Shown: in pieces, positions 1 to 64,000 of the stretch
How positions within the stretch are numbered: position 1 is the first letter of the stretch
How the letters are laid out: the number at the start of each line of letters is the position of its first letter
Virus record (IMG/VR): IMGVR_UViG_3300044971_002537
Location: 1 to 64,000 of that record
Reading direction: 5' to 3' (one strand)
Source: a virus
DNA length: 64,000 nucleotides
Position numbers and translations under genes: made by a program
The notes under the pieces: generated by a model
What the model was told of the DNA's origin: nothing
Database searches by the model: none
The model's input: the letters and a program-made list of their open reading frames with translations, nothing else

Positions 1-97
1 CCCGTGTCTAGGTAGCCCCAAAAGAATGGAATGTTTATGTTTAAAAAATTGCTCATCTGTACACCAATCTAGACGTTGAACAAAGCGACCTCCGAGG

Positions 98-126
98 ATT
101 ATAGTCTCCGGAGGTCGTGGTGTCAA
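98..126 (-). promoter_or_regulatory. Consensus sigma70 promoter embedded in an inverted repeat
   Basis: The minus strand reads TTGACA (126-121), 17 nt, TATAAT (103-98). The inverted repeat CGACCTCCG (86-94) / CGGAGGTCG (109-117) encloses the -10 box. Confidence 0.8.
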
Positions 127-140
127 GTGGCTTGTAGCTT

Positions 141-902
141 TTATTTTTGGCGAGACTTCTTTTCCAAAGAATCAGAATCTTGATTCTTAATAAATCTGTA
201 ATATAAAGACTTTGACTTAATGTAGCTATAACCAGTTAATTCGGATAATTCTTTGATTATGTCTGTTGGCTTTTTATTATCTTTGTTTATTTGGTTCCAT
301 TTTTCTAGCTGCCATTTTTTTGTCAATCCTAAATACTGAGGAAAATATAATCTGAGCCAGTCTTTAAACATACATCTAGATATATTTTTTCTTTTAGCGA
401 AGCTTGTTTGTGATTCTTTTGGGTCAGTGATCCATTCATTTATCAATGAGATGATATCTGAATAAGGAATTGTAAGATTCCTATCTCTATTAGAGACCCT
501 ATCCTCTAACGAATGCTTCTTCCACTGAGACTTAGGCTTTTTAGTTCTAGATCTAGCATATGTCATATCTCTAGAACTTAAGTTAATATTACACAATTGA
601 TCCTTAAAAAACCTAATCAAAAAAGCTTCACGCTCTTCTGCCTCTTCCCTAGACTCTAAAGACCACAATATTTTTAGGAAAAAATCATACTTGTTTATTA
701 TTGCTAATTTGTGCTTGTTTGAGTCAGATCTCTTATGGTCTTTTTCTCTAAAGTATATATTCTTTTCTGACGAGACACCAACATAAAAAAGATTTTCAGA
801 TATGCTGTATGTAGAATAGGCACAATTCTTTTTATATAACCCATAGACGTAATGTTGCATATGTATCCTCCTATAGCATAATCGCAAAAAGTGGCGATGC
901 AA
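141..902 (-). CDS. GIY-YIG-family homing endonuclease-like protein (likely start MQHYVY)
   Basis: HYVYGL...FYVGVS...R...H...EAEEREAFLI...LCN matches the GIY-YIG catalytic pattern. HTH-like C-terminus; AT-rich relative to its neighbours. Confidence 0.7.
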   Translation of the reverse strand: MHRHFLRLCYRRIHMQHYVYGLYKKNCAYSTYSISENLFYVGVSSEKNIYFREKDHKRSDSNKHKLAIINKYDFFLKILWSLESREEAEEREAFLIRFFKDQLCNINLSSRDMTYARSRTKKPKSQWKKHSLEDRVSNRDRNLTIPYSDIISLINEWITDPKESQTSFAKRKNISRCMFKDWLRLYFPQYLGLTKKWQLEKWNQINKDNKKPTDIIKELSELTGYSYIKSKSLYYRFIKNQDSDSLEKKSRQK

Positions 903-914
903 ACATTAATTTTA

Positions 915-1814
915 CTATTTTGCATCTCCTTTTGCTTCTACTGGAGAATTTGCACGCCATTGCCTACATGACCAGAATTTTGCCTTCCATTTTGGTCCTG
1001 CATTATCGCAGTTATGTCTAGCTCTAAACGATTTTCTTCTAGCTGGATTATCTCTTTTTATAGATGACATCGGATCGCCGAAATTGACCTTGACCACATT
1101 ACCCTTCTCATTCTTAGTATAAACAGAGAACTTCTTTGGGCCTTTAGGAGTTCTAAACGGCTTATTGAGTGTTACAGTTCTACCCTGATATTCAGAAGCA
1201 TATGACTCATCTTCTTCTCCGCTATATGATTCTACAAAGTCAAAGATATTCTGAATATAAATCTCTGCCTTCGACACCATATCAGTAGTCCACTCTTCAA
1301 GTTCAATATCCATTGTTTCCATCTTGCTGACAATAGACATCAACTGAGTATGCATCTTTTTGATCTGGTCCTTAGCCATTTCTCCTTCTCCAGACTGAGC
1401 CCTTTTCCAAGACTTTGGATCGGGTCTATCCTTGTCTCCGGGCTTTGCTGGCCTATACTTTTTACCGAGCCGATCCTTCTTCTTCCTAATGTTTTCCCAG
1501 AGGCTTGAAGCCGCAATATCTTCTGTGTCTTCTCCAAAATCTTCATATTCAGATACTTCTGGAATATAAAAATTAGCCTCAGTAAGTTCTTCCTCAAATC
1601 CAAGCTCAATATCTTCAAGATACTTAATTGAGCACATGGAGAAATCTACTCTATCCATTGCTGAGCCAGAGTTTTTTGGTTTTCCTCTATACATAGCTAA
1701 GCAAGAAGAAACCTTTTCATCATTCTCTGCTTCTGAACCAGCAATATGATCCATGCATCTCTGCATGTAGTTTGCTTCTGACTCGTCCTTCTCTGGCTTT
1801 GGTGTATCAATCAT
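915..1814 (-). CDS. Modular hypothetical phage protein with a C-terminal basic Cys-containing domain (DUF6321-like)
   Basis: C-terminal KFSVYTKNEKGNVVKVNFGD...RRKSFRARHNCD...WSCRQW is a motif I recognise from large phages. Confidence 0.5.
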   Translation of the reverse strand: MIDTPKPEKDESEANYMQRCMDHIAGSEAENDEKVSSCLAMYRGKPKNSGSAMDRVDFSMCSIKYLEDIELGFEEELTEANFYIPEVSEYEDFGEDTEDIAASSLWENIRKKKDRLGKKYRPAKPGDKDRPDPKSWKRAQSGEGEMAKDQIKKMHTQLMSIVSKMETMDIELEEWTTDMVSKAEIYIQNIFDFVESYSGEEDESYASEYQGRTVTLNKPFRTPKGPKKFSVYTKNEKGNVVKVNFGDPMSSIKRDNPARRKSFRARHNCDNAGPKWKAKFWSCRQWRANSPVEAKGDAK

Positions 1815-2332
1815 GTCAAATTGCCTAAAATACAGATCTCATAAGTGGCCCCAGAGCCACTAACGTCGAATAAACTAATGTTCTTCTGGGTAGAACTAAC
1901 TGTTAGTTTGTAAGGATCATTATAGGTGAAACTTGAATAAGGTTTGATAAGCAAGTTTCCGGAACCACCATTGAAAAGGTTTGTGAAAGCGTTCGAGCCT
2001 GTCGCCCTAATGTTGATGTCCCTGTTTTGGACTGTAGAAGTATTATAGACCGTGACGGTCTTAACCCCGGAAAAGGCCACAGTAGAAGTAATCCCAAATG
2101 ATTCGTTAGTCATCGCATTAAGATCAAGAATTACGGACCCGCCTGATGGAAGTACCCCAGTATTTTTTACTGCTGCATCAATCTCAAAATTGCCAGTGCC
2201 ATAGGTATATGCCCTATTGGCTGTAATAGACTCATTCTCAGATCTGATAGTGCCAGACTGAGTCTCTGTGAAATTGAAGGATGTTTTTACTAGAGAACTA
2301 GCCGTTACTACTATTGTCATTCTTTGCCCCAA
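1811..2332 (-). CDS. Hypothetical beta-rich protein, possibly a virion component
   Basis: Thr/Ser/Gly/Asn-rich 173-aa ORF that overlaps the next gene by ATGA. Confidence 0.4.
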   Translation of the reverse strand: MGQRMTIVVTASSLVKTSFNFTETQSGTIRSENESITANRAYTYGTGNFEIDAAVKNTGVLPSGGSVILDLNAMTNESFGITSTVAFSGVKTVTVYNTSTVQNRDINIRATGSNAFTNLFNGGSGNLLIKPYSSFTYNDPYKLTVSSTQKNISLFDVSGSGATYEICILGNLT

Positions 2333-2618
2333 AATAGCTGTCTAGAATTCTTCGAATCACCCAAGATATCAAAGCTTGAAACAACATAAACCCAAATGAT
2401 CCATACATGCCTACAGCTTTATCCTCCAGATGGGCTTCCGCTGAAGCCCTATCAGTAAAAGAGGAGAGGTCCTCTTTTGAGAGGGTAGCGGCCTTCTCGA
2501 CTCGTCTCTTCATTCTCTCGGCGTCACGCTCGCCCCTTCTGCCAGACTTAGCCGAATAGCCGAACTCTTTGCAGTATTCTTCATACCAGTTCACGAGCCA
2601 CCTCCATATCGGGAGCAT
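2298..2618 (-). CDS. Hypothetical protein with a C-terminal hydrophobic helix
   Basis: Segment MYGSFGFMLFQALISWVIRRIL; tightly packed in the operon. Confidence 0.45.
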   Translation of the reverse strand: MLPIWRWLVNWYEEYCKEFGYSAKSGRRGERDAERMKRRVEKAATLSKEDLSSFTDRASAEAHLEDKAVGMYGSFGFMLFQALISWVIRRILDSYFGAKNDNSSNG

Positions 2619-2895
2619 TGTCTACACTGATTTTGAACGATTTATCCGTTATGGTAATGGATTTTAGGGTGGGCCGAACTGCATTCAAGAGCCGCATCGG
2701 CCCCATCTTTGTTATAAAAACCTGAACTGCTGGTGATCCAAATTTGATTACTGGATTGCCATCTTCTGACGAGATAACTAGGTTGATCTCATCACCACAT
2801 TTGATATTTACGCCATCAGATACCTCGACTGTCTTATTCTTTACTAATTCCTCAAAAAGATCTATTAGCTTCATTGTATACTCCATTGTGATCAT
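2581..2895 (-). CDS. Hypothetical protein (likely start MKLIDLF)
   Basis: GGAG precedes the MKLID start; tightly packed in the operon. Confidence 0.5.
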   Translation of the reverse strand: MITMEYTMKLIDLFEELVKNKTVEVSDGVNIKCGDEINLVISSEDGNPVIKFGSPAVQVFITKMGPMRLLNAVRPTLKSITITDKSFKISVDNAPDMEVARELV

Positions 2896-3052
2896 CGTCG
2901 TGAATTGCTAATAGTTCTTCATATGATAAATCGTCTAAGCTAGATATTCCATGTTGTGATTGTAGGTGTTGTACTAATTGATCTCGGCTAGGAAAAGACG
3001 ATCCATTAAGTTGCCACCTACGATAACTAATACGAGAATACGTAGTACTCAG
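2852..3052 (-). CDS. His-containing C-terminal extension of the 3049-3678 protein, in the -1 frame
   Basis: A 67-codon frame (LSTTYSRISYRRWQLNGSSFPSRDQLVQHLQSQHGISSLDDLSYEELLAIHDDDHNGVYNEANRSF*) has no ATG. It opens right after a TAA at an A8 run. Confidence 0.6.
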   Translation of the reverse strand: MSTTYSRISYRRWQLNGSSFPSRDQLVQHLQSQHGISSLDDLSYEELLAIHDDDHNGVYNEANRSF

Positions 3053-3678
3053 TTTTTTTTAGACCACTTAATATAAGTGTCATAAGACATTGAGCCGGTG
3101 AAGATTTTAGAGACTCCGTCCTTGTTCACATAAAAGAAAGATGGAATCGCTGTGTGCTTGAGTTTCAGCCTGTCAATCTCGTCATAAGATGCCTCATTAT
3201 CTAGATCAAGCACTTGAAGATCATTAAAAGCTTCTGGCCCAACATCCCAACCAGCATTTTTATGTTCATCATTCTTAAGTTTGGCAACGATATTCTTATC
3301 TACTGACACGCACGGTGGACAAACGGACGGTTGTGTAATTAATACTATTCTTGGAAAAGTATCTGGAGGCGTCTCTTTTGCCAACTTCTTACAGCCACAA
3401 TCTTTATCAGAATCCTTACATGGGCAATCTGTCAGGGAAGTGCCACCATCGTATGAGACTTTGCCATTTTTACATTTACATTCAGTGACTGGCTTTGGCG
3501 GTTCTGGCTTAGGGATAGGAACCAGATCATCAGCACCGATAGGTGCTACCATCATCATAGCACCAGCAATACCATAAGCATCAAGATCTTCAGCCGAAAA
3601 ATCGAGCACAGTGGGTGTACTCTTAGTTGGCATGAACATTATGAGTAGTATGATTGCTAGAATGAGGGCTCTTTTCAT
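3049..3678 (-). CDS. Exported thioredoxin-like protein with a Cys-rich linker
   Basis: Signal peptide MKRALILAIILLIMFMP; Pro- and Cys-rich linker; CPPC after a beta strand; cis-Pro-like AIPSF. Confidence 0.65.
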   Translation of the reverse strand: MKRALILAIILLIMFMPTKSTPTVLDFSAEDLDAYGIAGAMMMVAPIGADDLVPIPKPEPPKPVTECKCKNGKVSYDGGTSLTDCPCKDSDKDCGCKKLAKETPPDTFPRIVLITQPSVCPPCVSVDKNIVAKLKNDEHKNAGWDVGPEAFNDLQVLDLDNEASYDEIDRLKLKHTAIPSFFYVNKDGVSKIFTGSMSYDTYIKWSKKN

Positions 3679-3687
3679 CTTCGTCTC

Positions 3688-4572
3688 CTACCAGCTTAGG
3701 CTAGTATCTACTTTAGCTTTAAAGCCATTGAAATCAGAAATTGCCCAGCAATCGCCAGTCCTCATCATCCTATCGATCACTTCGGCATCTACCCAGAAGC
3801 ATCCATCAGGCTGATCGAGTTTGCGTTTCGTTATTTTTAGATAATCTCCCCAGCTATTACTAATGAGCCCACCCGGTCTTTTTGATTCATCGTCGACTGC
3901 TAGGCCGAACATAGAGTGCTGCCAAGTTGTGTCTTGTTTGCAAAAACCTTCACTGTCGGTTTTTGTTGAAAAGCCCAGACTCGACCCAGTTACTACAGGA
4001 TGACCACTTGCTATGCTATCTCTAAAGCTTTCCCAAGATTTTACTCTCGCAAATTGTCTTACTACTGTCTCCTTGGAGATAGTCTCTAAGGTTTTAGGGA
4101 AACCACTAGCATTTGACCACCTTCTACAACGATCTACAGAATAAGTAGTAACATCTATATTCCCATACTTACCCTTCGCCAACGTACCAAATTCATTGAC
4201 ATAGCTTATGGCATGAGCTACTACGCATCCGTCTCCGCTTATTCTATACCCGCCAAATTTTCTTCCTCCACCATAGATCATTTCTTCAGAGGTATAGTTT
4301 ACAAAAGTTTCTCTGTCGCCATTAGCTATTTCGACAGCTTTCAATGTATCTACTGCTCCAGCAACGCCAAACCCAACACATGATCCAATATTTCCTTGAT
4401 TTCTTAATAGGAAGTTGATACCTATCTTTGTGTAGCTCTTGTGTAGGCAGACTACCTTCCCCTTGCCGACTCCAACGAGGAGAGGAGCGACTGAGGAAAA
4501 TACCCCAACCCGCTCCTCCATTGCGGCTACTTCGTCTGGAAGGTCGACCCAGCCACTAATATTGTATTCTGG
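3688..4572 (-). CDS. Papain-like (C1 clan) cysteine protease
   Basis: Q-G-x-x-G-S-C (RNQGNIGSCVGFG), catalytic His (WQHSM) and NSWG; likely start MPEYNIS. Confidence 0.85.
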   Translation of the reverse strand, partial: PEYNISGWVDLPDEVAAMEERVGVFSSVAPLLVGVGKGKVVCLHKSYTKIGINFLLRNQGNIGSCVGFGVAGAVDTLKAVEIANGDRETFVNYTSEEMIYGGGRKFGGYRISGDGCVVAHAISYVNEFGTLAKGKYGNIDVTTYSVDRCRRWSNASGFPKTLETISKETVVRQFARVKSWESFRDSIASGHPVVTGSSLGFSTKTDSEGFCKQDTTWQHSMFGLAVDDESKRPGGLISNSWGDYLKITKRKLDQPDGCFWVDAEVIDRMMRTGDCWAISDFNGFKAKVDTSLSW

Positions 4573-5758
4573 CATCTTCAAGGCTCCTTTGATAGATAGT
4601 GATTTCACTACAGATACTAATAAAATTTTCTTTAGTAAGATTCAGCTTCATCTTATTCAAATACTTGTTCGAAAATCTTACATTATCTATTGTGTACGGA
4701 AGGTTGCTATCTACCCTATCCAGAGACGCGGTATTCTCTTCGCCGATCTTGCCGACCAAGAGTGGCATTCCTGATAAGTAACATCTGCCGCCCTGCTTTA
4801 TGAAAAGACTATTTACTGAGATAATATCAAGGTCAAAGTCAATTTTTCTGTATTTGGCGTTAGCTTTAAACCTACTGAACCACGAATTGTTAATATAGCT
4901 TCTGTTAGGAATATTGCTACTGTCCGGGCTCAGGTGATTATCATGTACCATTTTACATAGAGACACAAATAATTCATCTGGAACTCCCCACTGCATAATA
5001 TTGATCTGCTTATGTATCCACTGAATGTTGCCGACAGAATAAGATTTTCTACTGTCAATTCTATCTAGGCTTGCAGTAGTCTCACTACCCTTACCAAATT
5101 TCAGCTTATGTCCACTATGCACACATACGCCATCCTGTTTTTCCCATTGCCCCCATGCATCCTCAATTGTTATATTGAAGCCGATGTCTCTCTTTTTAGC
5201 ACCACTCCTAATTTTTGACCAAATATCTCCAGATATATCATTTAGACCACGAAACCTTTTGTTATGTATTCCCAAATAGCAATCTAAATTTTTAGGCTCA
5301 TTAGCTAGAGCACTTTTAACTCTAGCATACCCGAATCCTGTTATTTCTCTTATCTTGCTTAGATTGTTACCGGACCTATACAGTTCTACTACTTTAAGGT
5401 TCTCAACTGACTTTATCTTTTTGGCTTCAGATATCCTATCGAGCCTCTTTTTATATTTTGGCGTCCTGCTGTTTAATTTTACGTTATTTCTTTTGAGGCA
5501 TGAGTAGATTGTAGTCTTGTCGCAATTGAATCTATCTGCTATGTCTTCAATCTTATGAAATGAATTATATAGCTGAATTATTTCATCCTTATGAACATCA
5601 ATACAAACATTGGCTCTGGATTTTACTCCTACCCTTTGAAGATATTTACAGACTAAGCTCCTATCACAATTGAGAATTTTAGATATGTCATATGAAGATA
5701 GACCAGAGCTGTACATTGAAATTACTTCGCTATAGTCCCTCGAAGGTCCCCTTCCCAT
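4556..5758 (-). CDS. HNH homing endonuclease-like protein with HTH repeats and two HNH-type domains
   Basis: Three N-terminal HTH-like repeats and two copies of C..SG..L....ASLDR(I/V)DS...Y...N. Confidence 0.8.
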   Translation of the reverse strand: MGRGPSRDYSEVISMYSSGLSSYDISKILNCDRSLVCKYLQRVGVKSRANVCIDVHKDEIIQLYNSFHKIEDIADRFNCDKTTIYSCLKRNNVKLNSRTPKYKKRLDRISEAKKIKSVENLKVVELYRSGNNLSKIREITGFGYARVKSALANEPKNLDCYLGIHNKRFRGLNDISGDIWSKIRSGAKKRDIGFNITIEDAWGQWEKQDGVCVHSGHKLKFGKGSETTASLDRIDSRKSYSVGNIQWIHKQINIMQWGVPDELFVSLCKMVHDNHLSPDSSNIPNRSYINNSWFSRFKANAKYRKIDFDLDIISVNSLFIKQGGRCYLSGMPLLVGKIGEENTASLDRVDSNLPYTIDNVRFSNKYLNKMKLNLTKENFISICSEITIYQRSLEDARIQY

Positions 5759-6156
5759 TATTTAATCCCGGCTTTAAGACCTTCACAAATTTCGTATAGC
5801 TCTTCCGCCAGATCTGTTTTGTTCTCTGCCGTAAAATCGGCATAGGTATTAGTTACTGGGTCTGCGAATTTGGACAGATCGGTAGCCTTTTTAAAGGCCT
5901 CATTGCCTTTGGTCGGCATAACCTTATCTCTGACAGAGCGGAATCTGACAAAAACATCACCAAAGTCTTTAGAACCAGCAGCATCTAGTTCTTTGACATA
6001 AATGTACGCACCCTTGTAGACCGTGTACCACTTTCTGGCATCCTGAACGGACATGCCATCTTCTTTTACCGCTTTTGCTACTGATTCCTTATCGGCACCA
6101 ATCGCCGAGCAACTCATCAAAACCAATAGGACGAGCGTAGCTAGTCTATTTTGCAT
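5758..6156 (-). CDS. Exported or lipoprotein-like hypothetical protein
   Basis: Signal peptide MQNRLATLVLLVLMSCSAIG. Confidence 0.55.
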   Translation of the reverse strand: MQNRLATLVLLVLMSCSAIGADKESVAKAVKEDGMSVQDARKWYTVYKGAYIYVKELDAAGSKDFGDVFVRFRSVRDKVMPTKGNEAFKKATDLSKFADPVTNTYADFTAENKTDLAEELYEICEGLKAGIK

Positions 6157-6442
6157 TTTTGATCCCCGTGTGGATGTCATAGAATCGAGTATCGATCTCT
6201 TTGATCAGGGCAAGAAGCTCAACATTCCCGATAGCAACAGCTCTATTTCTAAGATGTCGCAAGGCGTCCTGATCTGCTTTTTCGTCGTCAACAGCCACTG
6301 ACCCACCGAAGGAAGGGATCTTTACCTTGTCCTTCAGAGAGACGAAGGCGACCTTGATCTTATCCCAAAACGCGACGATGGCGATAAGAACACCACCTAC
6401 TGGCACTTTGTTGGCGATAAGGAAATCGATGACAGATTGCAT
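6146..6442 (-). CDS. Small membrane-anchored protein
   Basis: N-terminal hydrophobic segment VPVGGVLIAIVAFW. Confidence 0.55.
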   Translation of the reverse strand: MQSVIDFLIANKVPVGGVLIAIVAFWDKIKVAFVSLKDKVKIPSFGGSVAVDDEKADQDALRHLRNRAVAIGNVELLALIKEIDTRFYDIHTGIKNAK

Positions 6443-6696
6443 TATTTGTTGTCCTTCAAAAATCTTAGTGACAGTTCACTTACTACAGTTAGTACTATGG
6501 CTGCAATTCCTGAGTGCTCGCCAAACATTTCTGGCTTAACATTGGCCAAAAGGGACGTAACAACAGTAGCCAATCCCATCAGGATAGCTGTGCGTGTTAC
6601 CTTGGCGATATCGACAGTATCTACCTTGCCAACAGGAGTTACTGATGGTTCAGACTTGCCGAACATTGCGTTTTTTAGTTTAGACAGGAAGTTCAT
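6442..6696 (-). CDS. Two-TM holin-like membrane protein
   Basis: 84 aa, two hydrophobic helices and a charged C-terminus (RFLKDNK). Confidence 0.45.
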   Translation of the reverse strand: MNFLSKLKNAMFGKSEPSVTPVGKVDTVDIAKVTRTAILMGLATVVTSLLANVKPEMFGEHSGIAAIVLTVVSELSLRFLKDNK

Positions 6697-6716
6697 AAGG
6701 TTTCACCTTAAAATAG

Positions 6717-6738
6717 GTGGGGGACTTTCGTCCCCCAC
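6717..6738 (-). terminator. Intrinsic terminator
   Basis: GTGGGGGAC-GAAA-GTCCCCCAC followed by CTATTTT, just after the 6751 stop. Confidence 0.7.
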
Positions 6739-6750
6739 GTTGGGAAAAGA

Positions 6751-7380
6751 TTAGCCAGTGATCGCTGGATATTCGTCCGTGATTGGGTTGCGTGACCCAT
6801 CCATGTAGGTCAACTCACCCGGAACAGACCGGAAGGTGACGAACTGAGCTTCATCAGAAGAGGCGACAGCGTTGTTAGTCGTAGACCGGAACGTATCGTT
6901 CAAAGAAGATGGAGCCGTAGTCCAGTTGGTTCTCTTACCAGCAATCTTAGTAAAGCTGAAGTACCCGGCCCGAATGGCTGTAGAATACTTGTAGCCCCAA
7001 GACTTCTGAATAAGAGCGGTTCTTCGGCGGTACGAGTCGCCATCGGTGAACAGTAGAGCATTGTTTGCAATACCGTTAACTGTGGTGCTATACCCCTGAA
7101 TCAGTGCAGCGTTTGGCTCATACGCGAACGTGCCAGCAGCAAATGCCTTCTGGGCACTATACGTATGGAAAGTTCCGCTAGCAGCAATAGGACGACTACG
7201 TCTTGTGGACATAGTACTGTTTGTGACAGCGTCTTTGATAGACAAAGTCTGGGTGTAGGGATTTCCAGTCGTGACAGTCGTGGCATCGGTAATACCGAGG
7301 GCGACAGCCCCAATTTGCTCCAGAGGGGCTACGCCCGTTCCTCTACAGCTAACAACATAACCAGTTGGCAAAAGTGCCAT
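6751..7380 (-). CDS. Probable virion structural protein
   Basis: Thr/Ala/Gly-rich; start MALLPTG after GGAG; has its own upstream GCGTAT motif and downstream terminator. Confidence 0.45.
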   Translation of the reverse strand: MALLPTGYVVSCRGTGVAPLEQIGAVALGITDATTVTTGNPYTQTLSIKDAVTNSTMSTRRSRPIAASGTFHTYSAQKAFAAGTFAYEPNAALIQGYSTTVNGIANNALLFTDGDSYRRRTALIQKSWGYKYSTAIRAGYFSFTKIAGKRTNWTTAPSSLNDTFRSTTNNAVASSDEAQFVTFRSVPGELTYMDGSRNPITDEYPAITG

Positions 7381-7452
7381 AATAGATCTCCACAATATCC
7401 ATCCCAAGGGTCCAGTAAAAGAGAAGTCCTGTCTTCCTAAGGATAAATACGC

Positions 7453-8013
7453 TTAGACCTCATCTGAGGTCAATATATTGACCACCCCAGAAGTTCTGAG
7501 ATCTTCAAGTTTTGTGTCATATGACTCATCTTTCTCTGAATCTGACGTGATCGACCTATATGACCCATCTTCGTAGACGCCAATTGCCCATTTCTTTTTA
7601 CCGGAAATTTCACAGATTATTTGGGCGATGATGCTGTGCTGATTAATATTTAGGGCTATTTCGACCTTTGGTCTAACATCAGTCAGACTGAACATCTTGC
7701 CAATTCCGATGAAAAATCGATATCTACTGACGATTTTGAGTGCTTCTATACCATCAACTAGGTCTAGAGCATTTTTGTCAGCCTCGGTCAGGTCGAAATT
7801 AGTATGGCAGAACCAGCAGTCGAACATATTATTGGGAGACATAGTCTCAAGCGGCCCGTAGACTCCTAGTGGAGTCCTAATTTGCATCGGGAGTTCGAGC
7901 ATTTGCAGATTTGGCATATCCTCATCAGATTCATCCATATCCATATCAATATCAAGGTTATCTTCCACAACCTCATCAACCCATCTTTCCCACGCTATTT
8001 TTCGCTCTTTCAT
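7453..8013 (-). CDS. Conserved hypothetical phage protein
   Basis: Motif FDCWFCHTNFDLT...GIEALKIVSRYRFFIGIGKMF. Confidence 0.55.
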   Translation of the reverse strand: MKERKIAWERWVDEVVEDNLDIDMDMDESDEDMPNLQMLELPMQIRTPLGVYGPLETMSPNNMFDCWFCHTNFDLTEADKNALDLVDGIEALKIVSRYRFFIGIGKMFSLTDVRPKVEIALNINQHSIIAQIICEISGKKKWAIGVYEDGSYRSITSDSEKDESYDTKLEDLRTSGVVNILTSDEV

Positions 8014-8241
8014 GCTGTGTACTCACTTGGCTTGATAGTTTTGTTGACGGATTTTAGGAAATAGTCAGCTTCTGAGCAGAGCCCACCTTCTCGGATTTTG
8101 GACTCAATAACATCCATGCAGGAATGTCTGACCTTACCATTGAGTACTGAATCGGATATTCTGACTAGATTCTCTATATTGTCAAAGCCAAATTCTATTT
8201 GCAGACTTCCATCTTCAATATAGAATGTTAGGTAGTCAGCC

Positions 8242-9279
8242 TTATCTACAGGCTTCTTCGATTTCTTTTGCCAAAACATTTGTTGAAAGCTCCCAAGAAA
8301 ATTTGCTGGCTTGATCAACCGCCGCTTTATTAAGCAGAAGATCGGATCTGAGCCTGTGGACATTTCGCATATGCTCAACTAGCTGGTCGAAACTATCTTG
8401 TGTAAATTTTCTCCATTTTGAGAAACCGCCAAAGAATACACCATCGTACGCAATATCAAATTCGTCTTTCATATCGATGAGTCGACAAGATTCATTGACA
8501 AATCCGGTGTGCCCAGTACAATTGGTAATAATGACCTCTTTGCCGCAGGCCATCATTTCGAGAGCTTCCATGTTCCAGCCTTCGGCTCTGGCTGGAAAAA
8601 CAGCACAATCTACCTGCTTCATGATGTTGTACACGTCCTGATGGGTGTTGACACGAGGAACGATCTGAATCTTATCACCAAGCTTTGACTCTAGATACAT
8701 GCGTTGCCAAGCTCTTACCTGCTCTTGGTTAAGGAATCGATTAGTCGGCATCATAACGAGGGTGACTTCGTCATCTTTCTCGAAAGCAGCATTGAAAGCT
8801 TTGATAAGGACGTCATGCCCTTTTCGGATTTCCCATTTGCCGAAGTTGCCGAAGATCGTGTGGGTTCCCGGCTCTGGAGGACTCGGTAAAAAGATAGACG
8901 GGTCATATCCAAGAGGGACTACAGAAGCTTTAATCCCCTGTCTGTCGCAAACGTCAGCGGCCCATTGAGTTGGGACTATGACTTTGTCTGGATAAGATAA
9001 ATTGTGGACCTCGATGTCTGATAGGTCTTCAAGCTCGAATACTGTAAAGGCTATTTTTGGCTCCCCGGTGAAAGCCGCCATATCGTTTGGGTGCCATAGC
9101 CGAAGAGAAGGGGCCTTGTGGTGAAATTTGGTATTGGCCGCAGGGAAGCTTGGATCATGTTGAGTTTGGCCGATCGGGACATGCCGAACGTCCCATCCTA
9201 GCTTTAGTAGATACTTTAGCGTGTAACTACCGTGGAGGCCGAAGCTGGTCGAATTATATCCGAATGTGAAATTAAGATT
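8242..9279 (-). CDS. Glycosyltransferase family 4 (GT-B fold)
   Basis: GKWEIRKGHDVLIKAF and FPARAEGWNMEALEMMACG (EX7E motif). Confidence 0.85.
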   Translation of the reverse strand, partial: NLNFTFGYNSTSFGLHGSYTLKYLLKLGWDVRHVPIGQTQHDPSFPAANTKFHHKAPSLRLWHPNDMAAFTGEPKIAFTVFELEDLSDIEVHNLSYPDKVIVPTQWAADVCDRQGIKASVVPLGYDPSIFLPSPPEPGTHTIFGNFGKWEIRKGHDVLIKAFNAAFEKDDEVTLVMMPTNRFLNQEQVRAWQRMYLESKLGDKIQIVPRVNTHQDVYNIMKQVDCAVFPARAEGWNMEALEMMACGKEVIITNCTGHTGFVNESCRLIDMKDEFDIAYDGVFFGGFSKWRKFTQDSFDQLVEHMRNVHRLRSDLLLNKAAVDQASKFSWELSTNVLAKEIEEACR

Positions 9280-9776
9280 CATCGTCATATCCTAAGAATT
9301 CCCTTATGGAACTTTCTGAAATATCTTCCTGCTTATATAAGCAAATACCTCTAGCGTCTCCACTAAGGTGTGGCGGGCTCTTATCAGGTTCCACCTGAAA
9401 AACCAGATGGTCTTTCTTACCTGATAACTCACCAACCAAACGTGATATAACGGATGAGAATAGGTCTTTCATCGCGACTTCGTCACCAGAGGCTATGTGT
9501 AGGACGTCCTGACCTTCATAGTCGTACATTTTAAAAGCTTCTACAACCCATATAGTCATTCCATGTAAACCTTTAATCTATTGGCTGTACTCTTAAGAGC
9601 TAAGCCAGCTTCCTCATGAATGTGGGAATCTTCTTCTTTACCGATCTTCATCAAGAATTCGGCAAACTCTATAAGCCCCTCATAGCTCCGACTACACATC
9701 GGCCCTGTTTTCAGTCGGACTATAGCTGCCTCCAAGGAAATCACCCTCTGTTGAAGTATCAGCACTTCGCGGCTCG

Positions 9777-19734: not shown

Positions 19735-20389
19735 CAGAGACCTATCTTGGGTGAGAGATTTTGATTCTGATGTAAGAGTGAATATTATAACTAAATCAGA
19801 ATCGAAAGACATAGATTATGGTCATAGCGTCTTAAAAGTAAAGAATATAGGTCGCGACGTCCACACCTTTTTTAAGAGTATTTCTATACTCAGGAATTGC
19901 CCAAAGCCGACGCCAGACTACATAGTATTTTTTCTCCAAGACTATCCGTTCGATCATTTTGAGAATTGTGTTGACACTGTCAACAATTTGGTCCTCGACA
20001 GAGCGAATGTGTCTATCGGTGGGTTCTTTGCTTTTCATTATAATACCATTGGCACAATGTGGAGACTGTCTCGATCTGAGCATTTCGCTGGCTCGGTCTT
20101 GAAATGTCTAGCCAATGGAATGCCGCAAGATCATAACTCAGAAATAGATGTGGACAGATATTGGCGGCTCCTTTTTACTGGAGACCCACCACCTCACTAC
20201 GAATTCAATCCCGGTGGACATTTCGCAATAACCCACGAACACATATTCATTAGGCCAAGAGCTTTCTATCTCAAAATAATTGAACTCCTTGAGACAGAGA
20301 AGGTAGCTCCTTGGATTATAGAGCGGCTTGAACTATATATTTTTGACGAAAGATACGAAATACATGATCACTACAGACCTAACTGGTAA
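19703..20389 (+). CDS. DUF3431-like protein
   Basis: VVISHYDRDLSW, NIGRDVHT, FLQDYPFDH, PGGHF, IERL. Confidence 0.65.
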   Translation: MHTEVVISHYDRDLSWVRDFDSDVRVNIITKSESKDIDYGHSVLKVKNIGRDVHTFFKSISILRNCPKPTPDYIVFFLQDYPFDHFENCVDTVNNLVLDRANVSIGGFFAFHYNTIGTMWRLSRSEHFAGSVLKCLANGMPQDHNSEIDVDRYWRLLFTGDPPPHYEFNPGGHFAITHEHIFIRPRAFYLKIIELLETEKVAPWIIERLELYIFDERYEIHDHYRPNW

Positions 20390-21272
20390 TTTTGGAAATT
20401 CTGCCTTTCAGATAGCTACTCTTAGATCTATAGCCTCTGATCTCGGATACGAATGGGGGACACCAAGTAACTTCAGCTATGATTACCATAGAGGTATGAA
20501 TCAATTTTTCTTTATGGATATGGACTTTGGGAAGCCGGTTCAGGGCATAGAGCATACCATATGTGAAAAATGGTCGTTCTATAATCACGCAGACAGGGTG
20601 AATATTACCAGACTTGACAAAGACCTATATGGTGTTAAGGATAACACTAAAATCTATGGCCATGATTCTGCGGCTGGAGCGTTGCTTCAGTCAGAAGATT
20701 ACTTTTGGCATAGAAAAGATGAAGTGAGAGAGTGGTTTAGATATAATCCAGAGCACAAGGAGAGACTGGCCTTAAGATGTAGTGATTTGGGCATCTCATT
20801 CGGGGACGAGTTATGCGTGATCAATGTCCGTGGAGGAGAGTATAAGTCTATTCCGGCCTGCCTTTTAAGGCCAGAGTATTGGAAGATGGCAATGGAGACG
20901 AAGTTAAAAGAGAATCCGAAGATGCAATTTATATGTGTGTCAGACGATCCCGGCTATGCATCTGCTCTTTTCCCCGGCATGCGAGTAATCCACGAAGGAA
21001 TAGATTTAGACTTTTACATAGTCAATAATGCTAAAGAACTAATCTTGGCAAATTCCACCTTCAGTTGGTGGGCGGCGTGGCTCGGAGACGCGGAGACTTC
21101 TAGAATCATCGCACCAAAATACTGGGCTCGCTGGAACGTCTCAGACGGTTACTGGAGCATTGGAGACTCTTGGTCTAGGAGATTCACCTACATGGACAGG
21201 GAGGGCCTCCTGAGCGACTCAGAGAGTTGCAAGAAAATGGCTGAAGATTATTACGAAAAGAGACTTCTATGA
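20364..21272 (+). CDS. Second GT11-like glycosyltransferase
   Basis: GNFGNSAFQ, NVRGGEY, SDD, ANSTFSWWAAWL. Confidence 0.8.
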   Translation: MITTDLTGNFGNSAFQIATLRSIASDLGYEWGTPSNFSYDYHRGMNQFFFMDMDFGKPVQGIEHTICEKWSFYNHADRVNITRLDKDLYGVKDNTKIYGHDSAAGALLQSEDYFWHRKDEVREWFRYNPEHKERLALRCSDLGISFGDELCVINVRGGEYKSIPACLLRPEYWKMAMETKLKENPKMQFICVSDDPGYASALFPGMRVIHEGIDLDFYIVNNAKELILANSTFSWWAAWLGDAETSRIIAPKYWARWNVSDGYWSIGDSWSRRFTYMDREGLLSDSESCKKMAEDYYEKRLL

Positions 21273-22090
21273 TATATGACACATTCTGCTTCTTCAACGA
21301 GCTTGATATCCTCGAAATACGCCTTAAGACTCTCTATGATCAAATAGATAGGTTCGTAATAAGTGAATCTTCAGTAACTCATACTGGTAAGCCTAAAGAT
21401 TTTATCTTTGAGCAAAACAAAGGCAGGTTTGAAAAGTATCTAGACAAGATCATGCATATAAAGGTCTTTGATACTCCAAATGAGTTCTACGCACTAGATA
21501 GTTCAGAAGATGAGATTTTCTATTTCATCAATACTCAGGTCAATAGATTTGACAAGCATAGGGAGCCGCACTATGGCAGGGACTTCTTCCAGAAGGAGAC
21601 TGTCCGAAGAGCTTTGGTTGACTGTAAAGATGATGACATAATAATGTTTTCAGACTGCGACGAAATACCGAACCCTGAGTCCGTGCATGATTCAGTATGT
21701 ATGTGCTCTGATAAGATAGTAGCCTTAAATCAGCCACAATACTATTACTATGTCAATTGTCTTAAAGATAGTGGCTGGTTGGGTACGAGAATTTCCAGTT
21801 GGGGACATGTAAAGGCAATGTCTTTCAATGAGATGAGGGTGTCGAAAGATATTGTTGTGTCGAACGCCGGATGGCATTATTCATTCATGGGTGGAAGTGA
21901 ACTCGTTAAACAAAAGATTTCTGCTTTTTCTGCTCAAGAATTAGTAAACGGCTCTACTATAATGATGGTAGATGAGAATATCAAGCATTTGTTAGATCCC
22001 CTCTCAAGGGGCGATAGGCTGAAGAAAGTCAAACTAGCTGGGCCTCCATGTATTCTCGAATATCCGCACCTGATTTATAGTATTTATTAG
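21269..22090 (+). CDS. Glycosyltransferase family 17
   Basis: YDTFCFFNELDILEIRL, ESSVTHTGKPK, SDCDEIP, GWHYSFMGG. Confidence 0.85.
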   Translation: MIYDTFCFFNELDILEIRLKTLYDQIDRFVISESSVTHTGKPKDFIFEQNKGRFEKYLDKIMHIKVFDTPNEFYALDSSEDEIFYFINTQVNRFDKHREPHYGRDFFQKETVRRALVDCKDDDIIMFSDCDEIPNPESVHDSVCMCSDKIVALNQPQYYYYVNCLKDSGWLGTRISSWGHVKAMSFNEMRVSKDIVVSNAGWHYSFMGGSELVKQKISAFSAQELVNGSTIMMVDENIKHLLDPLSRGDRLKKVKLAGPPCILEYPHLIYSIY

Positions 22091-22099
22091 ACATTTTCT

Positions 22100-22363
22100 A
22101 TGGCCTCATACCGAATACCGTGCGGAAAACATAAGGGCAAGACTGCTGACAGCCTATCAGATAACATTCTGGCAGGACTGGTGTGGGCTTACCGGCCTGA
22201 CGGATTGAATGACGAAGAACTCCACGGGGAATGCTTTGCGGTCCTCTACGAGCGTCATGGGACGGCTAAAGCTGTTGTTGGACTTGTTGATGGATTTGAG
22301 AAGTGGGCTAGGCCAACGAAAAAAGGGAGGACGCAAATTGCATCCTCCCTTTCTGAGATCTAG
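22100..22363 (+). CDS. Small protein with a PxGKHKG motif (DUF3820-like)
   Basis: RIPCGKHKGK. Confidence 0.45.
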   Translation: MASYRIPCGKHKGKTADSLSDNILAGLVWAYRPDGLNDEELHGECFAVLYERHGTAKAVVGLVDGFEKWARPTKKGRTQIASSLSEI

Positions 22364-22692
22364 GAGTTATTACGATGCTCCTAACAAAGATCAAAGCTAA
22401 TCCAGAAGAGATTAAGATACTGGAAGTATCCTATACGGAGTTCCTTGCCGAAAAGCTATCTGAAAAACTAATGCACAAAGTGTCAGATAGTCCTAAGATC
22501 ATTAAGCGAGCTAGTTTCGTGGCTTCGTCTGAACACATGTTCATCGAAGGGGCATTCGCTATTGCAGTTCATGATCTGCTTAACAAAATTGGCAAAGAAT
22601 TCAATAAGTTTACCAATTTCTATGTATTCTACGACCTCACTTGTTGGAGGAGGCCAACGCATGAGGTGATAGCATATATAGATGTAGTAGAA

Positions 22693-23214
22693 TTAGCAGG
22701 CACACCTGAAGCCTAAATTGTCTTTCTGGTCTTCCGAGACTACTGTTCCAGTGAAGATCTGATAATGTTTCCAGAGATCTTCTCTCTCGCGATATCCATC
22801 ATCAACACTATCTTCATAGACACACAACGATGGATCGCTGTCTGCCAATTCTCTCAGTAAGTACTCCATGCGGAGCCCATATCTCTTGCAGAAAGAGATG
22901 AGCCATGCTTCCGAGACCCCCTTATCGGGAATCATGGGTGCCCCAAAGGATGGGTGGCTCCAGTGGTGCTTCATATCCGTGACGGTGTCTGGATATAGGC
23001 ACACATAGAATGATTCACCAGCTACAACTCGCTTCCCGAAGGGGTTAACGATCCCAATTGGTGAATCGGATCGCTCCATGTGAGTTGTGGAACCGGGAGA
23101 GAAACCAATGTGCTCTCCGGGCTTAAGACCCTCGGAGGCAATAACTGGGGCGATAGCAATATGGATTGCGTCACGAACAGCATTAGGCTGGATTGGATTA
23201 GTCAGCGGATTCAT
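22693..23214 (-). CDS. Conserved hypothetical phage protein
   Basis: RDAIHIAIAPV...GIVNPF...LYPDTVT.MKHHWSHP. Confidence 0.55.
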   Translation of the reverse strand: MNPLTNPIQPNAVRDAIHIAIAPVIASEGLKPGEHIGFSPGSTTHMERSDSPIGIVNPFGKRVVAGESFYVCLYPDTVTDMKHHWSHPSFGAPMIPDKGVSEAWLISFCKRYGLRMEYLLRELADSDPSLCVYEDSVDDGYREREDLWKHYQIFTGTVVSEDQKDNLGFRCAC

Positions 23215-24040
23215 TCTGGGAATTCTAGCTCTGAATTCAGAGCGGCACTAGCAAAAGCATTTAAAATAATATGGTCATTTGGTGGGGCAAGTAGGTGCTG
23301 AGAGAGCACTCGAAACATCTCTCCCATAAGACGTGCAAGCTCAAACTGAGAGCTTGCGGACCTCATAGGTGAGCCAACCATTTTTAACGCCGATGAAGAT
23401 AACTCACAAGTGAACTCTCGATCATATTGATCGCGAATATCGGCTCTGATTCTAATTTCTTGAGACATTGTATTCCTTAGTAAAGGTCGGCTAAATAGCC
23501 GACAAGGCCGAATAAAATAGTAGAGCCAGATACGAAGGAGACTTTTGATAAAAGTCGTCTGGATACGTTGGTTTTGAAGTAAGCCAGCCAGACCCAAGCC
23601 TCTCCGAGGAATCCGATAACGATTAAGATCTTAGAGATTGTCATGGCTTCGCCACTTTCTTTTTAGCTTCTGTTTGTTCGGGTTTAACATGGAAAGTACT
23701 AGGTACTTCCTTGAGACTAGTTGGTGGGTCTTTTCTAATTGCATCATAATATGCTGCACTAAATGACATGGCTAAAGCTCCTTAGTCTCATTGTCCCACT
23801 GATATTTTCTTACTGCCGCATCTAGCATATCTTTCATATGAGAAGCTCTTATGCCAGAACTTTCCTCGTACCAGTAGGAACCATTATAGGTTCGGTAAAA
23901 AGTAATGTCAGATTGCCATCTTTTTCGCCACAAGAACCCTACTTTCGTAAGCAGTTCTACTTCGACCAAATAATTGGTTAAACCAATCCTTTGAACCGAT
24001 TTGATATTGTACTTGTGTTCTATCATGCTTGGTCCCCACA

Positions 24041-25150
24041 TTACAGCTCCACAACCCTCTCTATCACGAATGAGCGTTTCTTCCCTAATTCCCCATAGAT
24101 GGCGACCATCGCCCCGTCGTAGAGGAATCTGCCGTAGGTCTCATATTGATCAGCAAAGCACACAATATTATCGATTTCAGCGGAATCGTCGCTTGCGACG
24201 ATGAAGCACATCTTCTTGTCTGAAGACTTAATCACATGTTCTTTAACCTCAGAGATCCTTACGACGATAGTCCTCTTGCCCGGCTTACCCCTCATAATTT
24301 CTTTGCAGGTGGTATCCGCTACGCCTGCTGCTAAGCAAGCGTCCATATAGCTACATGACAGAGTAATCCCGATCGCAGCCTCCTCAGACGCAGCGATCTT
24401 CCCCGGCAGGTCGTGTAAGATTCTACCCGGATTTGTCAAGCGTTCAAGGATAATCTTCAATTTTTCTACGCGACCCTTGGTGGCACAGGCTCCACCTTCC
24501 TTCTTAAGCAGACAAGCTGCTTCCAAGGCTTCTGCTGGCGTCTTGAAGGACCTGTCCGTAAAGAAAGCCAGCTCTTTGTCGGACAGGTCAGAGAAGCACT
24601 CGTAATAGTGGAGCAGGGCCGCTCTGGAAACCCCCAGATAATGGAAGCACCCACAGTTAATGAGAGCTTCACAGGTCCTCTTGTTGATATGTGGCAGGAT
24701 TTCAGTCAGGTAGGTGACTAGGGATGCTCGAACCCCGTGAGTTCGCATTAATGCGAATAGCTTCTCTAATTCGCGATTAGCTACACCTTTGATATGGGAG
24801 AGGCCAAATACAACAGCCTCTCCCTTGATGAAGAAACCTTCCGTGAGGTATTCACACGAGGGCGGGAGAATCTCGATATTGTCCAACTTAGCAGACAGAA
24901 CCAGATTACGGACTTCCGCATGTGGATCTAACTTATGAGATGAATACTTTAACCATACCTCATAGAACTTTAGTGGTTTGTGGGCCTTGATATATGCCGA
25001 CCAATAAGAAGGGAATGAATAAGATACCGCGTGTGAATTGCTTGTAGCTACTCCGTTGGCGAAATAAATATGAGATTCTGAGTCTACCTCGATATCTACC
25101 GATCTAGAGGTTCCCAAAGAAGAGACTGAGAGTATTCTTTTAGCTTGCAT
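24041..25150 (-). CDS. dnaE: DnaE C-terminal part preceded by the C-half of a split intein
   Basis: IntC (38 aa) MQAKRIL...DIEVDSESHIYFANGVATSN, then SHAVSYS...YIKAH, FGLSHIKGV (HhH), INKRTCEALINCGCF and an OB fold (KMCFI.ASDDS). Confidence 0.9.
   Translation of the reverse strand: MQAKRILSVSSLGTSRSVDIEVDSESHIYFANGVATSNSHAVSYSFPSYWSAYIKAHKPLKFYEVWLKYSSHKLDPHAEVRNLVLSAKLDNIEILPPSCEYLTEGFFIKGEAVVFGLSHIKGVANRELEKLFALMRTHGVRASLVTYLTEILPHINKRTCEALINCGCFHYLGVSRAALLHYYECFSDLSDKELAFFTDRSFKTPAEALEAACLLKKEGGACATKGRVEKLKIILERLTNPGRILHDLPGKIAASEEAAIGITLSCSYMDACLAAGVADTTCKEIMRGKPGKRTIVVRISEVKEHVIKSSDKKMCFIVASDDSAEIDNIVCFADQYETYGRFLYDGAMVAIYGELGKKRSFVIERVVEL
25037..25150 (-). mobile_element. Split intein C-fragment (DnaE)
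   Basis: Block F/G pattern VDIEV...H.YFANG..TSN followed by a Ser nucleophile. Confidence 0.9.
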
Positions 25151-26025
25151 CCTATTTCCTCTGAACGGTTTAAAATGTCGCATTCCCATAATCTGATGAA
25201 TCTCTCGCCGGTCATTATGGCGTTCTTCTTATAGTCATTTACAGCATTTACTTTTTGAGTTTTGGTTTTTGGGCCATTGGGATAAATCTTAGGATTAGAG
25301 TGAAAATAGTCTCCGTCAACTTCGAGATACGTGTCCAGATCTATAAGGTAGAAATCGAATGAGAAGAAGGATACTCTTTTTTCCTCTTCATATTTGACAC
25401 CGATGGAGTCTAGGATTTCAGCCATTCTAATATGCGGCTTGCTTTTAGTCTGCTTGAAGACGCCTCTCTTTATCGAGGCTAGAGTAGTTTCTCTTAGCCG
25501 TTGTTTCGTCTTCTCTGAATGGGGCATTCCAGTATGGCCATGTACTAATCTTTTCTTTGCCGATTCACTTTGTTTACTCTTGGTCTCGTCTGAGAATTTC
25601 ATCCCGAGACGATCTTCTCCTATTTTCTTCATGATGTCTGAAGTATCGGCAGTCAGCCCCTTATTCCATGCTGGCTTTTTGTACATGGGGTTGTTTTCCC
25701 CAAGCCTTTCGGTCTTAGCCCTTTTTGACCACTCTAGTGTCCCCGGAGTCCTACCGCACGCTAGTTTCTTGTATCTGATGTGAGCACCAGAGATTGTGAG
25801 CTTTAGCGGTTTCTTACAAAGACCACAGGGACATTCTTCTCTAGGAATCTTTAACACATCTAGAAAGTACTCATCCAAACTTAACGAATGATCATTCTTA
25901 AGATGGTCTCTAAAAGCATGAGAGAAATATACTTTGCCGCCTCCTGCCTCCTTTTTGATATCTCCGAGTGATTTTTGACAAATTTCACATTTAGACCAGT
26001 CGTCTCGTGTAATCTCGTAACTCAT
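25096..26025 (-). CDS. Free-standing Vsr-like (DUF559/EDxHD-type) homing endonuclease with NUMOD3-like repeats
   Basis: Cys/His zinc motifs, GENNPMY, HSEKTKQRL, FDFY...LEVDGDYFHS, RLWECD; lies between the intein halves. Confidence 0.8.
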   Translation of the reverse strand: MSYEITRDDWSKCEICQKSLGDIKKEAGGGKVYFSHAFRDHLKNDHSLSLDEYFLDVLKIPREECPCGLCKKPLKLTISGAHIRYKKLACGRTPGTLEWSKRAKTERLGENNPMYKKPAWNKGLTADTSDIMKKIGEDRLGMKFSDETKSKQSESAKKRLVHGHTGMPHSEKTKQRLRETTLASIKRGVFKQTKSKPHIRMAEILDSIGVKYEEEKRVSFFSFDFYLIDLDTYLEVDGDYFHSNPKIYPNGPKTKTQKVNAVNDYKKNAIMTGERFIRLWECDILNRSEEIGCKLKEYSQSLLWEPLDR

Positions 26026-26066
26026 AGTATGGCCTTTCTTTATTAAGTCCCATACTATTGTATACG

Positions 26067-26336
26067 CTATTCCTCACACATCACTCTCTTATTTTCAGAG
26101 ATTATTTGCCACAGTGGAGTCGGAACACCATCTTCACATAGAAGCTTATGGTCTAGAGAGCATTCAATTTCATATCCGTCCTCTAAACAGACCTTGAATA
26201 GTTCCACCTCGCCATTTTCCATTTTATCTAGAACTTTAACCATGCCGTCTGGACTATTGACACAATCCCCTATCTTGAGTTCATCTATAGTTAAATTACC
26301 CCTATTAGAATCTACTATAGATAAAGGAGATACGCA
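26067..26336 (-). mobile_element. Split intein N-fragment (DnaE), 89 aa
   Basis: Starts with Cys (block A), has block B C-S-L-D-H, and ends at a stop codon. Confidence 0.9.
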
Positions 26337-27683
26337 TTTATTAAACCCGTATCTCGCAGAAGCTTTGATATTGTCAAATAGTGATTTTGCTTCTTCGTCT
26401 TTTAGAATACCGACTCTCTTACATCCAGACAAGAATTGGTTTTCCAGAGAGAATAACTTTTTCGCATCCTTCTTCGCCGCCCCCTTCATCATTGAAAGAC
26501 TGTCAGCGGAGTTGAAGCCAGACAGTATCTTACAAATTCTCAGTAGGGTTTCTTGATAGATTAGGACACCGTAAGTGTCGATCACTTTGTTAATCGGAGT
26601 ATCATCTACTGCCTCTATTCCGTTCTTTCTATCAGCATAGACCTTGGTCATTGACCTTCCGGTCGTATCCCTAGCCTGAAGCGAACCGGGACGAATCACG
26701 CTTATGACTGCTGCAAGCTCTTCGATATCGCGAGGGCGAATTTCCTTAGACCAGTCCCTGCCGAGATGATTTTCGATCTGAAAACAACCCTTAGTATTTC
26801 CGGACCCAATAACATTCCAAGCTTCTTCGTCCGTAAGGGGCACGTCTACGATCCCAACGCCGTAGGCTTCTTGAATCTTATTGAGAATATCTACCCCGAG
26901 AAAGTCGAACTTAACAAGACCGGCCTTCTCCAGCCATGCCATATCAAAGGCGGCTATCGCCGAGCCATCTTTGGCGAGGCACATTGGGCTAACTTTAGCC
27001 ACTTCCTCAGAGGAAATGATTACGCCTGCTGCGTGTTTGCCCTGATTCTGGAAGGTCCCCTCTAGGGCGATAGCCTTACGGAAGATGTCGGCGTAGTCGC
27101 CGACTAAGATACCATCCTCAATTCGGCAATAGTCTGCGATTTTATCTCCATCGTTATGGAGCATCCATGAGATGATACTGTCTTCCCCTGTCTCTTCAAG
27201 TTGGTCGGAGATGGCTGCTTCGTCGGGGATTCCCTCCGTGACGATATTCATAGTTTCAAAGTCATAGCCGCCCTCGACTCGCATGACAGCTTTAACTGCG
27301 GAACGTCCCGATAACCGACCGAAGGTTGTAATCTGGCAGACCTTGTCAGGACCATACTTGGTCCTAACGTAATCGATAGCCTTCTCACGATAGTCCGTAG
27401 GAAAGTCCACGTCGATGTCGGGGAGGGCCGTAGAGGCCTTCGTGAAGGAGCAAGGCTTAGTTAGGTCGATATGGTCGACCTTGCCCGCTATGTACATAAT
27501 GAAGGAGTTCTTGGGATTACTCCGATCAAGCTGCACGTTCTTTAGAACGTGCTCATAGTAGGCTTTACCATCCGGCAACGAGTCTCGCAGAGACTCCTCT
27601 TCCAGTAAAAAGGAAGCGGCCCCATCAGAGATTTCCAGATGGCGTTCTAAGGAAATGATTTGCTCTGTCGACAATCCGGTCAT
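26067..27683 (-). CDS. dnaE: DnaE catalytic middle part followed by the N-half of a split intein
   Basis: LPDIDVDF, QITTFG, GKHAAGVII, GLVKFDFLG, GCFQIE, RPG, TYGVLIYQE, YGFNK, then IntN CVSPLS...CSLDHKLL. Start MTGLS follows GGAG. Confidence 0.9.
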   Translation of the reverse strand: MTGLSTEQIISLERHLEISDGAASFLLEEESLRDSLPDGKAYYEHVLKNVQLDRSNPKNSFIMYIAGKVDHIDLTKPCSFTKASTALPDIDVDFPTDYREKAIDYVRTKYGPDKVCQITTFGRLSGRSAVKAVMRVEGGYDFETMNIVTEGIPDEAAISDQLEETGEDSIISWMLHNDGDKIADYCRIEDGILVGDYADIFRKAIALEGTFQNQGKHAAGVIISSEEVAKVSPMCLAKDGSAIAAFDMAWLEKAGLVKFDFLGVDILNKIQEAYGVGIVDVPLTDEEAWNVIGSGNTKGCFQIENHLGRDWSKEIRPRDIEELAAVISVIRPGSLQARDTTGRSMTKVYADRKNGIEAVDDTPINKVIDTYGVLIYQETLLRICKILSGFNSADSLSMMKGAAKKDAKKLFSLENQFLSGCKRVGILKDEEAKSLFDNIKASARYGFNKCVSPLSIVDSNRGNLTIDELKIGDCVNSPDGMVKVLDKMENGEVELFKVCLEDGYEIECSLDHKLLCEDGVPTPLWQIISENKRVMCEE

Positions 27684-27950
27684 ATTAGTCTCCGCAATTC
27701 CCAAAAGCAGTTCCAAGAATTCCACTCAGGCCATCTCCATCTCCACTGTCGGCTTTAAGCCTCATGATCCTGTCAATGCTAGCCTGACCCATTTTAACAT
27801 GGGAGAGTGAGATTTGCAAGGAGATATCTGACTTAAGCAGATTGGGATAGTCAGCCTCTAATGCTTCGGAAGGACTTCCTCGTTTTTCGAGCCAAAATTC
27901 CCACATATCTATGTTTTCACTCATGCCACTAACTGAGGACCTTAGGCCCG

Positions 27951-28214
27951 TCAGCCCCTTTCTATTTTACTGTGAGGCACAGCCTCTTGACACTCACATG
28001 GTTGGGAGATATGAACTCGTAGAGCCTCAGTGATTTGCTCATCACCGTCACCACCAATAGTATGCTCGCCGCAGGCGAGACACATGTTGACTATGAGTTC
28101 TGGCACCAGAACCCTATGTATGACCTTATCAGATTTGCATTTCCAAGCCTGATCTTTAAGCACGGTTTTAGTGCTTGGTTGTTTACAATTAAAGCACGGA
28201 CTTACGTGAGGCAT
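27951..28214 (-). CDS. YgiT/MqsA-type zinc-finger protein
   Basis: CFNC...VPEL.V..CLACGE...I.EAL. Confidence 0.55.
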   Translation of the reverse strand: MPHVSPCFNCKQPSTKTVLKDQAWKCKSDKVIHRVLVPELIVNMCLACGEHTIGGDGDEQITEALRVHISQPCECQEAVPHSKIERG

Positions 28215-28675
28215 GATTGTCCCTTTCTTGCTGCGGGCGTAGCCCAAAGCAAGTTATTATAGAGCAAAGCGAAGCTATTGCAAGTGACTTCGTTGCGAGT
28301 TTTATAGAAAATGTGGGCGATCTCATGAAAGATAGAGAAAGTGAATTCTCTCATCCCGCAACCTTCGAAGGTCACTGATACCGCTGGCTCGGTAGCTAAG
28401 CCCAATAGACACATGTCCTTATTGATAGATGGCTGTCTATACACCTGATGATGATATAAGAGTTCGCCAGATTCATCCACATAGGCAGACGTATACTTCT
28501 CATCTGCAACACATTTCGTGTAATATTCAAGCATAGAAGGCCAAGATAGCGGCCAAATACCTTGGAGCATACCTAGAGCTGTATTATAGACATCGACATC
28601 CGGGATATCTAGACCCCGCTCGGAGAGACTTTGCCTAACTTTGTTTCTTAGGTAGATAGCGGTGGTCATGTTCAT
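28202..28675 (-). CDS. Putative HExxH metallopeptidase-like protein
   Basis: FSIFHEIAH...NE..CN.FA. Confidence 0.45.
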   Translation of the reverse strand: MNMTTAIYLRNKVRQSLSERGLDIPDVDVYNTALGMLQGIWPLSWPSMLEYYTKCVADEKYTSAYVDESGELLYHHQVYRQPSINKDMCLLGLATEPAVSVTFEGCGMREFTFSIFHEIAHIFYKTRNEVTCNSFALLYNNLLWATPAARKGQSCLT

Positions 28676-28889
28676 GGCTTCGTCCTTATGTAAGCAATTA
28701 ACCTAGCTGCTTCTTCCTTCGTGAGTTTGGCGATAATCTCACCAATCTCTTCTGGAAAGTCTCCAGCGAGAACTTCTTGGCTATTCGGTGGAGATGGAGG
28801 AACAAGTCCCAGAGCTTCCAGAATGTATTCATTACTGAATGCTTCTTCCATATCTCCGAATCGAATTGGAAGAAAAGAACCTGTTGACA

Positions 28890-29300
28890 TTAATAGCACC
28901 CCAAAATGGCTTTATCTTTACTGGCCGCGACGATGATATTTTTTCTTTCATATGCCAGACTCCCACCCATCTTCTTGTAGAAGTCCAAATATGTCCCGTC
29001 TGACCCATCATCGTTCTTGTTTAATCCGATTACAAACTCGACTTCGATCCCATATATCGTATTTACGTGTCCGGGACCAGTTTTTGGCCAAGCTTCTGTG
29101 TATGGTAGGAGCACCATAATCTCTGGAAGTTGGTTTATATCTATGAATAGTGTCTCTGGTTCTATGCCATTCCTTTTAGCGATCGCTATAAGTAAACAGA
29201 TAAGCCTTTTAGAGATCCTACCTTTGAACGAGTCAGAGTCTATGTCATATACCATCATGTCTCTATCGAGACCATCTTTGATGAGTTCGTATAGAGTCAA
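28890..29300 (-). CDS. Hypothetical protein resembling the C-terminal half of a phage major capsid protein
   Basis: DRDMMVYD...GRISKRLI.L...KRNG...LFI...TIYG...FY..MGGSLA...ILGCY; the similarity is from recollection only. Confidence 0.4.
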   Translation of the reverse strand: MTLYELIKDGLDRDMMVYDIDSDSFKGRISKRLICLLIAIAKRNGIEPETLFIDINQLPEIMVLLPYTEAWPKTGPGHVNTIYGIEVEFVIGLNKNDDGSDGTYLDFYKKMGGSLAYERKNIIVAASKDKAILGCY

Positions 29301-32300
29301 AGCTTTGCCTCCCAGCTTTGTGCCAAAGCATCTAATTCTTCGGGAAGAATATAATCCGATACCGAATAGTTTACCTCCATGCTGTATCGATTCACCAACC
29401 TTAGATCGCTCAGTAGTTCTTCGAGTTGAGACTTGGCAAATTCTATCATGATATCCGCAATACTGCCAGAGCAATCTGACCAACTTTCTCCGTTGGCCTC
29501 ATCCCACTCTTCGATCAATTTTCTCGCTGCTTCGTTCATTTGGTCCAGTCCGTAACAAATTGTTTCCAGTGGGCATACTCATCAGGGCTTAGACATGGAG
29601 TGGGCCCATCATCAAACAGATGCGGCATGTCTGGATAGGGGAATTCTTCGTAGAGACTTTCGCAATAGTGTAGAGTAGATATCTTTTTCAAGACATTCTC
29701 GACGAAGAATTCAATTTCCCCCTCGTAATTCTTAAGAGAGCAAGCGAACTCCCAAAAACCAGTTTCTTTATCGTAACGACTGCCACCATCTGGGTTTTCT
29801 ACCCTATCGCCAAAATCGTCTGGCATATAGGCTAGCATTCCGAAAGGAATAAAACCACACCGATCAAACCTGCACCATTTCTTTAGCGAGTCTGCCTCGT
29901 CGGGGAAATTATGCTGGTTAGTCTCGATAGACTTTTCCCAACGCATTGATTCATCGTCTGAGTGGAGAGAGGCGATTAGCCCCCTAAATTTTGGATGAAC
30001 TTCAACATGGGCTCTTAAGCCCGTATACATACCCATAGCTACGCCTCCCAATCATTATTTATATTGCAGGTTTTTATCTGATCCCAGAGTAGAGGGACGC
30101 CACCGGCGTCCTCCCAGTCTCTAAGATTCAGGAACGTACAAAACCCAGACTCTTGCTCTGGTTTCGAATGATCTCTTCCCCAAAATGGGCACAATCTCTC
30201 ACCCTCATAACAATATTGACCTGATGGGATTAGCTTCTGTTTAATCTCCCATACGGCCACACCATATGATATGGCTGTATTGTAGTCTGTTTGCTTTTCT
30301 TTTGGTATTTTTACGTAACCATCAGATAATAAGTCAATTTCCCATCGATTAACGTATCCTTTACTAGGATCAGCATCAGATACATTCAGGGCATACCAGA
30401 ACTCGTCACCCCTGACTAGGTTCCAGTTACCATTGAGAACATATCCTTGCTGGATTTTATCATTCTGGAATTTCTTGACTAGAACGGCAAGACGCAGCCA
30501 CGGCATGACATAATAGTTATCCATCTACTTCGCCTCGATTTGAGCTAATGGCTCACTTCCGAACCTCATTGGCACGTTATATTGGACTCCCCAGTATTCT
30601 GGCCGATCTCGGCCTTCAGCCCTCAATCGGTCCCACGCCAGCCTATGGCGAAGCACCTGCATTATATCCCAAGCTACAGTGCTTTCCGGATATATCTTAT
30701 TGCCAACCCCATAAGAGGCATTCTTCTCCAGCTCCGGAAAGATGACGCCCTTAAGAGCGTCAAATAGGTACTCTGAATTCCAATTGAATGAGCCGTTAGG
30801 CTCACACCAGCGGTCACCAAAAAGATTGCGTAGTTCGTCAATCTGCCCATGTTTTAGGCGTGAGTAGACTTCCAATGCTTCACAGATTATACGAGCCTGC
30901 TCTTTATTGATGGTGAGTGTGTAATCACCAGACGGTAATGATTCTTTGGAGTTCGTCTTCTTCATATTCGTCATAGTCCTCTTCTGCTATAACCTCGAAA
31001 TAGTATGGGCCACCAGTCGCTAAGTCTTCTTGAATACCTCCTGCTGGGATGAAAGAGTTACCCTCATCATCGGTAGCCTTGATGACCTTACAGTCACCAA
31101 GACCGGCATCGACTAGTTCTTTGCATTGTTTGAGTAGTTCATTCAGAGTCATTTAATTCTCCTAAAATTGAGATGCGTTTTGAGTTTGTAGCAATTTAAC
31201 AAGTGTATCAATCGCTTCTTCGCGAGTATCGAATGTCCCCGCTTGGCAGCAGTATGATTGACCACTTCTGACTTCAATGTGACCAACTTGGCCCATGGTC
31301 AGTGTCACTTCAATAATCTTCTCGTACTTTTCGTTGTCCAGACTTTCGCGTACTGAATAATGGCCAAGTTCAGACAGTATAGGATTAGAAAACCTTGAGT
31401 GCGTTATCATTTGATCCATCTTTCATTTTGCTGTACTAAAATTGAGATCCATCTGGGTATTGCCTATTTCCCTCTATGATTGTCAATTCATCAATTGCAT
31501 CTTTAAGGGCCTTATTAGTGGCCGAACGGGTCATCATAACACTCATAGACTGGCCACATGGACCAGTGCAATAGTGGATGCGTAAAGCCTCTAATCGCTC
31601 TACTAGCGACAGCCTGTCCCACTTTTGTGGGCCTTTAATCCACAGCATGTTCGGTTCCCTCGCGTAGGTCAGTGATTCGAATCTCTCTCCGGTCGGACCA
31701 AGCTTCCCGACTTAGCTTTTTCGCATAGGTCTGGGCAAGTTCAAGAGTCTCGAATTTTCTTTTACCGGACCACTCCATCATAAACTGGAAAACTCGATTT
31801 GCAACATATTTGTAGCGAGTTTCCACGAGAAACGGCTTATCTGACTTCTTGGGCTTCGCCCTAGCTTTGGTTTCATCGGGAGCATGAAATGCCTCCTCTT
31901 TTCGATCATTTGGGGATTTTTCCCAGTCATTCCTCATGACCAACCCTATCTAGCTGGACTTCCACTAAAGATGTACCCCTGAATCCATATTGTGGCATGA
32001 ACTCCATATGTAGAATTCTGATGCCTTCTGCGAATTTTACATTGAATTCTTCTGGAGTCATCGCCCAATCCCATCCATCACATTCCGAAAAATGCTCATA
32101 CTTCCAAAAGGTGGAGAGAGCATTTGCTGGGTCTACATAGCTGCTACTATTCTTGTTATATGAATCAGTACCACCATCATACTTGGTGATTTTTCCATCG
32201 TTGTCGATATGGTATACGGTTATGTAGTACATGGCTTCGCCTCTAGGTATATGGGCTCTGTAGTAAAATAGATATCGAATTCATCTATAGAACATTGTTC

Positions 32301-33623
32301 CCCGTCGAAATAAGCTTCGCCAATTTTGACACTCTTAGACTCAGATTCGTTCTCCTTAATCCTAGTTCCACGAAGAAGTAAGGTGTCACTCTTAAGAGCT
32401 TCTAGATATTCCGACAAGGTAATTCTTCTCATGCCTTCATATTCGAGGGCTTCGGTTCCGACCTTATACCAACCATCCTCTCGGGCCACTAGGCCCACAT
32501 AGATAGTGATACTAGCAATGCTCTGAATCTCTAGCATAAGGTGTAGGATAGCATCTTCAAGAGATCCGCCTATTGCTTCAGAGCTAAAGAACTGGTTTTC
32601 TGCCTTCCACCACGTCTCACCCCTAGGCCCCTTCTCCCAAAACTGGCAGAGTTCAGGAGACGGGGTTACTTCGAACAATTCTCTTTTACTGATCTGAAAC
32701 TTCATGGGCTTCGCCTTGCTGCGGGGCGTCAGCCCCTAGTTGCTTACTATGCTGGATTTCTCGCCAATCTTATGATCCACAATACCCGCCACCCCTTCAA
32801 AAACAGGTAGGACATCCCTAGTGGCCGGGAAGACTGGTGGGAATAGGAAATATTCACCCTTATTAAAATCCTGCAGATCCTTTACCTCTCTAAGGAGGGA
32901 TATCCCAATACTCCATATTTCCTCTGGAGGTATGGTGAAGTAGGCACTCCCGTATCCCTCCCACAATTTGAAGCTTTCCTCGATAGAGGATGGAACTCCA
33001 GTTCCAATGAGTCTTGCAGACTCCACGAACTCTTCCATGACTGACGTATGGATTGGTACGAAGGGAAACTGGGCAACCACACCAGCTACAATCTTTTGGA
33101 GAGCGACTATATAGATATCCCTGATCCTATTGATAACTAGGATAGAGAGGTCCTCAAGTTGATATGCATTGCCAATCATGTTCTCGTGCTTTTCAAAATT
33201 TTCCCATTGATTTCTGGGTAATTGGTAGCCCAAATTACAAACCGAGTGTATTCTCTTTTACCGGATTTCTCCAAAGTAAGAGCCAATAGCTCAGCGTCTA
33301 TAATGGTTGGAGACCCAATATCTGTGCCATCTTCGCAGCCACTGTAGTGCTCATAACCGATTTCAACTACAACGTCAGGATCGATTCCTTCTAGGAATTC
33401 GATCATGTCTTTCACTTTGAGTTGCATGTGGCACCTAATAGATGTAGGAATAAGGCTTCTGCTTTATCGTCATCGTAAAAACAGTCTAGCTCCGTGAGAT
33501 TTACAGCATCATAGATTGATGGGTAGGCTTTATGAAGCACTATCATTATAGATTGCCCCCATCTTAGGTGCTGATTCTTGATGGCACTTACCATTGTAGT
33601 AAATTTTATGAATTGTTCTAGGT

Positions 33624-34214
33624 TCATTTGACGCTCCCATAAGGGTCCCAGCTATCGCAATCATTCATACGGGCCGAAATTCCGTCACACAAGTGTAACA
33701 TCCAAGCCGCACCAGTCTTGGGTGCTACAGGACTACCCCAAGCTCGCTGCCCATGATGGGCTAAGATATTATGGGTGACGGCATTCAGCAGATATTCGCT
33801 TATATAATCATAACGCTCGCATGTCTCTTTGGAGTACGATGCTAGATTCCACTCTATGGCAGACCGACTAATATGATGGATTGTCCGCTTATGCGGGGTA
33901 GAGCCCCAAACTTCATAATCGGAGCCGACAGGTTCATAGTCCCACATCTTGCCGCAGTCGTGGAATAGTGCGGAAAGAAATAGCTCAGTATTATTTAACT
34001 TGTTTCCTAGGTATTCATTGTTCGATATGCAGAGTCGTGCAACCTCGGCAGTGTGTACGACCAACCCATGCTTGCCGTAATGGTGCTGATCTATACGTGA
34101 TGATCCGGACCATAGATAGAATCTATCGTCGTCCAATACGTGACTAGCAATACCTCCAACACACAGCGAGTCTGCTACTCGTTCTAGGTATTTGAGCGAT
34201 TCTTTTGGTGTCAT
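33624..34214 (-). CDS. HD-domain phosphohydrolase (YhaM-like)
   Basis: HHYGKHGLVVHT, LFHDCGK, HIS, HNILAHHG...WGSPVAP, LHLCD..SAR. Confidence 0.8.
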   Translation of the reverse strand: MTPKESLKYLERVADSLCVGGIASHVLDDDRFYLWSGSSRIDQHHYGKHGLVVHTAEVARLCISNNEYLGNKLNNTELFLSALFHDCGKMWDYEPVGSDYEVWGSTPHKRTIHHISRSAIEWNLASYSKETCERYDYISEYLLNAVTHNILAHHGQRAWGSPVAPKTGAAWMLHLCDGISARMNDCDSWDPYGSVK

Positions 34215-35121
34215 TTTAGTCCCTTGTACGAAACAGATCCACAGGATCAATTGGTTTTATTACTGGAATATCATTATTGCCAGTCTCTATCCAGTGGACA
34301 GTGTACAGGCCGATCTTGGGATGGTAGTAAACTTTCTGGCTCTCGTCGTGGAGTTGTCTGAGTTCAGTCTGTGAGAGGCTCATTCGAATAGTCCGTAGCC
34401 GGGAGTTTTTAGATGTCTGCCCTTATCATCAAACCCATAGAAGTTGATGTCCTCATAGTCGGACACCATTGGTGTAAGCTCTAGTGCTGGATTGATCTCG
34501 TTAAGCAGAGAGATCCAGAGGAAGAAAAGACTTTCTGGTGGAGACAAATCTTCCTCTCGCCAGTCATATTTGAACCCAGAAGTATCTGGCAATATTTCTG
34601 AAATCTTATTTTCAATCTCTTGGGATAGAGATCCTTCTCGATACTTCGCATATAGACAGCCTATGTCAAAGCCTATTACTGATGGTGCGGCAAAGTGTGC
34701 CTCTCTTACATCCTGAGCCGATAGAGGCGTAGTGGCAAAGAAATAATCACATTTGCCATGGCCATCATCTGACCAATCACCGACTGGAAATCTAATCTTG
34801 TTCATCTTATCTCCGGTCCATCGGGACCCATAAAGGTAGAGCTTCGTTCGTTGACCATGATAAAGTTCGGCACCATTTTGGGCTTTACAAGCCCACAAAA
34901 AATCTCCCAGTCGGCTGGTGCTGATGTATTGTACTCGATGAATTTGTCGTGTCTAGCGACAAACTCTGTTTTGCTGGGTTTTTCTGGAGGAAGCTCGCAG
35001 GTGTAAACCACATCAAAGCCACTCAGTTTTACTGGGCGGATGCCACAAGCATCAACTTTTTCTGTGAAATCCTTACGGATCTGGTTGATATGCTTTTCAT
35101 TGTCTGGATGTGTTAGGATTT

Positions 35122-36108
35122 TCATGGCTTCGCCTTAATCGCTTCTAGCTCTTTCAGATAGATAGCTTCGAAGTCCCTGAATTCGTCAATGAAGGGATAC
35201 TCATCAAAGCTTAAATGCTTAGGATAGGCTCGGGCCGCGTTGAAGAAGCGACTGAATAGAAGTCCATAAGGCATTGGATCGACTAGGTTGATCCCAATCA
35301 GGTCGGAGACCAAACAGCCTGCGGAACTTCCTCTTCCGATACTGCACAACTGTCCATCGCTTCTCCCCTTATTGACAAAGTCTGATACAATAAGGAAATA
35401 ACCAGATAGATTGGCCAACTCAATAACCTTCATCTCGTATCTGACGCGAGCGTCATACTCGGCTTTCTTGATAGGATCGAAGTTCTTCGTATGCTCTGCG
35501 AATCCCTCTTTTACTTTAGTCCAGAGTAGCTCAACTTCCCCGTCAGAGAATTTGGGGAGTTTTGGGGGAGCAGCAATTTCGAAATCTTCGAATTCATCGA
35601 TGAACGCATCATAGTCTATGTTTAGTTTAAGGCTAGGAGGGATCTCATCATACCCCATCATATGGAGACCTGCGGTCTCCTCTGTAAGCTCTGAGAGCTT
35701 GATTTTCAGTCCTAAGCACCGCATGATTCGATAGAACTCTTCATCAGACTTCTCTACATAGCGGCAGTCGGGGAGCTTTCCGGTAAAAGAATAGAGATGG
35801 GGTGAATTGGCTAAGGTGTCCCGATTGAGCCGGGCATGAATAGAGAACTCGTTCACGACAGACAATAGATCCTTCCATCCCTGAAGATTCTTGCAGAATG
35901 TGTAAGTCTCGCCAAAGTCGCACCCAATAATAGGTTTGATTTTGGCAGACTTACACTCTTCAATAAACTCCAGAGCGGCAGAGACATTGCCAAAGTCGCA
36001 GAGGCCCACTGCCTCATAACCTAAAGCTTTAGCCTTCTGTGCTATTTCCTTAGGCTTTGAGAAGGCTCGGTGAATGCTGTAATGGGTTCTATTGATCAGT
36101 GGTAACAT
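35122..36108 (-). CDS. dnaE: DnaE N-terminal part (PHP domain plus N-terminal palm segment), stand-alone gene
   Basis: THYSI, AVGLCDFGNV, IKPIIGCD, KNLQGWKDL, YFLIVSDFV, GRGSSAGCLVS.LIGI..VDP..YGLLFSRFFN; stops just before the PDID motif. Confidence 0.85.
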   Translation of the reverse strand: MLPLINRTHYSIHRAFSKPKEIAQKAKALGYEAVGLCDFGNVSAALEFIEECKSAKIKPIIGCDFGETYTFCKNLQGWKDLLSVVNEFSIHARLNRDTLANSPHLYSFTGKLPDCRYVEKSDEEFYRIMRCLGLKIKLSELTEETAGLHMMGYDEIPPSLKLNIDYDAFIDEFEDFEIAAPPKLPKFSDGEVELLWTKVKEGFAEHTKNFDPIKKAEYDARVRYEMKVIELANLSGYFLIVSDFVNKGRSDGQLCSIGRGSSAGCLVSDLIGINLVDPMPYGLLFSRFFNAARAYPKHLSFDEYPFIDEFRDFEAIYLKELEAIKAKP

Positions 36109-36675
36109 GGTTTTGCCTATACTGTTCTGGTGGTGCAGGTTTTATGACCGATGTCGTGAAAGGATTTGAATTTTGGTACTCCTCCATCAGGTAGCCAAAG
36201 TTCTTCCCATGTCCCGGTGGTGTAGTACTTAACCATCCATAGAGTTTGCTTAACTAGCTTTTTGGGTTGGGCGATCTGAGGAATCGGGCCTAGATAACAC
36301 CTCCAAACGTTTAACCTCGCTCTTGTTGGAGAATAATCTAGGACCGTATCGATACCACTGAGTACTGGAGTGGTATTATCTCTATCGCCTCCATAGGCCC
36401 ATAGCCCATTTTTATCTGGTTGGCACCAAGCCCACTGAAGATCTGGCATTTTGTATTCAGAGATTAGATCATGACTATCTGATTCCCCGAGATGAGAGCC
36501 GAATCTATCTACCTGATAAGATGTCTCCCTCTTCTCTCTACCATCTTCGAGCGGGAAGTATGAGTAGTAGGTATCAAATCCTACATGAATTGCTGGAATA
36601 GCTTGAGAGAATGGATCGGTACGTGATAGTACCTTACAGATATTTCCCGCCCGATTCACATAGGTTTTTCCGACT

Positions 36676-37152
36676 TCAACTAGCATATGGTATCTCCAGA
36701 AGGTCTTCGACCTTCAAATTCCAGCAATCTTCAGTAAAAGTGAATCTTCCATCAGGGTCGCCCTTTTTAGCAAAGAAGCCCCTCTCTAGCAAGTCAGCTT
36801 TAGCTATATATCCTAAGAGCCAGCCAACCCCTGAGGCTAGATTAACCCGAGCAAAGATATACCCATCACACTCGTTCTTGAGTTGATAGCTCATGACAGA
36901 ACAGAGATAGTGGGCCTTCGGCTCTGAGGAACAAGACTTGGTTTTCACATCAACTCTGAGATCCCCGATTAGGATATCGAAGTCGAAGCTTTCCACAAGT
37001 CTACCAGAGGTGTGCCTTTCTGTCAAGGCCTCTCCGACAAATCCTGCCAAATTCCCTTTCCCTTGGGTCCGGGAACTGGCAAGGACTCCCATCAGGTCGC
37101 TGCGAGACTTCGCAGTCATCATGTCAATATCCGAGATCTTCATCTCAATCAT
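36676..37152 (-). CDS. PD-(D/E)xK nuclease-like protein
   Basis: GFVGE...DFDILIGDLRVDVKTK. Confidence 0.6.
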   Translation of the reverse strand: MIEMKISDIDMMTAKSRSDLMGVLASSRTQGKGNLAGFVGEALTERHTSGRLVESFDFDILIGDLRVDVKTKSCSSEPKAHYLCSVMSYQLKNECDGYIFARVNLASGVGWLLGYIAKADLLERGFFAKKGDPDGRFTFTEDCWNLKVEDLLEIPYAS

Positions 37153-37293
37153 CGTGCTCTCGCAATGGTGACTCTTTGGATGGCCTCAGATACCTGCTCA
37201 AGCTGAGTGGCCGTTAAGCCGCCCCTGTAGTAACTGAAGACCATAGGCGAGTCTTGGCTGAACTTCCCGTCGCGGATAACTCCCACGACCTCC

Positions 37294-38577
37294 TTACTCG
37301 CATCCAATACCAACTGTCTTTTTTTGTCCAGATAAAACATTTCTGTCTCCTAAGAAAGATTCAACCAGAGAGTAGTCCTCTGATGTGTAACCCTTATTAT
37401 AGCGACAGTTGAGCTGTTGTATTCGGAACTTTTTGCCAACTGGAGTCAGAGATAGGTTATAGACTAGGTCGCCATCTTTGAATAGGCCACACATAACAAC
37501 CCGACCAGCGATGATTTCGCTTCGATATGAGCTTACACAATTGCCCATATAGGTTGACCATTCTATTAATTCGTGGGAGTCCTTACATGTGCGGATTGTG
37601 AACTCTCCGAGTTCTTCTCCGTCGAACTCTAGTGGTTTGAATGGGACATTCTGATAGCGTAGCTTAGCATGATAATTGGCCAATTGATCATGGTACTCAT
37701 TGAGCTTCTTAGCTTTGGAGAGGGCTAAGGGAGTAGCCTCTATGTCTATGGTGTTGGCGATCTCTGTATACATCTTAATGGTATCGTCAACCCGCCAAGG
37801 AGAGAAGCTCAGAGCAAATGTTGTTTTATCTTGGGCATTGTCCGTATCTTTCCCAATGAAGATATTCTTGAAGAAGGCAGGGTTAACGCCAATCAGGGGT
37901 TTCAACTTAGTCTTAAGTCCCACCCCCATTATTGGATGAATCGTGGTATGGATTTCTCCGAAGGTCAAGTGTCGCCTGAACATCCGTATAGTGTCCAGTA
38001 CCTCCATCTGCCTATGCTCACTTAGCTGAAACAGCTTCGCCAAGAACTTCTTACCAGAGAATCCGCAGTATGACCTGATACTTTCTTTTACCGATGGTTT
38101 CTTGAAGACCTTAACCATGTCGAAGGTTGGGGCCTTGTATAGAGAGCTATATAGAGGGTATCTTTGGTTAAGTAAGTTCACATAGAAAGGTTGGCCTATC
38201 TTGAATTTCAGGCCAAACTCTTTGTTCAAGACACGATTAATTTTGGCGTTAACACCCTTCTTCAGTTCTTTGAAGATGGATAACTGAGAGTAGGAACAAT
38301 GGTAGGCACCGGCTCCCACTGGAATACCCGAATTCTTACTAGCCACGAGTGCTATCTTGCCATTCTTGATTGAGAATGACATAACGTGCTTCGCAGATAC
38401 GGTGGCTCCGATGTTCGACCACTTGAACCAGAAGCGATTCTCGGCTATGTGGAGGTGCAGTACTTTGGAAACGAATCTGAATCCGGCTCCATGCTTGATG
38501 CGGCAAAGCCGCTTAGAGATCCGCCAGATCCTTCCTTTTTCGTTGTCGCAGACAACATATTCTTTTCGGTTCTTCAA
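37294..38577 (-). CDS. PcfJ-like protein
   Basis: C-terminal YHDQL...ELIEWSTYMGNCVSSY...IQQL..RYN. Confidence 0.65.
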   Translation of the reverse strand: MKNRKEYVVCDNEKGRIWRISKRLCRIKHGAGFRFVSKVLHLHIAENRFWFKWSNIGATVSAKHVMSFSIKNGKIALVASKNSGIPVGAGAYHCSYSQLSIFKELKKGVNAKINRVLNKEFGLKFKIGQPFYVNLLNQRYPLYSSLYKAPTFDMVKVFKKPSVKESIRSYCGFSGKKFLAKLFQLSEHRQMEVLDTIRMFRRHLTFGEIHTTIHPIMGVGLKTKLKPLIGVNPAFFKNIFIGKDTDNAQDKTTFALSFSPWRVDDTIKMYTEIANTIDIEATPLALSKAKKLNEYHDQLANYHAKLRYQNVPFKPLEFDGEELGEFTIRTCKDSHELIEWSTYMGNCVSSYRSEIIAGRVVMCGLFKDGDLVYNLSLTPVGKKFRIQQLNCRYNKGYTSEDYSLVESFLGDRNVLSGQKKTVGIGCE

Positions 38578-38604
38578 GAAATCTCTCCGAGCTTTTGAAT
38601 AAGA

Positions 38605-38624
38605 AAGGGGCCTTTCGGCCCCTT
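38605..38624 (-). terminator. Intrinsic terminator after rIIB
   Basis: AAGGGGCC-GAAA-GGCCCCTT followed by TCTTATT. Confidence 0.7.
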
Positions 38625-38627
38625 AGA

Positions 38628-39509
38628 TTAGCAGTTACAGTCGAACTCGCTAGAGCCACAGCCCCCGCATTCGTATTCTTCTTCGTCTTCGCTCCAGTAC
38701 TCGTCAAGATCTTCGATATCTTCTGGGTCGATAGCATATGCTGGAGCCTGACGCTCGACGATAGCCAGATTCTTGAACTCGGAGACAACTTCGTAGTAGC
38801 AACAACGAATCTTCTGGCAGTCACAATCAAGAGGCACACTCACGACGTCAGCAGGGTCAACCTTGCAGATGATCTGCTTATTTGAAGTGTATACGCTTGT
38901 CACATACTTCAAGCTGCCAACGTGATAGCCTTCACTACAACCGACTTGAAAGTCATCATTGACCTTACGGCGAGGCATCTCGTTGACATCTCCCACGTTG
39001 TTGCGGATCTTACCAGTGTACTTATCCACGTAGTCACCAGCCTTAACTTCACGACCGTAGCAGTCCACGAAGTTAGGACCGTTATAAACTGACACAGACT
39101 TGTAAGCTAGAAAGCACCCATCCTCACAAATTGCCAAGCTCTTATGGGCCAACCAAGAGTAAAGCTCTTTAACGGCTCGGCTGCTTGGATTGTAGAACAA
39201 TCGCTTCATGAAGTTGAGCATGGGGACTTCATCGAACCCCTCCTCAATCATTGAGAGAATGATAGAAGAGATTGATGGGTCAATTTGTTCGTCCTGATAG
39301 TAAAGAGCCCCCTCCCGAAGAACGAATCCATCCTTCGACCAAGTCTGGACGTTTTTGCCAATATTGATGAGGGAGAGAAAGCCCGCTTCGTCTTTTGTCT
39401 TTACTGACTCAATCAGAGCGGCATAGTTTGGATGGCTGCTATCAAATGTGTGGACCTCGTTAGAGGTCACAACTGTCCAGCAACCATTGTGATCTTTAAT
39501 GTAGTTCAT
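38628..39509 (-). CDS. rIIB: rIIB-like protein
   Basis: NPSSRAVKELY.WL, DGCFLAYK, MPRRKV.DD...CSEGYHVGS, KVDPADVVSVP.DC...KIRCC.YEV. Confidence 0.85.
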   Translation of the reverse strand: MNYIKDHNGCWTVVTSNEVHTFDSSHPNYAALIESVKTKDEAGFLSLINIGKNVQTWSKDGFVLREGALYYQDEQIDPSISSIILSMIEEGFDEVPMLNFMKRLFYNPSSRAVKELYSWLAHKSLAICEDGCFLAYKSVSVYNGPNFVDCYGREVKAGDYVDKYTGKIRNNVGDVNEMPRRKVNDDFQVGCSEGYHVGSLKYVTSVYTSNKQIICKVDPADVVSVPLDCDCQKIRCCYYEVVSEFKNLAIVERQAPAYAIDPEDIEDLDEYWSEDEEEYECGGCGSSEFDCNC

Positions 39510-41278
39510 TTCAGCTCCTTGAGGTAGGTGAGAAGTTCTGCGTCGGTCGGTTTTGAGTAATAGTGGTACGAGATAAATTTCAAAAGGGGGAACTCTGTTG
39601 AGTATCTCTCAGAAAGTTTATCAAGCGTGTCGTCGTGGGCCACATCGAACAGATTGTACAACGAGATGATATCGCTGTCAAGATCCTTTTTGGCGAATCT
39701 TTTGTCAACCTTTGACAGGATCGCCTGATTGGTCGGTTTATCTAAGATCGCCTTTTCCGGCAGGACAAGGTTCTCTTTCAGGAATTCGCGAAGCTCAACT
39801 CCCTGCCCCTTGTTCTTTACAGAGGGGGATAACCCATAGATCACATCAATATCAGCACCTAACTTCTTAGCGGCAGAGACCAAGCTATTCACTGCGTGAT
39901 ACCCAGAATACGCAGATGGTTTTCCATGCATAGTCTCAATATACACGTAATGCTCAGAAGTATCTAGCTGGGCCTCGTTCCAGCAGCCATTAACGCAGGA
40001 TCTAACCTTAATACTCTTCGACTTGGGTCCACGAGCATATACAATCTTCGGCAGCGTGTCAAGATCCTTGATCACATCCAAGTCAATCTTACACTCTGAG
40101 ATTTGAGCATCAGTCAGGACTACGATCTTCCCACCATGATCTTTCAGATAACTCTTGATTCGAGCCGTAAACTTTGGCTTGAATCGGTAGTAATCGGCAG
40201 AAAGTGGCAAGGCTTTCATATGGCTGATATTCACAGACTTATATGTCTTAGAATAAACAGACATCTCCGTAGAGGTGTGCGGAAGCACATAATCGAACTT
40301 CTTCTTATTACATTCGATGATGTTGCCCAAAACTCCACAGTTCACCTTATCAAACATCTTTGCACGTTTGAATTCGGTATCTTCAGCTTCAATTAGGCCG
40401 ATGATATGATCCGCCATACCCTCCTTAACTTGATTGACCCTTGCTTTTAGATTGGCAATGGTCTTGTTGTCTAACGAGAGTGACTCACGCCCAAGGTCGA
40501 AGTCCAAATCCCCAATCTCAAATCGGATGTACCCATCAATATCGAGCCCATACCCATGTGGGATGTCGTAGGCTACATTCCCCATGACGGCTTTACATTG
40601 ACCATAGCCAGTATTGAAAGCGAACCCGTCACCCTTGACTTTGAATTCACGGGCAGCTACGATCTTCTCTTTTACTGAGGAGATATTAATCTCGGGGATT
40701 ACGTCAAAGTACTTAAATACTTCGACAGCTTCGTCTTGGAATTCATAGTCTCGACCCATTACGTTGACAATAACTTCAACACCGGATGGTTCATCAGTTG
40801 GGGAAGACGACAAGAGTGCCATCTGAGGAAGGTCATCCTCATCCTTATAGGCAGAGTAGGTATATTTAACTCCATCATTAACTGACTTAACAATAAAGCT
40901 ATCTACAATAGAATAAGCAACTTTTGCCCCGATGCCTAGTGCCCCAATTAATTTATTGCTATTAGTCTTAGTGGAGCAGAAATAAACGGTATAGACATCC
41001 CGTACATCATCTGGGGATAGGCCCTTACCATTATCTGCTACAGAGAACCAAGGTTCGAGTTTAGTAGGGAGATGCACTCGTGGGACGGCTGAGACTTCAG
41101 CATCAGTGTTCGCGTCAAGAGCATTGCAAGTAAGCTCTCGGATTACGGCTCGGACCTTGAATTTGTATGGATTCGATGAGAGGAGCTTGAATGCCTTAGC
41201 ACTCGCATCAATGCGGAATCCCGAGGTCTGAAACGAGCCTGAGGTTTGAGTACTTTTCTTTACGCCTTCGATGATCAT
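39506..41278 (-). CDS. rIIA: rIIA-like protein (GHKL/HSP90-like ATPase N-terminus)
   Basis: AFKLLSS..Y, VIRELTCNALDA, DNGKGL, STKTNSN..IGALGIGAK, VMGNVAY, RESLS; directly upstream of rIIB. Confidence 0.85.
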   Translation of the reverse strand: MIIEGVKKSTQTSGSFQTSGFRIDASAKAFKLLSSNPYKFKVRAVIRELTCNALDANTDAEVSAVPRVHLPTKLEPWFSVADNGKGLSPDDVRDVYTVYFCSTKTNSNKLIGALGIGAKVAYSIVDSFIVKSVNDGVKYTYSAYKDEDDLPQMALLSSSPTDEPSGVEVIVNVMGRDYEFQDEAVEVFKYFDVIPEINISSVKEKIVAAREFKVKGDGFAFNTGYGQCKAVMGNVAYDIPHGYGLDIDGYIRFEIGDLDFDLGRESLSLDNKTIANLKARVNQVKEGMADHIIGLIEAEDTEFKRAKMFDKVNCGVLGNIIECNKKKFDYVLPHTSTEMSVYSKTYKSVNISHMKALPLSADYYRFKPKFTARIKSYLKDHGGKIVVLTDAQISECKIDLDVIKDLDTLPKIVYARGPKSKSIKVRSCVNGCWNEAQLDTSEHYVYIETMHGKPSAYSGYHAVNSLVSAAKKLGADIDVIYGLSPSVKNKGQGVELREFLKENLVLPEKAILDKPTNQAILSKVDKRFAKKDLDSDIISLYNLFDVAHDDTLDKLSERYSTEFPLLKFISYHYYSKPTDAELLTYLKELK

Positions 41279-41322
41279 GACTACGTCCTTCGCTTGTGTT
41301 TTTCGTCGTTCGTTCTTCGTAT

Positions 41323-41350
41323 ATCATAACGGGCGAAATCGCCCTGTCAA
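41323..41350 (-). promoter_or_regulatory. Sigma70 promoter for rIIA with a palindromic spacer
   Basis: TTGACA, spacer GGGCGATTTCGCCCGT (16 nt), TATGAT. Confidence 0.65.
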
Positions 41351-41618
41351 GAGCCTTTTATTGTTTTATCCTCGATTACACCGTTGTTCACAACCAGATA
41401 GAAACTGCGGGAAAGGTGGCTGATTCGGATCGTGTCGCCAGACTCGGTGTACAAATTCACACGAAACTTGTCCTTGTCCACTTCTCTTATTGTAAACCTA
41501 TCGCAGGCATGATCCTCGGCCCATTGTCTGACTAGGCTTAGACTATCACCAATTTGAATTGTGGTATTGATCTCGACTGGAAAATCAATTTTTGGACTCT
41601 TCTGTGCTTTTTTGGCCA

Positions 41619-42074
41619 TTATTTCCCTAGCGTGTAAATTGTCCAGCTACCTTCGGTAGCATAATCTTCGAGGATATCGTGGACCAGACTTTTGTCGGCC
41701 TTACCGAGGCCACAGCCGATCTCCGGAAGACCTATAGTCTTCCCAGTAAAAGAGAAGTCTCTACAGATTTCGTCCAAGGCTCTCTTGAAGGCTCCATACT
41801 CAAACTTACGACAGGATGTCCCATAGTCATATTGAGCATATAGATTAATAATAGTCAACCCACTCAGGAAGACTGAAGAATATGAGCCGATCCTCTCAAT
41901 CGGGGATCTATAATCGGCCTGATCTACTAAGAAGGCTTTTGGGAATTCTTCCTTGATAAGTTTGGCCACTCCTGAACCCATCGTGGAGAAGCAATTCGCA
42001 CAATGAATCAAGTAGTCGATCTCTTTATTCTTGGCCGCTTCTATTAGGCAACCATTCTTAAAGGATAGGGTCAT
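41619..42074 (-). CDS. Macrodomain (ADP-ribose binding/hydrolase) protein
   Basis: IHCANCFSTMGSGVA...NLYAQY...PEIGCGLG. Confidence 0.85.
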   Translation of the reverse strand: MTLSFKNGCLIEAAKNKEIDYLIHCANCFSTMGSGVAKLIKEEFPKAFLVDQADYRSPIERIGSYSSVFLSGLTIINLYAQYDYGTSCRKFEYGAFKRALDEICRDFSFTGKTIGLPEIGCGLGKADKSLVHDILEDYATEGSWTIYTLGK

Positions 42075-42580
42075 GCGACCTCCAAATCTAGCATTCTGCG
42101 AGTTTCTTCGAAGGACTGACAACCAACATCAACATTGAAGACGCTTTTGCCGAAAGTTGGCAGGTAGGAGTTCTGCTCATCTGTAAGGATGTAAAGCCTT
42201 TCAGGCTTGACATGGTAGTGGCTGACATGCTTAACAGCTTTTTCTAGGAAGATCCCACCACCACCAAAATCATAACAGGCTCTTCTTAGGGCCAACCATA
42301 GATTAAACCCATCGTAGTTGAGCTGTTCGGTCATGTGAGACTGGTCGGAGTCAAGGCCTGAACTGGCGTATAGGGGGGCGTCAGCCCGAAGCTTGATCTC
42401 TGCGGCAAGGGCAGCGGCGATTTGGAGGCGGGAATAATTCCCATTAGGCAACTCCATGCTTCCACTAACGTCCACAATGATAATGGATTTTGGAAGAGGA
42501 GGAAGCTCACGAGCCAGACGAGTGACTTTGTCATCGTTGGCGGGGGAATAGGGTGAATCGAATAGGTCTAGGAAGGTCAT
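42071..42580 (-). CDS. Stand-alone vWA domain of TROVE/Ro60 type
   Basis: MIDAS DVSGSM, SRLQIAAALA, GGGGIFL, ILTDEQ; lacks the large helical TROVE region. Confidence 0.6.
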   Translation of the reverse strand: MTFLDLFDSPYSPANDDKVTRLARELPPLPKSIIIVDVSGSMELPNGNYSRLQIAAALAAEIKLRADAPLYASSGLDSDQSHMTEQLNYDGFNLWLALRRACYDFGGGGIFLEKAVKHVSHYHVKPERLYILTDEQNSYLPTFGKSVFNVDVGCQSFEETRRMLDLEVA

Positions 42581-42623
42581 AAGGCTACGCCCTTAAGAGT
42601 AGGTACTTTTCTTTTACCGAAAG

Positions 42624-42697
42624 TACATCCGAGTAGATTTGCACTACTGACCTGCCGCTTAGAAGGCGGCTGCTCTATCTGACTGAGCTACGGATGC
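42624..42697 (-). tRNA. tRNA-Arg(UCU)
   Basis: GCATCCG/CGGATGT acceptor, GCTC/GAGC D stem, GCCGC-CTTCTAA-GCGGC, AGTAG-TGCAAAT-CTACT; no encoded CCA. Confidence 0.9.
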
Positions 42698-42763
42698 GTA
42701 AAATTGGCGAAGCCAATAAAATGTCCCGGCCCAATAGTGCATGGACCGGGACCTCGTTTTCCG

Positions 42764-42792
42764 ATTATAGCTGACCTTGGTCAGCTTGTCAA
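42764..42792 (-). promoter_or_regulatory. Consensus sigma70 promoter upstream of tRNA-Arg
   Basis: TTGACA, spacer AGCTGACCAAGGTCAGC (17 nt, palindromic), TATAAT. Confidence 0.8.
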
Positions 42793-44060
42793 CTGGATTC
42801 TGGAGAATCACCAATTCTTCAGAATATACTGTTCAACGATCCAGAGAATCCTCATCCCAAACACAGATCCGGTCACAATAAGCCAGAATCCTAGCCAAAA
42901 TTTCTGATTACCGTCCAAGGTTTCGCTCCTTATAGGGGTTTATTCTTCATCATCCATCATAGACATTATTGCTGCGAATAGATAAGCTGGTAACATTAAC
43001 GGTAGAATCAAAATATTCAACCATCCTGAGCGATTGCCAACTAGCAAGAAGGTTTTAGCCAGCATAAAGATGGCTGCGAATCCAAAGATTACTGTTAGTG
43101 CTTCAATCATTGGTTAGTCCGGAAAAATCAATGGGGAGATCCACTGGCTCATGCCGATTTTTCGGCAGTTTATCCCAAGCTCGCCTATGAAGAGTTATAG
43201 TGTAGTGCGACAGCATACACCAGAAGACTTCACGATGTAGTACGTGAGTACGTTGTACATCCATAGTAGCTTCATAAAATGCATCGATATGAACAGGAGG
43301 GAAGACTGGGTAATCTATATTCTTAGGGTCAGGATCGGTAAAAAGGAAGTAGTGCTTCCCAGCATGGGGCGTTTTGAATACGCCACTATACCGAAGAACC
43401 CTTTGATAAGAGGCATCAGAACAGCATGGGATACAATGAACCACTCCACTACCGGGTAGATGACATGGGCACTTACATGGGTAGTATGGGCTTTTATACT
43501 CCACGAAGTAGAGGGCCTTGTATACAAGGCCAAATTGGGCGGCTAAAGCCTCTTGAATATCTTTCATTAGCCAGCACTACTTAAAAAGTGAAGAGAGATA
43601 TCTCCGGGGAGTTTATCCTTAAGCTCCGTCATTAACTTTACGAGATAGCTGATCTCGACTGAGCCTTCGAGTAGGTCAACCCTGCCCATATCACGTTCGT
43701 TACCGATGAATGTGCCGATACAGAAGTAGGCTTCGCCATCAGAGTCGTCTTCTTGGACATAAGAATCAAGATCAAGCTCAGCAGCGATGTTCTCAATCAT
43801 ACAACACCAGTCGTCGCTCTCTTCTCCCATGAAGACATACTTAAGTTCGGATTCCCGAACTAGAACTCTTTCAGTCCCAGTAATTTTGCCGGTTTTGGGA
43901 TTGTAGCGGTTTTGATCTTCATAGGTCGCTTCCGCTACCATTACTGTGATATCAGAGAGAGGAACCTCGATTCCTACCATGCACTTCTGCTGAAAATTAA
44001 CGCCCATTTCAACTCCAATTAACTAGGCTCACTACCAATTGTGCTAGAGCTATGCTCAAG

Positions 44061-44134
44061 TGGTCCCGGTCAGATTCCAACTGACAACTTTTTCCTCTTA
44101 AGGGAAACGCCTCTGGCAATTGGGCTACGAGACC
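44061..44134 (-). tRNA. tRNA-Leu(UAA)-like with a short variable loop
   Basis: GGTCTCG/CGGGACC acceptor, TTTCC-CTTAAGA-GGAAA, GTCAG-TTGGAAT-CTGAC, discriminator A. Confidence 0.8.
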
Positions 44135-44136
44135 AA

Positions 44137-44206
44137 GCACGAGAATAAGGAATCGGACCTTAAAAGTAGATTTTGGAGATCCACCTGCCGCCACGGCATC
44201 CTCGTG
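44137..44206 (-). tRNA. Non-canonical tRNA with a CCA (Trp) anticodon
   Basis: CACGAGGA/TTCTCGTG, GCCG-TGG-CGGC, GTGGAT-CTCCAAA-ATCTAC, TTT, TAAGG-TCCGATT-CCTTA. Confidence 0.7.
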
Positions 44207-44891
44207 AATGTTGGTCTCGAAACCAACCGGACAGCCGTTAGCCTGCCTTTGTCTATTGCCGCCGACGAATTTGGCAGACTGCTACAAGAGGCCATGTTAG
44301 TGGCCTCATTGTACTACTTACTTCTCGTTTGTCGAGTGGAAATGAATGAGTTTCCTCAAAAATTCCCAGAGGGGACGAGACGGTCTTCCCTCGTATCCGC
44401 TGCCACCGGCAGCATCCACACTGAACACCTGTACATCAAGCTGTAGATCTGAGACTACCTCTTCGACCCGACCATCCTTGAGACAGATGACTACGGTCCC
44501 ATCCACCTTGGTGGTTCCATCTAGGTTTCTGGCTGGAGTTGTTTGGATCATGGCTTCGCCTATTTGTACGGTGGGTAAGTGAGCTTTGCTCACTTTTAGT
44601 CGACGACTACCTCAACTTCCAACATTCTACATCGCTCGACGGCAAAGTCAAGAGCGTCTTGGAACATTTTGCTCATATTGGACAGCAGGAGATCGTGCCC
44701 ACTATTGATAGCTTTGATCACGCCCTTGTGTTGGCGAGCGGCAGCGTCTTTTGGATCGCCGAGCTTCTCATATTGGAGCCAATTTGGCCACAAGTGGCTC
44801 TCCCAAACACAATAGAAGAGCATCATCTCTGCTGGGGTTCCACGGACTGAGACGACTTCGTTGTCGGAACTTTTGCTTACTTTGATCATGA

Positions 44892-45713
44892 TTAATTCTC
44901 GATATCTAGTAATGTGATCTTGTGACGATCCAAAACCCCAATAGCACAAAAATATGCTATAGAAACAACCTCAACACCTTCTCTTTTATCTGGAATCTGT
45001 GTGACCTTGTGAGTCTTAGCGTCAAACTTAAAGGCAGTATTAAAGCCCATAAGTGGCGGCAAGTGCGGTAACTGCGTAAGTACCATAGTATCTGGTCTGT
45101 CGCACCTAACCATTAGGCCAACATCTTCTTTGAACTTAAGCATGGCACAATTGGCCATGTGGTCTTGGAATGGTTGGCCCTTCCCGAGAAGGTGACTACA
45201 GATGACGTTTTCTGCGAGAAAAGGAGGAGAAGGAAACGCAAATCTTGCGTCAAGAGTTTCAGGACTGATGACGAACTTATGTCGTGGGGAATTGGTAGAA
45301 AGGATATGGGATTTTTCATACCCGAAAATCGCACGAGATTCGGCTCCTGCCGCAAATAAGGTATGCAGCATGTCGGACTCTATGCGTCTTTCTAGACCTC
45401 TAGCAAGTACTTCGTAAACTCTCTTAACGAGAGCTGGTCTGTCTTTATGCTCAGTTTTATATGTGACGTTCTGCTGGATCATATAGGGGATAATGCGAAT
45501 AGTGTGTTTACCATCCCCAAAAAAGTCGATAGGGAACTCAAGCTCTTCAGTTCTTGTAAAGAGCCGTGCAATATCAGGCAGCTTAAAATCACAAAAGGTG
45601 GCAAAGCGATCAGCGGCAAGGACGTTCGTGTTAGGAGTCGCAATAGCCGAGCCAGTGAACAAAGGCATAGCAGACAGGCCACAGAACTTAGCGAATGATC
45701 TTCTTGATAGCAT
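44892..45713 (-). CDS. Tat-signal protein, putative diverged major-capsid paralog
   Basis: N-terminal MLSRRSFAK..hydrophobic..AIA twin-arginine signal; the body has capsid-like motifs (see findings). Confidence 0.55.
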   Translation of the reverse strand: MLSRRSFAKFCGLSAMPLFTGSAIATPNTNVLAADRFATFCDFKLPDIARLFTRTEELEFPIDFFGDGKHTIRIIPYMIQQNVTYKTEHKDRPALVKRVYEVLARGLERRIESDMLHTLFAAGAESRAIFGYEKSHILSTNSPRHKFVISPETLDARFAFPSPPFLAENVICSHLLGKGQPFQDHMANCAMLKFKEDVGLMVRCDRPDTMVLTQLPHLPPLMGFNTAFKFDAKTHKVTQIPDKREGVEVVSIAYFCAIGVLDRHKITLLDIEN

Positions 45714-45728
45714 AATGTCTCCGATATT

Positions 45729-46005
45729 TAAAAAAACCTATGGTGCCGAAAGCACCAAATTCCAGATGCTGGTAATGCACCAGTTGCCACTTCCTACTAT
45801 ATTGATGGCATGCGGGTTACAGCCGCACAGCAGGATCATCTGGAGATTACGGTCTGTGATAGCTCTCCTATTAGACGTAGGATTACTCAGACCGGCGATT
45901 CTTTTGAGTGAACGCCCGTGGTCCCAAGAATCTGCTAAAGAAAACACCCTACCGGAATAAGCTTATCAACCCTTGTCTAAGGGGTTGCATCACCTATTCT
46001 GTCTC
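45729..46005 (-). ncRNA. Unclassified ~270-nt structured RNA ending in a terminator
   Basis: Nested stems (TCCAGATG/CATCTGGA closing three hairpins; CGGTCTG/CAGACCG; CAACCCC/GGGTTG) and a final TGGTGC-TTTCG-GCACCA hairpin before a T7 tract. Confidence 0.55.
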
Positions 46006-46213
46006 GCCTGAAAATTATAGAAGGCCAAGGGCCTTCCCACAAACCGCACAAGATCTTGCCCAATAGGGCCACATATCCGTATCGTGAACTAAGCTGTGGT
46101 CACACACCCTATGATGATGCCAATTCTTCTTAGCCTCAGTGATCTCTTCAGGAGTCACGTCCTCAAGGCGGGACCGCCCATTCTCTTTGACTTCTCTAAC
46201 AATAGGACCGAAC

Positions 46214-46651
46214 TCACTCATTAGCTTCCTCCAAAATGGCAAGTGCTAACTCGTACTTGTCAATTCGCTGCTTCTGCTTTGGTGATAAATCGCTCAGGTT
46301 ATCATTGAGATCTGCGATCTTAACCACTGAAGCCGTAGGATTAGTGCGAAGCCTCATGATGTATTCTGCGTATGACTCGTCTTCGTCGTGGGTCAGACAC
46401 TGAACTACCTTCTTTACCTCGGGACCGAATTTATCTTGAATCTCTTCATAGAGCAATCCAGTATCCTCGACCGTATCATGCAGCCAGCCCACGATTTGGT
46501 AAATCTTTGGATATCCTTGGTCCCTAAGCCATTTTGCCACTCTGGCAGGATGAGCAATATAGGGAGTACCATCCCATCTAGTCTGGCCTTCGTGGGCCTT
46601 AGTGGCTACCTGTTCAGCTAATAAAAGTTGTTGACTCATAGATTCGTCCAT
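46214..46651 (-). CDS. Single-domain RelA/SpoT-type HD hydrolase (small alarmone hydrolase, Mesh1-like)
   Basis: AHEGQTR.DGTPYIAHP..VA, WLHDTVEDT, LTH, VKIADLNDN. Confidence 0.85.
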   Translation of the reverse strand: MDESMSQQLLLAEQVATKAHEGQTRWDGTPYIAHPARVAKWLRDQGYPKIYQIVGWLHDTVEDTGLLYEEIQDKFGPEVKKVVQCLTHDEDESYAEYIMRLRTNPTASVVKIADLNDNLSDLSPKQKQRIDKYELALAILEEANE

Positions 46652-46732
46652 TTTAGTTGTTCTCCGAACTCCATATGGCTCCTGTAATGGCTCAACACCT
46701 TTTGACACTTCCATAGTTCTTATCTCTTAAAA

Positions 46733-46851
46733 GTCCTCAGAACTCTGACGCTGGCAGATTCGAACTGCCTCGGTGGTAGCTAACCGTGTTCCCACAACTT
46801 TTCATCGGAGTCGAACCGAATGCCTTCCTTTTCGTCAGAGTCCGGAGGACT
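46733..46851 (-). ncRNA. tRNA-mimic-like RNA with two T-arms inside a long closing helix
   Basis: A ~19-bp terminal stem encloses TCGG-TTCGACT-CCGA and GGCAG-TTCGAAT-CTGCC. Confidence 0.65.
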
Positions 46852-47401
46852 CATCAATTCGATTAGCAGCAACTAATCTGCAAAATTCTATGACTTGCTC
46901 GTCTGAATATTTGTTTCTAGCCATGTTCGCCATATGACAGACAAACCTTATGTTTCCGCGAACATATCCTATCGAGTTATCTATTCTGTCTACTGAAGCA
47001 CAATAGGCAGTAATCCTAGATTTTAAACTATCCTTCATTGTTCTTAGGGACATTTTTATTCCAGCGAATGGGCAAATACCATCCTGACTATCCCAAACCT
47101 CTTTTAAGTAGCCGATATCAAAATCAATCGAACTATTCTTTTTCTTCCTATCCGGGTTCTTAATGCACTTCATATGAAGCCGAAATGGAGAAAGATCATC
47201 TCCCTCTCGCACACCTTTGATGTGGAGAGCTTGGCCATTTGTGTATGGAGCAAGTCTCTCTACATTTTCTGCTACTTTGCTACCGCACTTGTTATTGCAA
47301 TAGAATTTACATTTTCCCAGCCTAATCCTACGGTTATACTCACCAACTGGTTTTAGTACGATCCCGCCGCAATAATCACAATTTACTTCTATTTTTCTCA
47401 T
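46835..47401 (-). CDS. HNH-type homing endonuclease
   Basis: CDYCG...YCNNKC zinc motif; W.SQDGICP..G, ASVDRIDNSIGYVRGNIRFVC..AN. Confidence 0.8.
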   Translation of the reverse strand: MRKIEVNCDYCGGIVLKPVGEYNRRIRLGKCKFYCNNKCGSKVAENVERLAPYTNGQALHIKGVREGDDLSPFRLHMKCIKNPDRKKKNSSIDFDIGYLKEVWDSQDGICPFAGIKMSLRTMKDSLKSRITAYCASVDRIDNSIGYVRGNIRFVCHMANMARNKYSDEQVIEFCRLVAANRIDESSGL

Positions 47402-47455
47402 AATGGCCCTCCTTAATAGAATACGCTATTAAAGTGGATCATGAGAGAAAATTAA

Positions 47456-47729
47456 TGGACCGTGGCGGTTTCGCTCCGCCGTCATGGACTAATCTCATCA
47501 ATAACATCTACGGGTGTATGGGGCTAAAGCCCCCGGTTCGTGTGGTCAGCCAAGCTGACGTTGCGTATCGTTGCTCTCATGCTTTTGTAAGGAGGGGCAT
47601 GAGGCCCTCCAGCCTACGCGGCTACAGCAAAGGATTTTGCAGTTATTGTTCGGTCAATTTTTAAGGAGCCGTTGACCAACTCCTACCCGCAGTTATTGCC
47701 TTAATTGCCATTCAAATCAATTACGGCCC
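47456..47729 (-). ncRNA. ssrA: tmRNA, compact (274 nt); tag (A)AKSFAVAA
   Basis: GGGCCGT/ACGGTCC-A acceptor with G3:U70; T arm GGCGG-AGCGAAA-CCGCC; pk1 (GGAG/CTCC with GGTCAA/TTGACC); ATAACT then GCA AAA TCC TTT GCT GTA GCC GCG TAG at 47640-47614. Confidence 0.9.
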
Positions 47730-47955
47730 GTTTGGCTTCGCCTTAGTAGGGAGTCTCACTGAAAGTGAGGTTCCTTAGAATATGATCGGCCACTTCAATC
47801 CCGGAATAGGTCTCCCAATTCCCCGAGATTGCATTGTAATAGCCAATCTTCTTGTCGTCCCGGAAGTACTGGACTGAGACGATCATCTCATTCACTACGT
47901 ATTCGCCAATCTTATCAAAGAGGATGGTATCCTCAAAGTCTTCTCTGGTCATGGC

Positions 47956-49236
47956 CTAGCCTTTCAAGGACTCTTCGTCTTCAATAGAAACAACGCCATC
48001 GTCAAGCTGCTTAGTCTCATGACCAAGGAATACAGGAGACTTAGCTTTATATAGAGAAGGAGTAAGCCCATTGTCAATACGGATTACTACGCCTTCGTCT
48101 ACCGTCTTAGGATCAGACAGAGGAAGGCACTGTGAGTATCCACGATCAACATATCGCATGTCCATAAAGTCTTCGTAGTTGAAGTCTTTCTTATGCCCAC
48201 GCCACATTTCTGGGCAAATCTTTACTCCATTTTCAGTACACCACTTCTTCATACCATCATATGGCAGGTCTACACAGATACCGTCTTCGTTAACCACGGC
48301 AATTCGGTAAACATAGATGTCAAAACATCCTGCCTTCTGATCATATGTATAACCCTTCTGAATTGGCGAGTTGTTAGACCAACCAATAAGTTCGCCATAG
48401 ATCACCCAGTTCTTCGGAATAAGGTGGCCAATTTTATCTAGGGCCTGATTCCAAAGGTCTGAGCAGTAGAAGCCTACTTGATCTGTGTCCCTGATTTTAA
48501 CAACAGTTCGAGATCCTGCAATGAGTTGATAGTCAGATTTTCGAAAAAGCTTTTCGAGAAACTTTACGATCTTCCAATTGCCAAATCCCTTGTTGTACAG
48601 ACGAACTAGCCACTTTGGAAACTTGATCATCTTCTGGTGAGTCAGACGAAAACTCGTCCCGTGTAATTTTTGGCTGACAATGATGTATGCATCGTCATTT
48701 ACGGAAGAACGATTTCGTCCCCAGTTTGACGTATCGATATGCTCTGGGAACAGCTTTGAATTGAATAGCTGTCGAGTCTTGATCTTTGTAGATTTAGGCC
48801 CAGAAGACTGCTGTGTAAGAATAATGTACTTCTTACAAACTTCCTCGTCCGCAAGGACATTAAACATATCCCCTTCCTTTAGGTGGGAGATATCGCCCAA
48901 ATACCCAAGAGAAGAAATCGGCATGATCAAAGCAGAAGATACATTGCCACGAAGCTTGACAGCCCGCACACGTCTCTTGTTATTGATATAGCCCTTCTGA
49001 GTCTTATCCTTGTTTAGGTCTGACTTATCAAAAAGATTGTTCTCAAAACAATACTTATCAGAAAGCTGAGACTCTGCGGTAAAGAAGACATACAGTTGAT
49101 CTAGGTCATAGTCCTTAGGAACCAAGGCATTAAACCCGAACAATGGTACTCCGACCAGATTGTCCAGACCGTCCAGCTTGACTGTGGACTTGATCCGGAT
49201 GATAGTCGCACAATAGTTTTCATTATTCAGAATCAT
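47956..49236 (-). CDS. RNA ligase (Rnl2-like/DRB0094 type)
   Basis: Motif I QKLHGTS, GSR, IYGELIG, EGVVIR, YKAKS; N-terminal OB-like module (VRAVKLRGNVS). Confidence 0.8.
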   Translation of the reverse strand: MILNNENYCATIIRIKSTVKLDGLDNLVGVPLFGFNALVPKDYDLDQLYVFFTAESQLSDKYCFENNLFDKSDLNKDKTQKGYINNKRRVRAVKLRGNVSSALIMPISSLGYLGDISHLKEGDMFNVLADEEVCKKYIILTQQSSGPKSTKIKTRQLFNSKLFPEHIDTSNWGRNRSSVNDDAYIIVSQKLHGTSFRLTHQKMIKFPKWLVRLYNKGFGNWKIVKFLEKLFRKSDYQLIAGSRTVVKIRDTDQVGFYCSDLWNQALDKIGHLIPKNWVIYGELIGWSNNSPIQKGYTYDQKAGCFDIYVYRIAVVNEDGICVDLPYDGMKKWCTENGVKICPEMWRGHKKDFNYEDFMDMRYVDRGYSQCLPLSDPKTVDEGVVIRIDNGLTPSLYKAKSPVFLGHETKQLDDGVVSIEDEESLKG

Positions 49237-49636
49237 CTTGGTCTCCCCTGAGGCCGAGCCTCCTGATTTCTCTTTTACTGAGTTGTCTTTTCTTCCAACT
49301 GGTCAGACCACCGTATAGTATCATGGATTCACGGTGTGTCAAGATCTAAGTTGTTCATGGCTACGCCTTTTTAGTCGGAGTTTTCTAACAAGAATAAACG
49401 GCGATACCAATATCCAGCATACAGCAAAAAATACAAGGGAGGTCAAGACAAGCGGCCAAAACACAATACTTAAACAGACTGATTCGTCATTACTGAATGG
49501 CTCAGACGTAAGGAGTTGATCACTTTCCTGACTAAAGAATACCCACCAAATAGTTCGGGCTGCAATAGCTATAAATATTGGTGTGATATAGACAGGAATG
49601 ATCCAGTTCACGACTTCGTCCTTATAAATAGATAAA

Positions 49637-49803
49637 TCTCCTCAAGAGAAAGAGTACAGCCACAACTCAAGCGATCAACATGAGTTGCCTAAAACATACG
49701 TCGTGTTTTTATCCCCCAGCCTAGACTTGTCTCTGGGTGTTTATTTCACGAGAACCACGGTCAAATAGTCGCCTTATACGTTACCTGTATTCTCTTGAGG
49801 AGA
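49637..49803 (-). ncRNA. Unclassified ~165-nt closed RNA domain
   Basis: A 14-bp perfect terminal stem TCTCCTCAAGAGAA/TTCTCTTGAGGAGA, extended by TACAG/CTGTA, with internal hairpins. Confidence 0.55.
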
Positions 49804-49804
49804 A

Positions 49805-49962
49805 TGCCGCATCATAGGATTTGCACCTACCTTAGGCATCTTCTGCGTAAACAGAAGTTTATAGCCAGCAACTTTACGGGTTGCTTTGCTCCCTTCCCCC
49901 CATCCACCATTCGTAAAGCCCCTTGAGGCACTACGAGCGGTGGACAGGTTTGCGGATACGGC
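49805..49962 (-). ncRNA. 158-nt tRNA-like RNA (8-bp acceptor and 5-bp T arm around a large insert)
   Basis: GCCGTATC/GATGCGGC-A and GTAGG-TGCAAAT-CCTAT, with three internal hairpins. Confidence 0.6.
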
Positions 49963-50069
49963 GATTAGCCAGATTCCGGCTTACTTCTCATACCTTTGGA
50001 GGTTGGTCGGCTGACTTCTGCTCACGCCCAGTATAAGATCTCGGGGTCTGGTGGACCCTAGAGTCCTAT

Positions 50070-50141
50070 CTGGCCAGCTAGGACTCGAACCTAGAACCGT
50101 CGCTTTAACAGAGCGAAGCAAAACCTTTATGCTTCTGGCCA
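50070..50141 (-). tRNA. tRNA-Asn(GUU)
   Basis: TGGCCAG/CTGGCCA-G, TCGCT-CTGTTAA-AGCGA, CTAGG-TTCGAGT-CCTAG. Confidence 0.9.
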
Positions 50142-51633
50142 ATGTGGGGCAAAGCCCCTCTTATAATAAGTTGTAAAAGATCCGCTAAGATCTTATACGC
50201 CCGTACTCTCCCGTTTGATACTTTATTTTGGGGATTTTCTCAGAGATCCGGAGGATCTCACGATAGTCCCACGACCAAACGGCTGACTGAGGTGGACAGC
50301 TTGCTTTCCACCTCTGAAGGTTTCTCGCGAAATTGTTCCTCGTCCGAAGGGCTGTGTGATGATTGTACTCCCGTCGGAACGACGTGTCAAGGTCCCATTT
50401 CCGAACTTTGTGGTGACGCTGGTTTCACCAGCCTCAACCGAGACGCAGATGGCAAAAGCCATCAGTGCTTCAAGCACTCTCATGATTCTCCCCTAGATTA
50501 AGACTGTAATCATATCGAGGATCTCGAATTTTTCATCTTTAGTCATGGATTTCCTCAAAACATTCTGCAAGATGCCACTCGCCCGAGATTACGAGCATCA
50601 AGCCAAATTTGGAATCTTCCAGATGATCAATCTCATAGATGTTACCTACGGTACATCGGCAGAGATCTGAGATTCCATCCTTATGATAGTCTGGAGATTC
50701 CTTGATGCATTTGAACTTGGGGACCTTCCCCAGCTTATCCAGAATAGCTAGACAGCCAAGAGACAAACACCTCATTCGTTCTTCAGAATCAAAGATGCCG
50801 TCGCCGTCAGTGTACATACCGAGAACTGTCTCATCTCCACAGTCTGGATGTTCTACCCGAAAGTAACCATGTCGGAGACGGAAGTATCCGACATATTGGC
50901 CATCAATGAAGGCATCATACTGCTCAGGGCAAGCACCGCAAGTGCAAACAAGCTCAATTCCGAGGATATTCTGGTTCATGGCTTCGCCTCAGCACTAGTA
51001 AGAGGTTCCTCTGGAACCTCAAACAACTGGGATACGCCCAAATGATATCCCGCCATATATTCATGACTCTTAGCATTGTGGATACCATCCATGACACCTT
51101 CCTCATAAGTTCTCTTATTAGAGAACTGGTAGGTCATATCCGCCATCTGATCACGCAAGACCTGAGCTTCAGTCTTATGAAGCTCAATCTCATGATTCAG
51201 GAGTGTAACTTCCCTACTCCGAGACTCAAGCTTATGAGCACTTGAGAAGGTCATCCCCATCATAAACAGGCCAAATCCGGCAAACGCAAAATCTCTTGGG
51301 TTCATAATAGTTCCTTTATGGGTGGAATTTGATATTACTGAGCCACTTCAGTAAACTCAGGATCATGGCTCATTTCCTTTACGGCTCGGCCCAGAGCAAT
51401 GGCCAAACCACGCTTCTTGTTGTAGCAGTCGCTCTTGCTGCACTTGGCAATACCAGTGTACTGCTTTCCTTCTGAGTGAATCTCCACGATTGTAGATCCG
51501 CCCTTCGGAGACAGCATCGGAGTAAGAACCTTGGTCAGTGCGTTTTGGTAAACCCACTGATTCTTTACGATTCGATCGTGGTTGATGTAGACCCGGAAAC
51601 CAGCCTGTCGAAGCTCACTGATTAATTTGTGCA

Positions 51634-52005
51634 TTACTTTACCCCTAAAACAAAACCTTTGGAAGTGATCCTTTCGAGGATCAATAAACGATCACGGTGC
51701 GTGGGGACATAATCTTGCATGAGTTCCTTCGGAACTCCGTCCCATGCAGAAATATAGTTCTGCACATTGAAACCCCTTTTGCAACATTCCCCATAAATTG
51801 CTTCATATCTCTTACGGAGATAGAGGAGGCGAGAATATAGGAACTTCACATGTCCTGTGCCAAGTGTAAACGACTTTGGCTGATTTGCAAGAGAAAACTT
51901 GCCAGATTTCACAACATTGGGGATTCTTTTAATCTCCCTATGTTCGGCTATAAGTAGCTTATTCGGGAGTTCTTCCGGCAGAATGCCGACGTTGATTCGG
52001 GTCAT
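51634..52005 (-). CDS. denV: Pyrimidine-dimer DNA glycosylase (T4 endonuclease V family)
   Basis: MTRIN...LIAEHREIKRI...FTLGTGHVKFLY..L.YL..RY. Confidence 0.9.
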   Translation of the reverse strand: MTRINVGILPEELPNKLLIAEHREIKRIPNVVKSGKFSLANQPKSFTLGTGHVKFLYSRLLYLRKRYEAIYGECCKRGFNVQNYISAWDGVPKELMQDYVPTHRDRLLILERITSKGFVLGVK

Positions 52006-52053
52006 GAGGACATCCGGTAAAAGAGAAAGGGGGGGGCGACAGGCCCAAGGTCT

Positions 52054-52257
52054 TCAGTTCAGCCCATGTTCTTTGATCAGCCGCCTCGTTAACATCTTAC
52101 TCAGTCTCCTCTCATGAGGAACCGCCACATGCTTTTCCCCATTAGAAAAAATCTCATGCTTTCCATGCCTGCATGATTCAAATCCATTAGTCCGGAGGAC
52201 TTGAATAAACTCTATTCTGGAATACTCACGAAAGACTGCTGCCATAACACGCTCCAT
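52054..52257 (-). CDS. HicA-like mRNA interferase
   Basis: EFIQVLRTNGF....GKHEIF......VAVPH...L...L.R.LIKEHGL. Confidence 0.7.
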   Translation of the reverse strand: MERVMAAVFREYSRIEFIQVLRTNGFESCRHGKHEIFSNGEKHVAVPHERRLSKMLTRRLIKEHGLN

Positions 52258-52795
52258 GCTTTTGTAACGGAAGAGTTTAGCCCTTTCGGCCCATCCCAGA
52301 TACTGGACTCGTCATCGGATACTTCAAATAGGAAGAATCCTTGTGTAAGTACAGGAATGCACTAGCGGCAAATTCATCTCTCGCATCCTGTAGGGCACTT
52401 TCTCTTTTACTGATGCTCTGTTCGATTTGCCACTCGGTATCACAAGAGAAGAGATACTTGCCTTCGGCATAGACGTTGTAGACATCGTAATTGTCTCCAT
52501 CGATATCGCTACGGGTGCCTACTTCAATTCTGTATTTCTGATTTAGCTGCATTTTTTGCTTTCTTTTTATAGAGAGTGTCTACTCTCTTAACCAAGGCTT
52601 TGAGCTTTTTAAGCTCTCTTTGAACGGCTAACGCCATCGAGTCCTGCCACAAAAAGGAAGACTTGTCTTCCTCCATCTCGGCAACCACACGACCATAGTT
52701 CTTGAGCATTTCTGCCACCTTGAACTCGCACCGCTCCAGTTCGACAAAGTCTTCCAGATCGATCCAACCCTCAAGCTGCTCAAGGAAAGGCTTGC

Positions 52796-53275
52796 TCATG
52801 CTTCCTCCCAATATTTGGCGTCAGCACAGTGTTCCCGAACCTTATTAAAGGCCACTCTTTTGATCTGTTCAAGTCTTTGTCTGTTGTTAAGGCCCATTTT
52901 ATCCATGATTTGCCGAGAGTCAAGGCCCGATGCTCGAAGTTTTAGAAAATCCTGCTCTTGTCGTGTGAGTTTCTCGATGCCCACTATCTTTTTTACCGAC
53001 TCCTTAGCGTAGATATGCTCATGAGAGAGGGTGATGCTACCTCCCTCGGTGGGGTAATGTTGTCTAGACATAGCATCTTTCCAGATTCGTACTCTCGACC
53101 AGATAGTATGTCTGATGATATCCCCAGCGGTGATCTCATGTGGGACCCTTAATAGGCCTATAGCTACTTCCTGTTCAAGATCCTCCCTCAACATATCATC
53201 TGGAAAATTGAGCCTATATCTCTTAATGGCATATCCAATAATCCTAGTCATGTCTTTGGAGTAGATCCCGATCAT
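52796..53275 (-). CDS. Sigma70/ECF-like factor
   Basis: Region-2-like EDLEQEVAIGLL; region-4 HTH LTRQEQDFLKLR..GL...QI...MG....R..QI..VA.NKVR. Confidence 0.6.
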   Translation of the reverse strand: MIGIYSKDMTRIIGYAIKRYRLNFPDDMLREDLEQEVAIGLLRVPHEITAGDIIRHTIWSRVRIWKDAMSRQHYPTEGGSITLSHEHIYAKESVKKIVGIEKLTRQEQDFLKLRASGLDSRQIMDKMGLNNRQRLEQIKRVAFNKVREHCADAKYWEEA

Positions 53276-53287
53276 AAGCTTCGCCCT

Positions 53288-54121
53288 TTAGATGCCGTCA
53301 GGCCTGAAATCAATTAAAACTGGAAAGCGAGGGATGCCATCGGCAGTATACTCGAAGAATCTCACAGTTGCAAGAGTTCCAATATAAGATTCTGCATCTC
53401 GAAGATAATCCTCTCGGAGACTCTGATCGCCCTTTGGCACAGCTTCAAACTCGCCACCATCGCACCTTAAAAGAAAAATCGGCACATTCTCAAATTTTCC
53501 TTTACCAGCTTTGTATCCTATTACTTCAAACTCGTTGTCAGTGAACTCCTTGAACTTCAGGAGATCATAAGACCTCTTATTTTTCTGGTAGGCGGAGCCT
53601 ATATTTCTAATCATTGTTCCTTCCCAACCTTCGGATAGGAACTGCTTATGCCTAGTCTCAATCTCCTCATGGGAATTTACCAAGTACCACGGGACTACTT
53701 CAGTATGAGTAAGCCCACTCACGAGAGTGTCTAGATAGATGACTCGTTGGTGGTAGGTATCCTCATTGATAATATCAAAGGCATAGAAGAAGATGCTCCC
53801 CATCCGTGGGTCGCTTGAGTCGCCTTTACGAACTACCGAGGAAATCTGTTCAAAGGTGAGTGTACGGCTGTACAGTTCCCCATCTAGGACGATATCGTCA
53901 AATCCAGCATACTCACTGGTGATATGGTCTAGTCCAGTAAAAGTAGTGCCGGTTCTACTTGTTGTAGTCACCTGTCCGTCTTGAACGGACAAGATCATAC
54001 GACAGTTGTGAACAAGTATATTGTTAGCGAAATAGTTGTGGTTGTCCGCAACCTCTAGGTCGTACCTATCTGAGTCATTAGAGATTCTGACTATCTTTGA
54101 TATTTTTACAGATTTCATCAT
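53288..54121 (-). CDS. lig: ATP-dependent DNA ligase C-terminal part preceded by the C-half of a split intein
   Basis: IntC (39 aa) ...YDLEVADNHNYFANNILVHN, then CRM..., SRTG, LDGELY, AFDI, EGTMIR, LLKFK, PRFP. Confidence 0.9.
   Translation of the reverse strand: MMKSVKISKIVRISNDSDRYDLEVADNHNYFANNILVHNCRMILSVQDGQVTTTSRTGTTFTGLDHITSEYAGFDDIVLDGELYSRTLTFEQISSVVRKGDSSDPRMGSIFFYAFDIINEDTYHQRVIYLDTLVSGLTHTEVVPWYLVNSHEEIETRHKQFLSEGWEGTMIRNIGSAYQKNKRSYDLLKFKEFTDNEFEVIGYKAGKGKFENVPIFLLRCDGGEFEAVPKGDQSLREDYLRDAESYIGTLATVRFFEYTADGIPRFPVLIDFRPDGI
54005..54121 (-). mobile_element. Split intein C-fragment (ligase)
   Basis: Canonical block F/G ending HN, followed by Cys. Confidence 0.92.
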
Positions 54122-55154
54122 ACAGCCTAGAAAGTGTTTCAGATTTATTAGTATTGAGATCTAATTCCCAAACATACAGAATTACATACCCAAAAGACTC
54201 TATATGCGATCTCTTTATTGAATCTTTGAGCCAAATATCTTCGGCAGATATGTCGCCACGCCACGTATTTATTAGGTCAGTAGGCTTATATAGACTGGGG
54301 TTAGCATGCCATTTATCTCCATTCACCTCAACACAGATCTTATGATCAATGAGTCTTATATCAGCTATAGGAGAATAAATTCTCTGCTTAGTCTCACAAT
54401 ATTTAGAGAATATGGCTGATTCATTTTCATGCAATAGTTTTTTCTCAAACAAAAAAGTAGACACGGCTCTATGAATCTTAGAGGTTTTACCATCCCCTTT
54501 CCTGCCTCCCGGTCTCTGACACGCATGCTCGAAACCATACTTATCTAAGTTGGTCTGTCTAGCCTTTTCTTTGATCTCTTCGGACTGAAAAACATTGACG
54601 CATCCGTATTTAGCTAAAGCACTATTAACCTTCTTATCCTTAACCTCTTTTGACTGAGAGACATTCTCGCATCCGAATCTTTCTATAACGGTCCTTTTGT
54701 ATTGATCACTGACCGTCTTTAGCTTTTTAGAGTCACTAATCGAGTGAGTTTGTATGCCAAATTTTTTAGCATATCTTATTACCTCGCTAGCATGAGTGAT
54801 GAACTCTGGAGAGAAAAGTTTCTTAGCTATATAGTTGGCTGAGTATAAGGGAAGGTACTTCTCTAGGTTCTCTTTTGTTAGGTATTGTTTTGCCCTCAAA
54901 GTACTAGAAGTTTTCTTGCCCTTTTTGGGCTTACCCTTTGCTGAACAACTTCTACATAATGGCAATCTGGTTTTAAATAACGAGGTAGAGGTTATCTCAT
55001 ATTCGTGCCCGCAATCACATTTTACCAGAAGTATATCATATTGAGAGGCATATCCTTTAGCAACCCTAGTTTTTTCCCCAACCTTGTCGATCACGACAAA
55101 ATTTAAGAATCTCTGATTGACCCACTCTTGTCTGCTTCTGTGATCTTGACTCAT
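54078..55154 (-). CDS. Free-standing Vsr-like homing endonuclease
   Basis: CDCG..CRSC; three (F/Y)G..N..Q.....K.K repeats; ADI...VEVNGDKWHANP...K......GY....VWE. Confidence 0.8.
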   Translation of the reverse strand: MSQDHRSRQEWVNQRFLNFVVIDKVGEKTRVAKGYASQYDILLVKCDCGHEYEITSTSLFKTRLPLCRSCSAKGKPKKGKKTSSTLRAKQYLTKENLEKYLPLYSANYIAKKLFSPEFITHASEVIRYAKKFGIQTHSISDSKKLKTVSDQYKRTVIERFGCENVSQSKEVKDKKVNSALAKYGCVNVFQSEEIKEKARQTNLDKYGFEHACQRPGGRKGDGKTSKIHRAVSTFLFEKKLLHENESAIFSKYCETKQRIYSPIADIRLIDHKICVEVNGDKWHANPSLYKPTDLINTWRGDISAEDIWLKDSIKRSHIESFGYVILYVWELDLNTNKSETLSRLYDEICKNIKDSQNL

Positions 55155-55229
55155 GTCTGGCTCCACTAATAGAAAGAAATAATATTCCATCTATTAATAC
55201 GCCCAAGATAGACGTGAGTTAATAAAAAA

Positions 55230-55904
55230 TCAATATTCCATCAACTTTTCGTCACCAGACAACTGGTCTACTCTCCTCCAACATTGCAAATCTGGCAGAA
55301 ACACCTTGTGATTCCCGGTCAGTCGCAGCTTCGCCCCGGTCTCTGTCTCTATTTCATACCAGACGACATCAGAACTGCTCACTTCGGGCGTGTCACCGCC
55401 TTTATTCTTAAAGAAGTTCAATACCTTCTTGTATTCCACCCGATTGGTAATTACATTCAGTGATGCGACAGAACAATCTAATTTTCCATCTACTATTGAC
55501 TTTATTGGGATATATCCTAGCTCTTTTGTCTTAATTAAAGAGTCTCCAGATAAACACCCGTCAATCTTTGGGGATACCACACAAGGAAACTTCACCTTTT
55601 TACTGTGGTCCTTATATTTATGGGCGAGCATTGGCAGATTGGGAGCCTCTGTAGGAAGCTCCACCGTGTACCCCTTCCGGTCCTTCTGCTTATTCCAGAG
55701 GCCTTGGGCCTCTGAAATAGCCTGAGACTCCGCAGTCGTCTCATTGGAGCGACCGACGTTCTTGGCCTCGCAAGTCACCAGAGTCTCTTGTAGTGCTCCG
55801 TTCAGGAGCCCATGAGATACTGAGTAGGTGCCACCTTCGGTAGAGACAGACCAAACTCGAACTTTGCCTTTAGAGTCAAGTTTATGTAGTGTTGGCAAAC
55901 TCAT
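55230..55904 (-). CDS. lig: ATP-dependent DNA ligase N-terminal part followed by the N-half of a split intein
   Basis: KGKVRVW, KNVGRSNETT, PMLAH, motif I PKIDG, then IntN CLSGDS...LTGNHKV (108 aa, 55556-55233). Confidence 0.9.
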   Translation of the reverse strand: MSLPTLHKLDSKGKVRVWSVSTEGGTYSVSHGLLNGALQETLVTCEAKNVGRSNETTAESQAISEAQGLWNKQKDRKGYTVELPTEAPNLPMLAHKYKDHSKKVKFPCVVSPKIDGCLSGDSLIKTKELGYIPIKSIVDGKLDCSVASLNVITNRVEYKKVLNFFKNKGGDTPEVSSSDVVWYEIETETGAKLRLTGNHKVFLPDLQCWRRVDQLSGDEKLMEY

Positions 55905-56125
55905 AGCGTATCTCCATCAAGGGACCACATCGGGTGATGATATATAATCTTTAATGTTGTCATTGTTTCCACTTACTGAATCCGCAATAGCCAGCCTTAT
56001 TCTTATCTAGCCTACACCCAGCTTGCCAGACTTCAAACTCTGTTACTGAGGGAGAGTCTTCCAGTATGATAGCTATCCATACCAAATGTTCTATTTTACA
56101 GACTATTTCCCACTTCCCAGAAACT

Positions 56126-56344
56126 TTAATTGTCACCATTCCGCTTATTCCATCTCTCGATCATCCTCACTACATCATGCTTTGTGTCAGGATACATAGG
56201 GCCAAACATAATGGGGCACTTGGTGCATTCAATCGTGGCGGTTGTAGACTCACAATCGATATCGAATCCCTCATAGATTTTAGCTTCCGCCCCACAAAGC
56301 GGGCATCCACACAGGAGAATCGAAGATATGTCTATATCACTCAT
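56126..56344 (-). CDS. Lar-family-like zinc-ribbon protein
   Basis: CPLCGAEA...IECTKC...I.RWNKR. Confidence 0.55.
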   Translation of the reverse strand: MSDIDISSILLCGCPLCGAEAKIYEGFDIDCESTTATIECTKCPIMFGPMYPDTKHDVVRMIERWNKRNGDN

Positions 56345-57409
56345 TAGCTTCGCCTCCTATATTAATTGATAAATTGACCATGCGGCCAATCCAAGACCAG
56401 ACAAATAAAGTATTACCCAGAGAGCACAGTTGTTTGTAGGCTTATCTATCTTCAATAGACACTCGTGACATATAATAATGCCGTCAGGCCCATGATAATC
56501 TACTCCGCACCTGTAGCATCGACAGACATAATCGCCGAAGGCATAGTCGTTGTCGGGTGTCCCAGACATTGGGACTTCGTAGAGCTTCATGGCTTCGCCT
56601 TGTAAAACTTCAGATCTTTTTAAGATCCTTCATCGCCTGAAAAAATATCTCAGTAGCTCTCATTACTTCTGGCGAAGGAGGATTCTGTTCCCTATAATCG
56701 CGAGCAGTAAGCTCGAACAGATAGGCAAAACCGGGATTCCTCTCACACTTACGCCGCATCGTATTACAAGCGTGTCTGTAGATGAAATCATCCCATTTTT
56801 CAATCAGCCACTGCATACAACTCTCCGAAGCGTCATAACATTGAAGAAGACACCAATCAGGTTGATCAACACAAGAACAAAACCAAGCGAAGAGGTTGTT
56901 CGGTCTGGAGATCCAATATCTCCAAGAGTATCGAAGATCAAAACAAACTGCATGATCAAAAGAGCAAAAGCTGCGGTTCCAAGAAAATATCTCATATGTT
57001 TTCCAGTAAAAGAAGAATGGGCTGAAAGAGCCAAGGTCATCCGTTCAAGTGTTCTCGTTCATCAATCCATCTGGACCGCAAGTCAATGCATACACCCTAA
57101 TTGGTCCATCATATGGATTTGATTTGGTAGGACCATCGTCCCCAACGATCATGTCATAGAAGGCTTCCATCTCTTCTTCTGTATCAAAGATACTGAACCC
57201 TTCACCATCCATCCTGATCTGGTGGTAGTTATCGCTCTCAGGATCTAAGAAGATGAAAGCTTTCTTCTGCTCTTCCAGATATCTGCCCCACGCTTCTGGA
57301 TCTGAAGATCTTGGCTCCTCTGTGCGTAATCCAGAAAAGAAAACAGCATACTGATTAGTAGCTAAGCAATATAGCTCCATCAGTCTAATAGAAGTGGCGT
57401 AATCTTTAC

Positions 57410-57679
57410 TCATTCGATCTCATCCCTTCTTTCTTTCAACTTCTTTGCCAGTTCGGCCAACTGAGGAGCACATCTCACTATGGCATTATCAATGGCCTTC
57501 GGCCCACGATATGTTTCCTTACCAGTACCATTACATGCCCCACACTTGGGAGACCTATGACTGTCATACCTACCGCTACCACTACAGGCAGTACAATCCT
57601 TCTGTCTCCATCCATAGACATAAGAAAAGTAGTAGGTGGCCCTAGAGAGCTTGGCTTTTAGCCAGTCAGAGATGTTCAT
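57410..57679 (-). CDS. Small protein with DnaJ-type CxxCxGxG motifs
   Basis: CTACSGSG and CGACNGTG. Confidence 0.55.
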   Translation of the reverse strand: MNISDWLKAKLSRATYYFSYVYGWRQKDCTACSGSGRYDSHRSPKCGACNGTGKETYRGPKAIDNAIVRCAPQLAELAKKLKERRDEIE

Positions 57680-58503
57680 GAGTGCCTCATACTTTTCTAA
57701 GAAAAGCAAGACGGGTGAAATAAGCTTTACCACTATCTACCCAGACAATTGTGTCATTATGCTGCTTCTTGTCGAAGTTCCCGTATGAGTACAGAGCTGG
57801 TAGGCTACATCCTGTAGCAATGATAGTCCCAGTCTCCTCCCTCCCCGGCATAGCTGGATGATCGTTCTTAAAACCTCCCTTCGTGGGATAACAGGAGTAG
57901 CTTCCATCAGAAAAAGTAACTCTGTCCCCGACCTTGAGTGGTCCAACTTCTCCGATATTTGAAACTCCAGTATGGGTCAAAAATTCCATGTTGCACTCCT
58001 TAACTTCTTCAATTAAATCATAGGGATGAGGTGCTCTGTTGCACAAAGCGTATCCGCCCTCATACCACATTGCAGACACACTGGCATACCCATACGTAGA
58101 ACCATTAAAAGTAGTAATGGTGTACACTATGCCGGATCGTGACTTGTATCTTTTGCCGATTTCAAGTTTCATGGCTACGCCCTATTTGGAGGTATCGATA
58201 GTAACACACAGACCAGAACTACGTCCAGTAACCTTCAGGATAGGGCCTTCGGCCTTCAGGCCCAAAAACTCCTGAGTCGAGAAGCCATATAGGACATTGC
58301 TGAACTCAGTCCAATCTCCAGTCTTCGGGACCAGACGAAGGAAGTTAGCCAACTGGCAGGGGACCTTATCTGACCCGAAGGGTCTGAACTTCTTACCCTT
58401 TTCCCGCCATCCTAGCAGACGAATTCCATTGATTGAAGGACGCAAGCGAATCGTTCCGACGAACATGGGCTTTTCTCCAAGAAGGTTGTGTTCTGATGGA
58501 GTC

Positions 58504-58531
58504 ATTATATGATGGCTTCGCCATCTGTCAA
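58504..58531 (-). promoter_or_regulatory. Sigma70 promoter with a GGCGAAGCC hairpin as spacer
   Basis: TTGACA, spacer GATGGCGAAGCCATCA (16 nt), TATAAT. Confidence 0.75.
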
Positions 58532-59029
58532 GTGGAATTTCATAATCCGTCTAGTGAACTAATGTTCAGCTCGCCCCATTTACGTCCACCATCCTGCTCG
58601 GTTTGGATGTCCCAACATTTATCGCTGAATCGTTTATCAATCCCAGCATCAATGAGAAGAGATCCGATGTTACTTCCCTCGTGAGAGATATCGGCTCCAA
58701 GAGTGGCTATGGCCCGACCGAATAAACACCCTTTGTCCTGCTCTTCAGTGTTATCAACGAAGGGGCTATATGTTGCCGCTCCAGAAATGTCAGTACCAGT
58801 CAGAATCTGCGGACCACTAGCATATGAGCATTTGGGACTACCACACTCACGAATTTGGGCCGAAGTTACATAGGAGAAGTCCTTGTGAGTCTCTGTGAGA
58901 CTCTTAAGCTGGGCAATAAGTGCCCTCTTAAATCCAAGAGGCCCAAAGGCCTGAACGGTTTCTGATAGGGTCATTAGCTTCGCTCCCAAGAGATTGTAAT
59001 AGTTTTCCGCTTCCACCACCGCGTCTCAC

Positions 59030-59057
59030 ATTCTACCACGAATCCATCCTTTGTCAA
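59030..59057 (-). promoter_or_regulatory. Sigma70 promoter
   Basis: TTGACA, 16 nt ending TGG, TAGAAT (extended -10). Confidence 0.65.
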
Positions 59058-59639
59058 GTCTTCGAGGAAAGCTTTCCTCGCAGACTCCGGTAAAAGGAAA
59101 GGTCCGTCACATTGGAGGATTCGAAGGAACAATTGGGTAGACGTACTCCCCATTCTTCCAAGGCCAATGTCTGCTTACAGAGAAGCAGATATCTTCAATC
59201 CTAACACCATACTTCTCGGCCAATTGACCGAAGGTGACAGCACCATCCTGATTAGCATCAACTGCCATCTTATTGGCTAATTCCCAGAGGCCGACTTTGT
59301 CATAACGAAGCATAGGGCACCTATACATTTGTTCAGCGACACCACGTAACCGCTCTCCTAAACATCGGTGAAGCTTCTACTCTCAATTTTAGTTCTTCAA
59401 TTATCCACAACGCATCTTCAGCACTGATCGATATGCGAAGCCCATTAGTACCTTCGCGAATCATCCTGAAGTCGGCTCCGTGCTGATGAACCTTTGTGTC
59501 GCCGAACCACTCGATGATGTTCTCCCGGATCACTGGAACTGGGCCACTCATGGGGATTGGTTCAGAGAATAGCTCAAGTTTTCTCGGCTTGGACTCAGTT
59601 GGCCTTTGTTTTCTCATTCGTTTTCTCTTCGTTTTCTGC

Positions 59640-59668
59640 ATTTTAACAGATGCTAATCTGTTTGTCAA
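59640..59668 (-). promoter_or_regulatory. Sigma70 promoter with a palindromic spacer
   Basis: TTGACA, spacer AACAGATTAGCATCTGT (17 nt), TAAAAT. Confidence 0.7.
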
Positions 59669-60510
59669 GTGGTGTTTCTCTAGAATTCGTGGGGAGGAAT
59701 GGTGGAGAATAGAAAGGAATAGGTCACTGATCGTGGCTTTAAACAAGGCCTAAAAAGCAGGCTTTATTCCTTGTATTCCTAATAGAACAATAAGAAGGAC
59801 TAATAGGACAAACAAGAACAGGAGGAATGAGGGGTTGAAATGTGGTGGTATGGAACTGGAAGGGCTCATAGCATGCCATATTTTCCAATAACCCCAATGT
59901 TTTCCGCAATTTCGCGTCCTACATACTGGAATCTTCGTCCACTATCTTGTACTTGAAAGTCCCGGTTTGGTCGTCAAAGTGCCCGACTCCAGCCTCTATA
60001 GCTTGGTTCTGATAGACTTCTTCAGTCATCAGGTAGCCCAAAATCAGTCCGATCACGAAAAACAGGCCCATGAGGCCAGTAACAGTTGCTTTTTGATTGT
60101 CGCTCATATTAAAAACCCCAATGTTTTTGAGCAGTGGACACTGCTCGAAATGCCAAAAATGAGACAAGGGGCACGCCACAAAATGTTTGTGTTTACCCCG
60201 GTCTAAAAAGTCATTCATAACTGTGTCAAGATGAAAACTCCAATGTTTTTGAAGTTTCTCGAAACTTGGTCCGCCCCTACAAACCGTTCGAACACACTGG
60301 GCTTTAGCCCTATGGTTGCAGATCCGGCCACGGACATGATATCTCCACTATATTGGACATGGTGTGAGTTATGTTTCGTTCTGGCAATTTCTCAATGACC
60401 CAGTTCCAAGCAGACTCTTCCGTATTGAATGGGCCGAACGTCTTAAACGGCACTAGGGTATCTTCGCCCCAGTCTTCTTCTCTGTAATCAGAGAGAACTA
60501 CAATGTATTC

Positions 60511-60827
60511 CATGGCTTCGCCTCAATCGCATTCAGTAAAAAGGAAATGGGCCGACTTGCCCGAGGTCATCCGTTAAGATCTTCTTCGAAGAAAGTATCT
60601 TCTTCCTCTCTGTCCGGTCCAACCAATGGATAGATGAGTCTCGTGATCTCCATCTTTTTCATCCATTGTATCTTGTCTGCCGCAGCTTGGGACTTCTTTA
60701 TATCAAGATACGCTGCTCCTTGGCTAATATAAGGACCCTCGATTTGGATTACCTTATCCCCGACACTTGTAACCACACAGTACATGGCTTCGCCTCAATC
60801 GCATTCAGTAAAAAGGAAGTGGGCCGA
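60511..60827 (-). repeat. 45-bp direct repeat forming the leaders of two adjacent small genes
   Basis: 60511-60555 and 60783-60827 differ at one base; each ends GAGGCGAAGCC-ATG on the minus strand. Confidence 0.9.
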
Positions 60828-61395
60828 TTTTCCCCTTGTCTTCCGTTACTTCACGATGCTCTTCACGACCACGTCTGTGATACTCGAAGTCATCAGCCCC
60901 AAACAGAATCCAATAGACAACCAATTGGTCCAAGCTGCTGGATTGTTTGCATCCATAGCTGAAGGTAACTGAATAATAGCACAGAAGGCACAGATGATAA
61001 TAGTCATTGCAAGTCCTAACCATGGATAGATAAGTGGTCACAAGGGCCGAACGGGAAGGTAGGGCTACGTCAGCCCTTCTTCATCGCTTTAACTCGGGAC
61101 AGCAACGCCTCAGCCAAATTTGCTAGCTTAGCAGCCTCATCGCTGATGATCGCTAAATTGGCCCATACGTCATCGAGTCTATCACTTTCCTCAAGGCAAT
61201 CAAAACTACACTTGATGTTAGTAATCTCAGTAGAGATATCATCAATATCATCTTGGAGGGATTCTTTATCAAACATGATTGTACCAATCAATAAGGAGGT
61301 AGAGGGAGTACTATTAAGCATGACGTTTTTTGATCGGCCTGTTGTTAGCGGTTTGCCCTTAACTGAGGACAAGAGCCGCGTCACCGCACTCCTCC

Positions 61396-61423
61396 ATTAT
61401 ACATCATCTTCCACTGTTGTCAA
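61396..61423 (-). promoter_or_regulatory. Sigma70 promoter
   Basis: TTGACA, 16 nt, TATAAT. Confidence 0.7.
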
Positions 61424-61921
61424 TACAATCCTAGAACATAATTCAGAACACAGGTGGCTTCTTGAAACCCACCCCTCCGATTCTAGAGCACTGGTCGATC
61501 CCTGACTCTTTCTTTTACTGATGCGATTCTTGTTCCTATCTCCATGTCGGGGAGAAGCCCAATCTTCGTTCACTCGGAGCCCTGCCCTAATCGGGTCAGT
61601 CCTCGTTTCTCTGCGATTCAAATATGACTAAACACACTGAGAATCAAGAACATTCGTGCAAGAATTTCAAATTCAGAAAGATTCTGGAAAGTTACTAAAT
61701 GTAGGCACATATCTATTTACTCCGACAAAAAGTAACTGCAGGTCCTGACCACCGTCAACCCGTGGTACAAGGCGAACTGAGAAGCTGGGCGGTGTCAAGG
61801 TGGATGTTGGATTTTCTCGTGGATGGGGAGGGGCTCCTAGTTCCGGGAAAAATTGGAGTAAACGCATTCCGCCCCTTTCGGGCGGAATGAACTGCATAGT
61901 ACAGCTCAGTCACCCCAGAAC

Positions 61922-61951
61922 AAAAAAGGGGGAGAGCAATCGCCCTCCCCT
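61922..61951 (-). terminator. Intrinsic terminator
   Basis: Imperfect GC hairpin AGGGGAGGGC...GCTCTCCCCCT followed by a T tract. Confidence 0.55.
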
Positions 61952-62706
61952 AGGATTTAGTCTTCTTCCGAGCGTTTACGCTTTGTGTGTTTTGCACGCG
62001 AAATGTACTCCATTTCACGCTCCAATTCACTAATATCATCACGAAGTGAGGCATTTTCAGCCTCAAGAGTGGAAATCCGGGCCTTTAAGGCCTGAATATC
62101 GTCCAAGTTCACGTTAACGACCGTCATTGTAACTCGAAATCCCTTTAAACATCGACAAAATGATCAAAAGTGCCACAAACTTTAATACACGCATAATGCT
62201 CCCCCGGTCACATTGTAGCCGAACAATTGCAAAAAGCAAGAGGGGACGGAAACAATCCGCCCCCTCGGATCGGACTATACCGGAGCAGTCAATGCTTCCA
62301 GCTCGGAATCGGTGAGGACTCCGTCCTCGGATTCGGGGAAGGCTTCGCCTTCGGGAGGAGCCTCATCTTGAGGAGGTGCGATAGTTCTGGCAGCATCACG
62401 CAACGCGATCAAAGCTTCTGCTCGCTTTGAAGTGCGGGGGCCGGTTCGACGCTTGAGAGGAGGGAAGATAAGCTTGAGTTCATCCTCAGTGGTGCCAATC
62501 TCCCGCAGATCTTTTCGGGCCGCTGTGATGTTCTGTTGGAGCGAAGCTAGCTTGATTCCAAGTGTTGCGGCCAACTGTTCGTTGGTCTCACCATTGGCGG
62601 CGGCGAGTGCGTAAGCTGAACGAAGTTCTGTAACTGTGACCATGATGAATTATCCTTTTTGTCCGGCTTTGCCGGTCTTTGAAATTCGATCCCAGAACAT
62701 CTGGGA

Positions 62707-63189
62707 TCATAACATGTGAACTGGAACTGACTGAATCATAGCAGGCGATGTAGCCTCTGTCAATATACCACTTGCGAAAACTTTCATTTTGAAGGCTTCG
62801 CCTTCTTCTTGTTTGATCAGACAACACATTGTTGCTGATCTGACTTTTCCATCCTTGCAGACGAATGTCTCATTCTTGTAAGGGTTGTAGGTCACTTCCT
62901 GATTATCCTTGCAGTAATCGCTGAAGAGCGGGGCGTCTCCAGCTTCCATGAGGAATCCCATTACAAAAGCATGAACCTCTTTCCTCTTGTTCGCAATCAC
63001 ACGTTGGCGGACTTTCTCATTAACTGGAAAGGTCACGTTTTTGAGGAAAATACATTGCGTGTGAAACCGTACCACACCCTGCTTGACGGACCAAAGACCC
63101 GTGTGCAAATTTCGGTAGACTCGGCAGGGTTTCTCAGGATCGAGGAGGGTCAGTTGTTTACAGTAGGAGTTTGCAATTGGTTTACTCAT
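62707..63189 (-). CDS. Conserved hypothetical phage protein
   Basis: VYRNLHTGLWSV...RQRVIANKRKEVHAFVMG...VTYNPYK. Confidence 0.6.
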   Translation of the reverse strand: MSKPIANSYCKQLTLLDPEKPCRVYRNLHTGLWSVKQGVVRFHTQCIFLKNVTFPVNEKVRQRVIANKRKEVHAFVMGFLMEAGDAPLFSDYCKDNQEVTYNPYKNETFVCKDGKVRSATMCCLIKQEEGEAFKMKVFASGILTEATSPAMIQSVPVHML

Positions 63190-63451
63190 GACGATTAGAC
63201 TCCAAAGCCTTGCTCATGTCGATGATGTGTGTGGGATCTTGATCGTTGATGTCAGCCCAGATGATGATACGAGGAACCCCATCGTACCACTCGATAACGA
63301 TAGGAGAATAATCCCCATCATAGCAGGCAGTCCCCGCGTGTCGAATTGTGATCCCATCAAGGATCACTTTGGCGGAAATTTCTGATTTTGAATTCTCTGG
63401 CCAATTGATTTCCACTGTTGACTCCTTTGGTTTGTTATTTCTTATACACCC

Positions 63452-63479
63452 ATTGTATCAGACATGTTTCTTATGTCAA
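63452..63479 (-). promoter_or_regulatory. Sigma70 promoter
   Basis: TTGACA, 16 nt, TACAAT with a TG extension. Confidence 0.65.
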
Positions 63480-63676
63480 TAGCAATTAGTAAGAAAGACT
63501 AGCATGAAAGAGACGCGAAGTGTGTTCCGCCATGACAGGCGGAACAAACAGGAAGGCTCAGGCCCGGCGGGCCGAGGGGAGGTATTCCCTCCCCCTTACT
63601 CACCGCCCGTCCTTATACCCTAGGATTCCCTTGAGCATTCCCGCAAGCAGGACCATCATGAGCCAGAAAAGCAGCC

Positions 63677-64000
63677 TCATTCTTGGCTTTCTAGCTTATG
63701 GGAAAGTCGCTTCTTCGCGGTCCCATGTGCGAGAAATCCAACAATACTTTTCCGGTCCCTGACTTGGCACAGTTTGCACTGGTCGCAAGTCATAGATTCC
63801 TGCGTTTGAGCAGGACATACCACAATCGGCAACCCTAGGGGTGTCTTATTCCCCCGCGTAGGTGCATCTTGCGGAAGGATCACGACCACTGGACCGATGT
63901 TCAGTTGGGCATACTGGTCCGCTTCTGCCATACTATCAGCGGACAAATTGACAGTTAGTCCTCCGGATTCGTTGAGAGACTTGATAGCCTCTCGATTCTG
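63677..64000 (-). CDS. Partial gene (3' end), Cys-rich gp88-like phage protein
   Basis: NLSADS...CPAQ....TCDQCKLC...VGFLAHG; the frame continues past the window edge. Confidence 0.5.
   Translation of the reverse strand, partial: QNREAIKSLNESGGLTVNLSADSMAEADQYAQLNIGPVVVILPQDAPTRGNKTPLGLPIVVCPAQTQESMTCDQCKLCQVRDRKSIVGFLAHGTAKKRLSHKLESQE

Follow-up and report, generated by a model that had tools for sequence, protein, structure and literature searches.

Gene content and placement of the motif

The DNA analysed here, hereafter the window, comprises 64,000 nucleotides of a 139,854-bp contig from an uncultivated phage sampled in a lake. Between 22.7 and 64 kb it carries a minus-strand block of early-type genes, among them a PHP/DnaE gene, rIIA and an RNA ligase gene, together with a tRNA-Arg gene and a tmRNA-like RNA (41.6 bits, short of the gathering score of 47, with E = 1.5e-14; no ARAGORN call). 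A 9-mer, GGCGAAGCC, recurs in this block. The bare 9-mer was found 17 times in the window against 0.21 expected, with 15 of the 17 copies on the minus strand, and it directly abuts an ATG eight times, against 0.01 expected in shuffles, bearing out the recurrence at starts noted in a preliminary description of this DNA. Over the whole contig there are 16 minus-strand and 3 plus-strand copies, nearly all of the former lying within 23.6-62.8 kb.

Allowing up to two mismatches and a gap of 0 to 2 nt, 20 of the 79 gene starts of the early block bear a copy (Table 1). The gap to the start codon is 0 nt at 14 of these starts, 1 nt at five and 2 nt at one, and the start codon is ATG in all but one. 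An independent gene caller, run on an identical public contig, likewise chose the motif-adjacent starts. A plus-strand gene at contig position 105365 has GGAGGGCGAAGCCC on the plus strand, conserved in the related phage G001, indicating that the orientation of the motif follows that of the gene.

The preliminary description, whose interpretation is partly supported by our results, proved accurate as an observation. Its eight exact GGCGAAGCC-ATG sites were all found on the minus strand, and its variants (28676, 30037, 30526, 32707, 41279, 42583, 49612, 53277, 56346, 58173 and 58976) were each present beside a start codon. The protein ends EAKP, KAKP, RTKP and EAK that it had ascribed to the motif do arise from ATGA or TAG-ATG overlaps, at 50979, 35125, 28675 and 30524. 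Its statement that starts in the first 22 kb lack the motif holds for exact copies, but one compensated variant, GGTGAAACC-tt-ATG at 6699-6707, is a motif-like start, the only one in that region.

Table 1. Copies of the motif in the window, with the tmRNA-like gene for context
Position	Strand	Sequence	Context
6699..6707	-	GGTGAAACC	2-nt gap to ATG, 84-aa gene; third pair T-A
23645..23653	-	GGCGAAGCC	abuts ATG, 55-aa ORF; overlaps upstream stop (ATGA)
28676..28685	-	GGACGAAGCC	abuts ATG, 157-aa gene; stem with bulged A or A.C mismatch
30037..30045	-	GGCGTAGCT	before ATG; internal TAG is the upstream gene's stop codon
30526..30534	-	GGCGAAGTA	decayed; then g, then ATG
31852..31860	-	exact	intragenic, reads R-A-K-P; also in L001
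32233..32241	-	exact	before ATG, 101-aa gene
32707..32715	-	exact	1-nt gap to ATG, 161-aa gene
35126..35134	-	exact	before ATG, 107-aa gene; makes KAKP* end of PHP/DnaE N-terminal gene
36109..36117	-	GGCAAAACC	decayed; before ATG, PHP/DnaE gene
41279..41287	-	GACGTAGTC	before ATG, rIIA
42583..42591	-	GGCGTAGCC	2-nt gap to ATG, 169-aa gene
42703..42717	-	ATTGGC-TTC-GCCAAT	reverse-orientation copy in hairpin, past terminator-like hairpin, 5 nt before tRNA-Arg
43729..43737	-	exact	intragenic, read as Gly-Glu-Ala
44552..44560	-	exact	before ATG, 77-aa gene
47453..47729	-		tmRNA-like gene (Rfam RF00023); context only, outside the motif family
47734..47742	-	exact	no start codon; 4 nt upstream of tmRNA-like RNA
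47953..47961	-	GGC-TAG-GCC	before ATG, 69-aa gene; loop is stop codon of RNA ligase gene
49359..49367	-	GGCGTAGCC	ATG with just 9 codons, then promoter TTGACA-16-TACTAT; probably a relic junction
49612..49620	-	GACGAAGTC	compensated; abuts GTG, 90-aa ORF
50980..50988	-	exact	before ATG, 146-aa gene; upstream gene ends EAKP*
53277..53285	-	GGCGAAGCT	outer pair G.U; 1-nt gap to ATG, 159-aa gene
56346..56354	-	GGCGAAGCT	1-nt gap to ATG, 72-aa gene; AGGAG upstream of motif
56591..56599	-	exact	before ATG, 77-aa gene
58173..58181	-	GGCGTAGCC	before ATG, 161-aa gene
58514..58522	-	exact	within 16-nt spacer of consensus TTGACA/TATAAT promoter; no credible start
58976..58984	-	AGCGAAGCT	compensated; 1-nt gap to ATG, 144-aa gene
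60514..60522	-	exact	before ATG, 67-aa gene
60786..60794	-	exact	before ATG, 72-aa gene
62341..62349	-	exact	intragenic, read as Gly-Glu-Ala
62791..62805	-	GAAGGC-GAA-GCCTTC	exact motif atop longer 6-bp hairpin, 6 nt before an ATG

The motif as part of the ribosome-binding site

The first two G's of the motif form the 3' end of a UAAGG/GAGG-type Shine-Dalgarno (SD) sequence, and the remaining CGAAGCC is a fixed spacer of 7 nt. Simple complementarity to the anti-SD, which the preliminary description had itself named as grounds for refuting its proposal, does not account for CGAAGCC: predicted SD/anti-SD pairing at motif starts is no stronger than at other genes (median of -5.6 kcal/mol both with and without the motif). 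Starts without the motif have A-rich spacers, with C at position -1 in only 24%. The use of GG as the SD end, the 0- to 2-nt gap, the orientation with the gene and the preference for ATG all agree with the earlier proposal of a translation-initiation signal; the signal is not phage-wide as had been claimed, but is confined to one early-type gene block and to about 25% of its starts.

The arms GGC and GCC could pair into a 3-bp stem carrying a GNA triloop, its foot touching the AUG. The RNA stem is predicted to be worth only -1.3 kcal/mol and, in context, to form at under half of the sites. At orthologous starts in relatives, the 3-bp stem is kept with differing sequences (GGC..GCC, GAC..GTC and GGC..GTC for both the 69-aa gene and rIIA; GGC..GCC and ACC..GGT for the 101-aa gene), while the loop varies (GAA, GTA, AAA, TAG, GCA, CACA). 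Orthologues of the 69-aa gene carry GAC-GCA-GTC and GGC-GAA-GTC, those of rIIA GGCGTAGTC or GGC-CACA-GCC, and those of the 169-aa gene GGC-AAA-GCC, GGC-GAA-GCC or GGA-CAAAA-TCC; at the start orthologous to 32707..32715, the gap is 0 or 1 nt and one relative has GGCGAAGTC. In a set of 42 distinct ribosome-binding sites that share the CGNAG core, positions 2 and 8 covary (Fisher P = 0.0004), as do positions 1 and 9 (P = 0.02), compared with P = 0.06-0.08 for unpaired control positions, the kinship of these sequences meaning that the P values overstate independence. A broader covariation test gave a weak result. Hairpins of 3 bp beside a start number 37, versus 13.1 ± 3.4 in permutations, and 18 versus 10.9 ± 3.1 when the exact core is excluded. 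The retention of the stem in differing sequences suggests a mini-hairpin under selection, although the RNA stem is weak and stem-breaking decayed copies (GGCGAAACC, GGCAAAACC, AGCGAAGCC) occur about as often as copies with wobble or compensated pairs.

The motif pattern recurs in a related phage of 124 kb. In G001, the motif occurs 13 times forward and five times in reverse, versus 0 and 1 for a control pattern, and, within its early block, 7 of the 10 forward copies have an ATG no more than 3 nt downstream. The PHP/DnaE start, decayed in the window, has exact GGCGAAGCC in L003 and L007. The rIIA of L003 is only 57% identical, and the persistence of the exact 9-mer in this phage argues for sequence-specific recognition over recognition of any hairpin.

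A possible RNA operator or self-contained ribosome-binding site

Our preferred reading, held tentatively and at a probability of roughly 40%, is that the motif is an RNA operator inside the ribosome-binding site, through which a putative factor would control early-gene translation. GGCGAAGCC would be a start-associated cis element of early genes acting in mRNA, its GG completing the SD and its CGAAGCC filling the spacer, and the hairpin-shaped site would be the operator that a sequence-specific trans-acting factor recognises. This factor would be a protein of the phage or host, or possibly an RNA, and by binding or cutting at the motif it would switch translation of some 20 to 25 early messages together. 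The recurrence of this short ribosome-binding site at many gene junctions may also make it a portable one and a preferred joint for cassette gain, loss and exchange. We infer the action in RNA, the existence of the trans factor and the direction of regulation alike. The weak RNA stem and the frequency of decayed copies speak against an operator, as do exact copies away from starts: three lie within genes, others ahead of the tmRNA, in the spacer of a promoter and, in relatives, ahead of a terminator. The contig, which is only 72% complete, yielded no candidate for the factor and lacks RegA, RegB, S21, CsrA and cold-shock domains.

The switching logic would be that of T4 RegA, a repressor binding at the AUG of about 30 mRNAs, or of T4 RegB, a nuclease cutting at GG*AGRAYARAA, a site composed of SD plus spacer (PMC3014915). 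There too, the signals lie in the translation-initiation regions of many early messages, reaching past the SD to the spacer or the AUG, and allow joint post-transcriptional shut-off (PMC3014915). RegA sites, however, are A+U-rich and unstructured, RegB requires GGAG, and neither protein family is detectable here.

A somewhat unlikely alternative dispenses with the trans factor and takes the motif as a successful SD-plus-spacer module, whose local hairpin could shield the start region from arbitrary pairing with its neighbours or set a moderate level of translation, and which would spread because any cassette ending in the motif would restore expression to the gene that it displaces. One arrangement fits this: a window-specific 97-aa gene (44596-44889) brings the motif at its 3' end ahead of the resident 77-aa gene, and in three relatives, where the 77-aa gene has an ordinary GGAG-type site, homology ends exactly between motif and ATG. 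Ordinary SD register and spacing, loops that vary on a constant stem and the failure to find a trans factor in the contig fit this alternative as well. A structural or insulating role should nevertheless allow many sequences, whereas one exact 9-mer dominates the window phage, G001 and L003; moreover, the spacer is GC-rich and pairs with the SD, quite unlike the A-rich spacers of other genes, and the predicted hairpin is too weak for much insulation. A motif with a gap of 0 nt also puts GG at -11/-10 and U-G at -1/+1, reportedly the arrangement of the consensus RNA-polymerase pause.

Gene exchange at motif-bearing starts

Breakpoints of homology with relatives fall within -13 to +4 of the start in 27 of 71 comparisons (38%) at motif starts versus 37 of 215 (17%) at other starts, an approximately twofold excess (Fisher P = 0.0004). 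Joints lie exactly between motif and ATG at 44551, 35125, 32232 and 50979, and there are clear cases of cassette insertion and deletion at the motif among relatives. Precisely at the junction at 32233..32241, an 86-aa gene is found in some relatives and missing from others; L024 lacks the 69-aa gene, which is bounded by GGCTAGGCC and GGCGAAGCC, and has its RNA ligase gene directly against the tmRNA; and the G001 site orthologous to 30526..30534 has the exact motif with a different gene downstream. Motif-bearing starts mark places of gene swapping between related phages. The copies at 60514..60522 and 60786..60794 have about 45 nt of upstream sequence in common. The preliminary description had considered a recombination scar or cassette boundary; the breakpoints fit a boundary, but the motif is more than a passive scar, since it persists at 57% rIIA identity and shows compensatory stem changes.

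These junctions could also reflect an element acting in DNA. The core of the motif is exactly GCGAAGC, which as DNA forms a very stable mini-hairpin, as had been pointed out earlier, and the main variant, GCGTAGC, belongs to the same GCGNAGC class described by Hirao and colleagues (review, PMC13037366). In single strands, nucleases, polymerases or recombination proteins would stall at this hairpin or be drawn to it, with the result that new joints form there, and the adjacency to ATG would reflect where joints survive selection. We consider this unlikely. It would account for the breakpoints, for copies before tmRNA, terminator and promoter, that is, at any kind of junction, for variants that fall mostly within the GCGNAGC or C-GNA-G class (PMC13037366), and for reverse-orientation copies past a conserved terminator, relatives keeping GGCT(T/A)CGCC past the same terminator as at 42703..42717. 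Against this stands a strong orientation bias that follows gene direction, plus strand included, and DNA events by themselves would hardly yield a 0- to 2-nt register merged with the SD. Orthologous starts, moreover, keep the motif over deep divergence, loop variants AAA, TAG and CTA are without the G.A pair that the stable DNA hairpin requires, no recombinase is associated with the motif, and 9 bp is short for homologous exchange. The known natural mini-hairpins of this class are found at single-strand replication origins and at promoters of the phage N4 virion RNA polymerase, not beside start codons, and RNA versions are far less stable.

Shuffling of this kind would be akin to that which promoter-early stem-loop (PeSL) cassettes mediate in T4-type phages (Arbiol et al. 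2010, PMC2839356; Comeau et al. 2014, PMC4122927), with integron attC sites as a looser parallel. PeSLs, too, are short regulatory modules that recur between the small early genes of plastic regions, and genes are inserted, deleted or replaced at them from one related phage to the next. They are, however, transcriptional elements of tens of bases, a terminator stem-loop plus a strong promoter, in contrast to a 9-nt ribosome-binding-site element within operons.

The copy beside the tmRNA

The copy 4 nt before the tmRNA 5' end, correctly noted in the preliminary description, occurs in three related phages. It would suit the RNA processing that the same description had offered as an alternative, with a hairpin-specific endoribonuclease cutting at or just past the stem and thereby separating cistrons, inactivating early messages by SD removal or freeing the tmRNA precursor. 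T4 RegB gives a precedent, cutting within early messages at a site of SD plus spacer (PMC3014915), and the motif is one base away from GGAGAA. Processing is nevertheless improbable, given that the tmRNA of L024 and that of L005 have no accompanying motif and that neither RegB nor another nuclease candidate was found in the contig.

Comparison with start-associated sequences

With or without an operator function, the closest known counterparts are the PeSL cassettes and the start-associated sequence (SAS), GGGATAGGAGCCC, of cluster K mycobacteriophages, the latter unexplained in function (Pope et al. 2011, PMC3203893; 2025 survey, PMC12699233). SAS and the present motif are both short asymmetric motifs with symmetric outer arms (GGG...CCC in SAS, GGC...GCC here) in similar copy number (11 to 19 versus about 20 to 25), confined to the genome's non-structural half, in a single orientation and a few nucleotides before mostly ATG starts. 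Both overlap the SD, yet are conserved where pairing with 16S rRNA is impossible, and both at times contain upstream stop codons. Their sequences are unrelated. The motif described here has 9 nt rather than 13, includes only the last two SD bases rather than a whole AGGAG, leaves 0 to 2 nt to the start codon rather than 3 to 7, is unaccompanied by ESAS-like inverted repeats and has some evidence of stem covariation. The SAS phages are temperate actinophages, whereas the phage studied here is large and of lytic type, with sigma-70-type early promoters and rIIA/rIIB.

Motif copies abut start codons in the early block

The phage genome is represented by a single virus contig of 139,854 bp (44% G+C; CheckV completeness, 72%), whose first 64 kb form the window and in which nearly every gene between 22.7 and 64 kb lies on the minus strand. 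This block contains rIIA, rIIB, a DnaE-type polymerase in pieces, RNA ligase and DNA ligase, together with homing-endonuclease-like genes, four tRNAs and numerous small ORFs without Pfam matches. Perfect or near-perfect TTGACA/TATAAT promoters were found on the minus strand only, which marks the block as early-type and transcribed by the host polymerase. No DNA-level similarity to any named phage was found, scans of IMG/VR and metagenomes added few further relatives, and a Pfam search with ten motif-bearing genes gave zero matches. HNH and GIY-YIG-like genes sit between the polymerase pieces, and endonuclease VII-like or HNH genes are inserted beside rIIA in relatives (the related contig L007 and the contig of P0017).

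The motif GGCGAAGCC occurred 17 times in the window against 0.21 expected, with 15 copies on the minus strand. Over the whole contig, 16 copies are on the minus and 3 on the plus strand, and all minus copies except one fall within 23.6-62.8 kb, among rIIA/B, the DnaE pieces, the ligases and small ORFans, that is, in the non-structural part of the genome. The recurrence of the motif directly before ATG, as claimed in the preliminary description, was borne out by eight copies of GGCGAAGCC-ATG in the window against 0.01 expected, and every variant listed there was found in the sequence. We then scanned each ATG, GTG and TTG for 9-mers that ended 0 to 3 nt upstream and departed from the motif at no more than two positions. 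In the early block, a start marked in this way was nearly always the first one of a genuine ORF, and 20 of the 79 curated starts carried such a copy, separated from the start codon (ATG in 19 cases, GTG in 1) by 0 nt (n = 14), 1 nt (n = 5) or 2 nt (n = 1). The rIIA start has an additional variant with three mismatches. A public contig covers 29.5-51.3 kb with identical sequence, and the gene calls made on it by others share the motif-adjacent starts. Translational coupling was set aside, since overlap with the upstream gene was not commoner at motif starts (24% against 46% at other starts); gaps of 0 to 12 nt were, however, favored there.

A 90-amino-acid hydrophobic ORF has a GTG start directly after GACGAAGTC, and its stop codon falls in the RNA ligase promoter, within the -35 hexamer; coding potential around it (49.2-50.1 kb) is low. 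The spacers preceding the motifs at 44552 and 32707 contain the hairpins GTGAGC-AAA-GCTCAC and GGGGC-TGAC-GCCCC, respectively.

Features of the early block and of related contigs (window coordinates unless a contig is named)
Feature	Position	Strand	Remark
rIIA	39506-41278	minus	early block
tmRNA-like gene	47453-47729	minus	Rfam 41.6 bits, E = 1.5e-14, below gathering score
Non-start motif copy	before tmRNA		gene junction
Non-start motif copy	49359		before promoter
Non-start motif copy	58514-58522		inside promoter spacer
Non-start motif copies	L001 6588-6660, L003 3546-3620, L008 3688-3760		range covers the copy and the conserved terminator after it
HNH and GIY-YIG-like genes	25096-26025, 54078-55190		between polymerase pieces
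Endonuclease VII-like or HNH gene	L007 890-1645	minus	beside rIIA
90-aa hydrophobic ORF	49339-49611	minus	GTG start
Spacer with small hairpin	44560-44600	minus	precedes 44552 motif
97-aa gene	44596-44889		upstream of 77-aa gene
Shared ~45-nt sequence	60514-60560, 60786-60832	minus	two adjacent small genes
tRNA-Arg	42690-42800	minus	region including its own promoter, 42792-42764
Terminator-like hairpin	42752-42723		3' of tRNA-Arg promoter
332-codon open frame, upstream region	whole contig 105355-105367	plus	beyond the window
332-codon open frame	G001 110563	minus

Shine-Dalgarno pairing accounts for part of the motif

The motif is usually preceded by T(A/G)A or (A/G)A, giving UAAGG, UGAGG, AGAGG or UAGG, so that an ordinary Shine-Dalgarno (SD) sequence is formed that ends with the motif GG and lies 7 to 9 nt from the AUG. 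The non-motif genes of the phage have plain GGAG or AGGAG and A-rich spacers, with C at position -1 in just 24%. Predicted SD/anti-SD pairing had the same median, -5.6 kcal/mol, at motif and non-motif starts. CGAAGCC has no complementarity to the canonical 16S tail, the SD overlap being limited to GG, and at its third position the motif has a C that does not match the extended SD GGUGA. Since starts with and without the motif do not differ in pairing energy, the ribosome accounts for GG, not for CGAAGCC, and anti-SD complementarity is out as the whole explanation. Thus, neither a lack of enrichment at starts nor simple anti-SD pairing, the two outcomes named beforehand as speaking against a distinct signal, was what we found.

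Signals for and against a conserved hairpin

The GGC/GCC arms are able to pair around a GNA triloop, and variants in the window comprise GGC-GTA-GCC, GAC-GAA-GTC, GAC-GTA-GTC, AGC-GAA-GCT, GGC-TAG-GCC and GGT-GAA-ACC. Across phages, the start of the 69-aa gene shows GGC-TAG-GCC, GAC-GCA-GTC and GGC-GAA-GTC, that of the 169-aa gene loops GTA, AAA and GAA as well as GGA-CAAAA-TCC, that of rIIA GAC..GTC, GGC..GTC and GGC-CACA-GCC, and that of the 101-aa gene GGCGAAGCC and G-ACC-GAA-GGT-C. Among 42 distinct ribosome-binding sites (RBSs) with a CGNAG core, covariation gave Fisher P values of 0.0004 for positions 2/8 and 0.02 for positions 1/9, against 0.06 to 0.08 for unpaired control positions, all of them optimistic because the compared sequences are mutually related. 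In a permutation of 271 distinct upstream contexts, with 5' halves newly joined to 3' halves, 13.1 ± 3.4 start-adjacent 3-bp hairpins were obtained versus 37 observed; for those without the exact core, the values were 10.9 ± 3.1 and 18. Several observations count against the hairpin. There was no general excess of 3-bp hairpins before arbitrary ATG triplets, the signal being confined to real starts and the motif family. A broader covariation test gave a weak signal. Decayed copies with a broken stem are common (e.g., GGCGAAACC, GGCAAAACC at the polymerase gene and AGCGAAGCC), and the RNA stem is predicted at only -1.3 kcal/mol and, in context, at fewer than half of the sites. Overall, a hairpin is likely but not proven, with mixed signals for upkeep of its base pairs in RNA by compensatory change.

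Orientation follows the gene in related phages

The motif was present in the close relatives L001/L010, L002, L007, L008, L024 and L025, and also in L003/L004 despite just 57% rIIA identity; it was almost missing from L005, L006, L018-L020 and L023. G001, a related 123.6-kb phage record, has 13 forward and 5 reverse copies, versus 0 and 1 for a reversed-pattern control; in its early block an ATG follows within 3 nt in 7 of 10 forward copies, and one copy stands before the tmRNA. At a plus-strand gene (contig position 105365), GGAGGGCGAAGCCC lies on the plus strand in both our contig and G001, showing that orientation tracks the gene and not the replication strand and ruling out a replication-strand-specific primase signal. 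In both phages, a GNRA-loop terminator and GGAGGGCGAAGCCC lie ahead of a 332-codon open frame that has ATC, not ATG, at the expected in-frame start, which may be a non-canonical start.

Homology breakpoints are in excess at motif starts

The relatives are strongly mosaic, and the suggestion that breakpoints of gene gain and loss fall on the motif found support: homology ended within -13 to +4 of the start in 27 of 71 comparisons at motif starts (38%) versus 37 of 215 at other starts (17%; Fisher P = 0.0004). Indel or replacement joints between relatives lie at the motif at, e.g., 32232, 35125, 44551 and 47952, frequently right at the border of motif and ATG. In the window, the motif precedes the 77-aa gene at 44551, which has GGAGATATC or GGAGGTGTC in other phages, and the 97-aa gene upstream of it is a window-specific insertion with the motif at its end. 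At junction 32232, an 86-aa gene is variably present or absent, while the 69-aa gene, bounded by GGCTAGGCC and GGCGAAGCC, is absent from L024, in which ligase gene and tmRNA are directly adjacent.

The non-start copies in the table likewise lie at junctions. L001, L003 and L008 each have an exact motif with no gene behind it but a conserved long T-run hairpin (CCCTGATATAC...GTATATCCTTTT); this segment of about 115 to 145 nt is missing from the window at 44282-44286. Two adjacent small genes have in common ...ggcccaYttcctttttactgaatgcgattga plus the motif, which suggests either a recent duplication of the junction or paralogous gene ends.

A candidate operator within the ribosome-binding site

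The exact 9-mer retained across deep divergence, its orientation, its register between SD and AUG and its restriction to early genes point to sequence-specific recognition in mRNA. We therefore favor, with a probability of roughly 40%, the reading that the motif is a hairpin-shaped operator inside the RBS. A putative sequence-specific factor would recognize it in mRNA and, by binding in the RBS, would jointly regulate the motif-bearing early messages; cassette exchange would then be a by-product of one RBS common to many junctions. Such early-message regulons exist, as exemplified by RegA/RegB of T4 (PMC3014915). The contig, 72% complete, gave no match to RegA (PF01818) or RegB (PF10715), and S21, CsrA and CSD genes were not found in it.

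That the motif is instead a self-contained portable RBS is doubtful; the ordinary SD register and spacing and the motif at the end of the inserted 97-aa gene would fit it. An element acting in DNA at gene junctions, in line with the recombination scar first proposed, is unlikely. The breakpoint excess and the copies away from starts fit such an element, and GCGAAGC is as DNA a classic ultra-stable mini-hairpin (PMC13037366), a class (GCGNAGC or C-GNA-G with sheared G.A) matched by sequence in most copies as GCGAAGC or GCGTAGC; set against these is the fixed register to SD and AUG. Still less probable is an RNA-processing site, which overlaps with the operator reading; a RegB-type nuclease site was rejected because the core is GGCG instead of GGAG and PF10715 has no match in the 72%-complete contig. 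A long shot is that the early region consists of small ORF cassettes carrying GGCGAAGCC at their 3' end as a portable RBS, which would be both an on/off switch for a phage factor and the preferred exchange joint. If true, this would amount to an integron-like gene-capture grammar written in RBSs and could also account for the start-associated sequences (SAS) of mycobacteriophages. An N4-type hairpin promoter or leaderless transcripts were dismissed, the register being wrong and sigma-70 consensus promoters being present.

Comparison with known phage elements

In kind, the nearest counterpart is the SAS of cluster K mycobacteriophages, described in 2011 and still without known function (PMC3203893). 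The two resemble each other in how many copies there are, which genome half they occupy, their orientation, preference for ATG, symmetric arms and SD overlap, but they are unlike in sequence and length, in how far they lie from the start and in the type of phage. Like SAS, the motif is short, asymmetric and repeated, start-adjacent in a single orientation, located in the non-structural region and conserved beyond 16S pairing. It is not SAS proper (GGGATAGGAGCCC, 13 bp, at most two deviations, often with ESAS), since sequence and length differ, and the motif contexts contain no common upstream inverted repeats of the ESAS kind. Here a SAS-like design has been reached by an unrelated phage lineage whose host is of another type, and to this design the motif adds fusion to the start codon, signs of a conserved mini-hairpin and a measurable link to gene-swap breakpoints. 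The promoter-early stem-loop (PeSL) cassettes of T4-type phages resemble it in gene shuffling at the element, with indels and replacements between related phages, but combine a terminator stem-loop with a strong sigma-70-like early promoter. The motif lacks this composite: a single copy lies within a promoter, and most are intra-operonic without promoter or terminator, so it is not a PeSL cassette. If a trans factor exists, the motif would define a new post-transcriptional regulon of early phage genes; if not, it would be a natural context-independent RBS module, relevant to phage mosaicism and synthetic operon design.

The tmRNA and tRNA-Arg neighborhood

The tmRNA-like gene, on which ARAGORN made no call, is conserved in L001, L002, L024 and L005, and its RNA lies downstream of the motif copy at 47734. 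Its frame, GCA AAA TCC TTT GCT GTA GCC GCG TAG, would encode AKSFAVAA*, a plausible tag ending in AA.

Antisense masking of the motif was set aside as doubtful: the pre-tRNA-Arg leader (42703-42717) provides the sole transcribed-strand complement that lies within a plausible RNA, with only 10 complementary bases, and these are sequestered in the leader's own 6-bp hairpin. For the tRNA-Arg there is a separate perfect TTGACA-17-TATAAT promoter, followed by the terminator-like hairpin, a reverse-motif hairpin (ATTGGC-TTC-GCCAAT) and the tRNA. Relatives retain terminator + TTTTT + GGCT(T/A)CGCC, there preceding an 88-aa gene, the reverse motif copy thus being part of a conserved terminator module.

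Follow-up and report, generated by a model that had tools for sequence, protein, structure and literature searches.

The tRNA region of phage T4 carries the stable RNAs C and D and the homing endonuclease SegB among co-transcribed tRNA genes. In large phages, arrays of tRNAs and tmRNA have been described together with kits for RNA repair and tRNA provisioning (Iyer et al., 2021, PMC7824862), and mycobacteriophages have been shown to encode combined sets of tRNAs and tmRNA (PMC1475703). The Ro60/Y RNA ribonucleoprotein has also been characterized, including the Ro60 of phage phiLo (PMC12135203; PDB 9l5y). Irregular tRNA shapes are known from allo-tRNAs with 8/4 or 9/3 branches, some of which occur in phage tRNA clusters (Mukai et al., 2017, PMC5389517), and from the D-arm-less tRNAs of mitochondria (PMC7609411). 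Furthermore, phage tRNAs have been linked to defence: the tRNA-Tyr of T5 overcomes the retron Eco7 PtuAB (PMC11555353), and its tRNA-Lys overcomes PARIS (PMC11464382).

The locus discussed here occupies positions 41619-50141 of a 64,000-nt stretch of DNA (the window) from an uncultured large phage with a DnaE-type polymerase and rIIA/rIIB genes. The source record measures 139.8 kb and is 72% complete. The island is directly upstream of a conserved early block, vWA-macro-p90-rIIA-rIIB. A preliminary description had read these 8.5 kb as one anti-defence module. Its inventory was borne out by profile, structure and RNA searches: almost all of the items are present, all on the minus strand and at or near the positions given there (Table 1). 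By description only, the T4 tRNA region is similar in having small stable RNAs and a homing endonuclease among tRNA genes; on the same footing, the element B3 and the A2 family differ from RNAs C and D in having their own folds. The large-phage kits (PMC7824862; PMC1475703) share with the island clustered tRNAs, a tmRNA, an RNA ligase, a macro domain and a Ro-related protein, and both have been interpreted as translation support under host attack. Unlike these kits, the island has a Ro-type protein that consists of the vWA domain alone, no end-healing enzymes were found, and its parts assort independently. The stretch is probably a hyperplastic, shuffle-prone tRNA/tmRNA accessory island of independent cassettes, with parts that act singly and structured RNAs that come from tRNA precursors.

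Table 1. Features of the island and their positions in the window.
Feature	Position	Strand	Remarks
Macro domain protein, TARG1/DarG-like	41619..42074	-	151 aa from internal ATG
Stand-alone Ro60-type vWA protein	42071..42580	-	169 aa; complete MIDAS, without TROVE ring
tRNA-Arg(UCU)	42623..42697	-	canonical; ARAGORN and Rfam
tRNA-Leu(UAA)	44060..44134	-	75 nt, without long variable arm; ARAGORN and Rfam
tRNA-Trp(CCA)-like RNA	44137..44205	-	69 nt, non-canonical; ARAGORN only
Structured leader	44206..44317	-	upstream of tRNA pair; z = -3.6
273-aa protein, no known family	44892..45713	-	twin-arginine-like N-terminus; variable cassette
A2, tRNA-Tyr(GUA)-like RNA	45760..45844	-	no D hairpin; model R2 88.8 bits
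Element A	45849..46014	-	166 nt; z only -1.8
Small-alarmone-hydrolase-type HD protein	46214..46714	-	166 aa; PF13328
TT	46733..46851	-	long helix around two T-arm-like hairpins; overlaps 3' end of HNH gene
HNH endonuclease, free-standing, homing-type	46835..47401	-	188 aa; phrog_3322, phrog_1035
tmRNA, short	47453..47729	-	tag AKSFAVAA; RF00023 model
RNA ligase, Rnl2 superfamily	47956..49236	-	N-terminal OB-like part; single-gene cassette
B3	49636..49804	-	169 nt; multi-helix, eight counted helix segments, long closing helix, A-rich junction strands
B2	49805..49967	-	163 nt; z = -4.7
B1	49967..50051	-	85 nt; closed by 10-11-bp helix; kept in L002, L008 and L014
tRNA-Asn(GUU)	50069..50142	-	ARAGORN and Rfam

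Conserved and Variable Parts of the Locus

Searches with blastn and tblastn identified seven relatives that cover both flanks of the island (L002, L003, L013, L014, L016, L017 and L018/19). Absence outside such island-spanning contigs is weak evidence, because the relatives are all metagenomic contigs and several are fragmentary. A megablast search of cultured phages with the island as query returned no match. Nearly all spanning relatives keep vWA-macro-p90-rIIA-rIIB, and all upstream content differs. The exceptions are L017, where the macro gene is not detectable and macro/p90 are not detected or weak, and L013, whose contig ends before the vWA gene.

The sets of tRNAs differ in every relative. 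Counting the window and its seven spanning relatives, the RNA ligase is found in one genome and the HD gene in three (the window, L002 and L014). The ligase is absent from all of these relatives, and the nearest large relative lacks it throughout its 123.6-kb record; the entire G001 record has neither ligase nor HD gene. A clean excision of the ligase is seen in L013, where 7 nt replace window positions 49249-47967. Other relatives fill the same slot with genes for dCMP deaminase, HAD, DNA ligase, HicA, denV or other HNH proteins. The structured RNAs accompany the tRNAs and tmRNA rather than the ligase or the HD gene. Consensus-like promoter sites precede tRNA-Arg, tRNA-Asn and the ligase; a 12/12 sigma-70 consensus site lies at 42792-42764 ahead of tRNA-Arg(UCU), and the site at 49342-49315 belongs to the ligase cassette. 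Judged from these comparisons, the island is an assembly of independent cassettes, several with their own promoter-like sites, which related phages have gained, lost and exchanged among themselves. The cassettes comprise tRNAs, the tmRNA, the homing HNH gene, the alarmone hydrolase, the RNA ligase, small membrane ORFs and the structured RNAs.

The vWA-Macro Pair

The vWA and macro genes are, in the sequences compared, the only constant and translationally coupled pair, near-constant across relatives. Both are part of the conserved block next to rIIA/rIIB rather than of the variable island. The macro gene adjoins the vWA gene in L002, L003, L014, L016 and L018/19, and its start overlaps the vWA stop codon. 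Its product, reported as a macrodomain in the preliminary description, matches phrog_335 at 4e-43 and has TARG1/OARD1 and a DarG-type macrodomain as its closest solved structures. The generic Macro family is the only family level reached (PF01661, 22.8 bits against a cut-off of 22); the DarG-type/TARG1-type level is not (NF048014, 23.8 bits against 250).

The protein described as a TROVE-type vWA has a Ro60-type vWA fold with an intact MIDAS, and in this respect the description holds; the TROVE part of the name does not. The AlphaFold model (pLDDT 89.9) finds phage phiLo Ro60, 9kop and the Xenopus and human Ro60 proteins as its best Foldseek matches, and the TROVE proteins 9l5y and 9kop are the only PDB matches by sequence (E 0.01). 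The MIDAS residues D37, S39, S41, T133 and D134 (a DxSxS motif plus T and D) are invariant in 15 homologues. The 169-aa protein aligns solely to residues 324-431 of 9l5y and to positions 283-394 of 476 in phrog_850. Its nearest relatives in both sequence and fold are thus Ro60 vWA domains; unlike Ro60, however, it is without the HEAT-repeat ring of TROVE. No ring (PF05731) was detected in the protein or in the 139.8-kb record at E ≤ 0.1, and the same search detected the ring of control genomes. A tblastn search of cultured phages with the vWA protein found no relatives. No Y RNA or YrlA-like RNA beside the vWA gene matched above chance in an Rfam search of the island gaps. A Histone3 stem-loop match inside the vWA gene was set aside (26 bits, under the gathering score of 34). 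A stand-alone Ro60-type vWA coupled to a macro domain beside rIIA/rIIB in nearly the whole sampled lineage is a testable yield of the analysis.

Other Proteins

The HD protein and the RNA ligase were both recognized correctly in the preliminary description. The HD protein has the properties of a small alarmone hydrolase with an RSH hydrolase HD domain, as read from its sequence: it is of single-domain size, has an HD_4 domain (PF13328, 44.7 bits against a cut-off of 27.2) and contains the motif LHDTVED, which fits HDxxED. Among solved structures it comes closest to the (p)ppApp hydrolase 7smg (5.7e-18); Rel/SpoT hydrolase domains and MESH1 come next.

The RNA ligase matches PF09414 (1.9e-15, 57.9 bits) and phrog_968 (1e-88), and carries KLHGT with the motif I lysine; phage XacN1 and mycobacteriophages have ligases with which it shares 42% identity. 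Scores for the Rnl5/DRB0094 type stay under the cut-offs, with 23.2 against 27 for the PHA02142 OB domain and 24 bits against 151 for the equivalog TIGR02306. Sequence searches gave no solved relative and, in IMG/VR, no close relatives. End-healing genes (PNK, Tpt1) and RlaP were not found in the 72%-complete record.

The HNH gene has two alleles among relatives, 100% and 58% identical, and is absent together with TT in L003. The 273-aa protein is absent in L003 as well and is 43-60% identical in L013 and L002. A tblastn search of its own genome gave no second copy at E ≤ 0.01, a threshold at which remote similarity is still possible.

tRNAs and tmRNA

Four tRNAs had been proposed for the island. 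Three of them are solid, with calls from both ARAGORN and Rfam; the fourth, tRNA-Trp(CCA), is odd, with no Rfam tRNA match at E ≤ 5, and is kept in L002 and L014.

The proposed tmRNA is present. It scores 41.6 bits in the window (E 5e-14), under the Rfam gathering score of 47, and ARAGORN makes no tmRNA call at 47453-47729; its orthologues in relatives reach 47.1, 51.4 and 59.7 bits, above the gathering score. The acceptor GGGCCGU/ACGGUCC includes the G3:U70 pair, and the tag frame reads AKSFAVAA followed by a stop. Between relatives the tag shows synonymous changes, except for one Ser-to-Thr change in L003, and the RNA shows covariation. It has the features of an RF00023 tmRNA: a tRNA-Ala-like domain, an internal tag frame that ends in a hydrophobic tail and a stop, and the model score of its orthologues. 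The idea that the HNH gene splits the tmRNA, whose true 3' end would then be TT, was ruled out; the Rfam alignment covers the model from end to end, T arm and 3' acceptor strand included.

A Family of Re-wired tRNA-like RNAs

The preliminary description had also listed structured, tRNA-like RNAs. The tRNA-like RNAs are real, as indicated by covariation in the A2 family. The fold z-scores of B2, B3, TT and the leader are below those of coding controls (computed against dinucleotide shuffles; tmRNA control -3.9, three coding controls about -1). A2 has an acceptor stem, a helix (H2) that brackets an anticodon hairpin with loop CUGUAAC, a T-like hairpin and a discriminator A, and only 10 nt separate its acceptor and anticodon stems. 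On sequence, the canonical tRNA parts are thus present (acceptor, anticodon stem with 7-nt loop, T arm, discriminator), the T loop being degenerate in the window; the D hairpin of the cloverleaf is missing. A2 is not called by ARAGORN, even with relaxed settings, and has no RF00005 match. Its relatives give only weak tRNA-Sec matches of 23-27 bits.

Members of the A2 family sit in unrelated phage tRNA arrays and have Tyr, Arg or Ile anticodons, with further members carrying UCU and UAU; CCA is encoded in L024, L030 and L031. They have a 7-bp acceptor, a 4-5-bp T stem and a covarying 6-bp helix that joins positions 11-16 to the segment 3' of the anticodon hairpin. This helix takes the place of the D hairpin. 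In seven sequences (six unrelated contigs and the window), pairing is 97.4% over 22 pairs, of which 19 have compensatory changes, counted on the same sequences from which the structure was derived, as was also the case for B3 below. The acceptor, H2 and anticodon helices are 100% paired and covarying, and the anticodon loop is CUGUAAA/C.

The family is like the irregular tRNAs described above in being non-canonical, tRNA-shaped and located in tRNA gene clusters, with weak tRNA-Sec matches and members with UAU and Arg anticodons. It differs from them in the architecture just given, and the allo-tRNA shape (a 12-bp branch split 8/4 or 9/3, plus a D arm) was not found in it. Ordinary tRNA-Tyr occurs in L002, L013 and L014 at the site that A2 occupies in the window and L003, and none of the fetched tRNA arrays that hold a Tyr-type A2 has a tRNA-Tyr called by ARAGORN. 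This alternation at the locus makes it most likely that A2 supplies or imitates tRNA-Tyr. A derivation of A2 from the lineage's ordinary tRNA-Tyr as a diverged copy was dropped; the two fail to align. The window copy may be decaying, because its T loop has 5 nt without the TTC motif and its linker is altered. As with the T5 tRNAs that overcome defences, a phage here encodes an RNA with the anticodon loop of tRNA-Tyr, and an ordinary tRNA-Tyr takes its site in some relatives; in A2, unlike the T5 tRNAs, the body is re-wired rather than the anticodon loop changed.

Other Structured RNAs

B3 (z = -4.0) has been found in this phage lineage only. Its 41 pairs are 98.3% paired and 10 have compensatory changes, and sliding the partners leaves at most 3. 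B3 and A2 are real, unclassified structured RNAs, well supported by this covariation between sequences, and B3 is probably a lineage-specific stable RNA. Its pattern had no match in bacterial and archaeal genomes and therefore offers no host clue; in metagenomes the same three sequence types only were found, and L016 and L017 yielded no additional copies with model R1. B2 has an 8-bp acceptor-like stem stacked on a T arm (loop UGCAAAU) and a discriminator A; where a tRNA would have its D and anticodon arms, it has hairpins that take up about 120 nt. At its place L003 has an analogous 7/5 element, identified by eye from the A2 alignment.

The fold z-scores are only -1.2 for B1 and -3.5 for TT. 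The leader at 44206-44317 is kept in L002 and L014 and partly in L003. Element A immediately precedes A2 on the 5' side, as it does tRNA-Tyr in L002, and is about 93% identical in L002 and L003 over 170 aligned bases. A coding role for element A was dropped: the only frame that crosses it is not preserved in L002, and its last ~100 bases show a single change over all codon positions together. A permissive Rfam 15 search (to E ≤ 10 in the island gaps) gave only chance-level matches for A, A2, B1-B3 and TT.

Function and Competing Explanations

How might the parts of such an island act? The tRNAs and tmRNA would sustain phage translation, the HD enzyme would clear (p)ppGpp or (p)ppApp-type alarmones, the RNA ligase would seal nicked RNA and the macro domain would take off ADP-ribose adducts or derivatives, all as suggested by family membership. 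Each part would work singly and not in a complex. The structured RNAs are probably co-transcribed with the tRNAs and cut from the same precursors, with closing helices or acceptor/T-arm minihelices as putative processing handles. Published work does link these protein classes to phage counter-defence or translation support (PMC7824862, section 3.4.9; PMC11782079), as had been proposed.

The preliminary description went further, to one integrated anti-defence module in which tRNA mimics act as scaffold or decoy, taken here as a Ro60/Y RNA-like system in which they serve the vWA protein and the ligase. The placement of all parts on one strand within 8.5 kb, the Ro60 type of the vWA protein, the reality of the tRNA-like RNAs and the documented phage Ro60 and RNA-repair kits (PMC12135203; PMC7824862) are consistent with it. 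However, the proposal failed the co-occurrence test that accompanied it, with the ligase in one genome, the HD gene patchy (three genomes) and B2 and B3 occurring in contigs with tmRNA and tRNA-Gln without any island protein. The analogy to Ro60, Y RNA and ligase is without its key element: the TROVE ring, to which Y RNA is known to bind in Ro60, is missing. No Y RNA family matched, PNK, Tpt1 and RlaP genes were not found in the record, and several separate promoter-like sites are predicted. An integrated system is therefore very unlikely, although parts that assort independently may still cooperate in function where they occur side by side. More generally, counter-defence-like genes clustered in a phage tRNA island do not warrant reading them as a system without comparison of relatives; here they assort freely. 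It is also unlikely that the unclassified RNAs are mostly functionless debris that cassette shuffling left behind, in the form of tRNA genes in decay, scars of recombination and hairpins from terminators or RNA processing. In favour of this are the mosaic nature of the region, the weak z-scores of A and B1, the degenerate T loop of A2 in the window and the state of TT, which travels with a homing endonuclease and has lost half of its second T arm to a 13-nt deletion in the closest relative, L002. Against this, B3 and the A2 family have been maintained through compensatory changes in phages that are diverged or unrelated, the B3 core is better conserved than neighbouring proteins (85% identical in L018/19, whose rIIA protein is 55% identical), and the last ~100 bases of element A differ at one position only, between flanks that are 77-91% identical.

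Another explanation, which we regard as quite unlikely, takes B2, B3 and HNH-TT for selfish mobile RNA/DNA modules that spread between co-infecting phages. In L007, L008, L010 and L012, B3 is 100% and B2 99% identical to the window, despite tmRNA at 83% and genes at 70-90% identity; this could reflect recent transfer rather than constraint. The module boundaries are sharp (49967, 49805 and 49635), the B3 type is discordant with backbone relatedness, and an HNH endonuclease lies within the island. But no transposase or integrase is present, no target-site repeats were noticed, the HNH gene is not adjacent to B2 or B3, and part of the divergence of B3 is older and shows covariation, so that selection on its fold is implied. 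Independent cassettes of a tRNA/tmRNA accessory island remain the probable reading. A more far-reaching proposal, possible but on balance doubtful, is that A2-type RNAs are an undescribed tRNA architecture, with the bracketing helix in place of the D hairpin, and serve as working Tyr/Arg/Ile tRNAs or high-affinity decoys whose altered body escapes host tRNA-directed nucleases, and that B3 is a new class of phage tRNA-operon RNA with its own role in infection. If the re-wired family were charged and used in translation, the range of functional tRNA shapes outside mitochondria would be wider, and evasion of tRNA-cleaving defences by phage tRNAs at the level of the body, not of the anticodon loop, would be suggested. 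Covariance models are now available as a testable yield for the A2 family and B3, two RNA families missed by annotation tools. L013 has a re-wired Arg form where the window has canonical tRNA-Arg.

A mosaic island next to rIIA and rIIB

The island belongs to a 139,854-bp IMG/VR record with an estimated completeness of 72%; the window comprises its first 64 kb. A close cultured phage was not found: megablast returned none, and cultured-phage proteins reach at most ~33% identity to the polymerase. The neighbourhood holds rIIA, rIIB and pieces of a DnaE-type DNA polymerase, and every gene from 41.3 to 51 kb is on the minus strand. The main features are listed in the table.

Features of the island and its surroundings (window coordinates)
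Feature	Position	Strand	Description
Co-oriented gene run	11630-22090	plus	~12 genes including an aminotransferase, opposite to most of the window
DnaE-type DNA polymerase III alpha	24041-25189, 26067-27725, 35122-36108	minus	at least three ORFs
rIIB	38628-39509		neighbour of the island
rIIA	39506-41278		neighbour of the island
vWA	42071-42580	minus	169-aa vWA domain
Small membrane ORFs	42808-43110	minus	two predicted ORFs, 56 aa and ~36 aa
tRNA-Leu(UAA)	within 44060-44205		75 nt
273-aa protein	44892-45713	minus	twin-arginine-type signal
A2	45760-45844		RNA at the position of the ordinary tRNA-Tyr of L002, L013 and L014
HD	46214-46714	minus	small-alarmone-hydrolase type
HNH	46835-47401	minus	homing-type endonuclease
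69-aa ORF	47743-47952	minus	between ligase and tmRNA
RNA ligase	47956-49236	minus	Rnl2 superfamily
B3	49636-49804		RNA modelled with a long closing helix plus seven other helix segments

Relatives (metagenomic contigs with L numbers) were gathered in four ways: by rIIA, by DNA patterns taken from the RNAs, by metagenome patterns and by vWA homologues. Seven of them cover the island from the flank holding the ORFs p109 and p86 to vWA or rIIA. The vWA and macro genes form a conserved pair: together with the gene for a 90-aa protein (p90), rIIA and rIIB, they keep the same order in nearly all seven relatives, down to 48-55% protein identity. The exception is L017, in which the macro gene was not detectable and the match to p90 is weak. 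Upstream of vWA, all content changes among relatives. The tRNA sets differ, and genes for dCMP deaminase, HAD phosphatase, DNA ligase, HicA and denV, as well as unrelated HNH genes, are among the other cargo. The RNA ligase is found only in this genome among the relatives compared. It is excised to within a few bases in L013, its slot is occupied by tRNA genes in L002 and L003, and it is absent from the whole 123.6-kb record of the nearest large relative. The HD gene occurs in three genomes only, and compared with L003 the window carries a 1.4-kb inserted block of HNH, the RNA element TT, HD and the ORF p75. Sites resembling the promoter consensus lie before tRNA-Arg, tRNA-Asn and the ligase; the site before tRNA-Arg is a perfect TTGACA-17-TATAAT (12/12).

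The preliminary description had proposed a single integrated anti-defence module and had named a lack of co-occurrence of its genes in relatives as part of what would refute it. With the ligase in one genome, HD in three and differing tRNA sets, the genes assort separately, which is that refuting outcome. Each island protein would instead act alone, in the role of its family. Phage tRNA/tmRNA islands as such are a kind already known, and these protein classes have been covered in an overview of RNA-repair and tRNA-provisioning genes in large phages (PMC7824862). In a limited literature search, no description was found of B3, of a re-wired tRNA family (both treated below) or of a Ro60-type vWA that stands alone and is coupled to a macro domain.

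Away from the island, the DnaE-type polymerase is split over a 12-kb spread with other genes interspersed; one piece in L018 has a weak Pfam match to intein splicing. The plus-strand run, close to which a glycosyltransferase is encoded on the opposite strand, probably serves sugar or surface modification.

Proteins of the island

The protein classes named in the preliminary description were largely recovered. The macro domain is genuine, though distant: its PF01661 score lies at the cut-off, phrog_335 matches at 4e-43, and among solved structures TARG1/OARD1 and a DarG-type macrodomain come closest. For the HD protein the matches are RSH hydrolase domains, with a (p)ppApp hydrolase at the top, in agreement with its description as alarmone-hydrolase-like. 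The predicted RNA ligase indeed belongs to the Rnl2 superfamily and shares 42% identity with the ligases of phage XacN1 and mycobacteriophages; its likeness to the DRB0094/Rnl5 family is weak. Genes for a PNK-type kinase, Tpt1 and RlaP were not found in the record (72% complete). The TROVE-type vWA was confirmed in part. By sequence and fold it comes closest to the vWA domains of Ro60 proteins, Ro60 of phage phiLo among them, and its MIDAS residues are invariant across 15 homologues of 161-184 aa; however, the protein lacks a TROVE ring, and TROVE matches are absent from the whole record.

Several smaller genes were also observed. The 273-aa phage protein carries its twin-arginine-type signal as SRRSFAKF... 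AIA; it has no family match, and tblastn found no second copy in its own genome. The 69-aa ORF likewise has no family match; with 84-94% identity across all relatives, L018/19 among them, it is far better conserved than the neighbouring genes. Of the two small predicted membrane ORFs, the shorter begins with TTG behind a good ribosome-binding site. After them come the perfect promoter-like site and a GC-rich hairpin immediately ahead of tRNA-Arg, and this stretch keeps 85-86% identity even in L018/19.

The conserved RNA B3

B3 was found at 13 loci, all in this lineage, and falls into three sequence types. Its structure model is 98.3% paired over 287 cells, and ten pairs show compensatory changes, against at most three after the partners were slid. 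The B3 core is 85% identical in L018/19, where the rIIA protein is 55% identical. Because the next element on its 3' side is a tRNA in some genomes and an ORF in others, B3 is not the leader of one particular gene. Phages with a tmRNA only 83% identical to that of the window carry the window-type B3 at 100% identity, while the closest backbone relatives carry a different B3 type. Thus B3 type is discordant with backbone and tmRNA relatedness, and the B3 module has been exchanged horizontally. Neither B3 nor the re-wired tRNA family matches an Rfam 15 family.

A re-wired tRNA family

Between the window and L003, ~40% of A2 positions differ, and 11 of 23 pairs have changed on both sides and still pair. 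With a search pattern from the conserved loop, the same architecture was found in tRNA arrays of unrelated IMG/VR contigs. Counted over seven sequences, 22 pairs of the family are 97.4% paired, 19 of them with compensatory changes. The fold starts with a 7-bp acceptor stem and has no D hairpin. A 6-bp helix, H2 (positions 11-16 with 47-52), brackets the anticodon hairpin (loop CUGUAAA) and is followed by a conserved 12-nt strand, a conserved linker UGGCGGCA, a T arm and discriminator A. CCA is encoded in three contigs. This topology differs from those of allo-tRNAs and D-arm-less mitochondrial tRNAs, which reviews of irregular tRNAs cover without describing it (PMC7609411, PMC5389517).

No Tyr-type member is called by ARAGORN, and Rfam returns only weak tRNA-Sec matches. 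The family's covariance model (R2) also matched an RNA with a UCU (Arg) anticodon at L013:8460-8545, which takes the place of the window's canonical tRNA-Arg and is called by ARAGORN as a 96-nt tRNA-Arg; another with a UAU (Ile) anticodon at L017:2592-2675; and, in a phage that is 98% complete, a further copy of the Tyr type, its second. An ordinary tRNA-Tyr was not found in the fetched arrays that hold the Tyr type, nor in the window's own record. A2-type RNAs would take the part of tRNA-Tyr, Arg or Ile, whether by functioning as tRNAs or by serving as decoys. Either role is plausible, since phage tRNAs have been shown to overcome tRNA-cleaving defences elsewhere (PMC11555353, PMC11464382). 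Because of its 5-nt T loop and altered linker, the window copy may have a lower fitness than the family consensus. The structured RNAs of the island would be made from tRNA transcripts and freed via their helices or tRNA-like handles.

tRNAs, tmRNA and other structured RNAs

The tmRNA is genuine, as had been described, despite being missed by ARAGORN and scoring below the Rfam gathering score in the window. It matches at E 5e-14, has the G3:U70 pair, encodes the tag AKSFAVAA and has covarying helices; orthologues in relatives score 47-60 bits. Tag changes are synonymous except for one Ser-to-Thr replacement in L003. Among the four tRNAs described, three are solid; for the Trp-anticodon RNA, ARAGORN gives the sole call. 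This last RNA, beside tRNA-Leu, has a short D arm and the T loop UCCGAUU, and is invisible to the Rfam tRNA model. The tRNA-Leu(UAA) itself lacks a long variable arm, and its forms in L016 and L017 are 85 nt.

The strongest fold signal belongs to element B2 (z = -4.7), in which an 8-bp acceptor-like stem is stacked on a T arm and encloses ~120 nt of hairpins. At 99% identity, its copies are too alike for covariation to be assessed; by eye, the corresponding place in L003 is taken by a comparable 7/5 element that shares the UGCAAWU loop. Element A is ~93% identical among three genomes over 170 aligned bases, with a single change in the last 100 or so, and its flanks are 77-91% identical; its fold is weak. 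TT, which extends into the end of the HNH gene, is missing wherever HNH is missing. Half of its second T arm is lost in the closest relative, and it is thus probably decaying, or only a terminator or processing helix.

Two further RNAs were seen in relatives. A ~67-nt tRNA-resembling RNA, uncalled by ARAGORN, recurs in two diverged relatives, just upstream of B3 in L006 and at L018:7095-7165, with a perfect 5-bp T stem and the loop UCCAAUU. A conserved hairpin module of ~70 nt, absent from the window, lies at about 1800-1870 in L002, about 1700-1790 in L003 and L016:905-975; it is closed by an 8-bp stem (TGGGACGA/TCGTCCCA), and its loop contains ACUGU.

Follow-up and report, generated by a model that had tools for sequence, protein, structure and literature searches.

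A compact phage tRNA-Trp that is probably functional and probably a new structural variant among tRNAs

The stretch of DNA analysed here (the window) covers the first 64 kb of the 139,854-bp IMG/VR virus record IMGVR_UViG_3300044971_002537 (completeness 72 per cent), on which ARAGORN calls six tRNAs: Arg-tct, Leu-taa, Trp-cca, Asn-gtt, Glu-ttc, and Ile-tat. The tRNA-Trp(CCA) lies on the minus strand at 44138–44205 and measures 68 nt up to its discriminator base G73 (44138), as supported by ARAGORN, by a match to a covariance model of its relatives (R1), and by covariation within a subclass of 68-nt genes. An ordinary tRNA-Leu(UAA) (44060–44134, minus strand), called by ARAGORN and scoring 53.3 bits against the Rfam tRNA model RF00005, is likely its partner in a common transcript. 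The two are separated by a 3-nt spacer, CUU (44135–44137, minus strand), that runs from G73 of tRNA-Trp to G1 of tRNA-Leu; the distance of 2 nt given in the initial annotation is obtained if C44137 is included in the tRNA-Trp. None of the six tRNAs has an encoded CCA, and G73 of the tRNA-Trp is followed by this CUU. The same trinucleotide stands at the CCA position, directly after the discriminator, in the Leu, Trp, and Ile tRNAs (44057–44059, 44135–44137, and G000 about 66461–66463, all minus strand), and may be a shared 3'-processing signal. On the other side of the gene, a hairpin of 6 bp whose loop resembles a T loop (GTTGGT-TTCGAG-ACCAAC; 44210–44228, minus strand) ends 4 nt 5' of the tRNA-Trp and may be a leader structure or a T-arm relic. 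A weak sigma-70-like promoter match (TCGACA-16-TACAAT; 44308–44335, minus strand) with 10 of 12 consensus bases lies ∼100 nt upstream of the tRNA pair, and a promoter and terminator scan of the tRNA region found nothing above chance, promoter-like sites being as frequent as expected from shuffled sequence.

The record of the carrier phage encodes RIIA, an Rnl1-type RNA ligase, and a DnaE-like polymerase with at most 33 per cent identity to that of any cultured phage. A BLAST search of the 3-kb tRNA region against cultured phages returned zero matches; among the flanking proteins, a 146-aa downstream ORF led to a single near-identical contig and the RNA ligase to none. The closest relative of the tRNA-Trp itself is one near-identical contig, and no diverged orthologue was found. 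The polymerase gene at 25096–27725 (minus strand) is possibly split: the DnaE-like homology falls in a 552-aa ORF, which is the part that the search covered, and is followed by a 309-aa ORF in a different frame.

The minimum-energy fold of 44138–44205 is a cloverleaf (−23.7 kcal/mol, z = −2.4 against shuffles) in which, as first reported, all stems pair, with two G.U pairs as the only departures. The 5' strand of the acceptor stem (44199–44205, minus strand) forms seven pairs with 44139–44145, opening with A1-U72 and including one G.U, and in relatives all seven covary with 100 per cent of alignment cells paired. An eighth pair, C44206-G44138, had been entertained but is not borne out: only two of eight relatives have C at −1, and G44138 serves as the discriminator, which is G in every one of the 54 related genes. 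The T arm (44146–44162, minus strand), evident in the sequence and in the ARAGORN call, has a 5-bp stem and the loop UCCGAUU, which indeed lacks TTC; U54 and C56 are kept and position 55 is C. U55 is near-universal in tRNA T loops.

The middle of the molecule is where it departs from the usual plan. RNAalifold, run on eight members of the 68-nt subclass with no prior model, places a 5-bp D stem directly after the 7-bp acceptor stem. The D stem closes a UGG triloop, a single spacer base leads on to an anticodon stem of 6 bp, and a variable loop of 3 nt precedes a normal T arm. In the window gene the D arm (44186–44198, minus strand) accordingly abuts the acceptor stem, its stem consisting of U8-A20 plus GCCG/CGGC; the anticodon arm (44166–44184, minus strand) closes a 7-nt loop, CUCCAAA, that presents the anticodon CCA (44174–44176, minus strand; sequence and ARAGORN); and the variable loop is UUU (44163–44165, minus strand; ARAGORN and RNAalifold). 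The 3-nt D loop, the 6-bp anticodon stem, the loop CU-CCA-AA, and the 3-nt variable loop described in the initial annotation are thus all present in sequence and fold. Its single connecting U before a 4-bp D stem is better drawn as a fifth D-stem pair with no connector, since pair 8:20 is kept in all eight subclass members (U-A four times, G.U three times, A-U once); D-stem covariation in a longer, 69-nt class supports the same arm. Pair 22:40, at the top of the anticodon stem, is retained in six of the eight, in three pair types. The variable loop and the spacer of the window tRNA-Trp deviate from the family consensus, and its zero-base connector is geometrically demanding. Because the GG of the D loop and C56 of the T loop are kept, the elbow contact of the L-shape would still be possible.

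General tRNA models do not see a canonical cloverleaf here. RF00005, which recognises the adjacent Leu gene, gives no match to the tRNA-Trp even at E ≤ 10, so that the warning that standard scanners may miss the gene was correct for Rfam; it was not for ARAGORN, whose call of tRNA-Trp(cca), anticodon at position 30, bears out the proposed Trp anticodon. ARAGORN succeeds by forcing a standard D arm, in which two connector bases are kept at the cost of a mismatched 3-bp D stem; no alternative fold turns the gene into an ordinary tRNA-Trp.

The identity of tRNA-Trp rests mainly on its anticodon, its first pair, and a discriminator that is G73 in bacteria; U31-A39 is a predicted identity element (PMC9976931). 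The window gene carries G73, A1-U72, the equivalent of U31-A39, and the loop CUCCAAA, which together make up the identity set of bacterial tryptophanyl-tRNA synthetase (TrpRS). It also shares with bacterial tRNA-Trp the 7-bp acceptor stem, the 5-bp T stem, the GG of the D loop, and C56, and with the ∼100 ordinary phage Trp genes sampled a setting in a phage tRNA cluster. It differs in being 3–6 nt shorter, in the absence of residue 9 and, as in the rest of the 68-nt subclass, of any free residue 8, in a 5-bp D stem with a 3-nt loop where the ordinary molecule has 4 bp and 7–8 nt, in its 6-bp anticodon stem and 3-nt variable loop, and in falling below the Rfam tRNA threshold.

This architecture is not confined to one phage. 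A pattern built on the window's own D stem gave 76 matches, just two of them tRNAs. When viral contigs were searched with a pattern that combined UGG, the anticodon loop of Trp, and a T loop, ∼100 ordinary phage tRNA-Trp genes came up, together with nine in which UGG lies 12–13 nt from the 5' end instead of the usual 15–16. With a more selective pattern, 38 distinct compact Trp genes were found in viral contigs, at least 16 in bacterial assemblies, and nine in metagenomes. In all there are at least 54 distinct compact tRNA-Trp genes of 67–69 nt, drawn from viral contigs, metagenomes, and the prophage or tRNA-array loci of bacterial assemblies; the lengths to the discriminator among the 54 are 69 nt (n = 36), 68 nt (n = 10), and 67 nt (n = 8).

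Covariation supports the compact cloverleaf at each level of this family, and compensatory changes fall in every helix, the odd D stem among them. Taken jointly, the 54 genes have 96.6 per cent of stem cells paired and between three and six pair types at 20 of 22 stem positions. In the 69-nt class, six gapless members have 97 per cent of cells paired, as against 33–44 per cent in slid controls, and compensatory changes occur in 21 of 22 pairs, including all five of the D stem. The 68-nt subclass (n = 8, the window gene included) is 95.7 per cent paired with 19 of 23 pairs compensatory, and none of 500 shuffles reached as high. (The MAFFT alignment A1 was excluded from the pair counts, since it misplaced the length difference at column 1.) The covariance model R1, built from six other genes without the window's tRNA-Trp, matches it over its full length (model positions 1–69) at 56.7 bits (E = 4.5e-16), a score in the lowest third of the family; the gene shares the covariation-backed class architecture of a 0–1-base connector, a 4–5-bp D stem, and a UGG triloop. 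The search pattern did not extend beyond the T loop, yet every one of the 54 genes has G73; pair 1:72 is A-U in 31 of them. The T loop of the window's type, TCCGATT, occurs in 5 of the 54, with further cases in metagenomes, and UUCGAUU in the other 49.

Of 28 arrays with at least ten tRNAs, 26 have no Trp tRNA besides the compact one, and the neighbouring tRNAs are normal. In a complete 198-kb phage the compact gene likewise stands as the single Trp tRNA, beside more than 26 normal tRNAs, and of the 34 tRNAs in another phage it alone is compact. Among the matches listed, each of the 16 copies from bacterial assemblies sits within a dense tRNA array; in the isolate Saccharopolyspora indica KCTC 29208 the copy adjoins terminase and portal genes, which places it in a prophage. 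A cellular housekeeping origin was rejected for these listed matches, the at least 16 bacterial-assembly copies all being in tRNA arrays or a prophage. Cultured phages that BLAST put forward as carriers (Enterococcus saphexaviruses, Streptomyces phage Riptide, Gordonia phage Phendrix, and Sphingobium phage Lacusarx) were also set aside: they had matched through the anticodon and T arms only, and their Trp genes are normal, at 71–76 nt. In a tree of 53 columns with the D arm omitted, the compact genes cluster, requiring 25 changes where shuffled labels require 46 ± 2.8, a result compatible with one or several origins.

That the same design recurs in at least 54 phage or prophage genes argues for a maintained design and against a pyrrolysine-type tRNA. 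On this comparative evidence, the compact build is a design maintained across a phage-borne tRNA-Trp family rather than a one-off or a decayed gene. No description of a compact phage tRNA-Trp was found in the searchable literature, which is no proof of novelty, and phages go unmentioned in a review of non-canonical tRNAs (PMC7609411). The compact phage tRNA-Trp is probably a new structural variant among tRNAs, and the gene is probably functional.

Several further loci are recorded in their own right. A bacterial class A RNase P RNA match (RF00010, 166.9 bits with a gathering score of 100) lies at L127:340–627 (minus strand; G002 about 37474–37761), inside a 34-gene tRNA array of a 62 per cent GC viral contig; it spans 288 nt against a 367-position model and may be a shortened phage-encoded RNase P RNA. 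In the phage G006, a CUA tRNA at L215:6687–6759 (plus strand), labelled 'tRNA-Pyl' by ARAGORN, stands in the same array as a compact Trp gene and has a compact D arm (one connector base, a 5-bp stem, and a UGG triloop), G1-C72, U73, and an encoded CCA. In 80 kb of this phage (31 per cent GC), TAG ends just 1 of 44 long ORFs, but TAG read-through does not lengthen genes. Locus L100 of a 30 per cent GC phage contig (689–761, 7779–7847, and 7943–8016, plus strand) holds a compact Trp gene, an ordinary Trp gene ∼100 nt downstream of it, and a tRNA with a CUA anticodon that ARAGORN miscalls as His(atg); L217 likewise has both types of Trp gene. Compact tRNA-Cys(GCA) genes with a reduced connector and a tiny D loop were seen at L079:1067–1134 (plus strand), L145:10186–10255 (minus strand), and L347:3737–3806 (minus strand). 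The Cys and Trp anticodons differ by one base, and both read UGN codons.

We hold it likely that the window gene gives the phage a functional tRNA-Trp, one whose core has been miniaturised. Its processing, charging, and decoding, which we infer from sequence, might proceed as follows. Transcription would probably yield a dimeric precursor of tRNA-Trp and the tRNA-Leu(UAA) next to it, from which host RNase P and 3'-end enzymes would excise the tRNA-Trp; the host CCA-adding enzyme would supply the CCA end, host TrpRS would charge it by way of G73, A1-U72, and the CCA anticodon, and it would decode UGG during infection. No CCA-adding enzyme was found in the phage record, and a search of the record for pylS or a phage aminoacyl-tRNA synthetase, advised in the initial annotation, found no TrpRS-family gene and no PylS. 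With no encoded CCA and with none of these enzymes in the record, maturation and charging would have to be the work of the host. Phage T4 offers a precedent in its dimeric tRNA precursors and in tRNAs without an encoded CCA that the host matures, and the present pair is alike in having two tRNAs a few bases apart on the same strand with no CCA encoded. T4 is not known to encode a tRNA-Trp, and the cores of its tRNAs are standard; the window phage, with its DnaE-like polymerase, is not a close relative of T4.

As to why the core is so small, compaction could be a form of evasion: some host or rival factor that senses a canonical core or elbow, for instance a tRNA nuclease or a surveillance system that depends on modifications, would be avoided, and use by TrpRS, EF-Tu, and the ribosome would be kept. 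Such an explanation would suit the fact that, across the whole sample, compact Trp genes occur in phages, prophages, and mobile tRNA arrays and nowhere else, as well as the constancy of the architecture despite heavy sequence turnover in phages of 30–68 per cent GC, and the Rnl1-type RNA ligase encoded in the same region as the window's tRNA-Trp. However, no Trp- or D-arm-directed defence was identified in this analysis, the window gene has a fully canonical anticodon loop, which is where anticodon nucleases usually strike, and the presence of one compact tRNA per array in most cases would be odd for general evasion. We regard evasion as rather unlikely.

Altered decoding is a further possibility, and a slim one. 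The remodelled hinge would make the molecule a natural Hirsh-type tRNA-Trp(CCA) that, through altered kinetics of selection on the ribosome, reads UGG faster, or UGA at selected sites, with no change of anticodon and no recoding of the genome; it would supplement the decoding of Trp codons and not replace it. The Hirsh mutation G24A and the mutation A9C, which let tRNATrp(CCA) read UGA, act among the D-arm and hinge residues 9–12, 23–26, 44, and 45, and a 4-bp anticodon stem has the same effect in Escherichia coli (PMC13092985). The compact class has residue 9 deleted and the 26/44–45 region rebuilt, and the window's subclass also has a longer anticodon stem. Among the loci sampled, moreover, Trp genes show the compact build about ten times as often as genes for other isotypes (7 of ∼109, against ∼5 of 836), and the few non-Trp compact tRNAs that the model aligned are mostly Cys(GCA), likewise a reader of UGN. 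The likeness to the UGA-reading variants is that a D-arm hinge or an anticodon-stem length has been altered; those variants, however, are point changes or have a shortened stem, whereas the window tRNA has a lengthened stem and a rebuilt D arm. Against such decoding, TGA ends 45 of 126 long ORFs in the window phage, where TGA read-through does not lengthen genes and no TGA recoding is seen, and it is an ordinary stop likewise in six other carrier phages of 30–62 per cent GC. Genome-wide recoding of TGA or of TAG was rejected for the window phage and the six carriers.

Compact tRNAs other than Trp were also met with, namely the Cys(GCA) genes, one CUA tRNA with a compact D arm, and one Met. A general cause (tolerance, evasion of core-recognising factors, or inheritance within mobile arrays) seems more likely than one specific to Trp.

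It might also be supposed that the gene is decaying, a non-functional relic of a tRNA-Trp after base loss in the D arm. The mismatch to the Rfam tRNA model, the C at position 55, and the score in the lowest third of the family would all fit a relic, and no diverged orthologue was found in which constraint on this particular copy could be seen. But a relic would not be expected to have every stem paired save for two G.U and every Trp identity element intact, nor would its shortened design recur in at least 54 genes with compensatory changes and serve as the sole Trp tRNA of most arrays. Decay is accordingly very improbable.

The resemblance to tRNAPyl that gave the gene its initial description concerns the outline. 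A tRNAPyl is marked by the universal identity elements G73 and G1:C72, the anticodon CUA, an anticodon stem of 6 bp, and a variable arm of 3 nt. In M. barkeri there is a lone U8, the 5-nt D loop lacks GG, and the T loop lacks T-Psi-C; the M. alvus form, with no connector at all, is the sole known case of a zero-base connector (PMC7609411). In common with tRNAPyl (M. barkeri, D. hafniense, and the M. alvus type) the window tRNA has the 6-bp anticodon stem, the 3-nt variable loop, G73, a compact core with a tiny D loop, and a connector of 0–1 base, so that the likeness stands for connector, D loop, anticodon stem, and variable loop. It differs in having CCA and not CUA and A1-U72 and not G1:C72, in a D loop, UGG, that keeps GG, and in a T loop that keeps U54 and C56 with only position 55 changed; and the cognate synthetase PylRS is absent from the record. 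The proposed kinship with tRNAPyl, and with it the significance of an anticodon one base from amber, falls away before the Trp identity set, the covarying Trp family, the retained GG and C56, and the lack of PylS. PylRS ignores the anticodon (PMC7609411), which together with the common outline leaves some room for a tRNAPyl-type tRNA, or one otherwise orthogonal, that PylRS or a private synthetase would charge, but neither a PylS gene (TIGR02367; no match in the 139,854-bp, 72 per cent complete record, while a control genome with PylS scored above the cut-off) nor a TrpRS-family gene accompanies it, the first pair, the GG, C56, and the anticodon are all wrong for such a molecule, and G73 and CCA throughout the family point to an ordinary bacterial TrpRS, so that we give this reading almost no credence. 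The likeness to tRNAPyl is most simply convergence on one workable route to a shrunken tRNA core.

The closest architectural match for the working tRNA-Trp proposed here is the type I mammalian mitochondrial tRNASer(UCN), a compact molecule that keeps GG and T-Psi-C (PMC7609411). The two have in common a reduced connector, a small D loop that retains GG, a 6-bp anticodon stem, and a 3-nt variable arm. The mitochondrial tRNA is organellar, of Ser identity, and of an unrelated lineage, and the window tRNA has C55 in place of the U from which Psi-55 is made and apparently no free connector base; the match is one of architecture only, and no common descent is claimed.

Bacterial translation is generally assumed to need a canonical tRNA core, compact cores being known mainly from mitochondria and from tRNAPyl. 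From the family described here it would follow that a core 3–6 nt smaller is acceptable to RNase P, the CCA-adding enzyme, TrpRS, EF-Tu, and the ribosomes of bacteria. It also bears on how phage tRNA repertoires are counted, since general models miss or under-score compact Trp genes (RF00005 passed two of the eight members tested, and ARAGORN missed 9 of 53), and such repertoires will therefore seem to be without Trp. For tRNA engineering the compact class would supply natural scaffolds of small size, and it would allow the influence of the D-arm hinge on tRNA-Trp decoding to be tested on natural variants.

Follow-up and report, generated by a model that had tools for sequence, protein, structure and literature searches.

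The HK97 fold is familiar from the shells of viruses and from encapsulins, which form compartments in the cytoplasm. Paralogues of major capsid proteins (MCPs) that form vertices are also known. Those of the T4 gp24 type are diverged MCP duplicates without export signals; their genes adjoin the MCP gene and they co-assemble with the MCP. The substrates of the twin-arginine (Tat) pathway, for their part, are mostly cofactor enzymes. Bacterial Tat signals, of which those of Escherichia coli SufI and TorA are examples, follow the consensus S/T-R-R-x-F-L-K, and the SufI signal has a length close to 25 aa. One HK97-fold protein whose leader is predicted to serve in export or in targeting to an organelle is already on record, the encapsulin cEnc of Kuenenia stuttgartiensis, which has an N-terminal signal peptide; unlike the phage leader described below, that of cEnc as quoted contains no RR pair (bioRxiv 10.1101/085266). 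Our literature search found no Tat-tagged capsid paralogue, and where a 2026 review on the evolution of Tat mentions phages, it does so in other connections.

We analysed a window of 64 kb, which represents the first part of a 139,854-bp IMG/VR virus record with an estimated completeness of 72% and a G+C content of 44%. A sequence-only reading of this DNA had proposed that one of its genes codes for a capsid-like protein equipped with a Tat export signal. It left the strand of the gene unstated; the ORF is on the minus strand. The features of the locus, with positions in the window, are the following.

44892..45713, minus strand: whole gene of 273 aa, a predicted Tat-leader-bearing paralogue of the phage MCP (ORF list, homologues, hhalign)
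45639..45713, minus strand: predicted twin-arginine signal peptide, codons 1-25 (sequence, conservation, TATFIND-like rule)
44895..45638, minus strand: predicted mature protein, codons 26-273, 248 aa (AF2, Foldseek, VIA)
45719..45722, minus strand: Shine-Dalgarno sequence GGAG, 5 nt ahead of the ATG (sequence; also kept in contig L006)
45731..45757, minus strand: GC hairpin (45757-45741) with a subsequent T run, located 27 nt ahead of the start (terminator-like scan)
44596..44889, minus strand: downstream 97-aa gene, which starts 2 nt past the stop (TAA-tc-ATG) (sequence)

The ORF is intact, with an ATG start and a TAA stop at 44894-44892, and the plus-strand frame over the same interval is closed by many stops. 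In the frame of the gene, a stop codon is present 8 codons upstream of the ATG, giving an open frame of 281 aa. This upstream stop, the GGAG and the same Shine-Dalgarno-ATG arrangement in L006, a related 167-kb phage contig, make the start of the gene secure. The deposited gene call (P0001, 258 aa) begins at Met16; thus, the RR motif is hidden in the public gene call.

The hairpin upstream of the gene lies at the end of a 270-nt stretch (45741-46014) that contains no gene and folds strongly (fold z-score of -2.6, no equally stable sequence among 100 shuffles). The hairpin is retained in L006, without the T run, and Rfam gave no match for the hairpin or the folding stretch. The tblastn and megablast searches of 50,697 phage records yielded no match for the capsid-like gene or the surrounding 10 kb. 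PHROGs has no family for the capsid-like protein, the MCP or the neighbours.

Relationship to the major capsid protein of the phage

The profile of the capsid-like family matched a single other ORF in the genome, located outside the window at genome positions 86144-87151 (L002:6145-7152) and coding for 335 aa (E 1.5e-5; 4e-17 with a deeper profile). This ORF is the fifth gene of a head module on the plus strand (genome 80253-87151), where it follows, in this order, the genes for the large terminase (phrog_2, 3e-23), a 676-aa portal-sized ORF, a 439-aa coiled-coil scaffold-like ORF and a cement/minor capsid protein (PF23982, PF22758). It has >4600 relatives in aquatic metagenomes, and its family profile matches the solved structure of Bacillus phage G gp27 (6wkk_A, E 2.9e-12; 22% identity by tblastn), to which the family is distantly related. 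Its place in a canonical head module, its numerous relatives and the gp27 match thus identify it as the MCP of the phage.

We aligned the two families with hhalign, which gave a probability of 99.1% and an E value of 6.7e-19 over 198 columns, residues 53-268 of the capsid-like protein corresponding to residues 61-332 of the MCP. The alignment to the genome's own capsid gene that had been proposed in the sequence-only reading thus reveals homology across the entire HK97 core, a similarity well above what chance would produce. In addition, a distant family member (P0012) matches both the capsid-like protein and the MCP by itself (4.4e-7 and 9.5e-6, respectively). The identity between the two proteins is ~18%, and they have the EFP, spine-helix, SPE, LG..Q and VLD motifs in common. 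All the strings quoted in the sequence-only reading are present in the translation, namely the MLSRRSFAKFCGLSAMPLFTGSAIA N-terminus, EFPIDF, PYMIQQNVTY, the LVKRVYEVLARGLERRIESDMLHTLFAAG helix, ISPETLD, LGKGQPFQ and IGVLDRHKITL. The capsid family with which it had drawn a parallel (EFPLDL, VVGRAM.VLE..F.KK, LSPEALED, LGE.QEYQ, FAVLDNRRVLL) turned out to be the consensus of the phage's own MCP family (A3 alignment).

In the Pfam database, PF25209 (Phage_capsid_4) aligns with residues 28-156 of the capsid-like protein with 13.4 bits (E 0.094), which is below its gathering cut-off of 27 bits, and it does not match the phage's own MCP either. The small family profile had no counterpart among PDB sequences. 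Neighbours of the capsid-like protein in the ESM Atlas carry PF25209, which we regard as a lead only.

The alignment supplied to AF2 for structure prediction combined the family with the MCPs (A4, 25 sequences). The resulting model of the capsid-like protein has a pLDDT of 81.2 and a pTM of 0.77. It supersedes an earlier, poor model built from 6 sequences (pLDDT 59), which had weak capsid matches only. A Foldseek search of the PDB with the new model returned 245 matches at E<=1e-3 (best 4.9e-8), and those ranked at the top of the list are without exception encapsulins or capsid proteins of the HK97 fold; the check by AlphaFold and Foldseek that had been suggested at the outset thus uncovered an HK97-fold match. 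VIA alignment gave a Z score of 12.5 to HK97 prohead I over 193 residues with an rmsd of 3.4, and 80 chains had Z>=8, covering model residues 35-273. The modelled residues ~35-273 form a compact HK97 fold composed of a short E-loop hairpin, a spine helix (residues 93-130), a P-domain and a reduced A-domain. As modelled, this is a complete HK97 fold.

Compared with the MCP, the capsid-like protein has a 22-aa gap in the E-loop, at MCP 79-100, and is missing four further loops (~44 aa in total), two of them (13 and 10 aa) past the spine helix and two (14 and 7 aa) in the A-domain. In turn, it has a 16-aa insertion at residues 213-229, and the start of the N-arm found in the MCP is replaced by the predicted signal peptide. 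The description of the protein as a shortened HK97-fold paralogue of the MCP is hence supported by the hhalign result, the VIA score and the mapped deletions. The sequence-only reading had also suggested that it would be the second repurposed capsid copy of this DNA. A capsid-derived ORF does exist at 28890-29483, but its match is limited to a 42-residue stretch of the A-domain.

The predicted mature protein has a mass of 28.3 kDa, a pI of 7.1 and 5 Cys residues, compared with a pI of 4.7 and 1 Cys for the MCP. More generally, the members of the capsid-like family have 2-9 Cys and the MCPs 0-2. The extra Cys residues are a weak hint of an oxidising, extracytoplasmic compartment.

The profile alignments and the model together indicate that the capsid-like gene arose long ago by duplication of the gene for the HK97-fold MCP of the phage and has since lost loops. 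The two proteins share the HK97 core, motifs and fold. In contrast with the MCP, the copy is encoded outside the head module, carries a leader, has fewer loops and a higher pI, and evolves faster. A compact HK97 fold of ~250-280 aa is also typical of encapsulins, which rank with the best structural matches of the model (SrpI, 6x8m, Z of 12.5). However, encapsulins have a cellular locus and cargo with a targeting peptide, whereas the capsid-like gene belongs to a 140-kb virus record, its relatives are all in phage-type contexts and it is clearly derived from the MCP of a large phage of lytic type, so that it does not belong to an encapsulin family; no gene for cargo with a targeting peptide was found.

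The N-terminal leader

The N-terminus of the capsid-like protein (MLSRRSFAKFCGLSAMPLFTGSAIA) contains the motif S3-R4-R5-S6-F7-A8-K9, whose RR codons are at 45704-45699 and which agrees with the Tat consensus at six of seven positions. It is followed by an uncharged h-region of 16 aa (F10-A25) rich in Gly, Ser, Thr and Pro. This region is only mildly hydrophobic, with a mean Kyte-Doolittle value of 1.4 (1.0-1.9 in the relatives). The c-region displays A-I-A at positions 23-25, and cleavage is predicted after A25. In the AF2 model, pLDDT values are <50 at residues 14-35. The leader thus has the same three-part layout as the bacterial Tat signals of SufI and TorA (PF10518/TIGR01409). It differs from them in that it sits on a capsid-fold protein rather than on a cofactor enzyme, that its c-region has no basic residue and that it is unusually conserved among close relatives.

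The RR pair is nearly invariant in the 11 of 11 family sequences that include the N-terminus. One of the gene calls (P0003) is truncated, but its contig encodes the full leader. The full-length relatives all keep the RR pair, the uncharged h-region and the Ala at -1, even though the identity of their bodies is as low as 19-27%. Examples of their starts are MLSRRMF.., MISRRNF.., MLNRRSLL.. and MKRRTLL.., and their c-region triplets are V-T-A, A-V-A, A-E-A, A-I-A, L-E-A, L-V-A, A-I-A, A-K-A and A-E-A. The sequence of the h-region varies among relatives, while the R-R-x-F/L pattern persists from 61% to ~20% identity. In close relatives, the leader is 80-84% conserved and the body 42-54%. Between the window phage and L006, the leader codons contain four synonymous and three conservative nucleotide differences. 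The leader is under purifying selection, and its degree of conservation exceeds the needs of a plain Tat signal, so that it could have another use.

We applied a TATFIND-like rule to each ATG, GTG or TTG start of the ORFs of >=60 aa in the six frames of the 139,854-bp genome. Of 2077 candidate starts, a single one matched, that of the capsid-like ORF. A relaxed RR scan of the genome's ORFs of >=35 aa revealed no further credible leader gene. In the other loci, the matches to the rule were limited to family members and two of their neighbours. The locus of a distant member (L009) has RR leaders on three consecutive genes, the capsid-like gene and the next two. One of these RR-leader neighbours shows a weak match to PF10518 (E 0.063), and a search of the ESM Atlas with an L009 neighbour returned low-score leads only. 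No shorter proteins sharing the leader (region 1-40) were found. The conservation of the leader, the selection acting on it and the specificity of the TATFIND-like match make it unlikely that the RR leader arose by chance. As far as sequence features go, those of a cleavable Tat signal are all present, and they are kept in all full-length relatives, in line with the sequence-only reading.

The leader might nevertheless be a working signal that is not specific for Tat, which would either direct the unfolded protein to Sec or, if uncleaved, anchor it in the membrane. It is short (25 aa), its RR pair is at positions 4-5 and its c-region lacks a basic 'Sec-avoidance' residue; Sec export is therefore conceivable. 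Furthermore, the Tat-signal models PF10518 and TIGR01409 were not listed for the capsid-like protein in a Pfam scan (E<=10) nor in an NCBIfam scan of 12 family members, but these models are short, often dropped by HMMER filters and easily lost. We find this reading quite improbable. The near-invariance of the RR pair and the persistence of the R-R-x-F/L pattern while the h-region changes argue against it, and the h-regions have the mild hydrophobicity of Tat signals, in contrast with the value of 2.7 found for the one Sec-like anchor of the genome. The conserved Ala at -1 also speaks for cleavage rather than anchoring. A lipoprotein reading was rejected separately, as no lipobox precedes Cys11 and this residue is an Ala in distant members.

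Family, evolution and genomic setting

Our first sequence searches identified 5 clusters (90% identity level). We then ran a profile exhaustively against 1.84 billion representatives and obtained 9 matches, representing 8 true family clusters; P0013 (1350 aa) was rejected as an ankyrin-repeat false positive. The homologues have 20-61% identity to the capsid-like protein. A locus search from the family alignment (A1) added one further IMG/VR contig only.

L006 encodes both a capsid-like protein and an MCP. Its MCP is 90% identical to that of the window phage, compared with 52% for the capsid-like protein. In a maximum-likelihood tree, one branch (100/100) parts the leader-bearing proteins, whose end branches are 0.3-1.5 long, from the MCPs, whose end branches are 0.03-0.24 long. 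Judging from these comparisons, the capsid-like copy evolves several times faster than the MCP, and its fast divergence may, as a weak inference, be the signature of an arms race.

Fast divergence and loop losses would also be expected of a decaying duplicate devoid of function, with an RR N-terminus that is accidental. We hold this to be extremely unlikely. All family members seen, whose contigs come from at least 8 different samples, have an intact frame, and the leader is under purifying selection; the conservation of leader and frame argues against decay. The conserved Shine-Dalgarno site and a fold that is confidently predicted from co-variation point in the same direction.

Relatives of the MCP occur in MAGs of many, mixed phyla. 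On four MAG contigs whose MCPs are 50-63% identical, the MCP alone is seen, and the capsid-like copy is thus confined to part of the clade. In the phage genome, ~41 kb and a change of strand separate the copy from the head module. It belongs to a 41-kb block of leftward, non-structural genes that also codes for an HD_4 hydrolase, an RNA ligase, a macrodomain protein, a GHKL ATPase and four tRNAs. The succession of HD_4, a 75-aa ORF and the capsid-like gene recurs in L006 and L007. The neighbourhoods of the family members are of a comparable, non-structural large-phage type, with T4 Y07C-like genes, denV and genes for dCMP deaminase, RNR, PhoH and TROVE.

These data bear on a possible role in the virion or its assembly. 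The protein would then be a vertex (penton) or minor capsid paralogue similar to T4 gp24, and its N-terminal peptide would be cut by the head protease. Its full HK97 fold, its clear homology to the MCP and the precedent of vertex-forming paralogues are compatible with such a role, and like gp24, it is a diverged MCP duplicate present in the same genome. However, the capsid-like gene is remote, leader-bearing and fast-evolving. Its location in a non-structural block on the other strand and the difference in rate relative to the MCP argue against a virion role, and the E-loop and N-arm, which are contact elements, are cut down. In addition, most phages with this MCP lack the copy, as indicated by the 8 true clusters compared with >4600 MCP relatives and by the four MCP-only MAG contigs. 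We therefore consider a virion component very unlikely.

The gene that begins 2 nt past the stop of the capsid-like gene codes for a 97-aa protein without a signal peptide. No match was found for it in Pfam or PHROG, and no cargo family matched. In L006 (58%) and L031 (51%), too, a homologue of this gene comes immediately after the capsid-like gene. The arrangement suggests that the 97-aa gene is a likely operon partner of the capsid-like gene. TatA (PF02416) and psbA (PF00124) are absent from the 72%-complete phage genome.

Possible roles of an exported capsid paralogue

We propose, as a reasonably probable reading of the sequence data, that the protein is an MCP duplicate genuinely exported by Tat. 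The sequence comparisons show that the MCP gene was duplicated, trimmed of most of the E-loop and of several A-domain loops, given a conserved RR leader and moved to a non-structural block, and that the copy diverged fast while its fold was retained. According to the proposal, the capsid-like protein would be made during infection and fold in the cytoplasm. The host TatBC receptor would recognise S-R-R-S-F-A-K, the folded 28-kDa monomer would cross the cytoplasmic membrane and signal peptidase I would cut after A-I-A(25). The mature protein would then act in the periplasm or the cell envelope rather than in the virion, possibly together with the translationally coupled 97-aa protein. The conservation of the A-x-A site, with Ala at -1, argues for real passage through the membrane and cleavage. 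On the other hand, HK97-fold proteins tend to assemble capsomers quickly, and capsomers would be too large for Tat, which speaks against Tat export of the capsid-like protein.

Capsid-triggered toxSAS (CapRel) systems exist, and the capsid-like protein might be a cytoplasmic or membrane-proximal decoy for capsid-sensing immunity. Its body would bind the sensor without triggering it, and the role of the RR leader would be to hold the complex at the Tat receptor, to expel it or to dispose of it, rather than to bring an effector into the periplasm. The conserved block with the HD_4 protein (a RelA/SpoT-type hydrolase), RNA ligase, macrodomain protein and tRNAs, whose synteny is found in L006 and L007, is consistent with such a function, and fast evolution would suit an immune interface. 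However, a conserved A-x-A cleavage site is required only with true membrane crossing, and the distant members of the family are in unrelated neighbourhoods (denV, dCMP deaminase, RNR, glycosyltransferase). Moreover, our analysis identified no defence sensor or binding partner. A decoy function thus appears improbable to us.

If Tat export takes place as proposed, the most likely role, weakly inferred, would be in an arms race at the level of the envelope, between phages or between phage and host. T4 Imm and Sp and T5 Llp are superinfection-exclusion proteins located in the envelope, a site where the entry of a second phage's DNA can be blocked. The capsid-like gene resembles such genes in that it lies in a non-structural block and codes for a product with a predicted envelope address. 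These proteins and HxS, a bacterial periplasmic entry-block system (PMC13128918), differ from the capsid-like protein in using Sec, lipoprotein or membrane-anchor routes, and they have no relation to it in sequence or fold. A specific role of the capsid-like protein in superinfection exclusion, by which it would block the entry of other phages, is a tentative suggestion that we rate as rather unlikely. More speculatively, the trimmed paralogue might self-assemble in the periplasm into capsomer- or lattice-like arrays that shield the envelope from other phages, and the 97-aa protein could be a Tat hitchhiker; we give this scenario little credence.

An envelope-addressed phage protein with a capsid fold would, if real, put the HK97 fold to a new use and add a new class to the Tat substrates that phages encode. 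If periplasmic arrays were formed, this would be a third career for the HK97 fold besides virions and encapsulins, and a phage-built extracytoplasmic structure of capsid-fold protein. The 25-aa leader provides a simple test case that can be assayed in E. coli. Public gene calls conceal this design, with a deposited protein that starts downstream of the RR motif. In the lineage of this large uncultured aquatic phage, the capsid copy with a predicted Tat leader is rare, yet it is old and under selection.

Genes and RNA features around the capsid-like gene

The capsid-like gene (window 44892-45713, minus strand), which encodes a Tat-leader-bearing paralogue of the phage's own major capsid protein (MCP), is flanked by the following features.

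44596-44889, minus strand: 97-aa gene, directly downstream of the capsid-like gene and translationally coupled to it
45741-46014, minus strand: gene-free stretch of 270 nt, immediately upstream of the capsid-like gene

The coupling is seen at the junction of the two genes, which reads TAA-tc-ATG. Homologues of the 97-aa gene occupy the same position in L006, a related 167-kb phage contig, and in L031, another contig bearing the family. Their identity to it is 51-58%, a divergence as fast as that of the capsid-like gene. A 75-aa ORF upstream of the capsid-like gene is 78-87% identical.

The gene-free stretch has a fold z of -2.6, being more stable than all of 100 shuffles, and it ends in a GC hairpin followed by a T run; the hairpin is kept in L006. 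A search against Rfam gave no match for this stretch; it could encode a small structured RNA or serve as a leader. In the interval 41000-51000, ARAGORN predicted four tRNAs (Arg-TCT, Leu-TAA, Trp-CCA and Asn-GTT), three of which were also found with Rfam at the gathering threshold. Neither tool detected a tmRNA there.

Other capsid-related and candidate envelope ORFs

28890-29483, minus strand: 197-aa ORF, partial match to the MCP family profile
3049-3678, minus strand: 209-aa ORF, N-terminus MKRALILAIILLIMFMP
L002:7266-8861 (genome 87265-88860), plus strand: 531-aa ORF, DUF7487 and DUF559/REase-like domain

In a search of the phage's own genome, positions 149-188 of the MCP family profile, an A-domain stretch, matched residues 65-106 of the 197-aa ORF (E 1.7e-6). 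The genome would then hold three capsid-derived genes, this one included. Unlike the capsid-like gene, it is devoid of a twin-arginine (RR) leader, and it has no match in Pfam or PHROG.

A relaxed leader scan picked up only one other candidate envelope protein, the 209-aa ORF. Its N-terminus is very hydrophobic (mean Kyte-Doolittle 2.7), of the Sec-type or membrane-anchor kind. The 531-aa ORF adjoins the MCP gene on its downstream side; a possible explanation is insertion of a homing-type endonuclease gene into the head module.

RR leaders in the capsid-like family

Public gene calls misrepresent the leader of this family, as seen for three database proteins. The call deposited for the present genome, P0001, begins at Met16; that of P0003 is truncated, the leader being present in the full ORF in L033; and that of P0004 runs 24 aa too far upstream, across a conserved hairpin.

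L009:1769-3302: three consecutive RR-leader genes, N-termini MKRRTLL.., MKRRSFL.. and MKRRNFL..

L009 is the locus of P0012, a distant member of the family, whose two RR-leader neighbours have no detectable homologue in the present genome. The presence of RR leaders on three consecutive genes suggests that they form a small cassette of export-tagged proteins.
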